Positions 1 through 64,000 are shown, counted from the first letter of the stretch. The stretch: 64,000 nt of DNA from an uncultured Clostridia bacterium (GCA_947177735.1 CAMWVP010000001.1:1761-65760), one strand, 5' to 3'. Notes: generated by a model from the letters alone, not told the origin. Numbers and translations are program-made.

Positions 1-793
1 CCTCAACGATATCACGCGTAGTGCCCTCAACGTCACTTACGATGCTGCGGCGACTGCCCGAGAGCAGGTTCATTATCGTGGATTTGCCGACGTTAGGTTT
101 CCCGACGATAGCGCAGGATACCCCGTTTCGGATAAGCCTTCCGCTGTCGTATTTCGCTATAAGGTCGTCAAGCTCCGCCGCTACCGCCGATATCTTCTCT
201 GTCAGCCATTCCCGTGTAACGACGGGCGTGTCGTCGTCGGGATAATCTATCCACGCGGATATCTGCGCCGAGACCTCCATTATCATCGAGGCGATCTTCT
301 CCGCGCGGCGATAGAGAGCGCCCTCGCGCTGACTGTTCGAGCAGGCGAGCACCTGCTCTCCCTGCGCCGATATCATATCGGCGACCGCCTCCGCCTGAGT
401 AAGCGACATCTTTCCGTTGAGCAGAGCCCGTTTTGTAAATTCTCCCGCCGCCGCGGGCTCCGCGCCCGCCCTGAGGCAAGCCGTCATTACGCGCCGCGTG
501 ACATATATACCCCCGTGACAGGATATCTCGCAGACGTCCTCGCCCGTATAGGAGTGCGGCGCTCTGAACACCAGCAGAACGCCATCATCCAGCAGCTTCC
601 CACCGTCGAATATTCTTCCGTAGGCGGCAGTGTAGCCGCGCATTTCGGCGACGGGCTTTCCGGAAACGGGCTTGAAAACGCTCTCCGCGACCGCAAACGC
701 GCGTTCTCCCGATATCCTCACCACCGATATTCCTCCCACTGCCGCGGGAGTGGCGATGGCGCAAACGGTCGACCCGATTGACTCAATTGACAT
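1..793 (-). CDS. mnmE: tRNA modification GTPase MnmE (5' part; truncated by window edge, missing from ORF track)
   Basis: Manual translation from ATG at 793: MSIESIGSTVCAIATPAAVGGISVVRISG...APHSYTGEDVCEISCHGG...GEFTKRALLNGKMSLTQAEAV...GKPNVGKSTIMNLL...VSDVEGTTRDIVE; these are MnmE N-domain and G1/G2 motifs. Confidence 0.95.
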   Translation of the reverse strand, partial: MSIESIGSTVCAIATPAAVGGISVVRISGERAFAVAESVFKPVSGKPVAEMRGYTAAYGRIFDGGKLLDDGVLLVFRAPHSYTGEDVCEISCHGGIYVTRRVMTACLRAGAEPAAAGEFTKRALLNGKMSLTQAEAVADMISAQGEQVLACSNSQREGALYRRAEKIASMIMEVSAQISAWIDYPDDDTPVVTREWLTEKISAVAAELDDLIAKYDSGRLIRNGVSCAIVGKPNVGKSTIMNLLSGSRRSIVSDVEGTTRDIVE

Positions 794-800
794 TATCGTA

Positions 801-3074
801 TCACTTTTTCTTTCCGAATAATTTCCCGAAAAATCCCTTTTTTTCGGTCGGCTCTTCTTGTTCGGCGGGCTCGTCCGAAAGCTTCTCGGCTTCCGTCTCG
901 TAATCGTCGAACATTCCCATCAGAATGGGCTTCGCCTTGAATTCCTCCGCCATATCGTTCAGCAGGTAGGTGTACGTCCGCGTCGGCATATCGATGACGT
1001 AATCGTCAAGGGTATCGCACTTCAACACGTCCTCCAGCTTCTCCGCCATACGGTCGGGGATTGTCGCGGCGGCGGATTCATAGTACTCCTCACACGCGAT
1101 GTTGTACTCCTCGGCGGGGTTGCGCCCCGCCACCTGCGTAAGATGTATGCCCTCGCGCAGATATGCGGAATAGTCGAGATAATCGCACCAGAACTCGTTC
1201 AGCAGCGCCGCAAGTATGCGGTTCTGGAGCGTTTGCAGCTCGTCCGCGTCAAATCTCTCAAGCGTGCTTTCGTACAGGTCGGCGGCGTTCTTCTGCCACA
1301 TCTCGGATTTATAGCTGCCGTCGAGCAGCGAGCTTCGACGCGCGAACGTCGTCTCGCGGTGCTTCTCGCCGATCATGGTGTATTTCATCAGATTAACGCG
1401 CTCGTCAAACGCGTCACCCTCGGAAATGCGCTGAACGCGCTCAGCCTCTCTGAGCAGCGTTTTATCGGTGAGCGCACCCTCGATCTTTGCGGAGGGGTAA
1501 TGTCTGCCCGCAAGCCCTTTAAGGTCGTTGTTTTTCATAATAGAGTCGTCTAGCGCGGCGAAAAATCTGCTTTCGCCGACATCGCCCTGACGTCCCGCTC
1601 GTCCGCGGAGCTGCTTTGTGATACGCGAGCTCTCGCGCATTGAGGTCGCGATAACGAGCAAGCCGCCCACGCTCACGACAAAATCCTTGTCCGCGCTGTC
1701 AACGCCGCCCAGCTTGATATCAACGCCGCGCCCCGCCATATTGGTCGAGATCGTGACCGCGCCGCGTTCGCCCGCCTTGGCAATGACAGCGGCTTCCTCG
1801 GCATTGTTTTTCGCGTTGAGCACCTTGCAGCCGATACCGAGCTTACGCAGATCCTCCGCAATGCTCTCACTCTCCTCGATGCTCTCGCTGCCGACCAGAA
1901 CGGGGCGCCGGACGTCGGCGGCTTCCTTGATCGCCGCAATGACAGCCTTGCGTTTTTCGTCCTTATCGTAATACAACTCGAGCGGTTTGTCGATTCGCGC
2001 GCACGGCAGCCTTGTCGGGATAACGTCCGTGAGTATACCGTAGATATGTTCGAACTCCTCGCGCGCCGCCTCGGCGGTGCCCGTCATACCCGAGAGCTTA
2101 GGGTACAGCCGCGCGAAATACTGGAGCGCGATATTGCCCATAATGCGCCCGCGTGACGTGATCTTTAAGTCGTGCTTAGCCTCGACAGCCGCCTGAAGCT
2201 CTCCCGGGAACACGCGCCCCGGAGCCGCTCTGCCCGTGAACTCGTCGATAAGCAGCACGCTTCCGTCCTTGACGATGTAGTCCTTGTTTTCGGCGAGGAC
2301 GCTCCTTGCCTTGAGACAGGCGCATATCTTCGCGAGCAGCTCCGCGCTGTCGGCGGCGTATATGCTGCACCCGAACATCTCCTCGGCTTTGTCCGCGCCG
2401 CCGTCGGTGAGGTAGACGTTGCGCGTCTCCTCGTCGACCGCGAAGTCGTCCTCATCGAAATCCGCGAGCTTGTCATAGACCTCCTTAACGCCGCCGCTTT
2501 CCTTAACGGCAACGTCTCCGGCAATTACAAGCGGTATCCGAGCCTCATCGATGAGGATACTGTCCGCCTCGTCAACTATCGCAAAGTTGAGCTTCTCGGG
2601 GAAAACGCCGCCCTCAAACCGCACAAAATCGCGAAGATAATCAAATCCCGCTTCCTTTGCGGTCATATACAGCACTTGTTTTTTGTACAGCTCCGCGCGC
2701 TCCTCACGCGGCGTGTCCTCGGTAATGCAGCCGACCGACACGCCGAGCTCGTCATAGATCGGGCGCATCCAGCCGCAGTCGCGGTCGGCAAGGTAGTCGT
2801 TAAACGTGAGAATATGCACCGCCCCGTTGTTCAAGGCTTCATGGCACGCCGCGAACACCGCGCAGAGCGTCTTGCCCTCGCCCGTCTGCATCTGCACCAT
2901 TCTGCCCTCCGTCAGCGAGAGCGCCGCCGAGAGTTGCTCGTCGAACGGCGTTATCCCGAGCGTTTTCTCCGCCGCGAGATAACACCGCGCGAACACCGCC
3001 TCGAGAGAATTTCCCGAACATTCACCGCCCTGCGCGAGCGATTTTATTTTTGCGATAGTAGTTTTCTTATCCAA
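801..3074 (-). CDS. secA: Preprotein translocase SecA-family ATPase, short paralogue (SecA2-like, 757 aa)
   Basis: MQTGEGKT, DEADSILIDEAR, GMTGTA, TNMAGRGVDI and QLRGRAGRQGD motifs; TTG start; no C-terminal Cys/His zinc finger. Confidence 0.9.
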   Translation of the reverse strand: MDKKTTIAKIKSLAQGGECSGNSLEAVFARCYLAAEKTLGITPFDEQLSAALSLTEGRMVQMQTGEGKTLCAVFAACHEALNNGAVHILTFNDYLADRDCGWMRPIYDELGVSVGCITEDTPREERAELYKKQVLYMTAKEAGFDYLRDFVRFEGGVFPEKLNFAIVDEADSILIDEARIPLVIAGDVAVKESGGVKEVYDKLADFDEDDFAVDEETRNVYLTDGGADKAEEMFGCSIYAADSAELLAKICACLKARSVLAENKDYIVKDGSVLLIDEFTGRAAPGRVFPGELQAAVEAKHDLKITSRGRIMGNIALQYFARLYPKLSGMTGTAEAAREEFEHIYGILTDVIPTRLPCARIDKPLELYYDKDEKRKAVIAAIKEAADVRRPVLVGSESIEESESIAEDLRKLGIGCKVLNAKNNAEEAAVIAKAGERGAVTISTNMAGRGVDIKLGGVDSADKDFVVSVGGLLVIATSMRESSRITKQLRGRAGRQGDVGESRFFAALDDSIMKNNDLKGLAGRHYPSAKIEGALTDKTLLREAERVQRISEGDAFDERVNLMKYTMIGEKHRETTFARRSSLLDGSYKSEMWQKNAADLYESTLERFDADELQTLQNRILAALLNEFWCDYLDYSAYLREGIHLTQVAGRNPAEEYNIACEEYYESAAATIPDRMAEKLEDVLKCDTLDDYVIDMPTRTYTYLLNDMAEEFKAKPILMGMFDDYETEAEKLSDEPAEQEEPTEKKGFFGKLFGKKK

Positions 3075-3102
3075 TATTTGTCACCTTTTGATTATTGGGA
3101 TA

Positions 3103-3633
3103 TCAGCACGCCGAATTACGCCTTTTCGCCCGTGATGTTATCGCGAGCAGCTCCGTGCCGCGGTTGTCGAGCCAGCGCGCCACCGTGCGCGTGGTCTGCC
3201 CGCTGCGCACCATCTCGCACAGACGGTCGAACGTCACCCACTTCGCCGCGCAAACTTCAATGGACTGCAAATGCAAAGCGGAAAGCGGCACATCCTTTAC
3301 CAGAATATAGAAATCGCGCAGCATACTGTCGGTGGTCAGCGACCACTCGAGAACTATCTCGTCCTCGTCGGCGCGGATCCCCGTTTCCTCGTACAGCTCG
3401 CGCACAGCCGCCTCGCGGCTCGTCTCTCCCGAGACCGCGCAGCCGCCCGAGCACTCCCATTTTCCTCCGCTCGTCTTTTCGGGAACGCGCTGGGTCAGCA
3501 GTATCTCGCCGTTCGTGTTTATCGTCATGACCTGCACGACAATATGATATTCGCCGTGCGGTATAGGCGCGCCCCTGAGTACCTTCCTGCCCAAAGGCTG
3601 CCTGTTGACCGAATAGAGATCGAAAAACTCCAT
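3103..3633 (-). CDS. NUDIX hydrolase
   Basis: Nudix box GGCAVSGETSREAAVRELYEETGI. Confidence 0.9.
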   Translation of the reverse strand: MEFFDLYSVNRQPLGRKVLRGAPIPHGEYHIVVQVMTINTNGEILLTQRVPEKTSGGKWECSGGCAVSGETSREAAVRELYEETGIRADEDEIVLEWSLTTDSMLRDFYILVKDVPLSALHLQSIEVCAAKWVTFDRLCEMVRSGQTTRTVARWLDNRGTELLAITSRAKRRNSAC

Positions 3634-4820
3634 TATATGCTTTTCGCTCCGTTTTCGAGATTTTTGCGGATAAGCTCACAGCGCTGCTTTACGCAGTCTG
3701 CGGAGCGGTGCGGATCCTCGGGAGTATTGAAGGTGTAATCCATCAGCTTCTCGATCGTCGTGGAGGCAACGTGAAGTCTGGTGTCGGAGGACGCGTAGTA
3801 GATATAGACATTATCGTCTTTGACGATACAGCCGTTTGTGAAGCAGACGTTGGAAACGTCGCCCACTCTCTCAATGCCGTGCGGCGCAATAAACAATCCC
3901 GACGGGGAAGCGATGAGCTTTGACGGATCGTTCAAGTCCGTCGCGAACACATAAATAACGTAACGCAGACCCGCCGCCGTATTTCTTACGCCGTGAGCGA
4001 TGTGTATCCAGCCCTTGGGTGTCTTTATCGGCACGGCGCCCGCGCCGTTCTTTACCTCGGTGAGAGTGTGATAAATTCTGGGAGAGATGACCTTTTCGTC
4101 TGTGCAGAGCACGGGGTTGGTGATATCCTCACAAAGCGCGAAGCAGATACCACCACCGCTGCCCGTCTGAATAAAGTCGTCCTGCGGACGGGTGTAGAAC
4201 GCGTACTTGCCGTCGACAAATTCCGGGTGCAGGCAGACATTGCGCTGCTGGGGAGATTTGGAGATGAGATTCGGCAGGCGCTCCCATGTCTCGAGATCCT
4301 TGGTGCGGACGATACCCGCCTGCGCAACGGCAGCGGACAGATCGTTCGAGCTCGTGTCCTTGCTCTCGGAGCAGAACACGCCGTATATCCAGCCGTCCTC
4401 GTGCTGAGTAACGCGCATATCGTAGACGTTGGTCTCCTCGGGGCAGGTGTCGGGGAGCTGAATGGGATAATCGCGGAAACGGAAGCCCTCGGTGGGCTTG
4501 TCGCTCTCGGCGACGGCGAAGAAGCTCTTTCTGTCCGAGCCCTCCACGCGCACGACTAAGCAGTACTTCCCGTTAAGGAAAATAGCGCCCGAGTTCATCA
4601 CCGCGTTCACTCCCAGCCGCTCCTGGAGGTTGGGGTTGTCGTCATACGACAGATCAAAGCGCCAGAGAATGGGCGCGTGCGCGGCGGTGAGTACGGGGTT
4701 CTCGTAGCGGTCGTAAACGCCGTTATAGAAGTCCGCTTTCGGATTGGGTCTGTTAAGCAGCAGCTCCTGCTTATTCACAAGCTCGGCGAGCTGTGCGTCA
4801 AATTGTTCCTTTGTAAACAT
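3633..4820 (-). CDS. GH130 4-O-beta-D-mannosyl-D-glucose phosphorylase-like protein
   Basis: [37 protein letters not shown] and GDVSNVCF motifs typical of GH130 subgroup 1. Confidence 0.85.
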
Positions 4821-4893
4821 AGATACTGAATTCCTTTCACATTGAAAAAATATATATCTATACTATTATAACATATCTTTATCGGAATTTCAA

Positions 4894-4924
4894 GGTTGAC
4901 AGAGCATTTTTTATGAGTTATAAT
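4894..4924 (+). promoter_or_regulatory. Sigma-A promoter of the deacetylase-paralogue array-HAD operon
   Basis: TTGACA-17bp-TATAAT. Confidence 0.7.
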
Positions 4925-4982
4925 TAAAATATGAAGAAAAAACTCACTCGATTTAAAAAATCAAAGCGTAAAGGCTAAGGAA

Positions 4983-5070
4983 CCACTGATTTAATGGCTT
5001 TTTCCCCGCCTTCGGCGAGGAAAAAGCCGATAAAACCGTGTCTCGAAAAAAGAAAAACGGATTAAATCAG
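4983..5070. repeat. Miniature palindromic repeat, family 2 (ends CTGATTTAAT...ATTAAATCAG)
   Basis: 10-bp inverted ends and internal hairpin GGCTTTTTCCCCGCC-TTC-GGCGAGGAAAAAGCC; related copy at 36247-36336. Confidence 0.6.
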
Positions 5071-5092
5071 AAGTTTCCTAAAGGAGGACATT

Positions 5093-5719
5093 ATGAAAAA
5101 ACATATCGCACTGACATTCGATGACGGGCCGAACACCGAGACCACCCCGCAGGTGCTGGAAAAGCTGAAAAAATACGGAATACCCGCCTCATTTTTCCTT
5201 ATCGGCAATAACATCACCCCCGAGAGCGCCGCGGTCTCCAAAGCGGCGTTTGAGTACGGCTGCGAGATCTGCAACCACAGCCGCTCCCACCCGTCTATGC
5301 CCGAGCTTACCGCCGAGGAGATATGCGCCGAGATCGAGTTCACCGACAGCAAGATCAAGGAGATTACGGACGGGGTACCGCGCTTTTTCCGTCCGCCGTA
5401 TATCGCCGTAAACGACGTGATGATCAACAATATAGACAAAACGTTCATAGCGGGCATAGGCGCGGAGGACTGGCTCGACGAGGTGACCGCGGAAATGCGC
5501 GCCGAGAAAATTCTCGCGCAGGCGAAAAACGGCAGCATTATCCTGCTGCACGACGCGCAGGGCAATTCCAAAACCGTCGACGCGCTCGATCTTATAATCC
5601 CCGCGCTGCTGAACGACGGCTACGAATTCCTCACGGTGTCGGAGCTTTTCGCCGCCGAGGGTGTAGAGCCGAGGCGCGGCATTATATACTCGAATGTTTT
5701 GCAGACGGAGATGTATTAA
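5093..5719 (+). CDS. Polysaccharide deacetylase (CE4/NodB), no signal peptide
   Basis: LTFDDGP, NHSRSH, FRPPY and IILLHD motifs. Confidence 0.92.
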   Translation: MKKHIALTFDDGPNTETTPQVLEKLKKYGIPASFFLIGNNITPESAAVSKAAFEYGCEICNHSRSHPSMPELTAEEICAEIEFTDSKIKEITDGVPRFFRPPYIAVNDVMINNIDKTFIAGIGAEDWLDEVTAEMRAEKILAQAKNGSIILLHDAQGNSKTVDALDLIIPALLNDGYEFLTVSELFAAEGVEPRRGIIYSNVLQTEMY

Positions 5720-5728
5720 GGAGGGCTT

Positions 5729-6604
5729 ATGCTGCCTAAAGACAAACGTATCTGTCCGTGCTGCGGCAAAAGGCTTGAGCTTGTGCCGCCAAGCCCGGAG
5801 CTGCTGCCATTAAGAGTCGGCACGTCCTCAAACCGTGTGGAGTATTACTTTCCCTCGCATAAACGCTACACGAGCCTTACCGCTGACCCTCACTCGCGTT
5901 ATTGGCAATGTGCCGCAAACAAGCTCACCTACCACGGCGATCTGAACAAACGCTTTATCAAATACGAAAGCAGATACGGCAAAAGAGGGTGGGAAATAGT
6001 TCCCGTTTATAATACTCAAAGGAAACTGGAAAAGGACGGTTTATGGATTTTCTCGCCGGAAATGGCTTTTTTCTGCGGCAAATGTCAACGCAAGCTCTCG
6101 ATAAACCGAAACCCTCTCGCGATCTTCGGAACGGCAATGTCAGTGTGGTTCGTGGTCGCCGTAGTGGTATTGTGTGTGCTGGCGGTCGTCGTGATAAACG
6201 ACGTCGGCTTGGTTCGCACTGCTGGGATAGTGATCGCCCTGTTGGCAGGAGCATTGTTTGTTATTATAGCTGAGGCGGCAGCGGAAACAATTTTTACGGT
6301 GCGTATGATGAGCAATTTCGTTCCGACCGACGAATACGACAACCTGATCTATCCTCCGACCGACATAAAGCTGAGCGCGGCTCTTCGCTCCCCGTATCTG
6401 CGCGAGGGCAACGTACTCACTGCCAAGCTTGCCGACGGGGAAGTCCACATCTACCTTGTGCGCAAAGCCGATAACTGCGAATTTTCCATATGCTGCGAGG
6501 ACGGCGAGCGCGAACAGCTCAAACAGCGGCTTTCCGAGTGTACGGAGCTTGAGCTGACATTCGAAGGCAGGCGCGTAGGAACGACGGAGATAATCGCGGA
6601 TTAA
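5729..6604 (+). CDS. Uncharacterised membrane protein, paralogue 1 of 3 (split Zn-ribbon, 2 TM, conserved C-terminal domain)
   Basis: AGGAGG RBS; CPCCG ... CGKC; two hydrophobic helices; C-terminus nearly identical to the next two ORFs. Confidence 0.85.
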   Translation: MLPKDKRICPCCGKRLELVPPSPELLPLRVGTSSNRVEYYFPSHKRYTSLTADPHSRYWQCAANKLTYHGDLNKRFIKYESRYGKRGWEIVPVYNTQRKLEKDGLWIFSPEMAFFCGKCQRKLSINRNPLAIFGTAMSVWFVVAVVVLCVLAVVVINDVGLVRTAGIVIALLAGALFVIIAEAAAETIFTVRMMSNFVPTDEYDNLIYPPTDIKLSAALRSPYLREGNVLTAKLADGEVHIYLVRKADNCEFSICCEDGEREQLKQRLSECTELELTFEGRRVGTTEIIAD

Positions 6605-8360
6605 GGAGGGCTTATGCTGCCAAAAAACAAACGTATCTGCCCGTGCTGCGGAAAAAAACTTGAGCTTGTTCCGCCAAACCGGGAGCTTCAGCCCTCGACT
6701 ACGGGCTTTTCCACAAACGGCGTTGTGTACTACTTCTCTCCCGCAAAACGGTATTTCCGAGTTACCGACCACCCGTCGGCAGTGTCCCAAGGCGGTCAGA
6801 ACAACAGTTGGCATTTCGAGGGACGACTTTCCCCGAACCTTGTACAATTCGACCGCAGCCATCCGGGGTGGCATATCGTTCCCGTAAATTACGCGAAAAA
6901 ACGCCTTAAACGTGACGGACTGTTTCTGTTCTCAAACGAGTTGGTTTTCTACTGTAAGCATTGCAGCCAAAGACTTACGCTGAACGTTAATCCCATGAAT
7001 TGGTTTGAATTTGTTTTCTGTTTGTGGTTGGTCGCCGCTTTGGCGGCGTTATGTGTGACAACTTTTTTGGTGACAAATGGTAATGAGGCTTCTCTAAAGT
7101 GGCTTTGGGTGATTTTCATTGCGTCCATTGTTATTTTGGGTGCAAACGTCATTGTCAGCAGTGTTTTTCTGATGATAGTAAAATGCCGCGAAAGCAATTT
7201 TGTTCCAACAGATGAGCGCGACAGCCTTATTTACCCCCCGACCGACATAAAGCTGAGCGCGGCGCTACGCTCCCCGTATCTGCGCGAGGGCAACGTACTC
7301 ACTGCCAAACTTGCCGACGGGGAAGTCCACATCTACCTTGTACGCAAAACCGATAACTATGAATTTTCCATATGCTGCGAAGACGGCGAGCGCGAACAGC
7401 TCAAACAGCGGCTTTCCGAGTGCACAGAGTTAGAATTGACATTCGAGGGCAAGCCCGTAGGAACGACGGAGATAATCGCGGATTAAGGAGGACATATGCT
7501 TTCTAAAGACAAACGTATCTGTCCGTGCTGCGGAAAAACACTGAAACCGATACCGCCCGACAGATACGGATATCCGAAATGCGTCGGCTTATCCGCAAAC
7601 GGCGTGGAGTTTTGCATTATCAACTCCTCGCGGCTTATGAGCTACACACGCAAGCCGCGAAGCGGAATTGGCGGAAACGAAAATATACTTAATTTCTACA
7701 GTGCAGTTGTTCTGGACAGACACTGTGATAAAGTCTACAAAGGCTCAAAATATCACTCGTCAATGCGCCCAAGCGAATCTTTACGCCGAAAGATCGAGCG
7801 CGGCGGCTTAAGTCTGTACGACCCGAATATACGCCTTTTATGCGGCAATTGTGAAAATTTGGTCGCCCTTGATAAAAATCCTTGCCGTTCGCTTGGGGTA
7901 TCGGAAACGCTGTTTGCCTTTATTTCGTTTGTTTTCATGATTTTATTGGTGTTGGCAGTCGCTGAGGTTTTGCCTTGGACAACTTTGGGGATCACGGCTC
8001 TCGCGGGGATCATTGCTGCCGCTGTGTTTTTTCCTATCGTGCTTTTTCTGATAAGGTTTATCGAGAAGCGGTTTAACAATATCGTGCCTATTGACGAATA
8101 CGACAACCTGATTTATCCCCCAACCGAAATAAAACTGAACACATCTATCCGCTCCCCGTATCTGCGCGAGGGCAACGTCCTCACCGTCAAGCTTGACGAC
8201 GGGGAAGTCCACATCTACCTTGTGCACAAAGCCGATAACTGCGAATTTTCCATATGCTGCGAGGACGACGAGCGCGAACAGATCAAACAGCGCCTTTCCG
8301 AGTGCGCGGAGCTTGAGCTGACATTCGAGGGCAAGCGCGTCGGAACAGCGGAGATTCTGG
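6310..8360 (+). repeat. Three ~290-350 bp direct repeats (about 6310-6675, 7195-7545, 8090-8360) separated by divergent ~550-bp segments
   Basis: Long stretches such as CCGTATCTGCGCGAGGGCAACGT and GACGGGGAAGTCCACATCTACCTTGT recur exactly three times. Confidence 0.9.
6614..7486 (+). CDS. Uncharacterised membrane protein, paralogue 2 of 3
   Basis: Same architecture: CPCCG ... CKHC, 2 TM, LIYPPTDIKLSAALRSPYLREGNVL...; AGGAGG RBS. Confidence 0.85.
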   Translation: MLPKNKRICPCCGKKLELVPPNRELQPSTTGFSTNGVVYYFSPAKRYFRVTDHPSAVSQGGQNNSWHFEGRLSPNLVQFDRSHPGWHIVPVNYAKKRLKRDGLFLFSNELVFYCKHCSQRLTLNVNPMNWFEFVFCLWLVAALAALCVTTFLVTNGNEASLKWLWVIFIASIVILGANVIVSSVFLMIVKCRESNFVPTDERDSLIYPPTDIKLSAALRSPYLREGNVLTAKLADGEVHIYLVRKTDNYEFSICCEDGEREQLKQRLSECTELELTFEGKPVGTTEIIAD

Positions 8361-8374
8361 AGGTAATACTATGA
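7496..8374 (+). CDS. Uncharacterised membrane protein, paralogue 3 of 3
   Basis: Same architecture: CPCCG ... CGNC, 2 TM, conserved C-terminus; overlaps start of HAD gene. Confidence 0.85.
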   Translation: MLSKDKRICPCCGKTLKPIPPDRYGYPKCVGLSANGVEFCIINSSRLMSYTRKPRSGIGGNENILNFYSAVVLDRHCDKVYKGSKYHSSMRPSESLRRKIERGGLSLYDPNIRLLCGNCENLVALDKNPCRSLGVSETLFAFISFVFMILLVLAVAEVLPWTTLGITALAGIIAAAVFFPIVLFLIRFIEKRFNNIVPIDEYDNLIYPPTEIKLNTSIRSPYLREGNVLTVKLDDGEVHIYLVHKADNCEFSICCEDDEREQIKQRLSECAELELTFEGKRVGTAEILEVIL

Positions 8375-9045
8375 AAAAATACGATCCAATCATTTTTGAC
8401 CTTGACGGCACCCTGCTGAACACGCTCGGCGACCTTGCCGCGGCGGGGAATTACGCTCTCGGGCAGTTCGGTTTTCCCGTACATACCGAGGACGAGTTCC
8501 GTTATTTTGTCGGCAACGGTATCCCCAAGCTTATAGAGCGTATGTGTCCGCCGAGCTCCGCCCCCGAGACCTTGGAGCGCGTGCATACCGTTTTCGGGGA
8601 ATACTACGAGCTGCACAAAGCCGACCGCACCAAGCCCTACGCGGGAATGACAGAGCTGCTTTCGGAGCTGAAAGAGCGCGGAATAACCGCCGTCTGCAAC
8701 ACCAACAAGGATCACGCTTTCTCGGAGACGCTGCTCCGCTCGTTCTACGGAGATACTCTCGCGGAGATAGTAGGCGCGGGTCTCGGATATAATGTAAAGC
8801 CCGATCCTGCGGCGGCGCTGTACCTCGCCGAAAAATATTTGGCGGACAGCGCTGTGCCGCTCTATGTCGGAGACAGCGGCGTGGATATGCAGACCGCCGC
8901 CAACGCGGGGATCGACGCCTGCGGAGTGCTGTGGGGTTTCCGTGACCGCGCGGAGTTGGAGGAGCTTAAACCGGCGCACATCGCGGAGAACGTTGAGGCG
9001 CTTCGCAAGATCATCCTCGGCAAACAAATACAGATTTTGCCGTAA
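8371..9045 (+). CDS. HAD-superfamily phosphatase (phosphoglycolate phosphatase-like)
   Basis: FDLDGTL motif I, KP motif III, VGDSGVD motif IV. Confidence 0.9.
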   Translation: MKKYDPIIFDLDGTLLNTLGDLAAAGNYALGQFGFPVHTEDEFRYFVGNGIPKLIERMCPPSSAPETLERVHTVFGEYYELHKADRTKPYAGMTELLSELKERGITAVCNTNKDHAFSETLLRSFYGDTLAEIVGAGLGYNVKPDPAAALYLAEKYLADSAVPLYVGDSGVDMQTAANAGIDACGVLWGFRDRAELEELKPAHIAENVEALRKIILGKQIQILP

Positions 9046-9122
9046 AACACCTTGAAATCTCTGTTAAAATATGCTATAATTACAATGATTGTTATTATTT
9101 TGTTTAAGGAAGGTCAAAAAAT

Positions 9123-10217
9123 ATGAAGCTAGGAATGGTAGGGCTGCCGAACGTCGGCAAAAGCACCCTTTTTAACGCGCTTACCAACGCCGGCGCGGAG
9201 TCCGCGAATTATCCGTTCTGCACGATAGAACCGAACGTCGGCATCGTTTCCGTGCCCGACGAACGTCTCGACGAGCTGGCGAAAATGTATAAACCCGAAA
9301 AGTTCACGCCCGCAACGCTCGAGTTCGTCGATATCGCGGGGCTCGTCAAGGGAGCGTCAAAGGGCGAGGGTCTCGGCAATAAGTTCCTCTCGAATATCCG
9401 CGAGGTTGACGCTATCGTTCATGTCGTGCGCTGCTTTGACGACGACAATATCATCCACGTCGACGGCAGCATCGGCGCCGCGCGCGATATCGAAACGATA
9501 AACCTCGAGCTGATATTCTCCGACCTGGAGATACTCGAGCGCCGCATAGACCGCGCTAAAAAGGCGCTTAAAGGCGATAAGTCCATGCAGAGCGAGGTCG
9601 ACTTCTTCGAGAGCCTCAAGGCGCACCTCGAGAACGGAAAATCCGCGCGGAGCTACGACTACTCCGACGAGGAACGCGCTATGCTGCGCGATACTCCGTT
9701 GCTGTCGAACAAGCCCGTTATTTACGCGGCGAATATGTCCGAGGCGGACTTCACGGGCAATATCGAGAACAACGCCGAATATAAAGCCGTCTGCGCGGTG
9801 GCTGCCGAGGAGAACGCCGAGGTGCTGCCTATCTGCGCGCAGATCGAGGCTGAGATTGCGGATATGCCCGACGAGGACAAGGAGCTTTTCCTTGCGGATA
9901 TGCACCTTGAAAGCTCGGGACTGGCGCGTATCATCAAGACGGGCTATCGGCTTCTGGGGCTTATCTCATTCCTTACGGCGGGCACTCCCGAAGTACGCGC
10001 CTGGACGATAACAAAGGGCACTAAGGCTCCGCAGGCTGCCGGAAAGATACACACCGACTTCGAGAAGGGATTTATCCGCGCAGAGATCGTCTCCTTCGAC
10101 GACCTTATGAGCTGCGGTTCAATGGCGGCGGCTAAGGAAAAGGGGCTGGTGCGGCTCGAGGGCAAGGACTATGTAATGCAGGACGGCGATGTTACGCTGT
10201 TCCGTTTCAATGTGTAA
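9123..10217 (+). CDS. ychF: Redox-regulated ATPase YchF (Obg family)
   Basis: GLPNVGKST, NYPFCTIEPN, DIAGLV, GEGLGNKFL, C-terminal TGS ...DGDVTLFRFNV. Confidence 0.97.
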   Translation: MKLGMVGLPNVGKSTLFNALTNAGAESANYPFCTIEPNVGIVSVPDERLDELAKMYKPEKFTPATLEFVDIAGLVKGASKGEGLGNKFLSNIREVDAIVHVVRCFDDDNIIHVDGSIGAARDIETINLELIFSDLEILERRIDRAKKALKGDKSMQSEVDFFESLKAHLENGKSARSYDYSDEERAMLRDTPLLSNKPVIYAANMSEADFTGNIENNAEYKAVCAVAAEENAEVLPICAQIEAEIADMPDEDKELFLADMHLESSGLARIIKTGYRLLGLISFLTAGTPEVRAWTITKGTKAPQAAGKIHTDFEKGFIRAEIVSFDDLMSCGSMAAAKEKGLVRLEGKDYVMQDGDVTLFRFNV

Positions 10218-10218
10218 T

Positions 10219-10920
10219 ATGAAAACGATAGGTTTAATAGGCGGAATGAGCTGGGAGAGCACGGTCACATATTACCGTGTCATCAACGAAACGGTCAGCC
10301 GTATGCTCGGCGGGCTGCACTCAGCTAAAATAGTGATGTACAGCGTGGACTTCGCGGAGATCGAAGAGTGCCAGGCAAACGGAGATTGGGCGAAAAGCGC
10401 CGAGATTCTCAGCGCGGCGGCTCAAAGCCTGCGTACGGCGGGGGCGGACTTTATCGTCATCTGCACCAACACCATGCACAAGGTCGTGCCCGAAATATCG
10501 TCGACGGTTGATATCCCGATAATGCACATCGCCGATGCGACAGCGGAAGCGCTTCTCGCGGACGGCGTAAAGACCGCGGCGCTGCTCGGCACCAAGTATA
10601 CGATGCGGCAGGACTTCTACAAGGAGCATCTGACGGAGCGGGGGATAGACGTGCTTGTCCCCGATGACGGGGATATCGAAACGGTGAACCGCGTTATATA
10701 TGACGAGCTCTGCCGCGGCGTTATCTCGCCCGTGTCGCGTGCGGAATATGTGCACATAATCGGAAAGCTGAAAGAGCGCGGCGCAGAGGCGGTAATTCTC
10801 GGCTGCACCGAGATAGGACTGCTGATCGATGAGCAAAGTTCGCCGCTGCCCGTATACGATACGACGGTCATACACGCCGAAAAAGCCGCTAAATACGCGG
10901 CGGGGACGGGGGAAATATAA
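10219..10920 (+). CDS. Aspartate/glutamate racemase family protein
   Basis: MKTIGLIGGMSWEST start; both catalytic cysteines (ICTNT, LGCTEI); ATG at 10219. Confidence 0.92.
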   Translation: MKTIGLIGGMSWESTVTYYRVINETVSRMLGGLHSAKIVMYSVDFAEIEECQANGDWAKSAEILSAAAQSLRTAGADFIVICTNTMHKVVPEISSTVDIPIMHIADATAEALLADGVKTAALLGTKYTMRQDFYKEHLTERGIDVLVPDDGDIETVNRVIYDELCRGVISPVSRAEYVHIIGKLKERGAEAVILGCTEIGLLIDEQSSPLPVYDTTVIHAEKAAKYAAGTGEI

Positions 10921-11660
10921 TGAACAAGGTAATAAGATGCCAGAACAAAAATAACAAAAAAATAGCCGGACTGTTGGTCGCTCAGGTGATCTGCGGAGTA
11001 ATGCCCGTGCTCCTGCTGGTGGCATTTGTGACGTTTAAGCTGTATGAAACGAAGATCATCGCGCTGGTAGCGATCGGGCTCATCTTTTTGTGCAACGTCG
11101 GATATATGCTGCTCGCGCGGCGGTACAACGTACTGAACAGCGGCAGGCGCGGCGAAAAGCAGCTGTATAAGACCGTCCGACACTTAAACGGAAACAATAT
11201 CATTTTCTGCAACCTCCCCGTGCGATATAAGCGCGGACGCTCGGAGCTGGATATGCTGATAATCAGCCACAAGGGGCTTATCATCGTCGAGGTGAAGAAC
11301 CACTCGGGCACTATCCAGGGGAGCTGGAAAGCCGACAAGTGGGAGCAGCGCAAGTACTACCGCGGCGGAAAAAGCACATCTCAGGAAATGGACAACCCGA
11401 TAAAGCAGATGCGCCGCCAGCGCGATATCGTCAAGAGCATACTCAACGCGGCGGGCGAGGACGTTTGGATCGATACGGTGCTGTATTTTTCGAGCAGCAA
11501 CGCCAAGCTCAAGCTCAACCTGCGCGAAAACGACTACGTTTGCCTCGGCAGCAAGGAGCTGCTGCATTTTCTGGAGAGCTACGACCGCAACGAGATCATA
11601 TCGCGCGTTCAGATGGAGAAGTACGCGAGAATACTCAACGAGGCGCGCGCGAACATATAA
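10920..11660 (+). CDS. NERD (nuclease-related domain) protein with two N-terminal TM helices
   Basis: ELDMLIISHKGLIIVEVKNHSG and NPIKQ motifs; two hydrophobic segments at residues ~14-63. Confidence 0.8.
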   Translation: MNKVIRCQNKNNKKIAGLLVAQVICGVMPVLLLVAFVTFKLYETKIIALVAIGLIFLCNVGYMLLARRYNVLNSGRRGEKQLYKTVRHLNGNNIIFCNLPVRYKRGRSELDMLIISHKGLIIVEVKNHSGTIQGSWKADKWEQRKYYRGGKSTSQEMDNPIKQMRRQRDIVKSILNAAGEDVWIDTVLYFSSSNAKLKLNLRENDYVCLGSKELLHFLESYDRNEIISRVQMEKYARILNEARANI

Positions 11661-11732
11661 GTGAGACAGTCGCATACGAAAGACGAAAATATTGTCCGAA
11701 ATTACTCACGGGCTACGCGTCCAAATAAATAA

Positions 11733-11769
11733 CAAGCCGTAAATTCATATAGAAATTACGGCTGTTTTT
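11733..11769 (+). terminator. Intrinsic terminator after ychF operon
   Basis: AGCCGTAA...TTACGGCT hairpin followed by GTTTTT. Confidence 0.7.
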
Positions 11770-12002
11770 ATGTGCAAAAAAGTCTTTTCGCGGCACGATG
11801 CGGCTTAAAAACTTTCAACAGTTTTAACGGTAATAACCGTTGAAAGCGTGGTCAAAACTGTTGAAAAGTTGGGATTTCGACAGAGTTTTCAACCGATTTT
11901 CCCGAAAAAGGGCTTGTTTTGCTCAGCAGCGCCCTTTAAAATGTTGAAAAGCGTGTTAAAAACGTTAAAAACTTTAATTCTCAGTTGCGCAGTAATACAC
12001 GT

Positions 12003-12887
12003 TCACAGATCAAACATTTCATCGATTTTTTCGGCGATTGACTTCTCCGCACCGACGTTGTTTTTTCCGAGCAGCCTCGCGGTGATCTCGGTTTGTCCGC
12101 ACGCCGCCGAATAGTCGATCAGAGTCTCGCGAAGAGCCCGATCGATCATTCCCTCGGCGAGAGCGAGCTGCTCGACAAGTCCGCGGTCGATGATGTTTCT
12201 GAAAAGGTCGGGCTTAGAGACGTGGACAAAGCTGTTATGCTTTAAGGCGAGCTCAAAAATGTCGCCGCGCAGCGCGGTGTCCCAATCGAAAAAGGCGTTG
12301 TAGTTAAAAGGCTGCTCAAGGTCATTGGCGCCGATAAGCATATACATCGTCAGCTCAGGCGGCAGCAGCGGACAGTCGCGGAAGGCTTTTCCAACGAACG
12401 TTGCCTTGCACCCGTCGGGGAAAACCACGCTGCCGAGCTTCGGGCACGCGTCGAACACGCCGTCGTAGAGCATGCACTCCGATCTCGGCAGCACGACCTC
12501 CTCAAGCTGAGCGCACTCGAAAAACGTGTTTCCGCGCATAAGGACAATACTGTCGGGCAGAACTACGCGCTTCAGCGAATTGCAGCGCCTGAACATACTA
12601 TTGGTTATCTCCAGTCCTCTCGGAAGCTCAACGTTTTCCAGACCGCGGCAGTCCTCAAACACCCCGATATCCATAAGCGCCACGGTATCCGGCAGCTTTA
12701 CGGAACGCAGGTGAACGACTCCCCGAAACGCCTTTGCCGCGATACTCCGCACCTTACGGAAGTGCCACAGCGGCGGCACATTTACCTCGGTTATTTCCGC
12801 GTCGTCGGGGCGCAGATAGCGCACCAGCTCGCACCATCTGTCGCCCATATTGCGGAATTCGAAAAGCCTCGGAGTCTCAAAGCTCAT
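12003..12887 (-). CDS. BspA-type (LRR_5) leucine-rich repeat protein, copy 3
   Basis: Repeats xF..C..L..V.LP; start moved to ATG 12887 (RBS GGAGAG); no signal peptide. Confidence 0.85.
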   Translation of the reverse strand: MSFETPRLFEFRNMGDRWCELVRYLRPDDAEITEVNVPPLWHFRKVRSIAAKAFRGVVHLRSVKLPDTVALMDIGVFEDCRGLENVELPRGLEITNSMFRRCNSLKRVVLPDSIVLMRGNTFFECAQLEEVVLPRSECMLYDGVFDACPKLGSVVFPDGCKATFVGKAFRDCPLLPPELTMYMLIGANDLEQPFNYNAFFDWDTALRGDIFELALKHNSFVHVSKPDLFRNIIDRGLVEQLALAEGMIDRALRETLIDYSAACGQTEITARLLGKNNVGAEKSIAEKIDEMFDL

Positions 12888-13797
12888 ATTCTTCTCTCCC
12901 GTCAAAGCCGAACGTACGGTTCTTGAAGTCAAGCAGCCACGCGGTGAGCTCGGTCAGACCATGCGCGGCGGCACGATCGATAAGCTCCCCGACAGTTCCG
13001 GCATCAGAGAGCAGACCGCCCTCGGCAGCCGTTCGGATAAGCTCTCCGCGGCTGCACTCGATCGCCAAGGCAAAGAGCCGCGAAAGCTCCCCGCACTCCG
13101 CCCCGCGAAAACAGCCGTTCCTTACCGCAAGCTCGAAGATATCACGGCGCAGGATAGTCTCGGTATACTCGGTCTGACCGAAAACGGGAAGCTCATCGGG
13201 GATATCGCGGTACAGACGCGCGGGGAGCGGCGCAGTGAGATCAACGGAGCACAGCAGACCCATAAGTATGTTTTCGGCGCACAGCGCGGTGCAATTTCGG
13301 AACATACTGCCGCCGATGCGGGTGTTCGGGTTCAAAAACGCAACGCGCTTTAGCCTCGCGCAATCGTAGAACGCGTCGCTTTCCAGTAGCTCAAGGCTCT
13401 TCGGCAGGACTACATCGCTTAAATACGCGCAGGTGTTGAACGCGTATTTTCCTATCCTCCGCACTCCCTCCGGCAGCGTGATGTTCTTCAGCAGCAGGCA
13501 GTACGCGAACGCGCCTTCGCCTATCTCCGCAACGCTTCCGGGGATATTTATCTCCTCGAGCTCGAACATATTGGAAAACGCCTCCCAGCCTATCCTGACC
13601 ACGCCCTCGGGTATGGTCACGCGTCTGAGGTGGTATGCCTTATAGAACGCGCTGTCACCGATCGCGAGGACGCGCAGCCCGTTGTGCTCGGACGGCACCA
13701 CTACCTCCTCAATAGCGGAGTTTTGCCTTTGCAGATACTTCTCAAGACATACTCCGCCCTTTATCTCCGTAAATCGGAAAAGCTCGTTACAACTCAA
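12877..13797 (-). CDS. BspA-type leucine-rich repeat protein, copy 2
   Basis: IGxxAF..C..L..I.IP repeats; TTG start at 13797 behind GGAGGGG. Confidence 0.85.
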   Translation of the reverse strand: MSCNELFRFTEIKGGVCLEKYLQRQNSAIEEVVVPSEHNGLRVLAIGDSAFYKAYHLRRVTIPEGVVRIGWEAFSNMFELEEINIPGSVAEIGEGAFAYCLLLKNITLPEGVRRIGKYAFNTCAYLSDVVLPKSLELLESDAFYDCARLKRVAFLNPNTRIGGSMFRNCTALCAENILMGLLCSVDLTAPLPARLYRDIPDELPVFGQTEYTETILRRDIFELAVRNGCFRGAECGELSRLFALAIECSRGELIRTAAEGGLLSDAGTVGELIDRAAAHGLTELTAWLLDFKNRTFGFDGREEYEL

Positions 13798-14599
13798 AGT
13801 TATCCCCTCCGTCAAAGCCGAAACGCGTTCTTTTGTAATCAAGCAGCATTGCCGCAGCCTCTGCTTGTCCAAACGAGATGGCGGTCAACATCATCTTTTC
13901 TATATGATCCTCGTCTTTATCGTCAAGCCAACCCGCCCGTTCAACAAGTATAAGATACTCCGTGAGACCTTGTTTTACTATTTGGAGCAGCACAAGATCT
14001 CGATCGTTGTCATAGCTGCCGTATTTCAGTGCGAGACCGAAAACGTCGGGGCGCAGCGCGTTTTCCCAATCAAATTCAACGCAGCGTCTGAATGGTCTTG
14101 TATAATCTGTCGAGCCCGCGAGCCCCATCATCACAATCTCGGCGGGCAGCTTCGGCGACTCCAGAAACGCGCAGCTTTCGATGCTCCACAGGCTTTTTGG
14201 CAGCATTATACTCTCCAGCGACGTGCATTTGCGGAACGCGTTGCTGCCGATAACCTCAACGCCCTCGCAAAGCTCCGCGCTTTTCAGTGCCGTACACCCG
14301 AAAAACGCCGCCGCAGGGAGCTGCCGAATTCCTCCCGAAACGCGGACGCTCTCCAGGCTTGTACACTCGCGGAACGCTCCTCCGCCCAGCCTTTGCACAC
14401 TCCCGGGGATAACGAGCGCCCTTATAAACCGCGAGCGGGCGAACGCCTCAAATCCTATCTCCGTTACGGATTCGCCCGAATACTCCGACGGGATAACAAT
14501 ATCGGTCACGCTGCCGTCGCCCGCCGCAAGAAACTTTTTGAGCATTATACCGCTTGCGCACTTTTCATACTCGTACAAGCTGCTATAATTCAGATTCAT
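13787..14599 (-). CDS. BspA-type leucine-rich repeat protein, copy 1
   Basis: IGxxAF..CTSL repeats; start uncertain (ATG 14599 or GTG 14617). Confidence 0.85.
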   Translation of the reverse strand: MNLNYSSLYEYEKCASGIMLKKFLAAGDGSVTDIVIPSEYSGESVTEIGFEAFARSRFIRALVIPGSVQRLGGGAFRECTSLESVRVSGGIRQLPAAAFFGCTALKSAELCEGVEVIGSNAFRKCTSLESIMLPKSLWSIESCAFLESPKLPAEIVMMGLAGSTDYTRPFRRCVEFDWENALRPDVFGLALKYGSYDNDRDLVLLQIVKQGLTEYLILVERAGWLDDKDEDHIEKMMLTAISFGQAEAAAMLLDYKRTRFGFDGGDNFEL

Positions 14600-14629
14600 C
14601 ACCCCGTCATAAAACACGCAAACATTACC

Positions 14630-14667
14630 AAGCCGCCGACTTTAACATCGGCGGCTTTTGGTTTTAT
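14630..14667. terminator. Terminator-like hairpin between EAL gene and LRR cluster
   Basis: AAGCCGCCGA-CTTTAACA-TCGGCGGCTT hairpin with T-rich flank. Confidence 0.6.
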
Positions 14668-17600
14668 TCGGTCTTTGAAGCTTCCATGCTGCTCATCAAC
14701 AGCTTGTGGAAATCCTCGCTCGGCATCGGCTTGTAGTAGAAGAAGCCCTGTATCATATCACAGCCGAGGTCTTTCAGGAAATCAACCTGAACCTGCGTTT
14801 CAACGCCCTCGGAGACCGTCGCGAGGTTGAGGCTCTTAGCCAGCGTCACAACGGATGTGATTACCTTCTTGTTCTTCTCGGTAAGGTCGTTGCGGAGGAA
14901 GAATCCTCCGTCGATCTTGAGCGTATCGAACGGCAGCATCGTTATCAGATTGAGCGAGGAATATCCCGACCCGAAGTCGTCAACGGATATTCTGAACCCG
15001 CGATCTTTGAACCACGTCACCGTCTCGACCAGCTTATCAAGGTGCTCGGTGAGCAGGCTCTCGGTTATCTCAAGCTCGATAAGCTCGTGCGGAACGCCGA
15101 GATTGTCCACGAGCGCGTTCAGCTTCTCGCAGAAGTTGTCGTCCGCGAGATGGTGGCGCGACACGTTCAGCGAAACCAGCGGCACCTCCAGACCCTCGCG
15201 CAGCCAGCGCCGCATATCCGCGACAGCACTGCGGTAGATCGCGAAGTCCATCTCGGTGATAAAGCCGTTCTCCTCGAAGATAGGCACAAACTTGCCCGGA
15301 GAGATGATCTCGCCGTCGGGTCTTATCCAGCGCACCAGCGCCTCCGCGCCGACTACCCTGCCCGTCTCGATGTTGACCTTAGGCTGATAGAAAACTTTGA
15401 ACTCGTCGTTTTCAAGCGCGGTTATCATATTCGCCTCTATGTGACGGCGCTCTTTTATCTTCTCGCGCATCGCCCCGTCATAGAATACCACAAGGTTCTC
15501 GTGATAGTACGCCCTGTCGCGAATGGTTTTCTGGGCGATTATCGCTCTGTCGAGCGCGCCCATAACACCAACGGGGTCTTCGTTCATATCACATACACCC
15601 ACCAACAGATATATCTGGGTATGGAGCTTTTCGTATATCTGCTTCTGTATGCTGTTCATCATCAGATACAATCTCGCGATCAGCTCGTCGGCGTCAACAT
15701 TTTTGAAAAGAGCCGCGAAGCGCGAGCCCTCCGAACGCCCGAGCAGCTCTCCGTTTCCGATGCAGCGCTGCATTATATCCGCTATCGCTACGAGTATCGA
15801 GTTGCCCGTCTCATAGCCCTTTTCCTCGTTTATCCTGCGGAAATCCGCAACGTTTACTACCGCGACAAATCTGCCGGTTTCGTTATCGGTATTAGAAGAC
15901 GTGAGCTTGAGCGCCTCCGCGGTAAACACGTCGAACGTCATCACGCCCGTCAGCGAATCGGACATCTGTATCTTTCCGAGACAGTCGGTGATATCGGTGG
16001 AACTTATCACATAGCGGCGCTCGCCGTTTGAGTTCTCCTCGACCGAGGCGGTAACGTCCAGCCAGCGGCGGTCGTTTTCATCATAATACGCCGACGACGC
16101 GAACAGCTTATCCGTGCGGTCAAGCTGTAACGCGGGACAATTCACGCAAGGCTCGCTGCGCCCGCGCATCTTCTTGTAGCAAACGTCTCCGGAACGCATA
16201 CCGTAGTGATCGGCGGCGTTTTTTCCAACTAAATCCACCTCAAACGAGCCGGGGATTATCGTAAAGCCCTCCATACGGTGGTTGCTTATTATCGTGCTCT
16301 TGAAACGGCTGTTCCGTGCTCCCGCCCTGTTTTCCATATACATGGTGTACATCTCGGACAACGCGTTCGCGAGCCCGTCAATAATGTCCAAGTCCTGCGC
16401 GGACAGTTCAAATCCGCTGTCGAACACTACCGCGAAATACTCCGCGACCTCGCCGTTGCAGCGTATCGCACGGCACTCTGCACAAACCGCGCCGTTGCCC
16501 AGCGACAAGCCGTTTATCTTCTCGCCCGCAGTATGCAGACGGAGCTTATTCCTGCCCGCGAATATCCTGCGGATATCCTCGTCGGAGCAGCTCTGAACAA
16601 TGCACGGGCACTTTTCCGCGTCAATTCCCGTGGCACTATAAGTCATATAACGGCGGAATTTGCCGTTATCACTGTTAAACACATAGATATTGGACGCGCC
16701 GAGGCACTGCCCCGCCGCACGGAACGCCGACTTGAGCAGCTCGGGACGCTCGTTCTCATTGCAGAACGCTCTGATTATCAAGTCGTATACCTTAGCCGCG
16801 CCGCCGGACAGGTTCGCGGCTTCGGCGGACGTATTAGAGGTCTTTTTTGCGGACATCGCCGCGGAGTAGTGCATGAAGCACGCACCGCCGCTCTTCTGCG
16901 CCTCTGCAAGCGCCGCGGAGGATTCGCTGTAAACCTCGTCGAGCCTGCGCCCGTTCTTGAACAGCGACAACCCGACGCTTACCGTAACGGAAACGCCTTC
17001 AAAGATATAATCGCCGATCGTCCTGATAATGCGCCGCGCCGTATCATTCAGCGCCGCTATATTCGTAAAGCTCAGGTATATCAGAAATTCGCCGTCGCGC
17101 ACGCGCGATATAATTCCGTCATGCTCTAAAGACCTGATATCCTCAAGCATCTTGGAAACGGTTTTCTGTACATAGTCGGAATACTCCGTGCCCTGTTCCG
17201 CCATGACCTCGCGGAACTTATCGATGCCGACCGAGATCAGCGCCGCGTCCTTGTAGCGGTTCACGCCGTTGCGCCGCTCAAGCACGCAGTCACGGAACAG
17301 CTGCGGAGAATACGTACCTGTCAGCGGATCCTTGCCCTCGGCAGAGGTCTCGGCGCCGCCCTTTTCATCTGTTATATCGATAGTGCGCCCTATGACCTTT
17401 ACGGGCTTGCCGTCGTCGTCATAGGCGGTCTTTCCCTCATAGCGCAGCCATATCATCTCGTAGTTGTCGTTCATCGCCCGGATATCGCAGGTGATCTCCT
17501 TGTCGCCGCGCGCCATAGCGTCGCAGAAACGGTTGAACGCAGGAAGATCCTCCGTGCAGACGATGCCCCAGCTGATTATCGAGTCGCGGAAATGCACGAT

Positions 17601-17801
17601 AGGCTCGAGATTATCCTCGTATCTTCCGCTGAGTTTTTTATATTGATAGCAAATATCCGTTGCAATGTCGTATTCCCACAAGCCGAAATTGGTGTATTCC
17701 GAAGATATTTTGGTTCGCAGTTTTTCCGCCCGAAGAGACAACTTAAGGCGCTTTATCTCCTGCTGCGCTTTTCTGATCTCTTCCAACAAGTTATTTTCCA
17801 T
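14664..17801 (-). CDS. Cytoplasmic c-di-GMP phosphodiesterase (PAS-like, two degenerate GGDEF, EAL)
   Basis: AEALVRW, ELEITES, DDFGSGYSSL, LKID and EGVE intact; GGDEF sites read RDGEF and EGSRF. Confidence 0.88.
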   Translation of the reverse strand: MENNLLEEIRKAQQEIKRLKLSLRAEKLRTKISSEYTNFGLWEYDIATDICYQYKKLSGRYEDNLEPIVHFRDSIISWGIVCTEDLPAFNRFCDAMARGDKEITCDIRAMNDNYEMIWLRYEGKTAYDDDGKPVKVIGRTIDITDEKGGAETSAEGKDPLTGTYSPQLFRDCVLERRNGVNRYKDAALISVGIDKFREVMAEQGTEYSDYVQKTVSKMLEDIRSLEHDGIISRVRDGEFLIYLSFTNIAALNDTARRIIRTIGDYIFEGVSVTVSVGLSLFKNGRRLDEVYSESSAALAEAQKSGGACFMHYSAAMSAKKTSNTSAEAANLSGGAAKVYDLIIRAFCNENERPELLKSAFRAAGQCLGASNIYVFNSDNGKFRRYMTYSATGIDAEKCPCIVQSCSDEDIRRIFAGRNKLRLHTAGEKINGLSLGNGAVCAECRAIRCNGEVAEYFAVVFDSGFELSAQDLDIIDGLANALSEMYTMYMENRAGARNSRFKSTIISNHRMEGFTIIPGSFEVDLVGKNAADHYGMRSGDVCYKKMRGRSEPCVNCPALQLDRTDKLFASSAYYDENDRRWLDVTASVEENSNGERRYVISSTDITDCLGKIQMSDSLTGVMTFDVFTAEALKLTSSNTDNETGRFVAVVNVADFRRINEEKGYETGNSILVAIADIMQRCIGNGELLGRSEGSRFAALFKNVDADELIARLYLMMNSIQKQIYEKLHTQIYLLVGVCDMNEDPVGVMGALDRAIIAQKTIRDRAYYHENLVVFYDGAMREKIKERRHIEANMITALENDEFKVFYQPKVNIETGRVVGAEALVRWIRPDGEIISPGKFVPIFEENGFITEMDFAIYRSAVADMRRWLREGLEVPLVSLNVSRHHLADDNFCEKLNALVDNLGVPHELIELEITESLLTEHLDKLVETVTWFKDRGFRISVDDFGSGYSSLNLITMLPFDTLKIDGGFFLRNDLTEKNKKVITSVVTLAKSLNLATVSEGVETQVQVDFLKDLGCDMIQGFFYYKPMPSEDFHKLLMSSMEASKTE

Positions 17802-18060
17802 TTCCGCTCACCCCTTTGTAAATAAGAAACCGCTCCTATGTTAATTATAACTTATTACAATCGCAATGTCAAGTAGTTGTTGAATTTTAGGAGATTTGCA
17901 CAAAAAAACTTGTCAAAACCGAGGGAAAGGTAAATAGTTTTTGGGTATTATTTCGGGAATGTGAAAAAAGTAACGGTATTGTCTCGCTTCGCAACATTTT
18001 TTGTTGCTCCGCCAATTAAGGAATCGCTGATTTAATCCATTTTTCATTTTGAGTGCCGGT

Positions 18061-18176
18061 TTGTGGAAAAGTCCACATTCACGAGAAGCCCTCAGATACG
18101 AGAAAACTGCTTGTCGGTCAGCCTTAATGGCTGCCGAACAAGCAGTTGACGAAACAGATGAGGGTTTATCGACAGT
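18061..18176 (+). mobile_element. MITE-like element, copy A (degenerate, short variant)
   Basis: GAGAAGCCCTCAGA...GATGAGGGTTTATCGACAGT core; 6-bp deletion in inner TIR. Confidence 0.75.
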
Positions 18177-18203
18177 GCCGCACTGGCGGGCGGCACTGAA
18201 TAA

Positions 18204-21143
18204 TTATGCGTTGATCTCTTCCGGCTGAGCCGCCCTTCTTTCTTCGGCAGCGGCTTCAATATCCTTTTCCCACAGCTCCTCAAAGTCTTTTATGGTCATA
18301 GGCTTCGCGAAATAATAGCCCTGCACCATATGACACTCGATATCCTGCAAAAAGTTTACCTGCTCGACGGTCTCGACGCCCTCGGATATGACCCGCATAT
18401 TGAGGTTATTCGCCAGATCGACTACCGTCGAAATAACGGCTCTGCCCTTTTGAGAATTGACCGTGTCACTGAAGAACTCGCGGTCTATCTTTACCACGTC
18501 GGCGGGGATATCCTTAAGCATATTCAGCGAGGAATAGCCCGACCCGAAATCGTCTATCGACAGCTTAAAGCCGATATCGTGCAGCTTCTGCATCACCCGG
18601 AGCATCAGATCGGCGTTATCCGTGAACACGCTCTCGGTCAGCTCCAGCTCGATATACTCATACGGTATCTCGTACTTGTCGACTATCTCGCGCAGACGCC
18701 AGATATAGTCGTCGTTGTTGAGGTGCAGACGCGACTGGTTGACCGAGATCACAACGGGCGTAAGCCCTCTGTTAATCCAGCGCCGCATCGCCTTGCAGAC
18801 CTCCTCGAGAATGAAGAAATCAAGCTCCACAACAAAGCCGTTCTTCTCCGCTATCGGAACGAACCTGTCGGGAAATACAAATCCGTACTCCTTGCTGTTC
18901 CAGCGGATAAGCGCTTCGCCGCCCTCGATATGCTTCGACTGCGTGCCGTACTTAGGCTGAATGTAGCACATAAACTCGTGCTCCTTGAGCGCGGTCGGCA
19001 TAACGTTCTCGTAGTCCTTTTCGCGCAGGGCGTCGTCGCGCACCTTACCGTCGTAGAACGCTATCGCGTTGCTGTGTCTGCCCTTTATCGTCCTCTTTGC
19101 GATGTTGCAGCGGTCGATAGCGACGTTGAAGTCAACCATATCGTATTTGTCAACGCACTGTCCGAGTCTGCACACGCCCGCGCTGAACAGCACGGGATAG
19201 GACACGAACAGCGAGTTTCGGCGTTCAAACTCGGTAAAGATACTGTTTATCCTGTTTTCGATATCGGTATCGGTTGCATTCCTTATCGTGCAGGCGAAGT
19301 TATCGTCCGAAATGCGCGCATAGACCTCGCCCTGCTCCATATGATCGCCGATCGTCTTATACAGCCGCTCGAGCATACGGTCACCCTCGGCGTAACCGAG
19401 ATGATCGTTGATAAACTTGAACTTGTCGATATCAAAAACGACCGCCGCCCATTTATCGGGGCTCGACTTCTTAAGCACCTTTTCCGAATCGGTCATATAT
19501 TTGCGCTTGGTGCGTCCGCCCGTGAGAGTGTCTACCCCGGCGATGCGGCGGCTCTTTAGCGTTGCGAGCACGATAAACACCGCGAGCGCTCCCGCGAGTA
19601 TCACAAATCCACCGACTATGAGCCAGATGTTCATATCGTTCCCGTCGGTCGTAACGTCCGCGGAATTTATAATAGTGTAAATGTCAACGATAGACTCATT
19701 GCCGTTGATGTGCGCTATCGACTTTTCCATAATGCTTCTCAGCTCGTCATAACGCCGCGTTATCGCGAAGCACTCCGAGCGAAATACCGGCAGCACGTCA
19801 AATATGTGCATCTCTTCATACTGCGTGGTTTTCAGGTAGATCGCGTCCTGACAGTCCATACACACAAAGCTCTCGCGTCCCTTGTCCACCATCTCGCACG
19901 CTATCAGATTGGTGGAGTATCGGGAGATACCCGCCTGCGAATGGAAACGCTCGAGGTACTTTATGACCTCGATCTCACTGCTCGCTATCGCGATATCGGA
20001 GGTCTCGGTGAACTCCGACTCCGCCCTGCCCGCGATGACCATCGGCGAGCGCGTAACGGGCGCGGAGACAAAGTACCCCGAATAGCCGTCTATCCCGCTC
20101 GGGGGAATGCCGCCGAAAACGATATCCGCCTCCTCGGCTGCCATCGCGTTCATACAGTCGGTAAGAGAGTTGTAAGCCCTGACCTTCATCTCAAGCCCCG
20201 TGCTCTCCGATATACGATCCATGATCGTTCCGGCAATGCCCGTGAGCTTTTCGGTCGACGGGTCGTAAGACGAGGTAGTATCCGAGCTGAGATTAAAGGC
20301 TATAACTATCCGGTCGGTATTGTTGAGGAAGCTGTGTTCGGCGTCGGAGTAGGCATACTTCTGCGAGCCGTAAACGGAGATGTTTTTCTGATACGTGTCT
20401 CCCGGGAACGACGGGTAGTTCATAAACAGCTTGGACATTGCGCCCGCTATGTCCGCGGCAAGGGCGGTGTCGTCCGCGCGGGTCACGAAATAGCACGACT
20501 CCGTATCGAACTGGTAAACTATCGTCTCGTCCTCCCACGGGCGGAAGCAGTTCTTAGCCACCGCGTCCAGCTTTCCCGAAATGAAATCCGCCTTCATCGT
20601 AGCCTCGGTGTTGTACTTGACGAACTGCGCGTTTTCGAGTTCGCTCTTGACGAACTTCCCGCCGCGGAAAAAGTCGCCCTCGTCCTCCGGCAGATATCCT
20701 ATGCGCATACTGCGCACGGCAAGGGTGTCGTTAAACGACACCGCGCTTTGTTCGCCCTTGTCGTATACGTAAATGGCGCTGAATTTCGTTATCAGCGAAA
20801 AGCCCGCTGTGGCAAACTCGTTGCCGCCGTACAGCTCGAGCTCCCGCTCCGAAACGCAGGGAATCAGATCGATCTCGCCGTCGCGGAGCATATCGAACAG
20901 CTCACCCGGCATACCGTCTATGTACGTAAAGCGGTTCCCGGTATATTTCGCGAACTGATCGACATAATCGCAGGCAAGCCCGGATATACCCGTGTTCGTT
21001 CGTATAACGCCGAATTTTCCGCAGACGCCCACAACATAAGTTTTCGTATCATCCGCCGATGCAAAGCTCGGCGTAAACGCCGTCAGAAAAATAAACAGTG
21101 CCAACATCAACGCCGAAATCCCGCCAAAGATGCGCGTCATCAA
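18204..21143 (-). CDS. Membrane c-di-GMP phosphodiesterase (two extracellular substrate-binding-like domains, TM, degenerate GGDEF, EAL)
   Basis: N-terminal signal/TM, PBPb-like repeats, TM at ~505-530, RISDDNF at the GGDEF site, GEALIRW and DDFGSGYSSLNML. Confidence 0.88.
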   Translation of the reverse strand: MMTRIFGGISALMLALFIFLTAFTPSFASADDTKTYVVGVCGKFGVIRTNTGISGLACDYVDQFAKYTGNRFTYIDGMPGELFDMLRDGEIDLIPCVSERELELYGGNEFATAGFSLITKFSAIYVYDKGEQSAVSFNDTLAVRSMRIGYLPEDEGDFFRGGKFVKSELENAQFVKYNTEATMKADFISGKLDAVAKNCFRPWEDETIVYQFDTESCYFVTRADDTALAADIAGAMSKLFMNYPSFPGDTYQKNISVYGSQKYAYSDAEHSFLNNTDRIVIAFNLSSDTTSSYDPSTEKLTGIAGTIMDRISESTGLEMKVRAYNSLTDCMNAMAAEEADIVFGGIPPSGIDGYSGYFVSAPVTRSPMVIAGRAESEFTETSDIAIASSEIEVIKYLERFHSQAGISRYSTNLIACEMVDKGRESFVCMDCQDAIYLKTTQYEEMHIFDVLPVFRSECFAITRRYDELRSIMEKSIAHINGNESIVDIYTIINSADVTTDGNDMNIWLIVGGFVILAGALAVFIVLATLKSRRIAGVDTLTGGRTKRKYMTDSEKVLKKSSPDKWAAVVFDIDKFKFINDHLGYAEGDRMLERLYKTIGDHMEQGEVYARISDDNFACTIRNATDTDIENRINSIFTEFERRNSLFVSYPVLFSAGVCRLGQCVDKYDMVDFNVAIDRCNIAKRTIKGRHSNAIAFYDGKVRDDALREKDYENVMPTALKEHEFMCYIQPKYGTQSKHIEGGEALIRWNSKEYGFVFPDRFVPIAEKNGFVVELDFFILEEVCKAMRRWINRGLTPVVISVNQSRLHLNNDDYIWRLREIVDKYEIPYEYIELELTESVFTDNADLMLRVMQKLHDIGFKLSIDDFGSGYSSLNMLKDIPADVVKIDREFFSDTVNSQKGRAVISTVVDLANNLNMRVISEGVETVEQVNFLQDIECHMVQGYYFAKPMTIKDFEELWEKDIEAAAEERRAAQPEEINA

Positions 21144-21377
21144 AAAACCACCTCCAAGTTACCTTAGAAAGCAAAAAAATAAAATCTAAGGTAACAATGT
21201 CGGAAAACCGAAAAAGGTTGCCGCCTTACATTTCTTTTTATTGAATTATGTATCCTAAGTGAAATAACTTACTCAATATATTATAGCATTTTATGAAACA
21301 ATTTTCAATACTTTAGTATAATTTTTTCAGTTATGCAACAAAAGAAAGTTTTATTTTAGACATTTTGCACAAAAACA

Positions 21378-21406
21378 TTGACAAACCGCCAACAATATGG
21401 TATAAT
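21378..21406 (+). promoter_or_regulatory. Sigma-A promoter upstream of GH13 gene
   Basis: TTGACA-17bp-TATAAT. Confidence 0.75.
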
Positions 21407-21601
21407 TATTTTGACAACTTTGCCCCGAAAAGGGCTGCTGTATAAACACATATTGATCTTCCGATTAAACTTTTCAGGGATTTTCGGCGTTTTCCCCGCC
21501 TCCGGCAGAGAAAACGCCGAAAATAAGCCTAAAATACGGCAAATATTTAATTGGGGAGCAATAATACAGCTGTTAAAAAAACGAAATAAGAGGTAATCAC
21601 T

Positions 21602-22924
21602 ATGAAATGGTATGAAAACGCGGTGTTCTATCACATTTATCCCATCGGGTACTTCGGGTGCCCGCGAACCAACGATCAGTCGAGCGAGCCGACCCACAAG
21701 ATACTTAAGCTTATCGACGATATCCCCCACATCAAGGAGCTCGGCTGCAACGCGATCTATTTCGGGCCGATATTCGAGAGCGTAGCACACGGCTACGACA
21801 CCATCGACTACAAGACCGTCGACCGCCGTCTCGGCACCAACGAGGACTTCAAAAAGGTCTGCGATGCGCTCCATGAGAACGGCATCAGGGTAGTTCTCGA
21901 CGGCGTATTCAATCATGTAGGGCGCGATTTCGTTCACTTCAAGGACGTGCGCGAGCATAAGCTCGGAAGCGGCAAAAAGGACTGGTTCCACGTTCGCGAG
22001 GGCAACTCCTGCTACAACGACGGCTTCTACTACGAGGGCTGGGAGGGTCACTACGAGCTTGTAAAGCTCAACCTCTACAACGGCGAAGTAAAGCAATATT
22101 TAAAGGACGTTATCACGGGCTGGAAGAACGAATTCGGCATTGACGGTCTGCGTCTTGACGTTGCGTACTGCCTCGACCATAACTTCCTGCGCGAGCTGCG
22201 CGGTCACTGCAAGTGGCTCAGCGAGGACTTCTTCCTGCTCGGCGAGACCCTCCACGGCGATTACAATATGTGGATGAACGACCAGATGCTCGATTCCGTT
22301 ACCAACTACGAGTGCTATAAGGGCTTGTTCTCGAGCTTCAACGATATGAATATGTTCGAGATCGCGCACTCGATAAACCGCCAGTTCGGAAGCGAAAACT
22401 GGTGCCTCTACAGAGGAAAGCACCTGTACACATTCGTCGACAACCACGACGTAACGCGCGTTGCGACTATCCTCCGCACCAAGGAGCACCTGCCGCTTAT
22501 CTACACTCTGATGTTTATGATGCCGGGCATTCCGTCCGTATACTACGGCAGCGAATTCGGTATCGAGGGCGATAAGCGCGGAGGCGGCGACGACGCTCTC
22601 CGTCCCGAGTTCGACCTTGAGAAGATGAAATCCGAGGGACACCGCGACCTCTCCGAGCACATCAAGTCTCTCGCCGAGATCGAAAAGAACCACCCCGCAG
22701 CAGCGATGGGCGACTACAAGCAGGTACAGCTCACGAACAGGCAGTACGCGTTCTCGCGCTCTGCGGACGGTGAGACCCTGCTTACCGTTATCAACGCGGA
22801 CGGCGCGCCGTTCACGTTCAACCTGAATATGGGCGGAGAGGCGGAAAATCTCCTCACGGGCGAAAAGCAGCAGCTCGGCGGACTGACCCTGCCCGCGTTC
22901 ACGAGCGCAGTATTTAAAGTGTAA
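21602..22924 (+). CDS. GH13 alpha-amylase family glycosidase (cyclomaltodextrinase/neopullulanase-like, cytoplasmic)
   Basis: Conserved regions DGVFNH, GLRLDVA, GETLH, FVDNHD; YYGSEFG. Confidence 0.9.
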   Translation: MKWYENAVFYHIYPIGYFGCPRTNDQSSEPTHKILKLIDDIPHIKELGCNAIYFGPIFESVAHGYDTIDYKTVDRRLGTNEDFKKVCDALHENGIRVVLDGVFNHVGRDFVHFKDVREHKLGSGKKDWFHVREGNSCYNDGFYYEGWEGHYELVKLNLYNGEVKQYLKDVITGWKNEFGIDGLRLDVAYCLDHNFLRELRGHCKWLSEDFFLLGETLHGDYNMWMNDQMLDSVTNYECYKGLFSSFNDMNMFEIAHSINRQFGSENWCLYRGKHLYTFVDNHDVTRVATILRTKEHLPLIYTLMFMMPGIPSVYYGSEFGIEGDKRGGGDDALRPEFDLEKMKSEGHRDLSEHIKSLAEIEKNHPAAAMGDYKQVQLTNRQYAFSRSADGETLLTVINADGAPFTFNLNMGGEAENLLTGEKQQLGGLTLPAFTSAVFKV

Positions 22925-22963
22925 CTCACATTCAACATATACCGCTGCAACAAGGAGTTCGTT

Positions 22964-23401
22964 ATGAAAAAGAAAACCGCAATGATCCTGTTGGGCGTTT
23001 TAAGCGCAGTTTTCGCGATAGTCGTCGGCACCCCTATGATTTTCCTTATGGCTTGGCTGGGAGATGATTGGGGCGCCGGCGCGGTGGTGATCGCGGTGAG
23101 CATTTTCGCTTTGCTGCACGCTGTCTGCTCGACCCATGCGGCTAAGCGCTACAAACGGAAATACGAGCTTTCCGCGCCGAAATACGCGCTGCTGAATGTT
23201 TTGCCAATGCTTGCCATTGCGGTACTGTTATTTGCCGCGGCTTATTTGATCGGCGATTGGGACGGGGTGTTTTTGGCTCTCGGCGCGATATCCTTAGGGG
23301 GCTACACGGTCGGTTACGCGGCAGTGCTTTCGGCGGTCATGGGGATTTCGTATGCCGTTAGCAGAAAGAGGAGCACAGAATGGGAAAAGACAACGCGATA
23401 G
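22964..23401 (+). CDS. Small multi-TM membrane protein, RRYGISA family copy 1
   Basis: RBS AAGGAG; about 4 TM; motif KRKYELSAPKYALLNVLP. Confidence 0.75.
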   Translation: MKKKTAMILLGVLSAVFAIVVGTPMIFLMAWLGDDWGAGAVVIAVSIFALLHAVCSTHAAKRYKRKYELSAPKYALLNVLPMLAIAVLLFAAAYLIGDWDGVFLALGAISLGGYTVGYAAVLSAVMGISYAVSRKRSTEWEKTTR

Positions 23402-23802
23402 CAATGCTTATAGCTTTCGGCAATATGCTCATTATTGCCGTAGGGGCGGCGCAGTTAATGCTTATGTCGATAATGTGGTTTCTGCCCGTGATAATTGCGG
23501 TTCTCGTTCTGCACATAATTGCAACGAAGTTCTCCTGCCGCCGCTTTTGGCGTAAGTACGGAATATCGGCGGGGCGGTACATTTTATACGGCGCTCTGCC
23601 CGCCGCCCTGATAAATTTTGCTGCGTTAGCGGTGGTATTTGTTCTCACGCAAGCCGGTTTTACAACGTTACTGCTGCCGTCAATAGACATGATACCGCTG
23701 GAATACCCGCTTTTAATCTTTGCAGCGGGGTATTCGACCGTATACATAATAATTACGGCGGTAGTCCTCGAAACGGATAAAATTTATAAGGGCGATGTAT
23801 AA
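23380..23802 (+). CDS. Small multi-TM membrane protein, RRYGISA family copy 2
   Basis: RBS GAGGAG; motif WRKYGISAGRYILYGALP. Confidence 0.75.
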   Translation: MGKDNAIAMLIAFGNMLIIAVGAAQLMLMSIMWFLPVIIAVLVLHIIATKFSCRRFWRKYGISAGRYILYGALPAALINFAALAVVFVLTQAGFTTLLLPSIDMIPLEYPLLIFAAGYSTVYIIITAVVLETDKIYKGDV

Positions 23803-23829
23803 TTGTCATTTGACCGAAAGGAAAATATA

Positions 23830-24216
23830 ATGAACAAAACGACCGCAGTAGCTTTGCTTGTTGTCCTGAATATTATCGCCACACTGCTTAGCGGTATGGC
23901 AATAATACTGCTGATTTTTTCCTTTGGCTTGTTTGCGTCGTTGGTCGGCATTGTTTTTTATATAGAGCAGAGCAGGCTGTCCATGCACGTTTATAAGCTA
24001 TTCAACCGTCGATACGGCATTTCGGCGAAGCGGTATGTGCTGTATGCGGCATTGCCTCCCGCGGCGCTGAGCGTTCTCGGAATTATTGTAATGTTCAATA
24101 TTGAGGGAGGTAATATGGTATTTCCGGGAACATTGTGCTCACTGGGATTGACGATCTATTCGGCGGCGTACCTGATAGAGCTGTCATGGCGGTTTGTGGA
24201 ACAAGATCCCGATTAG
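23830..24216 (+). CDS. Small multi-TM membrane protein, RRYGISA family copy 3
   Basis: ATG 23830 after AAGGAAA; motif NRRYGISAKRYVLYAALP. Confidence 0.75.
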   Translation: MNKTTAVALLVVLNIIATLLSGMAIILLIFSFGLFASLVGIVFYIEQSRLSMHVYKLFNRRYGISAKRYVLYAALPPAALSVLGIIVMFNIEGGNMVFPGTLCSLGLTIYSAAYLIELSWRFVEQDPD

Positions 24217-24283
24217 ATCGGTTATTTTGAAACCTCATACTCTGTTTTATGCGGTTTTCCCCGTTTGCGGCGGGGAAAACCGT

Positions 24284-24424
24284 CAGTCTGTAGAAAAAAT
24301 CATTTAACTCGCATTTCTCAGACTGTCGAGAAGCCCTCAGATACGAGGAAACGGCTTGTCGGCTAGCCTTAATGGCTGCCGAACAAGCCGTTGACGAAGT
24401 AGATGAGGGTTTATCGACAGTCTG
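24284..24424 (+). mobile_element. MITE-like element, copy B (short variant)
   Basis: Outer end CAGTCTGTAGAAAAA, inner TIR CAGACTGTCGAGAAGCCC, right end TTTATCGACAGTCTG; flanked by CGT on both sides. Confidence 0.85.
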
Positions 24425-24702
24425 CGTTTTTCGTTTCCTTAATACGATCGTATGCTTTTGTCATAAACGCTAAAAAAACATGAAAAATTTGTCAACTTTA
24501 ACTCTAAATTGCGCTTGAAAAAAGCGCAAATTTGATGTATAATATTAGGTGAATAAAAATAATGAAATACAAATGGTTTTTTTGTAATGCCTTGGCAATG
24601 CAAAACATCGATTTTAAAATTATTTCTGTTCGCCAATCGTTTTCGCCGGCCGGACGACAACGATTCTCTACCGAAAAAACGGAGAATTGTGAGGTTAATA
24701 TT

Positions 24703-26487
24703 ATGAAAAAAAGTGAAACAATCAGAAGCAGTATCAGACGTGGAAATCTATTGATTCTTGCGGGAGGACTATTCCTTACCGTTTTTTTCACCGTTGCGAT
24801 GATTTTTATCGGAGTATGCCAGCGAACCGAGATAGAATTCAGCGACAATATAGCGAGAACATCAAACTCGATCATAGAAGCGAACAAGATCTACCGTGAG
24901 GTAGACAATATCGTATACGACGGGGTCGCAAACCGCTCACTCGACACGTCTACTCCTCAGTTTAATTCTCTTGTCGCAGCGTCCGCCGAGGAATCGGAGG
25001 ATGTGCGTTCTTTGATAGCGGCAGCGCAGACCCTGTACGACGACTTAAAGAACAAAGAGGCACAGGTAGTGAGCCTCAGTGCGACCGATAACGAAGCCGC
25101 ACAGGATCAGATCGACATAGTCGTTTATCCCGCCCTCACCGCGCTGACCGATAAATTGAACGAGATCTCCGTAAAATATGTTGAAATGACGGAAAAAGCG
25201 GGAAAGGTCGTTACGACGGTCATCGAAACCAGCACAATAGCGGGATTGGTTCTTTTTGTAGCAATGCTTGCGTATTCTCTGCTGATATCCAAAAAAATGG
25301 CGAACAACATTGCCGTTCCCGTTGTTGCGGTAGCGGAATGGGCTGAAACTCTTTCCACGGGTTCGGACAACATCGAATCTATACATACGTCTCTCGATAT
25401 TCAGCTTGAGGAAATACAGCGCATGATAAAGTCGTTTACCGTTATGTCCGAAAACATCAAGGAAAACGTCAACGTCGTGCGCAAGGTGGCGGACGGCGAT
25501 ATGACGGCATATGTCAACATCAGGTCAAGCGAGGACAGCCTCGGAAAGAGCCTGTACAAAATGGTTCAGAGCAACGACATAATGTTCGCGCAAATATCCC
25601 AGATCGCCGATTCCGTGACCGAAGGCACCGATTCCATTGCCTCGGCTGCGAGACTTCTGGCGGAAAGCTGCACCAAACAAGCGACTGCCATCAGCGATTT
25701 CCAAGCGAATATCAGCATCACAAACAAGCTTGTTAAAGAAAATGCCGAGGCAGCCGCTCACGCAAGCGATTTGTCCGACGCTATCCGCAACGAAGTCGTG
25801 GTAAGCAAGGAGAAAATGCAGGAGCTGGTCGACGCTATGCAGGCTATCAATAACGCTTCCGAAAAGATTTCGGGAGTTATCGCCAATATCGAGTCTCTTG
25901 CGAATCAAACCAATTTGCTTGCCATTAACGCTACTATTGAAGCGAAACGCGCAGGCGAAGCGGGCAAGAGCTTTGCGGTGGTAGCCTCGTCGATCAAAGA
26001 CCTGGCGGACAACAGCAAGGCTTCCGCGGCACAGACTAAAATGCTCGTTGACGATACGATCAACAAGGCAAAGCGCGGCAGTCAGATTTCCGATGAGACA
26101 TATACGGCTTTTGAAACGATAATGAATTCTCTTGAGCAGATCATCGACGTCTCGGCCAATATCGCCGATTCCGGCGCAAAGCAGCAAGAGAACATGAGCG
26201 GTATCGAACGTGAGATCGATGAGATATCCAGGGTGGTATCCACCAACGCCGCTTCCAGCGAGGAAACCGCGGCAATGACGGTCGAGATATCCAAAAACGC
26301 CGAGGTGCTCAAGAGCTCGATGAAGCAGTTCAATCTGCGCAACCGCACACCCGGCAAGCCGTACATCCCGCCGGAAAAAGCAAACGACCAAGACTTTATC
26401 CGCATTGCAACCGATAACTACAACAAATTCCTGAATTCTGCCGAGGGCAAAAAGATCGCGGCGGAGATGAAAACCGACAAGCTCTGA
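24703..26487 (+). CDS. Methyl-accepting chemotaxis protein
   Basis: Two TM helices, HAMP, signalling core IESLANQTNLLAINATIEAKRAGEAGKSFAVVA; start moved to ATG 24703 behind GAGGT. Confidence 0.92.
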   Translation: MKKSETIRSSIRRGNLLILAGGLFLTVFFTVAMIFIGVCQRTEIEFSDNIARTSNSIIEANKIYREVDNIVYDGVANRSLDTSTPQFNSLVAASAEESEDVRSLIAAAQTLYDDLKNKEAQVVSLSATDNEAAQDQIDIVVYPALTALTDKLNEISVKYVEMTEKAGKVVTTVIETSTIAGLVLFVAMLAYSLLISKKMANNIAVPVVAVAEWAETLSTGSDNIESIHTSLDIQLEEIQRMIKSFTVMSENIKENVNVVRKVADGDMTAYVNIRSSEDSLGKSLYKMVQSNDIMFAQISQIADSVTEGTDSIASAARLLAESCTKQATAISDFQANISITNKLVKENAEAAAHASDLSDAIRNEVVVSKEKMQELVDAMQAINNASEKISGVIANIESLANQTNLLAINATIEAKRAGEAGKSFAVVASSIKDLADNSKASAAQTKMLVDDTINKAKRGSQISDETYTAFETIMNSLEQIIDVSANIADSGAKQQENMSGIEREIDEISRVVSTNAASSEETAAMTVEISKNAEVLKSSMKQFNLRNRTPGKPYIPPEKANDQDFIRIATDNYNKFLNSAEGKKIAAEMKTDKL

Positions 26488-26494
26488 TTTATTA

Positions 26495-26562
26495 ACTCGC
26501 CGCTGAAGCAAAACGCACAAATCCTGTCGGCGTGATTTGCGCATTTTGCTTCAGCGGCGAGT
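26495..26562. terminator. Long inverted repeat/terminator after MCP gene
   Basis: ACTCGCCGCTGAAGCAAAA...TTTTGCTTCAGCGGCGAGT; ~29-bp stem. Confidence 0.7.
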
Positions 26563-26645
26563 ATATTTTTTATCGGCTTGTTCTACGGACTGCCCGAATG
26601 AAATAAGGGACATATATAACTATATTCAGCGGGAGTGAGGGGCAT

Positions 26646-27065
26646 ATGAACAAAAAGAACGCAATAATTTTGCTTATCGTTTTCGGTAATCTGTCGGTCA
26701 TCGTTATCGGCTCGGCTCAGTGTTTTCTTCTGCCGCTGATAAGGTATACGCTGCCGTTTATGCTTGCCGCTGCGGCGGTGCTTATCGCGCATACGCTCGC
26801 GGCTAAGTTTTCGCGCAGAGGCATGGAGCGGCGGTACGGTATTTCGGCAAGGCGGTATATTCTTTGCGGTACGCTCCCCGCGCTGATATTAAGTCTGCTC
26901 GTGAACATTTTATCGTTCATATTTCTAAAATATGATATTGGCGCATTATCCGGAATGGGTATTGACGGTTTACCGGCTGAATGGATATTCTCGCTTTTTG
27001 CGACGGGGTATTCGGTCGCGTTCTTAGCGGCGCAGGCAGTTGCCGTGGCAAGAGAAATTTGGTAA
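26646..27065 (+). CDS. Small multi-TM membrane protein, RRYGISA family copy 4
   Basis: MNKKNAIILLIVFGNL resembles copy 2; motif ERRYGISARRYILCGTLP; FATGYS matches FAAGYS. Confidence 0.75.
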   Translation: MNKKNAIILLIVFGNLSVIVIGSAQCFLLPLIRYTLPFMLAAAAVLIAHTLAAKFSRRGMERRYGISARRYILCGTLPALILSLLVNILSFIFLKYDIGALSGMGIDGLPAEWIFSLFATGYSVAFLAAQAVAVAREIW

Positions 27066-27080
27066 AACGGAGGGATAAAT

Positions 27081-28292
27081 ATGGCGAAAAGTCCCGTTGA
27101 GGTCTGGTTGTGGCTGCTTATGGTAATGCAGCCCTACAACCCCAAAACCAACGAAATACTGGCGCAGTGCGGCGGAGACGCGACGGCTGCCTCAAAAATG
27201 GTGCGCGACGGGCAGTTCCCGTTTCTGAACGAGAAGGAGCGAAAGCGCGCCGAGCAGGTGCGCATGAGCGCCATAAGACCTATTCTGGAGATGTGCAGCA
27301 AGAACGGTATCCGCATAGTGACGCTCGATGACGACGAGTATCCGAACGCCCTGCGCGAAATCGTAGATCCTCCGATACTGCTGTTCACGGCGGGCAGTCT
27401 CGAGGGGCTGAACGAACAGACGGCGATCGCCGCGGTGGGCGCGAGGAACGTCTCCGACTACGGCAGAGCGGCAGCCGAGGGCATTCTGACGCCGCTCGCC
27501 AAGATGGGCATCGCGATAGTCAGCGGTCTCGCGGTAGGCGCGGACAGCGCCGCTCACCGCGCGGCATTGATGGGTCACGGGCGCACGATAGGCGTGCTCG
27601 GGTGCGGCATACTTGTAAACTATCCCGCCGAAAACGCGCAGCTGAAGCGCGATATAGTCGACAACGGCGGCGCTGTTATCAGCGAGCTGCTCCCGACGGC
27701 AAGAACGTATGCCGCTTACTTCCGCCACAGGAACCGCATAATATCGGGGCTCTGTTCGGGCACTCTCATCATTGAGGCGGGCGAGAAAAGCGGCTCGCTA
27801 CTGACTGCGGCACACGCCATAGATCAGGGACGCGAGGTGTTCTGCATACCGCCGCACGACATCTTCTCCAAGCGGTACAGCGGCGTTGTTCCGCTGCTGC
27901 GTGAGGGCGCCGTGCCCGTGTTCGGGTATACCGATATCGTTGAGCGTCTGCTCTCCGACTACTCGGACAGAGAGCGCATTCTGAATATGCTTGATGAGCC
28001 GGAGGAGCTATCCAAGGAGGAGACCCGTAAGCCGCAACCTGCCGAAAAAAAGTCCGCCAAAGCCGCACCGCCCGCCGAAATCCCCAAGTCGGCGATCGAG
28101 GATATCCTCACGGGGCTGCAGCCCGACGAGGCGGCGGTACTGAAAGCCATCGCCGAGAAGCCCGCGGGAATGGACGAGCTCGTGGAGCGCTGCGGAATGG
28201 AATACTCCGCGCTCTCCGAAACGATAACCAATCTCGAGCTATTCGGACACGTAACGCGCGGAATGGACGGAAGCTACTACGTTTCAACATAA
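27081..28292 (+). CDS. dprA: DNA-processing protein DprA
   Basis: YPNALREIVDPP, VGAR, VSGLAVGAD, FRHRNRIISGL, EAGEKSGSL; C-terminal winged helix. Confidence 0.93.
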   Translation: MAKSPVEVWLWLLMVMQPYNPKTNEILAQCGGDATAASKMVRDGQFPFLNEKERKRAEQVRMSAIRPILEMCSKNGIRIVTLDDDEYPNALREIVDPPILLFTAGSLEGLNEQTAIAAVGARNVSDYGRAAAEGILTPLAKMGIAIVSGLAVGADSAAHRAALMGHGRTIGVLGCGILVNYPAENAQLKRDIVDNGGAVISELLPTARTYAAYFRHRNRIISGLCSGTLIIEAGEKSGSLLTAAHAIDQGREVFCIPPHDIFSKRYSGVVPLLREGAVPVFGYTDIVERLLSDYSDRERILNMLDEPEELSKEETRKPQPAEKKSAKAAPPAEIPKSAIEDILTGLQPDEAAVLKAIAEKPAGMDELVERCGMEYSALSETITNLELFGHVTRGMDGSYYVST

Positions 28293-28308
28293 TAGGAAGG
28301 AGCACATA

Positions 28309-29535
28309 ATGAAAAGATACGCAGCGTTTGCAGCAGCGGCGCTTATGCTGATACTAACAGCCTGCAACAACACACATGAGGACAGCTTTCCCGAATCCGA
28401 AAGCTCTTCGAGTTCAGCGAGTTCATCGAACAGCTCAAGCTCGTCCGAGTCATCGGCTTCGATAAGCACTTCAAGCTCAACAAGCTCGGGCATCTCCCCC
28501 GAAAACTCGCCGCAAGGCTCCGCAGACGCCGCGCCCGACACTCCGTCGGAGGAAAGGGAGGTCGTGCTTCCCGACAACTTCAAGATCGCGGACTACATAA
28601 CCGATTTCGAGGACATAGAACTTTGCGGCTGCTCGTATATAAGCGAGCTCTCGTTCCCGCAGGCGGACGTGTCCGCTGTCGAAAAGGCTGTCGAGGCGTA
28701 CAAGAGCTCTTATTTGTACTCGGACGTCGTCGAGGAGCTGTCGGAAATGTACAGATACGAAAACGGCGAGCTTGTTCTTAACGAAGAATACGAGATGCAC
28801 AACCGCGCTCATCAGCTGCGAGATTATATCGACGAGACCGCCGCGCCCGAGATAGCTCTGAAAACCGAAACGCTGAAATCCTATAAGACGGTCGACGGGA
28901 ACCTTATTATGCTGCGCACCGCTCTGCATCTGGAGTGGCAGGATTGGTCGGGCTCCGGTCGGTGTTATATTCCCGTTTACGTCAACGCCGACGGCGAGGC
29001 GCATATTCTGTACGACGCGATCTCTCAGGACTACGGCGGGTTCGAGCTTATGTCCTGCGGCGGCGGCAGCATTTTCGCGATGTTCAACTTCGGACACAAT
29101 CAGGCAAGTCAACGCGGAGCGATCTGCTCGTTCAAGGACGGCAAGCCCAAGACGGAGCTGTCGGGCTGCCCGTTTTCGATCTATAACGGACTGCTGCTTG
29201 GCGGATACGGCTGGGATTGCTTTGAGCCGTATATGTACGACGAGAAAAGCGGGGAGTTCTGCGCACTCGCGGGTGTCTCTCCGAGCGAGGAGCTGGCGGA
29301 GCTCATCTGCTCCGACAAGCTGATCTGTACCCTGGTTCCCGACGCTTGGGAGGCCTACCAAAAGGGCAGGCTGCAAATAATCGGCGGCACATACGTCACG
29401 TTCATAACGGGAATACCGTGGAACGACTCAACATTTGTATACAACGGTTCAAGCTTTGAGCTTGTCGAGCCCGTGACCGCCACCAACAGCCCTATCCCAA
29501 AACAGATAACGAGGGTCTGCAACATCAAGCTGTGA
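28309..29535 (+). CDS. Lipoprotein with Ser-rich linker, unknown function
   Basis: Lipobox LTAC at residues 16-19; ~35-residue poly-Ser tract. Confidence 0.8.
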   Translation: MKRYAAFAAAALMLILTACNNTHEDSFPESESSSSSASSSNSSSSSESSASISTSSSTSSGISPENSPQGSADAAPDTPSEEREVVLPDNFKIADYITDFEDIELCGCSYISELSFPQADVSAVEKAVEAYKSSYLYSDVVEELSEMYRYENGELVLNEEYEMHNRAHQLRDYIDETAAPEIALKTETLKSYKTVDGNLIMLRTALHLEWQDWSGSGRCYIPVYVNADGEAHILYDAISQDYGGFELMSCGGGSIFAMFNFGHNQASQRGAICSFKDGKPKTELSGCPFSIYNGLLLGGYGWDCFEPYMYDEKSGEFCALAGVSPSEELAELICSDKLICTLVPDAWEAYQKGRLQIIGGTYVTFITGIPWNDSTFVYNGSSFELVEPVTATNSPIPKQITRVCNIKL

Positions 29536-29600
29536 TCGGCTGCTTTCAAGAGCACGATCATACCGTTATAAATTCGAACCGCGCCTTGCAAGGGCGCGGT

Positions 29601-29692
29601 CAGTCTGTAGAAAAAGTCTTAAAAAATGGGGTTTCCAAAGGGGCGAAGCCCCTTTGGCAGGGAGTGGGGGCGGAGCCCCCGCATCCTCTCCC
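29601..29692 (+). repeat. MITE outer end fused to a REP-like GC hairpin element (copy G)
   Basis: CAGTCTGTAGAAAAAGTC followed by CCAAAGGGG-CGAAG-CCCCTTTGG and GGGGCGGAGCCCC hairpins; directly after terminator ACCGCGCC-TTGCAA-GGGCGCGGT. Confidence 0.6.
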
Positions 29693-29714
29693 CCCCTCTT
29701 AGAGGAGTTTTTAG

Positions 29715-30356
29715 TTATATTGCTTTTATTCTGCCCTTGACCAGCTTGATAATAAACACGATCGCCGAGCTTAACATCAGATTTATCGCAAGCTCGACAA
29801 GGAAATTCCAGCCTACCATGCCGACTATTACATACAGCAGTACGTTTTCCGCTATACCTTTTTCGGCAGCCCATGCGGCAGCCAATCCGTGAACTATCTC
29901 CATGAAGAACATAAAGCAGCCGAGCAGGAAAACTCCCGTATTGACTATCGGCGCGGCTATTCCCGATACTATGACCGCAGCGGTGCGGTTTTTCTTTTCT
30001 ATCAGAGAGTAGAGAAGTCCCGCGCACAAGCCCGCGAGCGTGCCTTTAAGCAGCACCGTAACCAGCGTCGCGGGAACGCTTATTGCCATAAACGCGGCGA
30101 CGTCGGGCGTGAACATCACGATAGCTCCGAATACGAATCCGAGCAATGCGCCCGCTTTCCAGCCATACAGAGCCGCGCCGATTATGATCGGTACAAGCGT
30201 GAGCGTAATGCTGAACGGGCCTAATCTGATACCGCTCGCAAACACCTGAAGCACTGCAACAAGCGCGGTGAGCATTCCCATTCCGACAACGGTCTGCGTT
30301 TTCTTTTTATTCCAGTTGGATTTACGCGGTTCTTTCAATTTGAAATTGAAATCCAT
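29715..30356 (-). CDS. ECF transporter S component (probably pantothenate)
   Basis: About 6 TM; PIIIGAALYGWKAGALLG and APIVNTGVF motifs; co-oriented immediately downstream of coaX. Confidence 0.8.
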   Translation of the reverse strand: MDFNFKLKEPRKSNWNKKKTQTVVGMGMLTALVAVLQVFASGIRLGPFSITLTLVPIIIGAALYGWKAGALLGFVFGAIVMFTPDVAAFMAISVPATLVTVLLKGTLAGLCAGLLYSLIEKKNRTAAVIVSGIAAPIVNTGVFLLGCFMFFMEIVHGLAAAWAAEKGIAENVLLYVIVGMVGWNFLVELAINLMLSSAIVFIIKLVKGRIKAI

Positions 30357-30391
30357 AATTACTCCTTTGCCGATGCATCGCCGGTCAACGG

Positions 30392-31165
30392 TTACTTGTT
30401 CTTCTTGTATATCTCCAGCAAGCCCTCCAGTATCAGGTTTTCATCCAGGATAAAGTCGGTCTTGCAAAGAGGCTTTATAGCGGCGGAGAATCCGCCCGTC
30501 GCGACGACGGTACACTTTTCGCCAATCTCGCGCTCGAAGCTCTCTATCATTCCGTCCAGCATATATGCCGTGCCGTTGAGCAGACCCGACCGCATACAGT
30601 CGATGGTGTTGGTACCGATCACCTTTTTTATGGGCTCGTTCGTTACTCCGATAAGCGGCAGCGCGGCGGTTTTCGCCGCGAGAGCTTCCGCGGATATCTT
30701 CACGCCGGGAGCAATGATACCGCCGATGAACGCGCCCGTCTTGTCAACGGCGAGTATCTTTGTCGCGGTGCCGAGGTCTATAACGATAGCGGGCAGGGGA
30801 TAGCGCTCCTTAGCGCCCACCGCTACCGCCGCCATATCCGCGCCGAGAGACGCGGGCTCGTCGATCTTTATGTTCAATCCCGTCTTTAACCCGGGACCTA
30901 CCGTCATTACCTTGCAGCCGCATATTTTCTCAACGGCGGCGCGGAGCTGTCCCGTTACGGGCGGCACTACCGACGACAATATCGCGCCGTCTATCTCCCC
31001 GAAACGTATATCGTACAGCCGCAGGATATCCGCGAGCGATATCGCGTACTGATCCTCCATCCTCGCCCAGTCCGTGGAAATGCGCGACTCGAAAACAAGC
31101 TGTTCGCTGTCGTCAAATCCGCCGAATTGCGTATTGGTGTTGCCTACGTCTATCGTAAGTATCAT
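30392..31165 (-). CDS. coaX: Type III pantothenate kinase
   Basis: IDVGNTNT, SSVVP, LGAD, IDLGTATK, GGIIAPG and ATGG motifs. Confidence 0.95.
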   Translation of the reverse strand: MILTIDVGNTNTQFGGFDDSEQLVFESRISTDWARMEDQYAISLADILRLYDIRFGEIDGAILSSVVPPVTGQLRAAVEKICGCKVMTVGPGLKTGLNIKIDEPASLGADMAAVAVGAKERYPLPAIVIDLGTATKILAVDKTGAFIGGIIAPGVKISAEALAAKTAALPLIGVTNEPIKKVIGTNTIDCMRSGLLNGTAYMLDGMIESFEREIGEKCTVVATGGFSAAIKPLCKTDFILDENLILEGLLEIYKKNK

Positions 31166-31201
31166 GGTTGTTTCCTCCCGTTACGTTATTTATATTTCCT
31201 T

Positions 31202-31819
31202 CTACGCTTTGCCCTCGGTGATAAATTCCGAATACAGACGGAGATTTTCCTCGCTTGCAGGGAGCTTCAGCATTGTGTATTCGTGCTTGCCTTGGGATTG
31301 GAAGCAGAGCATTCCGTCCTCGATTTTGGCGGCGGTTTCTTTCGGCTTTATATCGCCGAACATGTATACGCCTTGTTTGGTTATGTACGCGCCGTTGAGC
31401 AGGGCTGACGCCGTAAAGAAAATCGCGGAACACGCCTGAATCTCCATCGCATGACGTTCTCGGTCGTACTTTTTCCGATACTCGGCAAACAGCTCTTCAG
31501 TCGAGGACTGCTCGTCCACGGGAGGAATGGGCGTGACGTCCCAGTTGTAATATTCCTTATGAAATCTTTGAAACCCGAGCCTTTGCACGTCGCCCATTGT
31601 CTTTTTGTATTCAGCGCAATCGACCGCTCTTGCAATCACTACCATGATACTCAGCGCGGCACATACAACCATAATTACAAAACTTTCGGTTTTCACAGGA
31701 CGTTTCACGCGGATAATGCCCGCCTTTTTCGCTCTTACGCGCAAAATCACGGAGATAACGGCAAAATAAATTATTGCCGCCGCTGCCAGACAGATCAGTA
31801 TGATATCCCATACGCTCAT
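31202..31819 (-). CDS. Hypothetical membrane protein
   Basis: RBS GGAGGAC; three hydrophobic segments. Confidence 0.7.
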   Translation of the reverse strand: MSVWDIILICLAAAAIIYFAVISVILRVRAKKAGIIRVKRPVKTESFVIMVVCAALSIMVVIARAVDCAEYKKTMGDVQRLGFQRFHKEYYNWDVTPIPPVDEQSSTEELFAEYRKKYDRERHAMEIQACSAIFFTASALLNGAYITKQGVYMFGDIKPKETAAKIEDGMLCFQSQGKHEYTMLKLPASEENLRLYSEFITEGKA

Positions 31820-31898
31820 ATGATGTCCTCCCTTGATGTGTTACCTTATTATAACACTTTTTCGCGGAAAAATCAACCGTTGATATCCTTACGGCGTT

Positions 31899-32342
31899 TT
31901 ATTTCTTGACCTCCAATATCATATTGATATGCTCGATACCGTCGTCGTCAAACGGCTCGGAGCACTGCACGAAGCCGAATTTCTCATAAAAGCCCTTGGC
32001 GTAGTGCTGAGCCATTATCTTGAGCTTGTCGGTATTGTACTTTTCCAGCGCGAACTTTATGCCCTCGCGCATTATCACCGCGCCGTAACCCTGACCGCGC
32101 CGCACGGTGATTATCCTGCCGACCGAAGCCTCCTCGAACGCCACGCCCTTGTCGAGCGTGCGCAGATACGCGATTATTCCGTTCTCATCGCGAAGCCACA
32201 TATGGTAGGCGTTTCGGTCCTTGTCGTCAAGCTCGCGGTATGGGCATTTCTGCTCCACCACGAAAATATCCACACGCGCTTGTATTATATCGTAAAGCTC
32301 GTCGGTCGACAGCTCCGTGAAATGTTTTATAATCAGCTCCAT
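31899..32342 (-). CDS. GNAT acetyltransferase (ElaA-like)
   Basis: R..IFVVEQKCPYRELD, GRIITVRRGQGYG, AQHYAKGFYEKFGF; start ATG 32342 after GAGGT. Confidence 0.9.
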   Translation of the reverse strand: MELIIKHFTELSTDELYDIIQARVDIFVVEQKCPYRELDDKDRNAYHMWLRDENGIIAYLRTLDKGVAFEEASVGRIITVRRGQGYGAVIMREGIKFALEKYNTDKLKIMAQHYAKGFYEKFGFVQCSEPFDDDGIEHINMILEVKK

Positions 32343-32343
32343 T

Positions 32344-32778
32344 TTAACCTCCGAATCTTTCCAATAAATCTTCCGGATACGCTTTAGTCCAATGGTACGG
32401 CTGCAATTCACCAAGCGAAACAAACACCGGAGAATCGTCCTCTGTTGTAACTGCACATTGAACATCGTCTCCCCAAAACCGCAACCGTTCCTGACAGATA
32501 CCGCATGGCGACAATATCCTAAACGACGAGCTTTCATCATCACGGACAAGGCAAAGGCAATGCGTTACACGTTCGTTGAATTTGTGAGCTTCGAGCATTG
32601 CACCCGTTTCTATACACAAAGCAGCGGAAGCGTTCGCGCACTCGATTGAAACGCTAGTGTAGAATTTGCCGTTCTCTGTACGAACTACCGCCGCCCCGCC
32701 CCAACCTGTCGGGTAACGGCGTTCGATAAGCTCTGCGGCGCGTTTGTACAATTCCCGTTCAATGTCGGTATTACTCAT
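32344..32778 (-). CDS. Cytidine/blasticidin-S deaminase-like Zn deaminase
   Basis: CIE ... SPCGICQE zinc/catalytic motifs. Confidence 0.85.
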   Translation of the reverse strand: MSNTDIERELYKRAAELIERRYPTGWGGAAVVRTENGKFYTSVSIECANASAALCIETGAMLEAHKFNERVTHCLCLVRDDESSSFRILSPCGICQERLRFWGDDVQCAVTTEDDSPVFVSLGELQPYHWTKAYPEDLLERFGG

Positions 32779-32834
32779 TTTTATCCCTTTCGTATTTGAC
32801 ATATATTTATGTATGCTGAATTAGATGTTCTGTT

Positions 32835-33395
32835 TTAAACGTGCGCATTGTATTCTTCGGCGAGAATCCCGTAAATGCAGGTGTCGCAGATGCCCGAATT
32901 GTTGAAATCGGCTTGGCGGAGAGTGCCCTCGTACTTCATTCCGCACTTTTCCATAACCTTGCCCGAGTTGGGATTTCGCGGGTCGTGTTCCGAGTAAACG
33001 CGGTTTACGCCGACCTCCTCGAAAAAGAACTTTATCACCGCCGCCAGCGCCTCGCTCGTATAGCCGCGCCGCCACCACTTCTCGCCGATACAATAGCCGA
33101 TCTCGACGCTTTTCGCCTTTTCGTTAAACGCGACAGCGCCCATTGACCCGATAGGCTCGCCAAGTTCTTTGAGCACAATCGCCCAATCGTAAGTATCGAT
33201 TTTCTTGTAGTTCTCCAATTGAAAATTTATGTAATCACGCATTGCCGAAATATCGCGGTAGGTTTCCCAGCGCAGAAATTTTGTTACTGCATCGCTTGAA
33301 GTCCAGTTTTTAAACGCGGCTTCCGCGTCGTCCGCGGTAAATCTCCGCAGTATCAGCCGCTCCGTTTCGAGCGTTACCGTGCCTTTATGTTCCAT
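32835..33395 (-). CDS. GNAT acetyltransferase (RimJ/RimL family)
   Basis: LETERLILR, EIGYCIGEKWWRRGYTSEAL, NPNSGKVMEKCGM. Confidence 0.9.
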   Translation of the reverse strand: MEHKGTVTLETERLILRRFTADDAEAAFKNWTSSDAVTKFLRWETYRDISAMRDYINFQLENYKKIDTYDWAIVLKELGEPIGSMGAVAFNEKAKSVEIGYCIGEKWWRRGYTSEALAAVIKFFFEEVGVNRVYSEHDPRNPNSGKVMEKCGMKYEGTLRQADFNNSGICDTCIYGILAEEYNAHV

Positions 33396-33475
33396 AATAT
33401 CACTCCTTGTCGATCATTACTTTATTATATCATAACGGGTAATTTTTGTCAATCGGCGGTTTTTGTGTTCTGGTG

Positions 33476-33620
33476 TTGACAAAATAAAAGCTCTGTGCTA
33501 TAATAACATTGAAACCGAATAGACTGCTTAAAATCAACAATTCGCTGTATTGCAGTACGGGAGAGGTTTTTGCGTAACGCTATGCTCTTTGCCGGCTGCA
33601 TTTTATCGTTGACCCCTGCT
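33476..33620. pseudogene. Decayed second Fst-type TA copy (antitoxin-like promoter plus terminator/3' remnant)
   Basis: TTGACA-17-TGcTATAAT followed by ATTGAAA; GTATTGCAGTACGGG identical to the intact locus; minus strand CCGGCAAAGAGCATAGC resembles TCGGCAAGAGCCTAGC; no intact toxin ORF. Confidence 0.55.
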
Positions 33621-33707
33621 TGCTGGTCTCTTTTAAGATAATGGTTACCGGGATAAAACTCCGGCAATTATACCGACTCATGTTGAATTTTGCAGAGGAG
33701 AGAATTT

Positions 33708-34277
33708 ATGCTAAAAGAGTGTTTGTGGATCCCTAAGCTTGAAACAGAAAGACTTTTTCTTAGGAAACTGACACCAACCGATGCTGACGACCTGCGCGAA
33801 TGGCTGGGATTGGATATTGTTTATAAATATTGGGGTCGCTCTGCAGGCAAAGGCGAGAAAAATCCGGAACTTCTATTTATTGATCCAAGACCAAATGTCA
33901 AGCGTAAACCGTCCCATGATTTTATATGGGGGATTGAAAATAAAGAGGATAATAAGGTAATCGGAATTATAGAAGTATTTGATGTAGAAAATGACAGGCT
34001 TGGCAATATTGGATATAGGATAAATCCTAACTTTTGGAGCAAGGGAATTTGTACTGAAGCTTTAAAGCGTGTTGTAGATTTTATTTTTTTAGAGACAACG
34101 TTAGACAGACTGAACGCCGAAGCAGACATAGAAAATGTTGCGTCAAATACAGTTTTAAAGAAATGTGGATTTACACGTGAAGGCTGTATCAGAAATGGAA
34201 AGATGGGAAACAGATACTGCACTTACAACGTTTATGGATATATCAGAGAGGATTTTAGCGGCAATGCACCTAGATAA
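33708..34277 (+). CDS. GNAT acetyltransferase (RimJ/RimL family), AT-rich gene
   Basis: LETERLFLR, NIGYRINPNFWSKGICTEAL, NVASNTVLKKCGF; visibly lower GC than neighbours. Confidence 0.88.
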   Translation: MLKECLWIPKLETERLFLRKLTPTDADDLREWLGLDIVYKYWGRSAGKGEKNPELLFIDPRPNVKRKPSHDFIWGIENKEDNKVIGIIEVFDVENDRLGNIGYRINPNFWSKGICTEALKRVVDFIFLETTLDRLNAEADIENVASNTVLKKCGFTREGCIRNGKMGNRYCTYNVYGYIREDFSGNAPR

Positions 34278-34401
34278 ATTCCGGTTTATCGGGGAGCTAT
34301 CCGTTATGGATAGCTCCCCGTGCCGTTACTTTGACGAAGATTTTAGAAAAATGAACATCAGCAACCATAATCTGAAAAGGGAGCTTTTTTGGGTGTAGGG
34401 G

Positions 34402-34430
34402 TTGACATTTTTAAAATAATATGCTATAAT
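34402..34430 (+). promoter_or_regulatory. Antitoxin promoter
   Basis: TTGACA-17bp-TATAAT with extended TG. Confidence 0.8.
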
Positions 34431-34436
34431 GATATT

Positions 34437-34515
34437 GAAATTAAGTACGTTGCCGACTAAATCGGTCACCACAAAAATCGACACCCTCGTATTGCAGTAC
34501 GGGGGTGTCTTTTTT
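34437..34515 (+). ncRNA. Predicted type I antitoxin RNA (par/Fst-like)
   Basis: No ORF between strong promoter and shared terminator; carries TTGCCGACTA (34450-34459), repeated over the toxin stop codon (34527-34536), and a TCACC anti-SD-like stretch. Confidence 0.7.
34473..34515. terminator. Bidirectional terminator shared by toxin and antitoxin
   Basis: AAAAA-tc-GACACCCTCGTA...TACGGGGGTGTC-TTTTTT. Confidence 0.85.
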
Positions 34516-34533
34516 GTGCTAGGCTCTTGCCGA

Positions 34534-34620
34534 CTACTTTTTACCGTCGAGCCATTTGCAGATGTAGTAGGAGTAGATGCCTGCTATGACGGAAAGTATG
34601 AAATTAAACACGTTACCCAA
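34534..34620 (-). CDS. Fst/Ldr-family type I toxin peptide MGNVFNFILSVIAGIYSYYICKWLDGKK (28 aa; missing from ORF track)
   Basis: TTG start behind GGAGGAGGTG; hydrophobic helix then the characteristic S(V/I)xAG...YYICKWLD tail; own promoter TTGACT-17-TATAAT at about 34669-34697 (minus strand). Confidence 0.85.
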   Translation of the reverse strand: MGNVFNFILSVIAGIYSYYICKWLDGKK

Positions 34621-34718
34621 ATCAATCACCTCCTCCCCGAATTTGCTCGGTAGGAAGCCGGCTCTTTCATTATAGCATATTCGACAGGAAAAGTCAAATT
34701 TTACTATATTTCAAAATC

Positions 34719-34747
34719 GTATTTTTTCGCGTAATTTCAACAAAATA
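34719..34747 (+). promoter_or_regulatory. Putative sigma-G/F forespore promoter of spoVA operon
   Basis: GTATT-17bp-CAAAATA resembles the sigma-G consensus; directly upstream of spoVAC. Confidence 0.5.
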
Positions 34748-34782
34748 TTCGTATAACGGAATTTGAAAGGAGCGATTCTTTT

Positions 34783-35226
34783 ATGAATATATCAAATCAG
34801 GAATACGGCGAGCTTGCAAAGCGGCATTCTCCGCCGTCGGCTATGTACAAGACCATTCCGCTGGCGTTCGCTATCGGCGGCGGGATATGCGTTATCGGCG
34901 AGGCGATTCTGAATATGTTTCAGTATCTCGGGCTCGAACCCGACGAGGCGGGAATGTGGACGTCAATGCTGCTTATCTTCATGTCGGCGCTGCTGACGGG
35001 GCTCAAGCTCTATGACCGCATTGCCCAGCACGCGGGCGCGGGAACGCTCGTGCCGATAACCGGCTTCGCAAACTCGGTGGTATCGCCGGCGCTCGATTTC
35101 AAGAGCGAGGGCTTTGTGCTCGGTCTGGGCGCAAAGATGTTCGTCATAGCAGGTCCCGTCATAGTCTACGGCATTTCCGCGTCGGTGGTCTACGGGATCA
35201 TCTACTATATTACTACGCTGTTTTAA
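34783..35226 (+). CDS. spoVAC: Stage V sporulation protein AC
   Basis: AFAIGGGIC, AGAGTLVPITGFANSV, GAKMFVIAGPVIVYG. Confidence 0.93.
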   Translation: MNISNQEYGELAKRHSPPSAMYKTIPLAFAIGGGICVIGEAILNMFQYLGLEPDEAGMWTSMLLIFMSALLTGLKLYDRIAQHAGAGTLVPITGFANSVVSPALDFKSEGFVLGLGAKMFVIAGPVIVYGISASVVYGIIYYITTLF

Positions 35227-35236
35227 GGGGGATAAT

Positions 35237-36241
35237 ATGGCGATCTGCGAGGGAAAAACTTTTAAATTCAGCAACGCGTCAATATCCGCGTGGGCTTCCG
35301 TTGCGGGCAAGATAGAGGGCGAGGGGCCCTACGGCGACGAGTTTGACGAGGTGCTGGACGACAACAAGAACGATATGGACACATGGGAGCAGGCGGAAGC
35401 GCAGCTTCAGCAAAAGGCTCTCCAACACGCGATGGACAAAGCTAAGCTCTGCCCCGAGAAAATGGATCTCGTTTTCGCGGGCGACCTGCTCAACCAGTGC
35501 ACGGGCTCGTCCTACGGGCTGAAAGACTACTATATACCGTTTCTCGGCGTGTACGGCGCCTGCTCGACGTTCGCGGAATGTCTGCTGCTGTCGGCTTGTA
35601 TGGTCAACGCGGGATATGTCGACAACTGCTCGGCGGTGACGAGCTCGCACTTCTCGTCTGCCGAACGGCAGTTCCGCTTTCCGCTGAACTACGGCGGCGT
35701 GCGTACTCCGACTGCGCAATGGACAGCTACCGCTTCGGGCGCGGCGATACTGAACTCCGCACCTAAGCCGCCGTATATCCGCTCGGCTACAGTCGGAAAG
35801 ATACAGGATATGGGCATAACCGATCTCAACAATATGGGCGCGGCAATGGCGGGTGCCGCCTACGATACCATTTCGCGGCACTTCAAGCACACGGGCACTC
35901 ACCCCGAGAGCTATGACGCGGTAATAACCGGCGACCTCGGGCAGGTGGGCAGCGACATGCTGTACGAGCTTTTCGAACGCGACCACGTTGATCTGAAGCA
36001 GCACCACAAGGACTGCGGTCTGCTCATCTACGACAGGGAACGGCAGGACGTTCACGCTGGCGGCTCGGGCTGCGGCTGTTCGGCGTCTATGATGTGCGCG
36101 CACTTCTTAGGACGCGTACAGAGCGGCGAACTGAAACGCATACTGTACGTCGCGACGGGAGCTCTGATGTCTCCGACGATAGTTCAGCAAGGCGGCAGCA
36201 TACCCGGAATTGCTCATGCCGTGGAAATAAGTTATGATTAA
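35237..36241 (+). CDS. spoVAD: Stage V sporulation protein AD (DPA-binding)
   Basis: AGDLLNQ, GVYGACST, SSHFSSAERQFRFPLNYG, TGDLG, GGSGCGCS, GALMSP. Confidence 0.95.
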   Translation: MAICEGKTFKFSNASISAWASVAGKIEGEGPYGDEFDEVLDDNKNDMDTWEQAEAQLQQKALQHAMDKAKLCPEKMDLVFAGDLLNQCTGSSYGLKDYYIPFLGVYGACSTFAECLLLSACMVNAGYVDNCSAVTSSHFSSAERQFRFPLNYGGVRTPTAQWTATASGAAILNSAPKPPYIRSATVGKIQDMGITDLNNMGAAMAGAAYDTISRHFKHTGTHPESYDAVITGDLGQVGSDMLYELFERDHVDLKQHHKDCGLLIYDRERQDVHAGGSGCGCSASMMCAHFLGRVQSGELKRILYVATGALMSPTIVQQGGSIPGIAHAVEISYD

Positions 36242-36246
36242 GTGGG

Positions 36247-36336
36247 CACGGATTTAATGGCGGTTTTCTCCGCCGAAGGCAGGGAAAACCGCATAGAATA
36301 AAACCCGAAAGCTTATAAAAATCATTTAATCAGTGG
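36247..36336. repeat. Miniature palindromic repeat, family 2
   Basis: Ends GATTTAAT / ATTTAATCAGTGG; hairpin GCGGTTTTCTCCGCC-GAA-GGCAGGGAAAACCGC. Confidence 0.6.
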
Positions 36337-36350
36337 TATAGGGGGAAAAT

Positions 36351-36728
36351 ATGGATATTTTTATGGAATATGTCTGGGCGTTTCTGATAGGCGGATTGCT
36401 GTGCGCGATAGGGCAGGTGCTTATCGACCTGACCAAGCTCACACCCGCGCGCATACTCACATCTTATGTCGTAGCGGGAGTGGTGCTGGGCGCTCTGGGG
36501 CTGTATCAGCCGATAATCGATCTTGCCGGCGGCGGAGCGACCGTGCCGCTTACGGGCTTCGGAAACCTGCTCGCCAAAGGAGTGCGCAAGGCGGTCGACA
36601 TGAACGGCTTAATCGGAGCGTTCATGGGTGGCTTCACCTCGGCGGCAGTCGGAATTTCGGCGGCGGTATTCTTCGGGCTTATCACGGCACTGATGTTCAA
36701 GAGCGGGTCTAAGATCAACGAGGCATAA
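36351..36728 (+). CDS. spoVAE: Stage V sporulation protein AE (AEb)
   Basis: AFLIGGLLCAIGQVLID, GATVPLTGFGNLL. Confidence 0.9.
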   Translation: MDIFMEYVWAFLIGGLLCAIGQVLIDLTKLTPARILTSYVVAGVVLGALGLYQPIIDLAGGGATVPLTGFGNLLAKGVRKAVDMNGLIGAFMGGFTSAAVGISAAVFFGLITALMFKSGSKINEA

Positions 36729-36753
36729 CAAAACGGGAGCTTTAAGCTCCCGT

Positions 36754-36905
36754 CAGACTGTCGATAAACCCTCATCTGCGTCGTCAGCGGTACGGCGGCA
36801 GCCACAAAGGCTAGCCGCCGTACCGAGGTTGACCGCGAAGCGGTCATTCGTCCTAGCATCTGAGGGCTTCTCGACAGTCTGAATGTGGACTTTTTCTACA
36901 GACTG
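36754..36905 (-). mobile_element. MITE-like element, copy C (long variant, hairpin type 2)
   Basis: CAGACTGTCGATAAACCC...GGGCTTCTCGACAGTCTG-AATGTGGACTTTTTCTACAGACTG. Confidence 0.85.
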
Positions 36906-36932
36906 AAACGGGGGCATTATGTTCCCGTTTTA

Positions 36933-37316
36933 TTATGCGGTTATCTCTATCAGATTGCCTTCAGAGTCAGCAATACAGCTTTCATAATAACCGTCGCCGG
37001 TGATTCGGGGGGCGCTTACGATCTCGTAACCGTCTGTTTCAAGCTTATGGGTAAGCTCGTCGACGCGCTCTTTGCTCCCGACCGAAAACGCAATATGAGC
37101 GTAGCCCGTGCGGAAGGGTGTTTTTTCGTGATCGTCAAGCCGAGGGCGGGTCATTATCTCAAGCCTCGCTCCATCGGAAAAGCTCAGAAAATAGGAGCGG
37201 AAGTCCGTGGTCGGGTTGTGATAGCCTGTGTTGGGAATAGCGCAGAAGTATTTTACAAAAAAATCCCTTGTCTGCTCAAGATCGTTTACATACATTGCAA
37301 CGTGTTCTATTCTCAT
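36933..37316 (-). CDS. VOC/glyoxalase family protein
   Basis: MRIEHVAMYV, LEIM, GYAHIAFSVGS, YYESCIADSEGNLIEI; ATG 37316 after GGAGGT. Confidence 0.9.
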   Translation of the reverse strand: MRIEHVAMYVNDLEQTRDFFVKYFCAIPNTGYHNPTTDFRSYFLSFSDGARLEIMTRPRLDDHEKTPFRTGYAHIAFSVGSKERVDELTHKLETDGYEIVSAPRITGDGYYESCIADSEGNLIEITA

Positions 37317-37388
37317 TCGGAACCTCCAAAGAATATCCCGCGCAGCCGTTCGGTTATGGACGGCTGCGCGCATGTATATCGAACTAAT

Positions 37389-38285
37389 TTACATCATATC
37401 CTCAATACGCTCTATCGCACATTCATACGCTGTCTGCCAATCATTTTCCTCAACGGTCAGCCGCACTATCTCAACGTTCATCAGCCGCAGCAGATCGAGC
37501 TTTGCGGGGTTGGCGTAATCGGAGGGATTAAGCTCGAAAAACACTGTTCTGCCCGCGCCTTTGCCCTCGCGCTTTTTGCGGTCAAGCAGCCACCACATAT
37601 CGCTTTCGGCAAACCCGAATCCGTAGCCGAGTATGTACACATCACCGAAGATAAACGCCTCCGACCAGCTCAATATCGCCGGCTCTCCGCCGTTTCCGCG
37701 CAGGAGCGAATAGTACACGCCGCGCTTCTTGTTGAACGCAAGTATTTTCCCGAGCAGCAGCCCGTAATAGTAGTGTCCGAGTATCATCGAGTCGGGCTTG
37801 CGCGCTTCGCCGTGGACGTGCCATATCCTGCGCTCCCTGCCGAGATATTCGGCGCTGTTGTAGGTGTGCAGCATAAGGCTCGCCTCGCACCTGCTCACCT
37901 CGTCGGTGCAGCGCTGCATCTTCTTCAGAGCGCGTTCGCAAACGTTTTCTTCGCCCATGGCGGCGGTCTCCAGCTCGTAGCTGTAATTTGTCGTCAGAAA
38001 ATGGTCGAAATCAAGCGCCAGCAGCCGACGTAAAAGCTCCAGCTGTTTTTCGGGCTTCTTAGTGCCAAGCGCGCTCAGACTGTCCTTTTTGAACTCCAGA
38101 GCCTCGTCAACCCTGTCGCGCGTCACAAGCACCGCCTTAAGCGTCTCGGGGCAGACGTACTCCTCCGCGCCCGACACGCCGTACCGCACAGCTAAAGAGT
38201 TCAGCAGCTGGTCCCACGAATCGCTGTTGAACGCTCTGTTTATACCGTTTCCGAGCAGCAAGACCTGCGGCTTTCCGTTCTTCAC
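37389..38285 (-). CDS. SIR2-like (SIR2_2/AbiH-like) domain protein
   Basis: LLLGNGIN, FLTTNYSYELE, IWHVHGE, VYILGYGFGFAESDMWWLL; probable GTG start at 38285 after GAGGTG. Confidence 0.75.
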   Translation of the reverse strand: MKNGKPQVLLLGNGINRAFNSDSWDQLLNSLAVRYGVSGAEEYVCPETLKAVLVTRDRVDEALEFKKDSLSALGTKKPEKQLELLRRLLALDFDHFLTTNYSYELETAAMGEENVCERALKKMQRCTDEVSRCEASLMLHTYNSAEYLGRERRIWHVHGEARKPDSMILGHYYYGLLLGKILAFNKKRGVYYSLLRGNGGEPAILSWSEAFIFGDVYILGYGFGFAESDMWWLLDRKKREGKGAGRTVFFELNPSDYANPAKLDLLRLMNVEIVRLTVEENDWQTAYECAIERIEDMM

Positions 38286-38424
38286 CGTATCACCTCTAAA
38301 CCTTAATAAAGTCACGTATCATCTCAAACACGGAATTATCTATCCCATTGACCTGTCATATTAAATTTTAACATATATTAGGATGGTTGTCAAGCACGTC
38401 AGCGTATAACAAAACTAAATATTC

Positions 38425-38589
38425 CAGACTGTCGATAAACCCTCATCTACTTCGTCAACGGCTTGCTCGGCAGCCATTAAGGCTAGCCGACAAGCCTAGG
38501 TTGACCGCGAAGCGGTCATTCGTCCTCGTATCTGAGGGCTTCTCGACAGTCTGAGAAATGCGAGTTAAATGACTTTTTTCTACAAGCTG
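38425..38589 (-). mobile_element. MITE-like element, copy D (165 bp) with 10-bp target-site duplication
   Basis: CTAAATATTC at 38415-38424 and again at 38590-38599. Confidence 0.9.
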
Positions 38590-38618
38590 CTAAATATTCA
38601 TTTGTTTTCCGCAAGCCC

Positions 38619-38647
38619 TTGACTTCTTACCTAAAATATGTTAAAAT
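38619..38647 (+). promoter_or_regulatory. Sigma-A promoter (distal)
   Basis: TTGACT-17-TAAAAT with extended TG. Confidence 0.6.
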
Positions 38648-38807
38648 AACTTTATAAGTATATTTTAAGTATATTGCGTAAATAGGATAGATAAAGCTTT
38701 CTCGGATCGTAAAATACGTCGTGTTTTCACTGACCGAAACCGCGAAGCTAAGGCTCAATTATGCAGAATGCTTAAAAAGCGCGCTTTAATTTTAGCTAAT
38801 GATAGTA

Positions 38808-38836
38808 TTGCTTTTTGTTAATGTTTGCCGTATAAT
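38808..38836 (+). promoter_or_regulatory. Sigma-A promoter (proximal) of LacI regulator
   Basis: TTGCTT-17-TATAAT. Confidence 0.6.
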
Positions 38837-38870
38837 TAAACTGTATGAATATGAAACGGGGGGCTAATAA

Positions 38871-39875
38871 ATGCCGAGAAAACAGGTGACGATAGCCGAC
38901 ATAGCAAAAGAGTGCGGCACAAGCACGGTAACGGTGTCAAAGGCGCTGTGCGGACGCAGCGGAGTGAGCGAGGAGGTTCGCGCCAAGATCCGCGAGACTG
39001 CCGACCGTATGGGGTATGTCTCCACTAAATCCGTGTCCAATAAGTTTGAGGGAGTAATTGGCGTTCTTATCCCGAACAAGTTTATAAACCCCAACGGCTC
39101 TTTCTATTGGGCGCTGTATAACGATATCCTGAAGCAGCTAAAAAGCTCGGGCATCTCATGTATACAGGAAAATATCGGCGCAGAGGAGGAGAGCGGGCTC
39201 GTTGTGCCGAATCTGTTCTCAAACAATCGCGTTACGGGCGTTATCTCGCTCGGTCAGCTCAGCGTTCCGTACCTGCATATGCTTATGAACCATACGAATA
39301 ACTTGGTGCTGCTGGATTATTATATCCCCGAGCCGGAACTTGACTGCGTAGTGACGAACGGTTATAACGGCGGCTACACACTGACACGCCACCTTATCTC
39401 GCTCGGACACCGCAGCATCGGCTTTATAGGTACGCGCTCCGCGACTACAAGCATATTCGACAGGTTTATGGGCTACTTAAAGGCAATGCTGGAAAGTGAA
39501 CTGCCGATAGAGCCCGAATGGATCATTCCCGACAGAACCGCGGGCGGAGAACGCTTTGAACGGCTCAAGCTCCCGGACAGGCTCCCGACTGCGTTCGTCT
39601 GCAACTGCGATGAGACCGCTTTTACGGCTATCCGCGACCTCAAGGCGCGCGGCTTGTCCGTGCCGCAGGATATCTCCGTTGTCGGTTATGACAATTATCT
39701 GATATCCGAGATCTCCGACCCGCCCATCACTACTATTCATGTCGACTCGGAGGAGATGGCAAGAGAGGCCCTGAACGCGCTGTTCGAGCGTGTGGAAAAG
39801 CCCGCCGCTCCAAAGAGAACGCGCATACTCACAGGCAGGATAGTAATAAAGGAGTCAACAGGCAAGGTCAAGTAG
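38871..39875 (+). CDS. LacI-family transcriptional regulator
   Basis: VTIADIAKECGTSTVTVSKAL HTH; sugar-binding domain ending VPQDISVVGYDN. Confidence 0.95.
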   Translation: MPRKQVTIADIAKECGTSTVTVSKALCGRSGVSEEVRAKIRETADRMGYVSTKSVSNKFEGVIGVLIPNKFINPNGSFYWALYNDILKQLKSSGISCIQENIGAEEESGLVVPNLFSNNRVTGVISLGQLSVPYLHMLMNHTNNLVLLDYYIPEPELDCVVTNGYNGGYTLTRHLISLGHRSIGFIGTRSATTSIFDRFMGYLKAMLESELPIEPEWIIPDRTAGGERFERLKLPDRLPTAFVCNCDETAFTAIRDLKARGLSVPQDISVVGYDNYLISEISDPPITTIHVDSEEMAREALNALFERVEKPAAPKRTRILTGRIVIKESTGKVK

Positions 39876-39881
39876 CATATC

Positions 39882-39916
39882 AAGAAAGCCCGCACAGAAG
39901 CGGGCTTTCTTTTTTT
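39882..39916 (+). terminator. Intrinsic terminator
   Basis: AAGAAAGCCCG...CGGGCTTTCTTTTTTT. Confidence 0.85.
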
Positions 39917-40168
39917 ATTTATAATATGTATATATGGCGGCGAAAACGGCAACCGATAATTTCGTACTTTAAGCAGTACACAACATATTGTAAACGTGGA
40001 AATATTTCCACAACTCATTGTTCAATATTCACAATGTCATAACTCAAATTGACTAATCTTTTTGTATCATATATCTAAAACCTTAAAGATTAGATTTTTT
40101 AGTTAAATTTACAAGAAGTTTTTTAGAAATTTACAAAAAATGGTAAAAAGCCCTCTTATTTTCAAAAG

Positions 40169-40185
40169 GTTACAAAAAGGTTACA
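40169..40185. promoter_or_regulatory. WalR-like direct repeat (TGTAAC-N5-TGTAAC on minus strand)
   Basis: GTTACA-AAAAG-GTTACA, ~45 bp upstream of a TTGACA-17-TATAAT promoter (40231-40259). Confidence 0.5.
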
Positions 40186-40357
40186 AATCATTTTTGTGAA
40201 ATCTGCATAAAATCAACTTATACTTTCTGTTTGACATTTACGAAAAAAAACGCTATAATAGCATTAACCTTGGCAAAGGGCATGGGTCTTGGCTTGGATT
40301 TGTAAAGAAAATCTTACAAAACCGTAACCTTTATCCACGGCTATTACAGGAGGCATT

Positions 40358-41425
40358 ATGAAACCACAGATAGTGAACGCTAAAATGAATAGGGAGCTCC
40401 TTAAGAGCAAGATCGTTAAGATCGGGCTCTTCTTCGCGGTCGTTGCTTCGATCGTGCTTATGACAGGCTCCTTATCTCTGAAAGACAGCGTATATATCAC
40501 CGACGAGGGTCGGACAAAAGAGATAAAGACAAACGAGACAGACGTATACTCCATTCTCCGCACGGAGGACTACGAGCTCAGCGCGAACGACCGCGTAAGC
40601 TACACCAGAGATGAAAACAACACCGGTCATATCACCATTTACCGCGCGTTCGAGGTAAACGTAAGCGCCGACGGTATGACCCACTCTTTCGCGACGGTAG
40701 GCGGCGACGTTTCCGACGCGCTTGACGCTCTCAACGTCGAACTGGAAGAGGACGATGTTATTGACTATGAGTACTCCGACGAGCTGTTCCCCGATATGAA
40801 GATAACCGTTACGCGCATCGATCATGAGGAATGGCAGGAGGAGATCGAGATTCCATACGATGTCGAGTACATCGACAATCCCAATCACACCATCGGCTAC
40901 GAGGAAGTGCTTACCTACGGCGAGAACGGCGTGCGCACGATCTACTACCGTGATACGCTTGTTGACGGCGAAGTGACCGATACCGTCGAGATCGACGAGG
41001 AAGTAACGGTCGAGCCCGTGAATATGGTCATTGAGCGCGGCTCCGCTACCGCTCACTCCTACTCCGAGACCTTCAGCGATGGCGATGTGGTGCTTGTAAA
41101 CGGCGTTCCCACGAGCTATACGCGCGTTCTCTCGGGCAAGTCCACCGCCTACACCGCTTATCCCGGCGCCGGAACCGCAAGCGGCAGACCCGCAAAGGTC
41201 GGTTATGTCGCGGTCAACCCGAACGTTATCCCCTATGGCAGTGAGCTGTACATAGTGTCGCAGGACGGAAGCCGCGTATACGGCTACGCCATCGCAGCCG
41301 ATACGGGCGGAGCGCTCTTAAACGGTCATGCGCTCGTTGACCTCTATATGGACACCTACGAGGACTGCTGCAGCTGGGGCGTGGTTTATGTTGACGTTTA
41401 CGTGCTCTCGGAAGGCAACGGATGA
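40358..41425 (+). CDS. YabE/Rpf-like cell-wall protein (ubiquitin-like repeats, G5, 3D domain)
   Basis: N-terminal TM; EEEIEIPYDVEYID...GENG G5 domain; STAYTA...VAVNPNVIPYGSELYI...AADTGG...VDLY 3D domain. Confidence 0.9.
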   Translation: MKPQIVNAKMNRELLKSKIVKIGLFFAVVASIVLMTGSLSLKDSVYITDEGRTKEIKTNETDVYSILRTEDYELSANDRVSYTRDENNTGHITIYRAFEVNVSADGMTHSFATVGGDVSDALDALNVELEEDDVIDYEYSDELFPDMKITVTRIDHEEWQEEIEIPYDVEYIDNPNHTIGYEEVLTYGENGVRTIYYRDTLVDGEVTDTVEIDEEVTVEPVNMVIERGSATAHSYSETFSDGDVVLVNGVPTSYTRVLSGKSTAYTAYPGAGTASGRPAKVGYVAVNPNVIPYGSELYIVSQDGSRVYGYAIAADTGGALLNGHALVDLYMDTYEDCCSWGVVYVDVYVLSEGNG

Positions 41426-41441
41426 TTTCTTTTGAACGATC

Positions 41442-41470
41442 AAAAGGCTCCCCGAACAGGGGGGCTTTTT
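41442..41470 (+). terminator. Intrinsic terminator
   Basis: AAAAGGCTCCCC-GAACA-GGGGGGCTTTTT. Confidence 0.75.
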
Positions 41471-41535
41471 CTTGTCTTTTATTTACTTATCGGGCGTTCT
41501 TTTCCATAGTAAATATTGTAAGGACGCGCTAATAT

Positions 41536-41699
41536 CAGCTTGTAGACTAAGTCATTTTAACTCGCATTTCTCAGACTGTCGAGAAGCCCTCAGATGCTAG
41601 GACGAATGACCGCTTCGCGGTCAACCTCGGTACGGCGGCTAGCCTTTGTGGCTGCCGCCGTGCCGCTGACGACGCAGATGAGGGTTTATCGGCAGTCTG
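41536..41699 (+). mobile_element. MITE-like element, copy E (164 bp) with 6-bp target-site duplication
   Basis: TAATAT at 41530-41535 and 41700-41705; hairpin type 2. Confidence 0.88.
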
Positions 41700-41869
41700 T
41701 AATATTTCACATTTGCTGCATATTGCACAAAACCGCCAAAAAAAAGCGTGTAAATTTGTATGCCGCGTTATTGACGAAACAGTCAAAAAATTATATAATA
41801 AAAGTGGCTAACCGTGTTTTCGGGTTTGCTTGGTCGGGCAAAATTGCCCAATTGCGAAAGGAAATAAAT

Positions 41870-44800
41870 ATGATCTGTACAAAATGCAACAGCGAAGTAC
41901 CGAACGGCGCAAAATTCTGCCCCGTTTGCGGAAACGCTTGCGGCACCGCTTCCGATGTGAAGCCTGCTGCCGCCACGCCTGCGCAGGAACAGAAAAGCTT
42001 CTGCGAAAAGTGCGGTCTGGAGCTGAGAAGAGGCGCTAAGTTCTGCGCTGTCTGCGGCACACCCGCGGCAGTCGGAGATATAAAGCCCAGCGCCAACAAC
42101 GGCTCCACATTCGGGGGCGGCGATATGTCGACGATCTCGCTCGACAAGCCCATTGCTTCCGATAATCTTGTCGCGGCTATGAATACCGCGCCGTCGGGTG
42201 TCCCTACACCGTCGAACAGTGTTCCGACACCGTCCGGTTCAGGGTATTCCTCGGGCTTCAGCGGCTACGGCAGTGCGGCTTCGGATATTAACCCCGCTTT
42301 TATCCCCGAATCTCCCGTTGCGCCGCCGTCCTACGCGCCCGCTGCGGATATGGGCAGCACGTCCGGCTCCGAGAATCCGTTCGGCGATATGGGCGCTGCG
42401 GCTGTCGTGGCTACACCTATCAAGAAGAAAAAGACGGGCGCTAAGGTCGCGATCATTATCGCGGCGGCTGTCGCGGTGCTGATAGCGGCTGCGGCGGTGT
42501 TCTTCTTCACGAACAAGGCGACCGCGCTCAGTCTCATTATGGGCAAGTCCAAATACGCGGCAATGGTCGAGGGCAACTCGATAAAGGAAGCGACCGAGAA
42601 GCTTGACCTGCCTTCGTTTGCCAACGGCATAAAGTCCGCGTCCGGCGTAGTCTCCCAACTGTCATCCGTCAACAGAGGTTATATCAGCGACAGAAGCCTC
42701 GGCGCGCTCGGTTTGAGCAATACCGTCGGCTCGGCGGCAGCCGCTCCGATGATGTCCGTGTATTCCGACGACGGCGTCAATATGGAAGAGCTGATCTCCT
42801 CTTATAATAAGCTGATGATGGATACATACGGCGTGAACTCGCTTACATCTACGCTCAGCATGGATATCAAGCTCTCCGACAGCGTTAATAATATCCTTAA
42901 AGACGAGCTCGGCGACGAGTTTGATGAGCTGATAAAGCTCATCAACAAGACCGACTTTACGACAACCGTAAACTCCTCCTCGGATAAGCTCGGCGTTTCA
43001 ATGGGAGTCAGCAGCGGTTCCTCAGTTATCGACGCAAAAGCAGTGTTCACCAAGGACGGCGAGATGTACATCGTTTTCCCGTTTATCTCGGATACGGGCA
43101 TTATGGTGAAGATTCCCACCGGTACCGCCTCTTCCGGTAAGGTCGAGGCTGCGGTGCTCGAGCTTGACGAAAAGGAGATCGAACGTCTCATCGGCGAGCT
43201 GGTGGAGCTGTATCTCGCTGAGTACGCCGACTGTGCTATCGAGATGGAGAACGGTGAGCTTTCCGCCGCGGGTCTTACCGCTACGGGCAAGCTTATCACC
43301 GCAGAGTTTAAGGGCGACGACCTCTCCGACCTGTTCACCAAGCTTGCGGAGCACGTTGCCGACGACGAATACTTCTGCACCAAGATAGTAGACTTTGCAA
43401 ACGAGTGCGGCGCTGACATTACCGCGCAGGACTACAAGGACGCTATCATGGACGCTGTGGACTTCGACGCGGGAAAATCCGACAAGCTGGTTATCAGCAC
43501 CGTTATCGACAACGCGGGCAATGTTCTCGCGAAGTCCTACAAGGCGGTCGCTAATGATGAGATAGTAAAGATCACCTACGTCGACAGCAAGGAGCAGTTC
43601 ACTCTCGAGGCAAGCGAAAACGGCGCGACGGTCGTTTCCGTTGTTCACGATATCACAAGTGAGACAGAGGGTGCCGTTACGCTTAAATGCAGCGACGGCG
43701 ATGACGGTTATGTCACCGTTAAGATGACCTACTCCGATATCGGCAAGGCTAAGTTCTGCGGTCAGGATACCGTAACCGGCACATTCACTATCGGCATAGA
43801 TCTTCCCGCCGACTTTACAGAAGATATTCCCGATGAGCTCGGCAAGTTCTCCAACGTCAAGCTGGCGTTCAGTACTGCCGTAAACGGACAGAACACCATG
43901 GAAAGCTCCGTTAAATTAACGGCGGGCAATCTCGGAAGCATCGCCGTAACCTCCTCGGTTACCGCGGAGAACAGTGACGCGGGTCTTGCACTCCCGTCAG
44001 ATGTTATCGACATAGGCAATATTGACGATATTCCCGATGACGAGGCAATGAAGAAGCTCGAGGAGTACGCAAAGACCGCTGTCGAGAAGCTCAAGGGGCT
44101 TAAGGACGGCGCGTTCGGCAAGCTGCTCGATGATCTGGGATTTTTTGACGAGCTCGACGACATGGAGGGCGCAATGGATCCCGCTGTTCCCTACGGCGAT
44201 GTTGTGGACCTCAGCTCCAAGGTCGCTAAGGCAATGGGAACCGTAAACGGACTCAGCAGCTCCTACAAGGTCAACGACAAGGAGCTCAACGACCGCGCGA
44301 CCGCGCTTATCGGCGACCTCACCCTTCTGTTCAACGATATTAACGCCAAGGGCACGGAAGTAACTCGTGGCGAGTTTGATACCTTTACCAGACGCTACAA
44401 CGCCCTCAACGGGCAGGTTGACACGCTGAAGAGAGACTTTGAGCTCAAGGCGTCGCAGCAGCAGGGTTCGACAAGCTCCACAACTCCCGCTAATCCCACC
44501 AATCCGACTAACCCGACCAACCCCACAAATCCGACCAATCCGCAAACGCCCTCTGCCGGCGGCGCGGAAAGTCTCAACTTTGACACTATGACGGACAGTG
44601 AGCTCGTTGAGGTTCTTGACGAGTATGAGACACGCTATCTTGCGTTGTTCACCGATGAGATACTGATAAAGGTCTTCACCGACCCCGAGCTCGAGTCGAT
44701 GTACAACACCTGTGAGAGCGCGTACAGCAAGGTGCTTGATGATTTTGATCAGTTCATCGACGCGTACATTGACGGAAATTACAGTGTTGCGCTGCTGAGA

Positions 44801-44875
44801 AATCTCAGAAAGTCTACCAGAACGTTCGCCGTTGTAGTGGAACAGTTTGAAAACGCAGTTCAGATAACCGTATAA
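41870..44875 (+). CDS. Large type II membrane protein: cytoplasmic double zinc ribbons, Pro/Ser linker, one TM, ~750-aa extracellular region
   Basis: CTKC..KFCPVCG and CEKC..KFCAVCG; TM VAIIIAAAVAVLIAAAAVFFF; real start ATG 41870 (AAGGAAA RBS), not 41594. Confidence 0.85.
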   Translation: MICTKCNSEVPNGAKFCPVCGNACGTASDVKPAAATPAQEQKSFCEKCGLELRRGAKFCAVCGTPAAVGDIKPSANNGSTFGGGDMSTISLDKPIASDNLVAAMNTAPSGVPTPSNSVPTPSGSGYSSGFSGYGSAASDINPAFIPESPVAPPSYAPAADMGSTSGSENPFGDMGAAAVVATPIKKKKTGAKVAIIIAAAVAVLIAAAAVFFFTNKATALSLIMGKSKYAAMVEGNSIKEATEKLDLPSFANGIKSASGVVSQLSSVNRGYISDRSLGALGLSNTVGSAAAAPMMSVYSDDGVNMEELISSYNKLMMDTYGVNSLTSTLSMDIKLSDSVNNILKDELGDEFDELIKLINKTDFTTTVNSSSDKLGVSMGVSSGSSVIDAKAVFTKDGEMYIVFPFISDTGIMVKIPTGTASSGKVEAAVLELDEKEIERLIGELVELYLAEYADCAIEMENGELSAAGLTATGKLITAEFKGDDLSDLFTKLAEHVADDEYFCTKIVDFANECGADITAQDYKDAIMDAVDFDAGKSDKLVISTVIDNAGNVLAKSYKAVANDEIVKITYVDSKEQFTLEASENGATVVSVVHDITSETEGAVTLKCSDGDDGYVTVKMTYSDIGKAKFCGQDTVTGTFTIGIDLPADFTEDIPDELGKFSNVKLAFSTAVNGQNTMESSVKLTAGNLGSIAVTSSVTAENSDAGLALPSDVIDIGNIDDIPDDEAMKKLEEYAKTAVEKLKGLKDGAFGKLLDDLGFFDELDDMEGAMDPAVPYGDVVDLSSKVAKAMGTVNGLSSSYKVNDKELNDRATALIGDLTLLFNDINAKGTEVTRGEFDTFTRRYNALNGQVDTLKRDFELKASQQQGSTSSTTPANPTNPTNPTNPTNPTNPQTPSAGGAESLNFDTMTDSELVEVLDEYETRYLALFTDEILIKVFTDPELESMYNTCESAYSKVLDDFDQFIDAYIDGNYSVALLRNLRKSTRTFAVVVEQFENAVQITV
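44487..44545 (+). repeat. 9-bp coding tandem repeat, (NPT)n linker
   Basis: PANPTNPTNPTNPTNPTNPQ encoded by synonymous AAY CCN ACN units. Confidence 0.85.
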
Positions 44876-44888
44876 ATACCGACTACAA

Positions 44889-45041
44889 CAGCCTGTAGAA
44901 AAAGTCTACATTCAGACTGTCGAGAAGCCCTCAGATACGAGGACGAATGACCGCTTCGCGGTCAACCTAGGCTTGTCGGCTAGCCTTAATGGCTGCCGAA
45001 CAAGCCGTTGACGAAGTAGATGAGGGATTATCGACAGTCTG
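44889..45041 (+). mobile_element. MITE-like element, copy F (long variant, hairpin type 1)
   Basis: CAGCCTGTAGAAAAAGTCTACATT-CAGACTGTCGAGAAGCCC...TTATCGACAGTCTG. Confidence 0.85.
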
Positions 45042-45047
45042 AAATAC

Positions 45048-45088
45048 AAAAGAGAGCCCATTGCATTGAACTGCAATGGGCTCGTTTT
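45048..45088. terminator. Bidirectional terminator
   Basis: AAAAGAGAGCCCATTGCA-TTGAAC-TGCAATGGGCTCGTTTT between convergent genes. Confidence 0.8.
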
Positions 45089-46799
45089 ATGCCATCTGTG
45101 TCGCTTCCTCCGTGTCCGTCACGACGACTATATCGCCGTTTAATATCGTCGTCGCACCCGAAGGGATAATGCTCTCGTCGCCGCGCTTGATCATAACGAT
45201 GAGCAGGCGCTTGGGGAGCTTGAGGTCGCGTATCTGCGCGTTCAGCCAGATGTGACGGCTGTTTATCGGTATCTCGCGGAGCTTGAGACTCTTGTCGCTC
45301 TTGTAGGGCGGCACGGACAGTATAACGCTGTCGTTCGCCTCGATAACGGTGTCGCCGCGCGGGATTATCGTCTCCTTGCCGCGGCGTATCATTACCGCGA
45401 GAGAGCCCGTCGGGAGCGTTATCTCGCTCAGGCGCTTGCCCTCCCAGCTGTGCTTCTCGGGAATGAACATACGCATCATCGTCATCAGGTCGTCCTCGCG
45501 GTAATCGTTAAACGTCTTGAGGACGTCGCTGTTGTCGTCGATAAGCTTCAGCTTCCGCGCAGCCATCGGAAGCAGCGAACCTTGAACAAGCATTGACAGC
45601 AGACATACGCAGAACACTATATTGAAGGTGTTATGCTCGACGGGTGTACCGCTGACGACGGCGAGTATCGCGAAAACGATCGAGGACGCGCCGCGCAGCC
45701 CAGCTAGCGAGATAAACAAGCGGTCGGGCAGGGGAGACTTGCCGCCGAATATTGCCACGGCAATAGGACGTGACAGCAGCGTGAGACATAGGTAGATCGG
45801 CACTGCAAGCAGTATGCTCTCGCCGAACTTTGAGGGCGTTGACAGCAGCCCCAGCAGGAAGAATACCGCGATCTGGCAGATTCCCGTTATACCGTTCAGG
45901 AACACTACCGCGTCCGAGGGAGCTATCGGCTTGCCCTTGTCGTTCAACGTGATGCCGAGTGTGTTATTGAAGAATTTTTTCAACGGCGAGCCTATATGGC
46001 AGATTTGAGCGGGTGTACGCGCGTTTCCGATGATGATACCGGATATGTACACGCTGAGATATCCGTTGCCGCCCAGAAGTGTCGGCAGACCGTATGCCAA
46101 CAGCGCGAACGCTAAGAACATTATGCACTCAAAGCCCGCAGTCTGCGTTTTGACGCGCTTGGAGATGTACGCACAGGACAGACCGACTATCAATCCGAAC
46201 ACTGCGCCGAACACGAGCTGCTCGAATATCAACAGCGCGATAGGCGTGTTATTTCCCTCCGAGAGCAGCGACATCGAGATGATCGTCAGCATATACGAAA
46301 ACGGATCGTTACTGCCGCTCTCCGCTTCCAGCAGGGGGGCAAGCCCGTTTTTGAGGTTCAGCTTTTTCGAGCGGAACACCGAAAATACCGACGCAGCGTC
46401 CGTAGAGCTTATCACCGAGCCCAGCAGCAGGCTCTCCGCGAACCCGAATTTCAGCACGAAGTGACAGAACGCGCAGGTCACTCCCGCCGTTACCGCAACT
46501 CCCAACGTTGACAGCAGCCCCGCCTTTATCATCACGGGCTTTGCCGACTTCCAGCTCATCGAGAAGCCGCCCGTGAACATAATGACTATCAGCGCCGTCT
46601 CACAGACATAGGACGCAAACTCGTAGTTCTCAAACGGTATCCGAATAGGACCGTCGCTGCCAAAGAAGATACCTATACCGATAAAGATAAGCAGGGCGGG
46701 CACACCGATCTTTCCCGACAGTCTGTCGGAAAACACGCACAATATCAGCACTACCGCCACAAACAAAATAAACCCTGTCATAACCTCTCCAAAAATCAT
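45087..46799 (-). CDS. K+/H+ antiporter (NhaP2/CvrA-like) with two RCK_C domains
   Basis: GVPALLIFIGIG, SSTDAASVF, LEAESGSNDP, GLRGASSIVFA; C-terminal MIRRG..IIPRGDT repeats. Confidence 0.92.
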   Translation of the reverse strand: MIFGEVMTGFILFVAVVLILCVFSDRLSGKIGVPALLIFIGIGIFFGSDGPIRIPFENYEFASYVCETALIVIMFTGGFSMSWKSAKPVMIKAGLLSTLGVAVTAGVTCAFCHFVLKFGFAESLLLGSVISSTDAASVFSVFRSKKLNLKNGLAPLLEAESGSNDPFSYMLTIISMSLLSEGNNTPIALLIFEQLVFGAVFGLIVGLSCAYISKRVKTQTAGFECIMFLAFALLAYGLPTLLGGNGYLSVYISGIIIGNARTPAQICHIGSPLKKFFNNTLGITLNDKGKPIAPSDAVVFLNGITGICQIAVFFLLGLLSTPSKFGESILLAVPIYLCLTLLSRPIAVAIFGGKSPLPDRLFISLAGLRGASSIVFAILAVVSGTPVEHNTFNIVFCVCLLSMLVQGSLLPMAARKLKLIDDNSDVLKTFNDYREDDLMTMMRMFIPEKHSWEGKRLSEITLPTGSLAVMIRRGKETIIPRGDTVIEANDSVILSVPPYKSDKSLKLREIPINSRHIWLNAQIRDLKLPKRLLIVMIKRGDESIIPSGATTILNGDIVVVTDTEEATQMA

Positions 46800-46886
46800 T
46801 TTAAAATACAGCTTATATATTTATTTTAGCATATTACAGCCTGTATTGTCAATACCCTAAAGCCTCCATACTATGTCAAATACGGC

Positions 46887-46920
46887 AAAAAATCCCTCCC
46901 GAATCTCTTCGGGAGGGAAC
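46887..46920 (-). terminator. Terminator of ribosomal superoperon
   Basis: TTCCCTCCCGAAGA-GA-TTCGGGAGGGA-TTTTT on minus strand. Confidence 0.75.
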
Positions 46921-46932
46921 ACGGATTTATTA

Positions 46933-47283
46933 TCAGTCGCGGATAAGCTCGATGATAGCCATCTCCGCCGCGTCGCCGCGGCGCGGACCGAGCTTGTAAA
47001 TTCTCGTGTAGCCGCTGCTGCGGGAAGCGTATTTACCCTCAGCCGTATCGTCAAACAGCTTCTTTGCTACGTCCTCTTTCGTGATGTACGAAAAAACCTG
47101 ACGCTTTGTGTGGAGCGTGTTCGCTTTGCTTAATGTGATCATCTTCTCCGCCTCCGCGCGAACTTCCTTTGCGCGGGTCACGGTAGTCTCGATCTTTCCC
47201 TTCTCAAACAGAAAGGTTACCATGCCTCTGAGCATTGCCTTTCTGTGGTCGCTGGCTCTTCCCAGCTTTCTTGAACCTGGCAT
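46933..47283 (-). CDS. rplQ: 50S ribosomal protein L17
   Basis: [15 protein letters not shown]; [19 protein letters not shown]. Confidence 0.97.
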
Positions 47284-47354
47284 TTTATTTTCTCCTTTCG
47301 GTAGAATTTATCACTATTGCGCAGTTCCCTTTACGGGAACAGGCGCTGCCTAAA

Positions 47355-48311
47355 TCAGTTTTCCTCCGAGCTCATAAGGTCGCAGCCGAGCGACTGGAGC
47401 TTTGCCTTGACTTCATCAAAGGACTTCTTACCGAGGTTTCTGACCTTCATCATATCCTCAGGCGACTTGTTTACGAGATCCTCGACGGTGTTTATGCCCG
47501 CTCTCTTCAAGCAGTTGAACGAACGCACCGACAACTCGAGCTCCTCGATAGTCATCTCGAGAACCTTGTCCTTGCGGCTCTCCTCCTTTGTTTCCATAAG
47601 CTCCTGCGGGTTTGTCTCGTCGGAGAGCTCCGCAAAGAGCTGAAGTCTTTCGATAAGGATCTTTGCGGCATAGGAAACAGCTTCCTTAGCGGAGATCGTT
47701 CCGTCTGTCCAGATCTCTATGATGAGCTTTTCGTAGTCTGTCCTTTGTCCTACACGCGTGTTTTCAACGGTATAGTTGCACTTCAGTACGGGGGTATAAA
47801 TGCTGTCGATCGGAATAACGCCTATCACGGGCTGGAGCTGAGCCTTGTTCTGCTCCGCAGCAACGTAGCCTCTGCCTCTGTCGAGCGTGATATCCATATA
47901 GAGCTTAGCCCCCGCGCCGAGCGTCGCGATGTGCATACCCGGATCGAGTATCTCGACCTCGGAATCGGTCTTGATATCGCCCGCAGTGACCTCGCACTCG
48001 CCCTCGGCTTCGATGTAGATCGTCTTGGGAGCCTCGCCGTACATCTTAGCTCTGAGTCCCTTGATATTGAGTATTATTTCCGTAACATCTTCTTTAACAC
48101 CGGGAATGGTGGAAAACTCGTGCTGAACGCCGTCGATCTTGACAGACGTTGCGGCAACTCCCGGCAATGAGGAGAGTAACACACGTCTCAGGCTGTTGCC
48201 CAAGGTGTTTCCATATCCGCTCTGGAGAGGCTCCAGAACGAACATTCCATAAGTTCCGTCCGACCTTAACTTGAAGGTCTCTATGTTGAGCTTTTCGATT
48301 TTTTCAAGCAT
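47355..48311 (-). CDS. rpoA: RNA polymerase alpha subunit
   Basis: [18 protein letters not shown]; alpha-[22 protein letters not shown]. Confidence 0.98.
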
Positions 48312-48607
48312 TTGGTAACCCTCCCACCAGCTTTTCCGTCGGCAGCGCGAAAGCGTATCGCCTCTTTGCCGCCTTTAGTTAATTATCCTGTGCACCGGTC
48401 TGCGCTTTCGCTGCAGACCTGCCGTATCCACTGTTAATTTTAAATCACACTCCGCGTCTTATACAATAAAGTATTGACACAAATCACGCGGCGCAAACAC
48501 CGCGCCGGGTGTGAATTAAAAATAACTGCACTAAATATCTGTATGCATCACAGCGCGTCCGTATTACTCCAAAGCAGTCGAGCTTTACAGACGGCGTCTG
48601 ACTGCTA

Positions 48608-49213
48608 TTATTTAGAATACAGCTCGATAATTAAGTGTTCTGCGATCTCGAAATCAAGATCCTCGCGCTGGAACGGACGTGTTACCTTTGCTAACTGCTT
48701 TTCCTTGTCAACGTCGAGCCACATAGGAGTAAGTCTGCCGCCCGCAACTTCTGCGATCTGCTCAAACTTCTTGCTCTTCTTGCTCTTGTCGCGCAGGGAA
48801 ATGGTGTCGCCTACCTTAACTCTGTAAGAGGGAATATCAACTCTCTTGCCGTTCACACAGAAATGACCGTGAGTTACAAGCTGACGAGCCTCGCGGCGGG
48901 TTATTGCCATACCCATTCTGAAAACGATGTTGTCGAGTCTGCTCTCGAGAAGTCTGATGAGGTTCTCACCGGCGATGCCCTCTTCCTTTGTAGCGAGCTC
49001 ATAGTAGTGATAGAACTGCTTTTCGAGAACGCCGTAAACGAACTTGAGCTTCTGCTTCTCCTTGAGCTGCTGTCCGTACTCGGAAACCTTCTTGCGGCGA
49101 GCGCCGTCCTTCTGGAATCTCTTGGACTTCTTATTCTCGGAATAGCCCAGTACAGCGGGGCTGATATCGAGACTTCTGCACTTTTTCAAAATCGGGTCGC
49201 GATTTACTGCCAT
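48608..49213 (-). CDS. rpsD: 30S ribosomal protein S4
   Basis: SEYGQQLKEKQKLKFVYG; LESRLDNIVFRMG. Confidence 0.98.
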   Translation of the reverse strand: MAVNRDPILKKCRSLDISPAVLGYSENKKSKRFQKDGARRKKVSEYGQQLKEKQKLKFVYGVLEKQFYHYYELATKEEGIAGENLIRLLESRLDNIVFRMGMAITRREARQLVTHGHFCVNGKRVDIPSYRVKVGDTISLRDKSKKSKKFEQIAEVAGGRLTPMWLDVDKEKQLAKVTRPFQREDLDFEIAEHLIIELYSK

Positions 49214-49321
49214 AATATAAAATCCTCCGTTAATCTAATTACATATCGGGCATACGCCCGACGCCGAGCAAACGTTGCGCTCGGGTCTTTTATGCTGTTT
49301 TCTTTTCCATCGGTGCCTCGA

Positions 49322-49717
49322 TCAGACGCGTCTTCTCTTGGGGGGACGGCATCCGTTGTGAGGGATCGGGGTAACGTCCTTGATGAGCTTTACCTCGAGA
49401 CCTGCGGTCTGAAGCGCGCGGATAGCTGCCTCGCGTCCTTGACCGGGACCCTTTACATATACCTCTACGGTCTTGAGTCCGTGCTCCATAGCAGCCTTAG
49501 CCGCAACATCGGCAGCGGTCTGCGCTGCGAAAGGAGTAGACTTTCTCGAACCGCGGAAGCCCAAGCCGCCTGCGGAAGCCCATGAAAGGGCGTTTCCCTG
49601 AAGGTCGGTGATGGTTACGATAGTGTTATTGAAAGACGACTGGATATGCGCCGCACCGTTTTCGATGTTCTTGCGCTCGCGACGTCTGCGAATAACCTGT
49701 TTTTTAGCCTGTGCCAT
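49322..49717 (-). CDS. rpsK: 30S ribosomal protein S11
   Basis: [14 protein letters not shown]; [15 protein letters not shown]. Confidence 0.98.
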
Positions 49718-49736
49718 TTACTTACCGCCTTTCCTA

Positions 49737-50108
49737 TTACTTCTTCTTGTTTGCAATTGTCTTTTTGGGACCCTTGCGTGTTCTGGCGTTGGTCTTTGTG
49801 CGCTGACCGCGAACGGGCAGACCCTTGCGGTGACGCATACCGCGGTAGCAGTTGATCTCTACCAGACGCTTGATGTTGAGTGCTACCATTCTTCTGAGGT
49901 CGCCCTCTACAACGTAACCGTCCTTGTCGATGACCTCACGGATCTTTGCCTCTTCCTCGTCGGTCAGATCCTTAACGCGGGTATCGGGATTTACTCCCGC
50001 CTTTGCCAGAATATCGTTAGCGGACTTTCTGCCAATGCCGTATACGTAGGTAAGACCTATCTCTACGCGCTTCTCCTTGGGCAGGTCCACACCGGCAATT
50101 CTTGCCAT
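49737..50108 (-). CDS. rpsM: 30S ribosomal protein S13
   Basis: [10 protein letters not shown]; [22 protein letters not shown]. Confidence 0.98.
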
Positions 50109-50149
50109 AGCATTTCCTCCTTAAAAATCGGGATCGACCCTAAACGGGC

Positions 50150-50263
50150 TTAACCCTGTCTCTGCTTGTGCTTGGGTTCAACACAAATTACCATTACTTT
50201 GCCCTTGCGCTTGATGACTTTGCATTTGTCGCACATGGGCTTTACCGAAGGTCTAACTTTCAT
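50150..50263 (-). CDS. rpmJ: 50S ribosomal protein L36 (missing from ORF track)
   Basis: Manual translation [37 protein letters not shown]. Confidence 0.97.
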
Positions 50264-50283
50264 CGTATTCCCTCCTTAAAGGT

Positions 50284-50502
50284 TCACTTGGCACGCCATG
50301 TGATCCTGCCTTTGGTAAGGTCGTAGGGAGACATCTCGACGGTCACCTTATCACCCGGCAGTATGCGGATATAATTCATCCGCAGCTTGCCGCTGATGTG
50401 CGCCAATATCTGGTGCCCGTTTGAAAGCTCAACCTTAAACTGAGCATTCGGGAGCGCCTCGAGGATCGTTCCTTCTACTTCCAATACATCTTCTTTAGAC
50501 AA
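50284..50502 (-). CDS. infA: Translation initiation factor IF-1
   Basis: [10 protein letters not shown]...[19 protein letters not shown]; TTG start at 50502. Confidence 0.97.
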
Positions 50503-50503
50503 G

Positions 50504-50764
50504 CTATTCACTCTCCTGTAACGTGCAGTCGGGGCATAACGCTCTGAGCGTCTGCCGCAATTTTTTGTCCGTCAGTCCCTCAAGCTCGATAAGAGCCGAG
50601 GTCGCACGGACGTGCTTAACATTCTTCTTTTTCGGGGTGCCGAGCTTTCGCTCTTTTCCGTCGGCGACGAAAACAAATCCGCCGTCAGCCCCTGTCACGA
50701 CCATGCGTCGTCCGCTGTCGTGCCCCGCGGAGCTTATGACCACTCGTCCTGCCCTTATATCCAT
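50504..50764 (-). CDS. KOW-domain (L14e-like) RNA-binding protein
   Basis: [13 protein letters not shown]...[18 protein letters not shown]; usual position between map and infA; ATG 50764 overlaps the map stop. Confidence 0.88.
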
Positions 50765-51519
50765 CAGTGGCTCTCCAATGTCAGAATGACGGGCTCGCCG
50801 TTTGTAATGGCTATCGTATGCTCGAAGTGGCAGGAAAGACTTCCGTCGGTCGTAACGATCGTCCACTTGTCGCTCAATACTCTTACCCGCCGCGAGTGGG
50901 AATTTACCATCGGCTCGATCGCGATAGTCATACCGGGCATAAGTCTCGGACCGTGCCCTGCCTTGCCCTCGTTCGGAACCTCGGGATCCTCGTGCATATC
51001 GCGTCCGACTCCGTGTCCGATAAACTTCTCGGCGCAGGCATACCCGCCCGACTCCACGTGAGTTTGGATGGCGTGCGAGATATCTCCGACGCGGTTGCCC
51101 GCGACTGCCTTTTCGATGCCTTTGTAAAGCGCTTCCTCGGTGAATTTCATCAGCCGCTCCGCTTCCTCGGACACCTTGCCGATCTTGAAGGTCTTGGTAT
51201 TGTCGCCCATAAAGCCGTTAAGCTCCGCTACGATATCGCAGGAGAGGATATCGCCCTCCTTGAGTATTTTCTTCTTGGAGGGGATACCGTGGATAAGCTC
51301 CTCGTTCACCGAAAAGCAGTTGTGCCCCGGAAAGCCCTCGTAGCCCTTGCAGGGGGAGTGACCGCCCTTGGAACGGATGTAGTCGTCGACGATCTTGTCG
51401 AGCTCCCACGTCGATATTCCCGGAACGGCGTGCTTCCCCGCGAGAGCGAGAGCCTGCGCGGCAAGCTCGCCCGCTTTCATCATAGCTTTAAGCTCTGTGG
51501 GATTTTTGATTTGGATCAT
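50764..51519 (-). CDS. map: Methionine aminopeptidase type I
   Basis: NEELIHGIP, GHGVG, AIEPM, HFEHT metal ligands. Confidence 0.97.
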   Translation of the reverse strand: MIQIKNPTELKAMMKAGELAAQALALAGKHAVPGISTWELDKIVDDYIRSKGGHSPCKGYEGFPGHNCFSVNEELIHGIPSKKKILKEGDILSCDIVAELNGFMGDNTKTFKIGKVSEEAERLMKFTEEALYKGIEKAVAGNRVGDISHAIQTHVESGGYACAEKFIGHGVGRDMHEDPEVPNEGKAGHGPRLMPGMTIAIEPMVNSHSRRVRVLSDKWTIVTTDGSLSCHFEHTIAITNGEPVILTLESH

Positions 51520-51551
51520 TTGCCTGTACGCTTTCTAACGGTATAGCCGAA

Positions 51552-52184
51552 TCAGCCCTTGATCGCAGCGAGAACCAACTTGGAGGTCTCAGCGATCTCG
51601 TTCTGTCCCTGTACCGAAACAAGCTTTCCTCTGGACTGATAGTAGTCCTTGAGGGGAGCTGTCTTTTCATGGTAGGTCACAAGGCGTGCCTGTACTGTCT
51701 CGGGCTTATCGTCGATTCTCTGAACGACCTTTGCGCCGCAAGCGTCGCAGATGCCCTCGACCTTTGTGGGCTTGAATTCGATATGGTAGGAGTTTCCGCA
51801 GCCCTCGCAAACGCGTCTGCCGCTCATTCTCGCGGTGATCGCCTCATCGGGAACGTCGATCTCGACTACCTTGTCGATCTGTACGCCCATGCTCTCAAGC
51901 GCCTCGGCCTGTGCAACGGTTCTGGGGAATCCGTCGAGGATAAAACCGTTCTTTGCGTCGTCCTGAGCAATTCTGTCCTTCAAGATGCCGATAACGACCT
52001 CGTCGGGAACAAGCTCGCCCGCGTCCATAAACTTCTTTGCCGCAAGTCCCGCGTCTGTGCCGTTCTTTACAGCCTCGCGAAGCATATTGCCCGTCGAGAT
52101 GGCGGGAATATTCAGTTCCTTGCAGACAACCTCTGCCTGGGTTCCTTTACCGGCGCCGGGAGCGCCCAAAAAAATCATATTCAT
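51552..52184 (-). CDS. adk: Adenylate kinase (zinc LID)
   Basis: GAPGAGKGT, ILDGFPRT, CEGC...CDAC. Confidence 0.97.
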   Translation of the reverse strand: MNMIFLGAPGAGKGTQAEVVCKELNIPAISTGNMLREAVKNGTDAGLAAKKFMDAGELVPDEVVIGILKDRIAQDDAKNGFILDGFPRTVAQAEALESMGVQIDKVVEIDVPDEAITARMSGRRVCEGCGNSYHIEFKPTKVEGICDACGAKVVQRIDDKPETVQARLVTYHEKTAPLKDYYQSRGKLVSVQGQNEIAETSKLVLAAIKG

Positions 52185-52243
52185 AATTTCAGCTCCTTAT
52201 CGGGGAGACGGTCAAGCCGCCTCCTGCATCTTGCTCCCCGCTC

Positions 52244-53605
52244 TTAGTCGAGGAAGCCCGGGTGATGACGCATCATTATCTGGCTCTCGAGTGTACGAAC
52301 CGTTTCGAGCGCAACGCCTACAATGATGAGCATTGTCGTACCGCCAAGCGATACAGCGGAGAAGCTCGGGTTGATCCACGAGAGGATTATCGGGAATATC
52401 GCGATCAGTCCGAGGAATATCGCGCCGATAAGCGTTATTTTGTTGAGCGAATTATAGATGAAGTCGGACGTGGGCTTTCCGGGTCTGTAACCGGGGATAG
52501 CGCCGTTGTTCTTCTTCAGGTTGTTCGCTATTTCAACAGGATTGTAGGTTATCGCCACATAGAAGTAGTTGAACGCGATTATCAGCACAAAGTAGATCGC
52601 CGCGTATGCACCTGACTGATGCGAGAAAAATCTCACAAAGCCGTCCCAGAACGTATCGCCCTTGCCGTCTATTTTAAAGAAATAGCAGATCGTCTGCGGG
52701 AGGCTCATCAGCGACATCGCGAAGATGATGGGCATTACGCCGCTCATTGCTACCTTGATCGGTATATGAGTCGACTGACCGCCGTACATTTTACGTCCGA
52801 CAACGCGCTTTGCGTACTGGACGGGAATTCGTCTCTCCGCGTTCGTCATAAAGATAACGAACCAGATCATCGCGACAAAGATTATTACCGTAAGGATAAT
52901 AAATACGAGGTTTACGCCGATATTGTCGGGATCCGACGAGATAATTCCGATAAAGTTTCCGATCGTTTCGGGGAATCTTGCAACGATACCCGCAAAGAGT
53001 ATCATCGAAATGCCGTTTCCTATACCCTTCTCGTTGATGCGGTCGCCGAGCCAGATAATGACCGACGCGCCCGCCACGAAGCACGCGATAATGGTTATCG
53101 CCGCGAGTATCACGGAGAACTTATCGCTTGTCGTATCGTATACGTCACCGTAGTTCAGTATCGCAACGTGCCTGTCGTTCTGGTCGGTAGTACCGTTTTT
53201 GAGCGAGAAGTAGAACGCCGTCGCCTGGAATATCGCTATGCCGAGCGCAGTGAACTTCGTGATCATATTGAGCTTCTTCCTGCCCTCTTCGCCCTCTTTG
53301 GACAATCTCTCAAGAGGCGGGATAGCGACCGTAAGAAGCTGGATAATGATCGACGCGTTGATATACGGAGTGATGGACATCGCCAGAAGCGTGCCCTTTC
53401 CGAGCGCGCCGCCCGTCATTACGTCGAGGTAATTGAGCAGCGAAGCGCCGGATATCATCTGCGTTATTGCGGCGTTGTTAAGAAACGGAACAAAAATGCT
53501 GGAACCCAAACGGAAAAGTACGAGGATAAACAGCGTGTACAGGATCTTCTTACGCAGCTGGGTATCGACCCATGCGTTACGAAAGACTGTAAGCATTCCG
53601 TTCAA
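52244..53605 (-). CDS. secY: Preprotein translocase SecY
   Basis: ITPYINASIIIQLL, GIGNGISM, AMSGVMPIIFA, LGGTTMLIIVGV. Confidence 0.97.
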   Translation of the reverse strand: MNGMLTVFRNAWVDTQLRKKILYTLFILVLFRLGSSIFVPFLNNAAITQMISGASLLNYLDVMTGGALGKGTLLAMSITPYINASIIIQLLTVAIPPLERLSKEGEEGRKKLNMITKFTALGIAIFQATAFYFSLKNGTTDQNDRHVAILNYGDVYDTTSDKFSVILAAITIIACFVAGASVIIWLGDRINEKGIGNGISMILFAGIVARFPETIGNFIGIISSDPDNIGVNLVFIILTVIIFVAMIWFVIFMTNAERRIPVQYAKRVVGRKMYGGQSTHIPIKVAMSGVMPIIFAMSLMSLPQTICYFFKIDGKGDTFWDGFVRFFSHQSGAYAAIYFVLIIAFNYFYVAITYNPVEIANNLKKNNGAIPGYRPGKPTSDFIYNSLNKITLIGAIFLGLIAIFPIILSWINPSFSAVSLGGTTMLIIVGVALETVRTLESQIMMRHHPGFLD

Positions 53606-54049
53606 TTACATCACCTCAGCCTTTCCGCCTGCCTTTTCAATTTTTTCCTGAGCCGCAGCAGTAAACTTAACTGCCTTTACGGTCAGGCTCTTTGTGAGCT
53701 CGCCGTTGCCGAGAATTTTCACGCCGTCCTTAGCGTCCTTGATAGCGCCGCACTCGATGAGTGCCGCAGCGTCAACGACAGCGCCGCTCTCAAATCTCTT
53801 ATCGAGCTCGGAAACATTGATCGTCGCAAACTCCTTTGCGAAAATGTTGTTAAAGCCTCTCTTCGGCATTCTTCTCTGGAGCGGCATCTGACCGCCCTCA
53901 AAGCCCGGTCTTATCGAACCGCCCGAACGAGCCTTCTGACCCTTATGACCCTTGCCCGCTGTCTTGCCCTGTCCGGAGCCGTGACCGCGGCCAATGCGCT
54001 TTACGTCCTTTACCGAACCTGCTGCCGGCTGTAATTCGTGAAGCTTCAT
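53606..54049 (-). CDS. rplO: 50S ribosomal protein L15
   Basis: MKLHELQP...[22 protein letters not shown]. Confidence 0.97.
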
Positions 54050-54092
54050 ATTGCTTTGCACCCCCTAGTAAATTTTAGATGTTCTTGTATAA

Positions 54093-54269
54093 TCAAACCT
54101 CTTCGACCTTTACCAGGTGAGCGATAGTCTTGATTTTACCTTTTGTAGCCTCGTTATCGGGCTGTGTCGTTACAGAGTTCACCTTGCGCAGTCCCAAGGA
54201 ATGTGCAGTGGCGATCTGATTTTTCTTGCAGCTGTTCAAAGAGCGTACAAGAGTAATTTTCAAAGCCAT
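54093..54269 (-). CDS. rpmD: 50S ribosomal protein L30 (missing from ORF track)
   Basis: Manual translation MALKITLVRSLNSCKKNQIATAHSLGLRKVNSVTTQPDNEATKGKIKTIAHLVKVEEV. Confidence 0.95.
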   Translation of the reverse strand: MALKITLVRSLNSCKKNQIATAHSLGLRKVNSVTTQPDNEATKGKIKTIAHLVKVEEV

Positions 54270-54296
54270 GATATTTCTCCTTATCTACGCAGTATA

Positions 54297-54791
54297 TTAG
54301 AGATCCTTAACGCTCTTGCCTCTGAGCGCCGCAACCTCCTCCGCGGTCCTCAAGCTTGTCAGACCCTGCATTGTAGCTCTTACGACGTTGCAGGGATTGT
54401 TGGAACGCAGAGACTTTGTACGGATATTCTTGATACCCGCCATCTCGATAACGGCACGAACGGGACCGCCCGCGATAACGCCGGTACCCTCGGGAGCGGG
54501 ACGCATCAGAACAGCGCCTGCGCCGAACTTGCCGGTGATCTCGTGAGGAATGGTCGTGCCCTTGAGCGCGATCTTGTGAAGATTCTTCTTCGCGTCGTCA
54601 ATTCCCTTGCGGATAGCGTCGGGAACCTCGTTGGATTTGCCCATGCCGAAACCTACTGTGCCATTGCCGTCGCCTACGACTACAAGCGCGGAGAACTTCA
54701 TGATACGTCCGCCCTTTACCGTCTTGGAAACGCGGTTGATGGCAACAACCTTCTCGGAGAGCTCGTTTTCTGTATTTTCAAAATTAGCCAA
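54297..54791 (-). CDS. rpsE: 30S ribosomal protein S5
   Basis: [12 protein letters not shown]; [12 protein letters not shown]. Confidence 0.98.
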
Positions 54792-54808
54792 GTCTGTTTC
54801 CCTCCTTA

Positions 54809-55168
54809 TCAGAAATTAAGTCCGCCTTCTCTTGCGCCCTCTGCGAGAGCCGCAACTCTGCCGTGGTATACATAGCCGCCTCTGTCGAAAACAACGTCTG
54901 TGATACCCGCAGCCTTTGCAGCCTCGGCGATCGCGAGACCGACCTTCTTAGCAGCCTCGATGTTGCCGCCGTACTGTCCGAAGCCCTTTACCGCCGACGA
55001 TGCGGAAGCGAGGGTCTTGCCGTTTACGTCATCAATGACCTGAGCGTAAATGTGCATGGAAGAACGGAAAACATTGAGTCTGGGGCACTCGGGAGTGCCT
55101 GTGATCTTAGAGCGAACGCGCTTATGACGGCGAAGTCTGCTCTTGTTTTTATCAATAGCTTTAACCAT
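54809..55168 (-). CDS. rplR: 50S ribosomal protein L18
   Basis: PRLNVFRS; [12 protein letters not shown]. Confidence 0.98.
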
Positions 55169-55186
55169 TTTTCTTCAGTCCTTTCC

Positions 55187-55732
55187 TTACTTCTTGCCCT
55201 TGCCGGCTTTACCTTCCTTGCGGCGGATAACCTCATCGGCATACTTGATGCCCTTGCCCTTATAAGGCTCGGGGGGACGCTTACCTCTGATCTCGGAAGC
55301 CTTCTGACCGACCTTCTGCTTGTCGATACCCGTTACAACGATCTTGTTGGGAGCGGGAACCTCGAGCTTGATATCGTCGGTATCCTCGACCTCTACCTTA
55401 TGAGAGAAACCGAGGTTCATAATAACCTTCTTGCCCTGCTTCTCACATCTGAAGCCGACGCCGTTTATCTCCAGCTCCTTCTTGAAGCCCTCGGTAACGC
55501 CTACGACCATATTATGGATAAGCGTTCTCGTAAGACCGTGGAGCGACTTGGAGAGGTTCTCGTCGTCGGGGCGGGTAACGATGATCTCCGCGCCCTCGTG
55601 AGATATCTGCATAAGGTGATTGAATTCCTTAGTGATTGTGCCCTTAGGACCTTTTACTGTTACGACCGATCCGTCGATTTTTACATCGACGCCTGCAGGA
55701 ACAGTAACAGGCATTTTACCAATTCTTGACAT
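55187..55732 (-). CDS. rplF: 50S ribosomal protein L6
   Basis: MSRIGKMP; [12 protein letters not shown]. Confidence 0.98.
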
Positions 55733-55748
55733 ATTACTATTCCTCCTA

Positions 55749-56147
55749 TTACCATACGAACGCAAGAACTTCGCCGCCGACGTTCATCTCGCGAGCCTTC
55801 TTGTCGGTCATGATGCCCTTGGAAGTGGATACGATCGCAATTCCGAGACCCTTCATTACCTTCGGCATATCCTTGCAGTTTGAGTAAATTCTAAGACCGG
55901 GTTTAGATACGCGGCGCAGACCGGTAATAACCTGTGCTCTGCTGTCGGTATACTTGAGTGTTACTCTGATAACGCCCTGCTTGCTGTCATCAATGACCTT
56001 GAACGCCTTGATGTAGCCCTCGTCAAGCAGTATCTGCGCGATCTGCTTTTTGAGGTTGGAAGCGGGAATGTCAACAGTGGGGTGCTTTGCGGAGTTCGCG
56101 TTACGAATTCTTGTCAGCATATCCGCAATAGTATCAGTGATCTGCAT
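55749..56147 (-). CDS. rpsH: 30S ribosomal protein S8
   Basis: [13 protein letters not shown]; SKPGLRIY; GGEVLAFVW. Confidence 0.98.
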
Positions 56148-56275
56148 TCATTTACCTCCTAAATATAAGCCGTTACGAACGCCATTTCGTCCGTCGTGCT
56201 CACATAATCGTTCAATAATTCGAGCTATTGTAAATACCCGCCCGACGAGGTAATGCTCCGTTTTGCGGATTGCTT

Positions 56276-56461
56276 TTACCAAGAAGCTTTCTTTACACCG
56301 GGGATCTGTCCCTTGTAAGCAAGCTCTCTGAAGCAGATTCTGCAAATGCCGAACTTACGCAGATAAGCGTGAGGTCTGCCACAGATCTTGCATCTGTTGT
56401 AAGAACGTGTGGAGAACTTCGGAGCTCTCTGCTGCTTAGCTTTCAATGACTTCTTTGCCAT
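56276..56461 (-). CDS. rpsZ: 30S ribosomal protein S14 type Z (zinc-binding)
   Basis: [24 protein letters not shown]. Confidence 0.97.
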
Positions 56462-56478
56462 CGGTTATCCTCCGTTCT

Positions 56479-57021
56479 TTATTGTTTCTCGAAGGGAGCA
56501 CCCATAAGACTGAGCAGCTCTCTTGCCTCTTCATCGGTCTTTGCGGTGGTGATAAAGTTGATATCCATACCGCGAACCGCGTCGATCTTATCATATTCGA
56601 TCTCGGGGAAGATCAACTGCTCTTTCAGACCGAACGAGTAGTTGCCGCGTCCGTCGAAGGAGTTGGGGTTGATACCTCTGAAGTCGCGCACACGGGGGAG
56701 CGCAACATTGAAGAGCCTGTCGAGGAACTCGTACATGATCTCTCCGCGCAGTGTTACCTTAACGCCGATTATCTGACCCTCTCTGAGCTTGAAGTTCGCA
56801 ACGGACTTCTTAGAGCGGCAGGCAACGGGCTTCTGACCCGTGATCGTGCCGAGCTCCGCCATTACGTTCTCAATGATCTTCGCGTTTTCCTTAGCCTCGC
56901 CGCAGCCTACGTTTACTACGATCTTATCGATCTTCGGCGTCTGCATAACAGACTTGTAGCCAAACTTCTTGAACAGCGCGGGCGCTACGGTTTCCTTGTA
57001 GAAATCCTTCATTCTCGCCAT
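56479..57021 (-). CDS. rplE: 50S ribosomal protein L5
   Basis: [11 protein letters not shown]; [10 protein letters not shown]; FDGRGNY. Confidence 0.98.
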
Positions 57022-57124
57022 TGTAATATTCTCCTATCTGCCGGATTTTAGCAACGGAAGAACCTGCGAATAAATTCGCCGTTATCATTCCGTGCTGCTT
57101 GTACCCGACACGTCGTTTAGTTGA

Positions 57125-57463
57125 TCAGTATTTGAGCTCTGCGCCGCAGTGCTTGCAAACTCTGATTTTCTTTCCGTCCTCTATCTTGTGACCAACTCTG
57201 GTGGGCTTGCTGCACTTCGGGCAGACGGGCATTACCTTGCAAGCGTAGATCGGGCTCTCAGCCTGAACTCTGCCGCCGAGCTGACCCTGCTGACGGGGCT
57301 TTACGTGCTTGGTCACCATGTTGATACCCTCAACGATGACCTTACCCTCCTTGGGAGAAACGGTAAGAACCTTGCCGGTCTTGCCTCTGTCGCCGCCCTT
57401 TGCGGGCTTGTCGCCCGTCATCAGCATTACGGTGTCACCAACTTTAACATGAAGCTTATTCAT
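57125..57463 (-). CDS. rplX: 50S ribosomal protein L24
   Basis: HVKVGDTV; VIVEGINMVTKHVKP. Confidence 0.97.
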   Translation of the reverse strand: MNKLHVKVGDTVMLMTGDKPAKGGDRGKTGKVLTVSPKEGKVIVEGINMVTKHVKPRQQGQLGGRVQAESPIYACKVMPVCPKCSKPTRVGHKIEDGKKIRVCKHCGAELKY

Positions 57464-57476
57464 CAGTACACCTCCA

Positions 57477-57845
57477 TTACAGTACTTCGGGAGCGAGCGA
57501 CAGGATCTTCATAAAGTCCTTGTCTCTGAGCTCTCTGGCAACCGGCCCAAAAATACGAGTACCTCTCGGATTTTTGTCCTCCTTAATGATAACCGCCGCG
57601 TTTTCGTCAAAGCGGATATATGTGCCATCGTCGCGTCTCAGACCCTTAGCCGAGCGAACGACAACGCACTTTACAACGTCGCCCTTTTTAACAACGCCGC
57701 CGGGTGTAGCTTTTTTAACCGAAGCAACGATAACGTCGCCGATATTTGCGTATCTTCTGCGGGTACCGCCCAGCACTCTGATACACATAAGCTCCTTGGC
57801 GCCGGTGTTGTCGGCGACTTTAAGCAATGTCTGCATCTGTATCAT
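57477..57845 (-). CDS. rplN: 50S ribosomal protein L14
   Basis: MIQMQT...ADNTGAK; [12 protein letters not shown]. Confidence 0.98.
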
Positions 57846-57898
57846 GGCATTACTTCTCCTTTCATAGAATAACTGAATTAAACCGCTGTAAACCGCTC

Positions 57899-58153
57899 TT
57901 ACTTAGCGCGCTCGATCACGTTTACAAGGCGCCATCTCTTGTCCTTGGAAAGCGGACGAGTCTCCATGATCTCAACTCTGTCGCCGATATTGCAGGTGTT
58001 CTGCTCGTCGTGAGCCTTGAGCTTAATGGTGCGCTTTACGATCTTCTTATAAAGAGGATGACGAACATTATCCTCGATGGCAACGACGATCGTCTTGTCC
58101 ATCTTGTTGCTGACTACTCTGCCGATCCTTGTCTTTCTTAAAGCTCTTTCCAT
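57899..58153 (-). CDS. rpsQ: 30S ribosomal protein S17
   Basis: [11 protein letters not shown]; [11 protein letters not shown]. Confidence 0.98.
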
Positions 58154-58175
58154 GTTTAGTTCTTATCCTCCTTCC

Positions 58176-58376
58176 TTAATTCTGTGCCGTAAGCTCGCGC
58201 TCGCGCTGTATCGTCTTGATGCGGGCGATGTCCTTCTTGACAGCCTTAATTCTGGTAGGGTTGTCAAGCTGATTTACGGCAAGCTGGAAGCGAAGATTAA
58301 AGAGCTCAGCTTTGAGTTCGGCGAGCTTAGTTTCAAGCTCTGTTTCCGAGAGATATTTGATTTCCGAAGCCTTCAT
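58176..58376 (-). CDS. rpmC: 50S ribosomal protein L29
   Basis: ELFNLRFQ; KKDIARIKT. Confidence 0.97.
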
Positions 58377-58795
58377 TAAAGCTCACCTTCTTCCTTCTTG
58401 ACAAACTTGCACTTGATAGGCAGTTTATGCATTGCGAGACGCATTGCCTCTCTTGCGGTCTCCTCGGATACGCCTGCTATCTCAAACATAACGCGTCCGG
58501 GCTTAACTACAGCTACCCAATACTCGGGAGAACCTTTTCCCGAACCCATACGAGTGCCGAGCGGCTTTGTCGTAACGGGCTTATCGGGGAATATCTTGAT
58601 CCATACCTGACCGCCACGCTTGATGTAACGGGTCATGGCGATACGAGCCGCCTCGATCTGGTTGGACTTTATCCATGCAGCCTCGAGTGCCTGCAAGCCG
58701 AACTGTCCGTTGGAAACGGTGTTGCCTCTTGTAGCAACGCCCTTGCGGCGGCCTCTCTGCACTCTTCTGTACTTTACTCTCTTAGGAAGCAGCAT
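58376..58795 (-). CDS. rplP: 50S ribosomal protein L16
   Basis: [16 protein letters not shown]; RMGSGKG. Confidence 0.98.
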
Positions 58796-59604
58796 TATTC
58801 GTTACCTCCTTCTGTTTTTTTAGCTTCTCTGGGTCTGCGGGGGCGGCGATCGTCGCGGCCTCTGCCGTTGCCTCTGTCATTGCGGCGTCTGTCGGGGCGC
58901 TCGGGTCTGTTTGCGGGAATCTCGCCCTTGAGCACTTCGCCGTTGTATATCCATACCTTTACGCCGATAACGCCGTAAGTGGTATTCGCTCTTGCCACAC
59001 CGTAGTCGATGTCGGCACGGAGCGTCTGAAGCGGGATGGTACCCTCGTGATAGCTTTCGGAACGCGCGATCTCGGCGCCGCCGAGACGTCCGCTTACCAT
59101 AGTCTTGATACCCTTAGCGCCGCTCTTCATCGTTCTGCCGATGACCTGCTTCATAGCGCGTCTGAACGAAACACGTCCCTCGAGCTGCATTGCGATGTTG
59201 TCCGCAACGAGCTGAGCGTTCAGATCGGGATTCTTTATCTCTACGATATCGAGGGAAACGCTCTTTCCGCCTACGATCTTCTCAATCTCAGCACGGAGCT
59301 TCTCGATCTCTGCGCCCTTTACGCCGATAAGCATACCGGGCTTTGCCGCGTGGATATAAACCTTGATCTTATCGGCGCCCGTGCGCTCGATCTCGACCTT
59401 GGCAATTCCGACAGCTCTGGAGAGCTGCTGCGCGGTCTTTTCTCCGTTAGCCTTGTTGAACATTCTCTTGTTCATCAGGTAATCACGGATGTTATAGTCC
59501 TCAACAAGTGTATCACCGAAGGTTGCTTTGCCCGCGAACCAGCGAGAATCCCAATCCTTGATTACACCCACTCTGAGACCGTGTGGATTAACCTTCTGTC
59601 CCAT
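58795..59604 (-). CDS. rpsC: 30S ribosomal protein S3
   Basis: [11 protein letters not shown]; [13 protein letters not shown]; carries an extra ~14-aa segment. Confidence 0.97.
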
Positions 59605-59618
59605 TGTAATTCTCCTCC

Positions 59619-59954
59619 TTATTCAGCTTCTTTAACAACCAGCGTGATGTTGGACGTTCTCTTCAAAATTCTGTGAGCACGGCCGTGATCCTTAGCTCTG
59701 ATGCGCTTGAGCGTAATGCCGGGGCCAACGTGAGCTTCCGAAACATACAATCTGGAGGTATCCATATTGTGGTTGTTCTCCGCGTTGGCAACAGCGCTCT
59801 TCAGCAGCTTAGCAAGCGGCTCGCTTGCGGACTTGGGCGTGTTGTTGAGTATCGCCATAGCGACCTCCACAGGCTTGTTTCTGATAAGATCGAGCACTAT
59901 GCCGACCTTTCTCGGAGAAATACGAACCTGCGTCAGAATGGCTTTAGCTTCCAT
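59619..59954 (-). CDS. rplV: 50S ribosomal protein L22
   Basis: VRISPRKV; SAVANAENN. Confidence 0.98.
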
Positions 59955-59966
59955 ATTTCCTCCTCC

Positions 59967-60245
59967 TTACTTCTTGCCTGTGGTCTTGCTTCCCGCGTGA
60001 CCCTTATAGGTTCTCGTGGGAGCGAACTCGCCGAGCTTGTGTCCTACCATATCCTCGGTAACATATACCGGAACGTGCTTTCTGCCGTCGTGTACGGCAA
60101 ACGTATGACCTACGAAATCGGGGAAAATCGTCGAAGCGCGGCTCCAAGTCTTGAGAACCTTCTTCTCACCCTTTTCGTTCATGTCAAGAACTCTCTTCAT
60201 CAGAGCCTCTTGCACGAAAGGTCCCTTCTTAATGCTTCTTCCCAT
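59967..60245 (-). CDS. rpsS: 30S ribosomal protein S19
   Basis: RSIKKGPFV; [10 protein letters not shown]. Confidence 0.98.
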
Positions 60246-60394
60246 TGTAAAAATTCCTTTCAGTTGAGCTGCAAGTTAATGAGCAGCGAAAAGCGTTTTT
60301 ACGCGCTTGGCGGAGTGTCTGCGGGAACTTCTGCCCCCGCGCTCCAAATGCGCAACGCCGTTCTTATTAACAGCAACCGCAGAATAATTGTTGA

Positions 60395-61228
60395 TTATTT
60401 ACCGTTTCTTCTCTTAACGATGAACTTATCGGACGCCTTCTTCTTGGAACGCGTCTTGTAACCCAGAGCAGGCTTGCCCCACGGAGTAACGGGACCGGGA
60501 CGTCCAACGGGGGACTTACCCTCACCACCGCCGTGCGGGTGGTCGTTCGGGTTCATAACGGAACCGCGGACGGTAGGTCTGATACCGAGGTGACGGGTCT
60601 TACCTGCCTTACCTCTGTTTACGTTCTCGTGATCGAGATTGGAGACCGTTCCGATAGACGCATAGCAGTTTACGGAAACGTTTCTCAGCTCTCCGGACGG
60701 CAGACGGAGCAGCGCGTAGCCGTTCTCCTTAGCCATCAGCTGAGCCATATTGCCCGCCGAGCGAACCAGCTGTCCGCCCTTGCCGGGATAAAGCTCGATA
60801 TTGTGAATAACGGTACCAACGGGGATATCCGCGAGCGCCAGCGCGTTGCCGGGCTTGATATCCGCGTCCGAACCCGCGCGAACGGTATCGCCTACCTTCA
60901 GACCGTCGGGAGCGAGGATATATCTCTTCTCGCCGTCCTCGTACTGAACCAGAGCGATAAACGCGCTTCTGTTGGGATCGTACTCAAGAGTATTAACAGT
61001 AGCGTTCATGCCTCTCTTGTTTCTCTTGAAGTCGATAACGCGGTACTTCTTTCTGTTGCCGCCGCCAATGTGTCTAACGGTGATACGACCGTAGCTGTTT
61101 CTGCCGGCAGTCTTTTTAATGGGCTCCAGAAGGCTTTTTTCGGGAGCTACCTTTGATAACCCGCTGTAATCCGTAACGGTCATGCCGCGGCGGCTGTTAT
61201 TGACGGGCTTGTATGCCTTAATAGCCAT
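60395..61228 (-). CDS. rplB: 50S ribosomal protein L2
   Basis: EYDPNRSA; [13 protein letters not shown]. Confidence 0.98.
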
Positions 61229-61245
61229 AAAGTCTCACTCCTTAC

Positions 61246-61545
61246 TTAAATCATTCCATCGAAGAACTCAATGGTCTTAGAGCCTTCCTTAAGGGTCACG
61301 ATAGCCTTCTTCCAATCGGAAGTATAGCCCTCGCTTCTGCCCATTCTCTTCTTTCTTCCACGAACGCTCACGGTGTTTACCTTAGCGACCTGAACGCCCT
61401 TGAACAGCTTCTCGATCGCCTTTGCGATCTCGATCTTGTTAGCGGATTTTGCTACCTTAAAGGTGTACTTGCCCTGAGCGAGGCAGTCCATAGAATGCTC
61501 GGTGATAATGGGCTTGATGATGATGTCCTGTGCAACCTTTTCCAT
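61246..61545 (-). CDS. rplW: 50S ribosomal protein L23
   Basis: IIKPIITE; WKKAIVTL. Confidence 0.97.
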   Translation of the reverse strand: MEKVAQDIIIKPIITEHSMDCLAQGKYTFKVAKSANKIEIAKAIEKLFKGVQVAKVNTVSVRGRKKRMGRSEGYTSDWKKAIVTLKEGSKTIEFFDGMI

Positions 61546-62168
61546 TATGCGTACACCTCCTCAAGCTTCTCAACAGCGCCCTTTACGATAACGAACTTGT
61601 TGCAGTTGAGTATATCGTATACGTTGAGCGTGTTTACCTGTGTGGTCTTTACGTCCTCGATGTTGTTCGCGGACTTGATGACCTTCTTGTCTGCGGAATC
61701 AAGAACGATGAGCGTCTTTGTATCCGCGCCGATAGCCTTGAGCATATTGACCATGGTCTTGGTCTTGAACTCGTCGGTCGTGATAGCGTCAACAACGATC
61801 ATCTCGTTCTCGAGAACCTTGCTAGACAGCGCCGACTTGATAGCGAGCTGTCTTACCTTCTTATTCAGAGAAAATCTGTAAGAACGGGGCTTCGGACCGA
61901 GCGCGATACCGCCGTGTCTCCACTGCGGAGCTCTTGTCGAACCCTGTCTTGCGTGACCTGTGCCCTTCTGACGCCACGGCTTCTTGCCGCCGCCTCTTAC
62001 CTCTGTTCTGGTAAGAGTGGACTGTGTGCCCTGACGCTGATTTGCGAGATAGTTTACAACTGCGGAATGCATTGCGGTCTTATTCGGCTCGATGCCGAAA
62101 ACCGCGTCGTTAAGCTCAAGCTCGGAAACGACTTTACCCGCCATATCAACTACATTTATCTTTGACAT
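61545..62168 (-). CDS. rplD: 50S ribosomal protein L4
   Basis: KPWRQKGTGHARQGS; GPKPR. Confidence 0.98.
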   Translation of the reverse strand: MSKINVVDMAGKVVSELELNDAVFGIEPNKTAMHSAVVNYLANQRQGTQSTLTRTEVRGGGKKPWRQKGTGHARQGSTRAPQWRHGGIALGPKPRSYRFSLNKKVRQLAIKSALSSKVLENEMIVVDAITTDEFKTKTMVNMLKAIGADTKTLIVLDSADKKVIKSANNIEDVKTTQVNTLNVYDILNCNKFVIVKGAVEKLEEVYA

Positions 62169-62185
62169 AGTATCGTCCTCCCCTC

Positions 62186-62818
62186 TTATGCTTTAACTGC
62201 GTCGCAGATCGTTACAACGCCGCCCTTGGGACCGGGAACAGCGCCCTTTACCGCGATAAGGTTGTTCTCAACGTCGACCTTAACAACGACAAGGTTCTGT
62301 ACCGTTACATTCTCCGAGCCCAGGTGACCTGCCATCTTCTTGCCCTTGAAAATTCTCGACGGGCTGGAGCAAGCGCCCATAGAGCCCGCTTCTCTCGCAA
62401 CGGGACCCGTACCGTGAGATTCTCTCAGTCTGTGCTGATTGTGACGCTTGATAGCGCCCGCGTAGCCCTTACCCTTGGACACGCCGGCAACGTCGATAAC
62501 GTCGCCCTCCGCGAATACGTCTGCCTTGATGATATCGCCGGTGTTGAAACCGCTGATGTCGTCAAAACGGAACTCCTTAAGGGTCTTCTTGAACGCCACG
62601 TCATTCTTCTTGAAATGACCCTGCTCGGGCTTGTTCACGTGCTTGGCGGAAACGTCGCCAAAGCCCATCTGAACCGCCTCGTAGCCGTCGTTTTCGGCCG
62701 TCTTCTTCTGAACGACCACGCAGGGACCCGCCTCGATAACGGTTACGGGAACGACCTTGCCTGCTTCGTCGAAGATCTGCGTCATACCGATCTTCTTGCC
62801 GATGATAGCTTTTTTCAT
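62186..62818 (-). CDS. rplC: 50S ribosomal protein L3
   Basis: [10 protein letters not shown]; SKGKGYAG; KMAGHLG. Confidence 0.98.
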
Positions 62819-62949
62819 TTCGGCTTTCCTCCTTTGGTTATTGGTTGAGTTTCCTCAACATGACCCGGCGCTCTTTGCGGCGCCCGGTTAGTGGTTGAAC
62901 GGCTTACTTCCGTGAGCGGAAAACGTTCAACATAACTCCAACGAATCTA

Positions 62950-63261
62950 TTAAATATCCATTGAAATTTCTACGCCTGCGGGCAGCTCCAGAGACTGGAG
63001 AGCCTCGATGGTCTTTTGAGACGGACGGATAACGTCGATAAGGCGCTTGTGAGTTCTCATCTCGAACTGCTCGCGGGAATCCTTATACTTGTGAACCGCT
63101 CTCAGGATAGTTACGACCTGCTTGTCGGTGGGCAGCGGAATGGGACCCGCAACTCTCGCGCCACTGCGCTTTGCAGCGTCAACGATCTTAGCTGCTGCCG
63201 CGTCTACCACGCTGTGCTCGTAACCCTTGACCTTGATCCTTACCTTTTCATTAGATGCCAT
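62950..63261 (-). CDS. rpsJ: 30S ribosomal protein S10
   Basis: GPIPLPT; [17 protein letters not shown]. Confidence 0.98.
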
Positions 63262-63650
63262 TGATTTTTCAACCTTTCTTCGTTAGTGTGCGGAGCAGTT
63301 TGCTTTCCCGCTCCCCGGCGGACGAGCAACTTGTCCGCGTTTGATTTCTGCCGCGCCCCTTGCGCAAGTCGGGCGGGCAAATTGCCGGCGAAGGCAGACG
63401 GGTCATTCTCAGACCCCTATTTGAAAAATCCACCGAGCCGTGTGTTCCATTTTTCGGTCGACACCTGTTAGTTATTCGAGTTCTCTCGGACACTTTAACG
63501 GTGCGGCGAAAACCGAACCCCGGCACGAAAACTTTTCGCCCGAATTCAATCCGGACATACTCCGTCGAAATTACCGCGAACGCTCTTCACGCCCGCGCAA
63601 CCTCCGACTTCATCGCCACGGCGGCTTACTTTTACAAGCCACCGCTAATT

Positions 63651-63679
63651 ATTTTAACACAAATCACTTCCATTTTCAA
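63651..63679 (-). promoter_or_regulatory. Sigma-A promoter of S10 operon
   Basis: TTGAAA-17bp-TAAAAT with extended TG on minus strand; implies a ~380-nt 5' leader. Confidence 0.65.
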
Positions 63680-64000
63680 CAGGTAAAGTAAAATATTATT
63701 CCAAATCCGCAGAGAATTTTCAAGCAATTTCCAGTTGATTTTTATGCATTTTGCACAATCTCGGGATATTTAGACATTTTTCGCACCCAAAACACATTAT
63801 GTAGGAGCGTTTTATTGTTCTCTATAATATACATTATAAATATAGCCCAACGGCTGCTCTGCCGCTCGCGGCGAACGGCGGTTCGACGAGTGCGCCCGAC
63901 GAGCCGCCGCGCTGTACATTTGGACTCACGGGCACGGCCAGATCGGCGGCGAGGAGAAGTCCACCGCACGCGTTTCGCTATTCGGCAAGAGAGCTTATAC

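Follow-up and report, generated by a model that had tools for sequence, protein, structure and literature searches.

The window, by which we mean the whole stretch of 64,000 nucleotides analyzed here from an uncultured Clostridia bacterium (GCA_947177735.1 CAMWVP010000001.1:1761-65760), holds six copies (A to F) of a short non-coding repeat as well as one isolated end. All are intergenic and lie where a reading made from the sequence alone had placed them, and the ORFs between which the copies sit encode ordinary housekeeping proteins. The features are as follows, copy F serving as the reference for the anatomy.

about 18057..18179, plus strand: copy A, degenerate (6-bp deletion in the inner-left end, mutated right tip) and without SL1; adjoins the hairpin GTGCCGC..GCGGCAC belonging to the upstream minus-strand gene
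24281-24283 and 24425-24427: duplication CGT (3 bp) flanking copy B
24284..24424, plus strand: copy B, short form without SL1, left tail of 35 nt
29601..29618, plus strand: isolated end of the outer-left type, CAGTCTGTAGAAAAAGTC, immediately 3' of the hairpin ACCGCGCC..GGCGCGGT
36731..36753: first copy of the duplicated hairpin at copy C, AAACGGGAGCTTTAAGCTCCCGT, a terminator hairpin
36754..36905, minus strand: copy C, with SL1 and the SL2 variant GGTACGGCGGC..GCCGCCGTACC
36906..36928: second, diverged copy of the duplicated hairpin, AAACGGGGGCATTATGTTCCCGT
38415-38424 and 38590-38599: duplication CTAAATATTC (10 bp) flanking copy D
38425..38589, minus strand: copy D, with SL1, tail of 35 nt
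41530-41535 and 41700-41705: duplication TAATAT (6 bp) flanking copy E
41536..41699, plus strand: copy E, with SL1, tail of 35 nt
44889..45041, plus strand: copy F
44889-44906: outer-left end of copy F
44907-44912: spacer of copy F
44913-44936: inner-left repeat of copy F
44944-44968: optional SL1 module of copy F (hairpin 44949-44963)
44970-45006: SL2 of copy F
45009-45014: conserved TGACGA loop of copy F
45018-45041: right repeat of copy F

The element measures 120-165 bp and carries terminal inverted repeats, thus having the small size (<300 bp) and the ends of a MITE. Its end motif pattern, CAGACTGTCGAKAARCCCTCA, matches 11 times in the window versus 0.00 in shuffles. Each element has three kindred ends, namely an outer-left end, an inner-left end 24-35 bp further in, and a right end; these had been recognized before and are real, but the claim that every copy has them needs qualifying for copy A, given its damaged inner-left end and right tip. 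The moving unit begins with the outer-left end (CAGnnTGTnGAAAAAGT) and finishes with the right end (..TTTATCGACAGTCTG); CAGnnTGTnGAnAAA is common to both outer ends in inverted orientation. Between the tandem left ends, the spacing is 24-25 bp, with three window copies at 35 bp. Apart from this left tail of 24-35 nt, which bears the third end motif, the whole element is one long imperfect hairpin of ~105 nt, in which the inner 24-nt repeats (inner-left and right) pair with one another. The SL1 module, with the hairpin GACCGCTTCGCGGTC, is optional and is missing from copies A and B.

Related strains represented in public metagenomes have clean empty sites for every window copy except A; this is the comparison that the sequence-only reading had proposed. 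Copy B sits between a terminator stem (24252-24282) and the T-run of the same terminator, and its empty allele (24280|24425) occurs in X5 and, with 10 variant letters, in X3. At copy C, the alleles of X1, X3, and X5 join 36747 to 36923, skipping 175 bp (152 + 23) and carrying one hairpin only. Element-free alleles of the copy D locus, with TAAATATTC present once, come from X1, X2, X3, and X5. In X2, the copy E locus is joined from 41531 to 41702 (170 bp skipped, 164 + 6), and copy F, which is flanked by a weak 7-bp duplication only (6/7), is missing as well (joint 44883 to 45046). In the empty alleles of all five copies, F included, the target is present once, and those of B, C, D, and E confirm the flanking duplications. 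The 3-, 6-, and 10-bp duplications noted earlier for B, E, and D are confirmed, and the suspicion that copy C lies in an old long duplication is borne out by the single hairpin of the relatives; in the window, the two 23-bp hairpins flanking this copy are 19/23 identical. As for copy A, run X3 has 94 other letters in place of the stretch. The isolated end at 29601 is kept in X3 and X5 contigs, and the stretch that follows it (29605-29695) differs from the element and is multi-copy in these two metagenomes; the isolated end is thus not simply a broken copy.

Beyond the window, uncultured Oscillospiraceae/Clostridia contributed 131 further loci, from no fewer than 22 species-level MAGs; a Hadza MAG (CAKSEC...) is another genome rich in copies. 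Our census comprises 132 copies from the window and 104 fetched loci, a second retrieval of the contig that holds the window (L087) being excluded; a plain end-pattern scan of metagenomes gave 18 contigs or loci, all ordinary copies. Within single MAGs, copies at different loci are 98-99% identical. Taken together, the empty sites, the flanking duplications, and these near-identical copies bear out the earlier view of a recently active, non-autonomous mobile element, and its multiple copies, present or absent depending on the strain, are as in a MITE. The repeat is a family of mobile, non-autonomous elements in uncultured gut Oscillospiraceae. The forecast of hundreds of copies per genome is not borne out: K-mer depth in metagenomes (400-1650 for copy F versus ~15 for its flanks) suggests at most ~30-100 copies per genome equivalent.

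Intergenic insertion prefers the feet of hairpins, chiefly intrinsic terminators. A hairpin adjoins the junction in 33 of 50 copies, compared with 18% of random non-ORF positions. Both element orientations occur at hairpins, and the gene contexts are tandem for 52 copies, convergent for 29, and divergent for 8. The flanking duplication left by insertion is either a few base pairs or a whole palindrome. Duplications exceed the 99th percentile of a shuffled-flank control in 24 of the 45 full-length copies, again as in MITEs, and their lengths (2-27 bp) are bimodal, with a short class of 2-11 bp and a long class of 21-27 bp. The long ones are entire palindromic hairpins, whose arms come within 0-2 nt of both ends of the duplication in 17 of 17 cases and exactly there in 11; besides copy C, at least 16 insertions have a whole hairpin duplicated.

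We consider a MITE mobilized in trans, with structure-directed insertion, to be the probable explanation. A transposase supplied in trans, probably of the DDE type, would bind three CAGnnTGnnGAnAAA sites, two of them direct at the left and one inverted at the right. It would then link the element ends to both strands at the foot of a cruciform that has been extruded, or at the foot of a hairpin formed by single-stranded DNA. These two points of attack would be near in space and yet one whole palindrome apart in sequence, so that gap repair would duplicate the hairpin. At non-palindromic targets, the same small stagger would give a duplication of 2-11 bp. Such a scheme would correspond to the "5'-feet" branch of the cruciform model put forward for IS1272 (IS1182 family); in the published model, one branch duplicates the stem-loop on both sides (PMC5678879, PMC4923244). 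Because it is itself palindromic, the element may be prone to an extrusion that brings its two ends together, which would account for selection on pairing.

Two traits of the IS1182 family recur in the element. Targets are palindromes or terminator hairpins chosen by structure, and direct repeats vary widely in length (0-60 bp for the family per ISfinder, 2-27 bp here). A link of the IS1182 type is plausible by behavior, and this family would be the likeliest source of the enzyme. That the mobilizing enzyme indeed belongs to it is an analogy which we put forward tentatively, at somewhat below even chances. A transposase of another family with long or variable duplications (e.g., IS1634/IS4-related, or undescribed) is a rather unlikely alternative, with perhaps one chance in a handful. 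All evidence of mobility fits it equally well, the IS1182 link being a behavioral analogy alone, and no IS1182-type gene was seen at any locus. Nonetheless, structure-chosen hairpins together with a ~25-bp tandem left-end duplication are reported only for IS1272/IS1182-type elements in the literature that we searched.

The enzyme itself was sought in several ways. No transposase or RAYT gene was found among the ~45 ORFs scanned in the window, in line with the sequence-only reading, and the 104 fetched loci yielded no autonomous partner with the same ends, the one hallmark of a MITE that was not found. Inverted end-motif pairs lying 600-5000 bp apart at these loci enclose no transposase, and among ORFs flanked by inverted repeats there is none either: the only genes bracketed by ends (PGK, GyrB, an epimerase, an aminotransferase, and a zinc-ribbon protein) lie between two separate copies. 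ORFs of at least 150 aa, clustered over the loci, recur as sigma factors, ABC ATPases, LRR proteins, and similar, and the 408-aa ORF beside the isolated end, considered as a candidate transposase, resembles a lipoprotein. A scan of viral contigs gave 0 matches to the element, as did a metagenome scan with a pattern made to exclude ordinary copies. In plasmids and phages, blastn searches with the whole element or with its right end returned either no match or chance 20-mers only. The sample consists almost wholly of short-read MAGs, from which multi-copy ISs are commonly lost, so that the missing transposase is weak evidence. A literature search for the element sequence or for a hairpin-duplicating MITE gave no description; the element is an undescribed member of a familiar class.

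The remaining alternatives concern the pairing in the interior. Covariation in the hairpin is strong: 22 of 40 pairs are compensated, 96.9% of alignment cells are paired (84.7% in shuffles), and double-change cells number 280, against 90 in shuffles and 24-50 in slid controls. The end motifs, two purine-rich internal loops that include tandem G.A, and the apical loop are kept in sequence, whereas the pairing of the stems is kept by compensation. Changes in the inner-left end go along with changes in the right end, and the outer-left end retains a sequence of its own. Double-stranded cut-and-paste does not by itself require such interior pairing, which counts against our main reading. Mismatches are also asymmetric between the strands (purine.purine ~370 versus pyrimidine.pyrimidine ~8; G.T 68 versus A.C 13 in the outer helix), a hint that one strand matters in single-stranded form. 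The element could be a self-contained "mobile hairpin" rather than a passive IS deletion derivative, in which a 24-nt 5' tail precedes the ~105-nt hairpin, the top strand is active as single-stranded DNA, and an enzyme reads hairpin feet on both donor and target, so that movement is from hairpin to hairpin. We regard this as improbable. If true, it would mean structure-for-structure transposition with duplication of whole palindromes and without an autonomous counterpart sharing the ends.

Compensation might also arise without selection, as long DNA palindromes are known substrates of template-switch (quasipalindrome) correction, by which a mutation in one arm is transferred to the other. The numbers of G.T and A.C mismatches in the variable stem are indeed not very different (33 versus 18). 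However, such correction should erase the conserved mismatches, bulge, and internal loops, which are almost invariant over at least 22 species. Furthermore, there are subfamilies with distinct stems, several copies each, so that whole functional variants propagate. The odds of this explanation are slim.

Alternatively, the repeat could be a structured RNA or cis-regulatory 3'-UTR module (a stabilizer, RNase III site, or terminator booster), with selection acting on the RNA and mobility being secondary. The very strong covariation, the conserved purine-rich internal loops with tandem G.A, and the tolerance of the outer helix for G.U far more than for A.C would all suit an RNA; most copies lie downstream of genes, where they would be co-transcribed, and the element sequence is found in the metatranscriptome X19 (unstranded contigs). 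Against this, Rfam 15 gave no match for the window at gathering score and, at E<=10, only chance hits (mir-456, P33). Where the gene context is tandem, the strand that folds better is antisense to the incoming transcript in 33 cases versus sense in 19, and the element occurs at hairpins in both orientations. The element/flank depth ratio in the RNA run (unstranded contigs) is about equal to that in DNA, thus giving no sign of specific expression, and the fact that close strains differ in carrying the element speaks against an essential role for the host. We deem this reading very unlikely. The presence of CUGACGA-like strings led us to consider hammerhead and other ribozymes, which we rejected: conservation is lacking at the first position, no stem II follows, and Rfam shows nothing.

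Least probable of all, with hardly any chance, is a REPIN-like hairpin of two inverted halves moved as single-stranded DNA by an HUH/Y1 enzyme (RAYT or IS200/IS605-type), which would suit the size, the intergenic sites near terminators, the abundance, the compensated hairpin, the strand-asymmetric mismatches, and a weak tendency to be oriented against the majority coding strand (34 versus 19), but HUH/Y1 transposition leaves no target duplication, whereas the duplications here are frequent and confirmed by empty alleles, the recurrent ORFs are of housekeeping type (sigma factors, ABC ATPases) with no small one flanked by the repeat, and the terminal inverted repeats are DDE-like with a third motif copy at the left.

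The trans-mobilized MITE that we favor offers a large natural collection of insertions, and for many of them the corresponding empty site is available as well. What they display together, namely a whole terminator hairpin duplicated with the joints precisely where the palindrome ends, had so far existed on paper only, as one possible branch in the IS1272 model. The element abounds in a part of the gut microbiota that is uncultured and poorly known; there it fragments assemblies, gives many 3' ends a strong additional hairpin, and makes second copies of terminators. It is thus of consequence for MAG quality and perhaps for transcript ends as well. Its strictly conserved pairing, loops, and three end motifs give whoever finds the enzyme a precise definition of the substrate.

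Among known systems, REPINs and REP-BIME (moved by RAYT) share the ~100-nt hairpin of two inverted halves with conserved pairing, as well as an extragenic location near terminators and tens to hundreds of copies. REPINs, however, have no target duplication and a RAYT gene flanked by the repeat; the present element usually has duplications, and no gene of this kind turned up at its loci. Correia/CREE (Neisseria), RUP (pneumococcus), and ERIC/IRU are likewise small, non-coding, multi-copy, and intergenic, with terminal inverted repeats, a long-hairpin fold, modular subfamilies, and presence/absence between strains. Their duplications are fixed and short (e.g., TA) and their ends are different from those of our element, and neither duplication of a whole terminator hairpin nor a third tandem end motif is described for them.

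The closest comparison, made by behavior, is with the IS1272/IS1182 family (Staphylococcus; IS1272L, TnSha1). IS1272 is autonomous, ~1.9 kb in length, and carries a transposase gene, whereas our element is non-coding and 120-165 bp long. In the documented IS1272 cases, the hairpin is wholly or partly removed without duplication, whereas the element duplicates it, a difference that speaks against our main reading. The likeness lies in the target, a hairpin structure (often a terminator) chosen without sequence consensus, and in the repeated hitting of the same hairpins. Terminator hairpins are the reported targets of IS1272, for which a 25-bp tandem left-end duplication is described as well (PMC5678879, PMC4923244); in IS1272L it includes the terminal repeat, and the 24-25 bp between the tandem left ends of our element (35 in three window copies) come close to it.

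The 120-165-bp non-coding mobile element is present in the window as six copies (A-F) and a lone end, the number that the sequence-only reading had claimed; the lone end is of the outer-left type. Repeat search and direct reading confirmed all seven. A 21-nt end pattern has 11 matches in the window versus 0.00 in shuffles; the outer-left motif is enriched as well.

Element copies in the window, from repeat search and direct reading
Copy A: about 18057-18179, plus strand
Copy B: 24284-24424, plus strand
Copy C: 36754-36905, minus strand
Copy D: 38425-38589, minus strand
Copy E: 41536-41699, plus strand
Copy F: 44889-45041, plus strand
Isolated end: 29601

The window corresponds to contig JAIECA010000160.1 of the MAG GCA_029068795.1. 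Every copy lies between ORFs, and the genes nearby are ordinary, encoding GGDEF/EAL proteins, a chemotaxis receptor, SpoVA proteins, a LacI regulator, an Na/H exchanger and others. The isolated end is followed by a stretch (29605-29695) of GC-rich hairpins, CCAAAGGGGCGAAGCCCCTTTGG and GGGGGCGGAGCCCCC, and then a C-rich run. This stretch occurs once in the window and in none of the loci fetched from other genomes and metagenomes (L-numbers below); its k-mer depth in related metagenomes is 80-330 versus about 18, with contigs diverging at both edges, and it could represent a second family of small repeats that has the outer-left end motif in common with the element. A near-palindrome at 46711-46733 (TTTCCCGACAGTCTGTCGGAAAA), within the 5' part of the Na/H-exchanger gene, resembles a right end running into a left end, with CAGTCTG as the overlap; since chance matches are expected at such stringency, it is probably a coincidence.

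Elsewhere in the window, three tandem repeats of an 882-bp unit (5715-8374; 85-90% identity) give rise to three paralogous ORFs of 290-292 aa without a Pfam or NCBIfam match. Three neighbouring, partly overlapping minus-strand ORFs (12003-14617) encode BspA-type leucine-rich repeats, and such genes recur beside element copies in other loci. Within 47000-64000, the minus strand carries a ribosomal-protein/RpoA operon together with an S10-Clostridia leader (63533-63621). Across nearly all of the window the GC skew is negative, which fits the minus strand as the leading one.

Parts of the element, in copy B orientation
Outer-left end: CAGnnTGTnGAAAAAGTC
Inner-left repeat: CAGACTGTCGAGAAGCCCTCAGAT
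SL2: long stem-loop with conserved tip GGCTAGSCTTWRTGSCTGCC
Loop 3' of SL2: TGACGA, conserved
Right repeat: AGATGAGGGTTTATCGACAGTCTG

From the outer-left end to the next motif the distance is 24 bp in 22 copies, 25 bp in 4 copies and 35 bp in window copies B, D and E. The slot after the inner-left repeat is empty in A and B and is filled in other copies by a small hairpin module, GACCGCTTCGCGGTC in the window and different modules elsewhere. At least three further modules, e.g., GCGAGYGTTTGCAAGCAACCRCCCTGAA and GCACGGGAMMTTGYAAGCAARTTCCCTAA, share this slot directly after CAGATRC (L022, L080, L052, L086, L078 and L100; L014, L024 and L061; L024, L027 and L058); the family is modular. Pairing between the inner-left and right repeats makes everything but the left tail a single imperfect hairpin, about 105 nt long. 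Either strand folds much more stably than shuffles (z about -9 to -11), the copy B orientation slightly better than its opposite. Some copies carry a different insert of ~62 nt (CAGGCTGCCCTTAGTTGCCCGACATCGTGTCGGGC...) in the SL2 tip, with TTTGTG on each side (L019 2083-2144; L082 5244-5305; L084 about 3325-3386, minus strand; similarly L055). The element's hairpin itself seems to serve as a target for a further small element.

Pairing was examined in a structure alignment of 57 distinct short cores, in which RNAalifold predicted 40 pairs; compensatory double changes occur in 22. Paired cells make up 96.9% versus 84.7% in shuffles, and cells changed on both sides number 280 versus 90 in shuffles and 24-50 with a slid partner column. 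The lower part of SL2 is hypervariable with its pairing kept, even between copies of one MAG, and every SL2 stem variant is present in several copies; hardly any variation is seen in the end motifs, AGGAA/TGACGA loops or tip. The inner-left and right repeats co-vary in one divergent subfamily (CAGGGTGGCGAGAAAGGCAC with GTGCCTTTATCGCCACCCTG), whose outer-left end has the usual sequence; the inner-left repeat is therefore constrained by pairing and not only by protein recognition. Mismatches are strand-asymmetric (outer helix, 68 G.T versus 13 A.C; inner helix, 33 versus 18; among conserved mismatches, about 370 purine.purine and about 8 pyrimidine.pyrimidine), evidence that is only suggestive because few independent positions contribute. 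Copies are weakly biased toward lying antisense to the incoming transcript (33 versus 19) and against the majority coding strand (34 versus 19); the antisense bias does not favour a sense-RNA role. An Rfam search returned no family matching the element.

The proposal of a recently active MITE, a non-autonomous miniature transposon, is supported by three lines of evidence. First, Logan contigs from four metagenomes holding related strains were mapped onto the window, and this comparison, suggested beforehand as a check, yielded empty sites for B, C, D, E and F. For C, 36748-36922 is missing in three runs (175 = 152 + 23), leaving a single perfect terminator hairpin; for B, 24281-24424 (141 + 3) is missing, with the hairpin and T-run restored. 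Copy D is absent from four runs, which keep one TAAATATTC, one run lacks 170 bp (164 + 6) at the site of E, and copy F is absent from one. Copy A has unrelated sequence in its place in one run, not a clean empty site. Second, 24 of 45 full-length copies (window plus 86 loci) are flanked by a direct repeat that exceeds the 99th percentile of a control in which the left and right flanks come from different copies. Third, copies at different loci of the same MAG are 98-99% identical.

A one-genome-per-species scan gave at least 86 loci from at least 22 assemblies; among the matches listed, every one comes from a gut MAG of uncultured Oscillospiraceae, Ruminococcaceae or Clostridia (hosts: human, rabbit and others). 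A further 18 loci were found in metagenome contigs from JGI and elsewhere, and the viral contigs, plasmids and phages searched held no copies. Over the end repeats, k-mer depth sums to 400-1650 versus about 15 in the flanks (two metagenomes), which limits the element to at most roughly 30-100 copies per genome equivalent, as other species in the samples may contribute. No transposase, integrase or RAYT (the Y1 enzyme moving REPINs) was found among the about 45 window ORFs or near any copy in 104 loci, which is weak evidence because nearly all sequences are short-read MAG contigs, often without multi-copy ISs.

Duplications are either short, 2-11 bp, or long, 21-27 bp. All 17 long duplications are hairpins with arms ending 0-2 nt from both segment ends (exactly in 11), and the joints therefore track the end of palindromic symmetry, whatever its length or sequence. 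Of 50 full copies, 33 have a hairpin adjoining the junction, versus 18% of random non-ORF positions, and 20 have one on both sides. Copies sit between convergent genes in 29 cases, tandem genes in 52 and divergent genes in only 8. The target may be recognised in extruded form, with both hairpin feet together; joints at palindrome ends would then be expected. Further isolated outer-left ends lie directly beside hairpins (L043 3254-3295; L022, minus strand, about 4605). In L043 a full copy and an isolated end flank the same hairpin, one on each side, suggesting that it was hit more than once. A human-gut contig (L104 556-677) joins the left flank of the L089/L101/L103 site to the right flank of the L018/L092/L099 site, which points either to two copies having recombined or to a chimeric assembly through the repeat.

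A literature search found no paper with the element's sequence or with a MITE of such an insertion signature; the element is an undescribed family within a known kind. Its noteworthy features are the duplication of whole hairpins, an architecture of tail plus hairpin that carries three end motifs, and strong covariation. Direct repeats in the IS1182 family span a wide range in ISfinder, 0-60 bp. IS1272, a member of that family, targets terminator hairpins without a sequence consensus, can strike one hairpin repeatedly and has a form, IS1272L, with its 25-bp left end duplicated in tandem (PMC5678879; PMC4923244). In its cruciform model, attack at the 3' feet replaces the stem-loop, as IS1272 does, whereas a duplicated stem-loop would result from attack at the 5' feet (PMC5678879; PMC4923244). 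Our element follows the same target logic but, unlike IS1272, shows the second outcome, duplication of the stem-loop.
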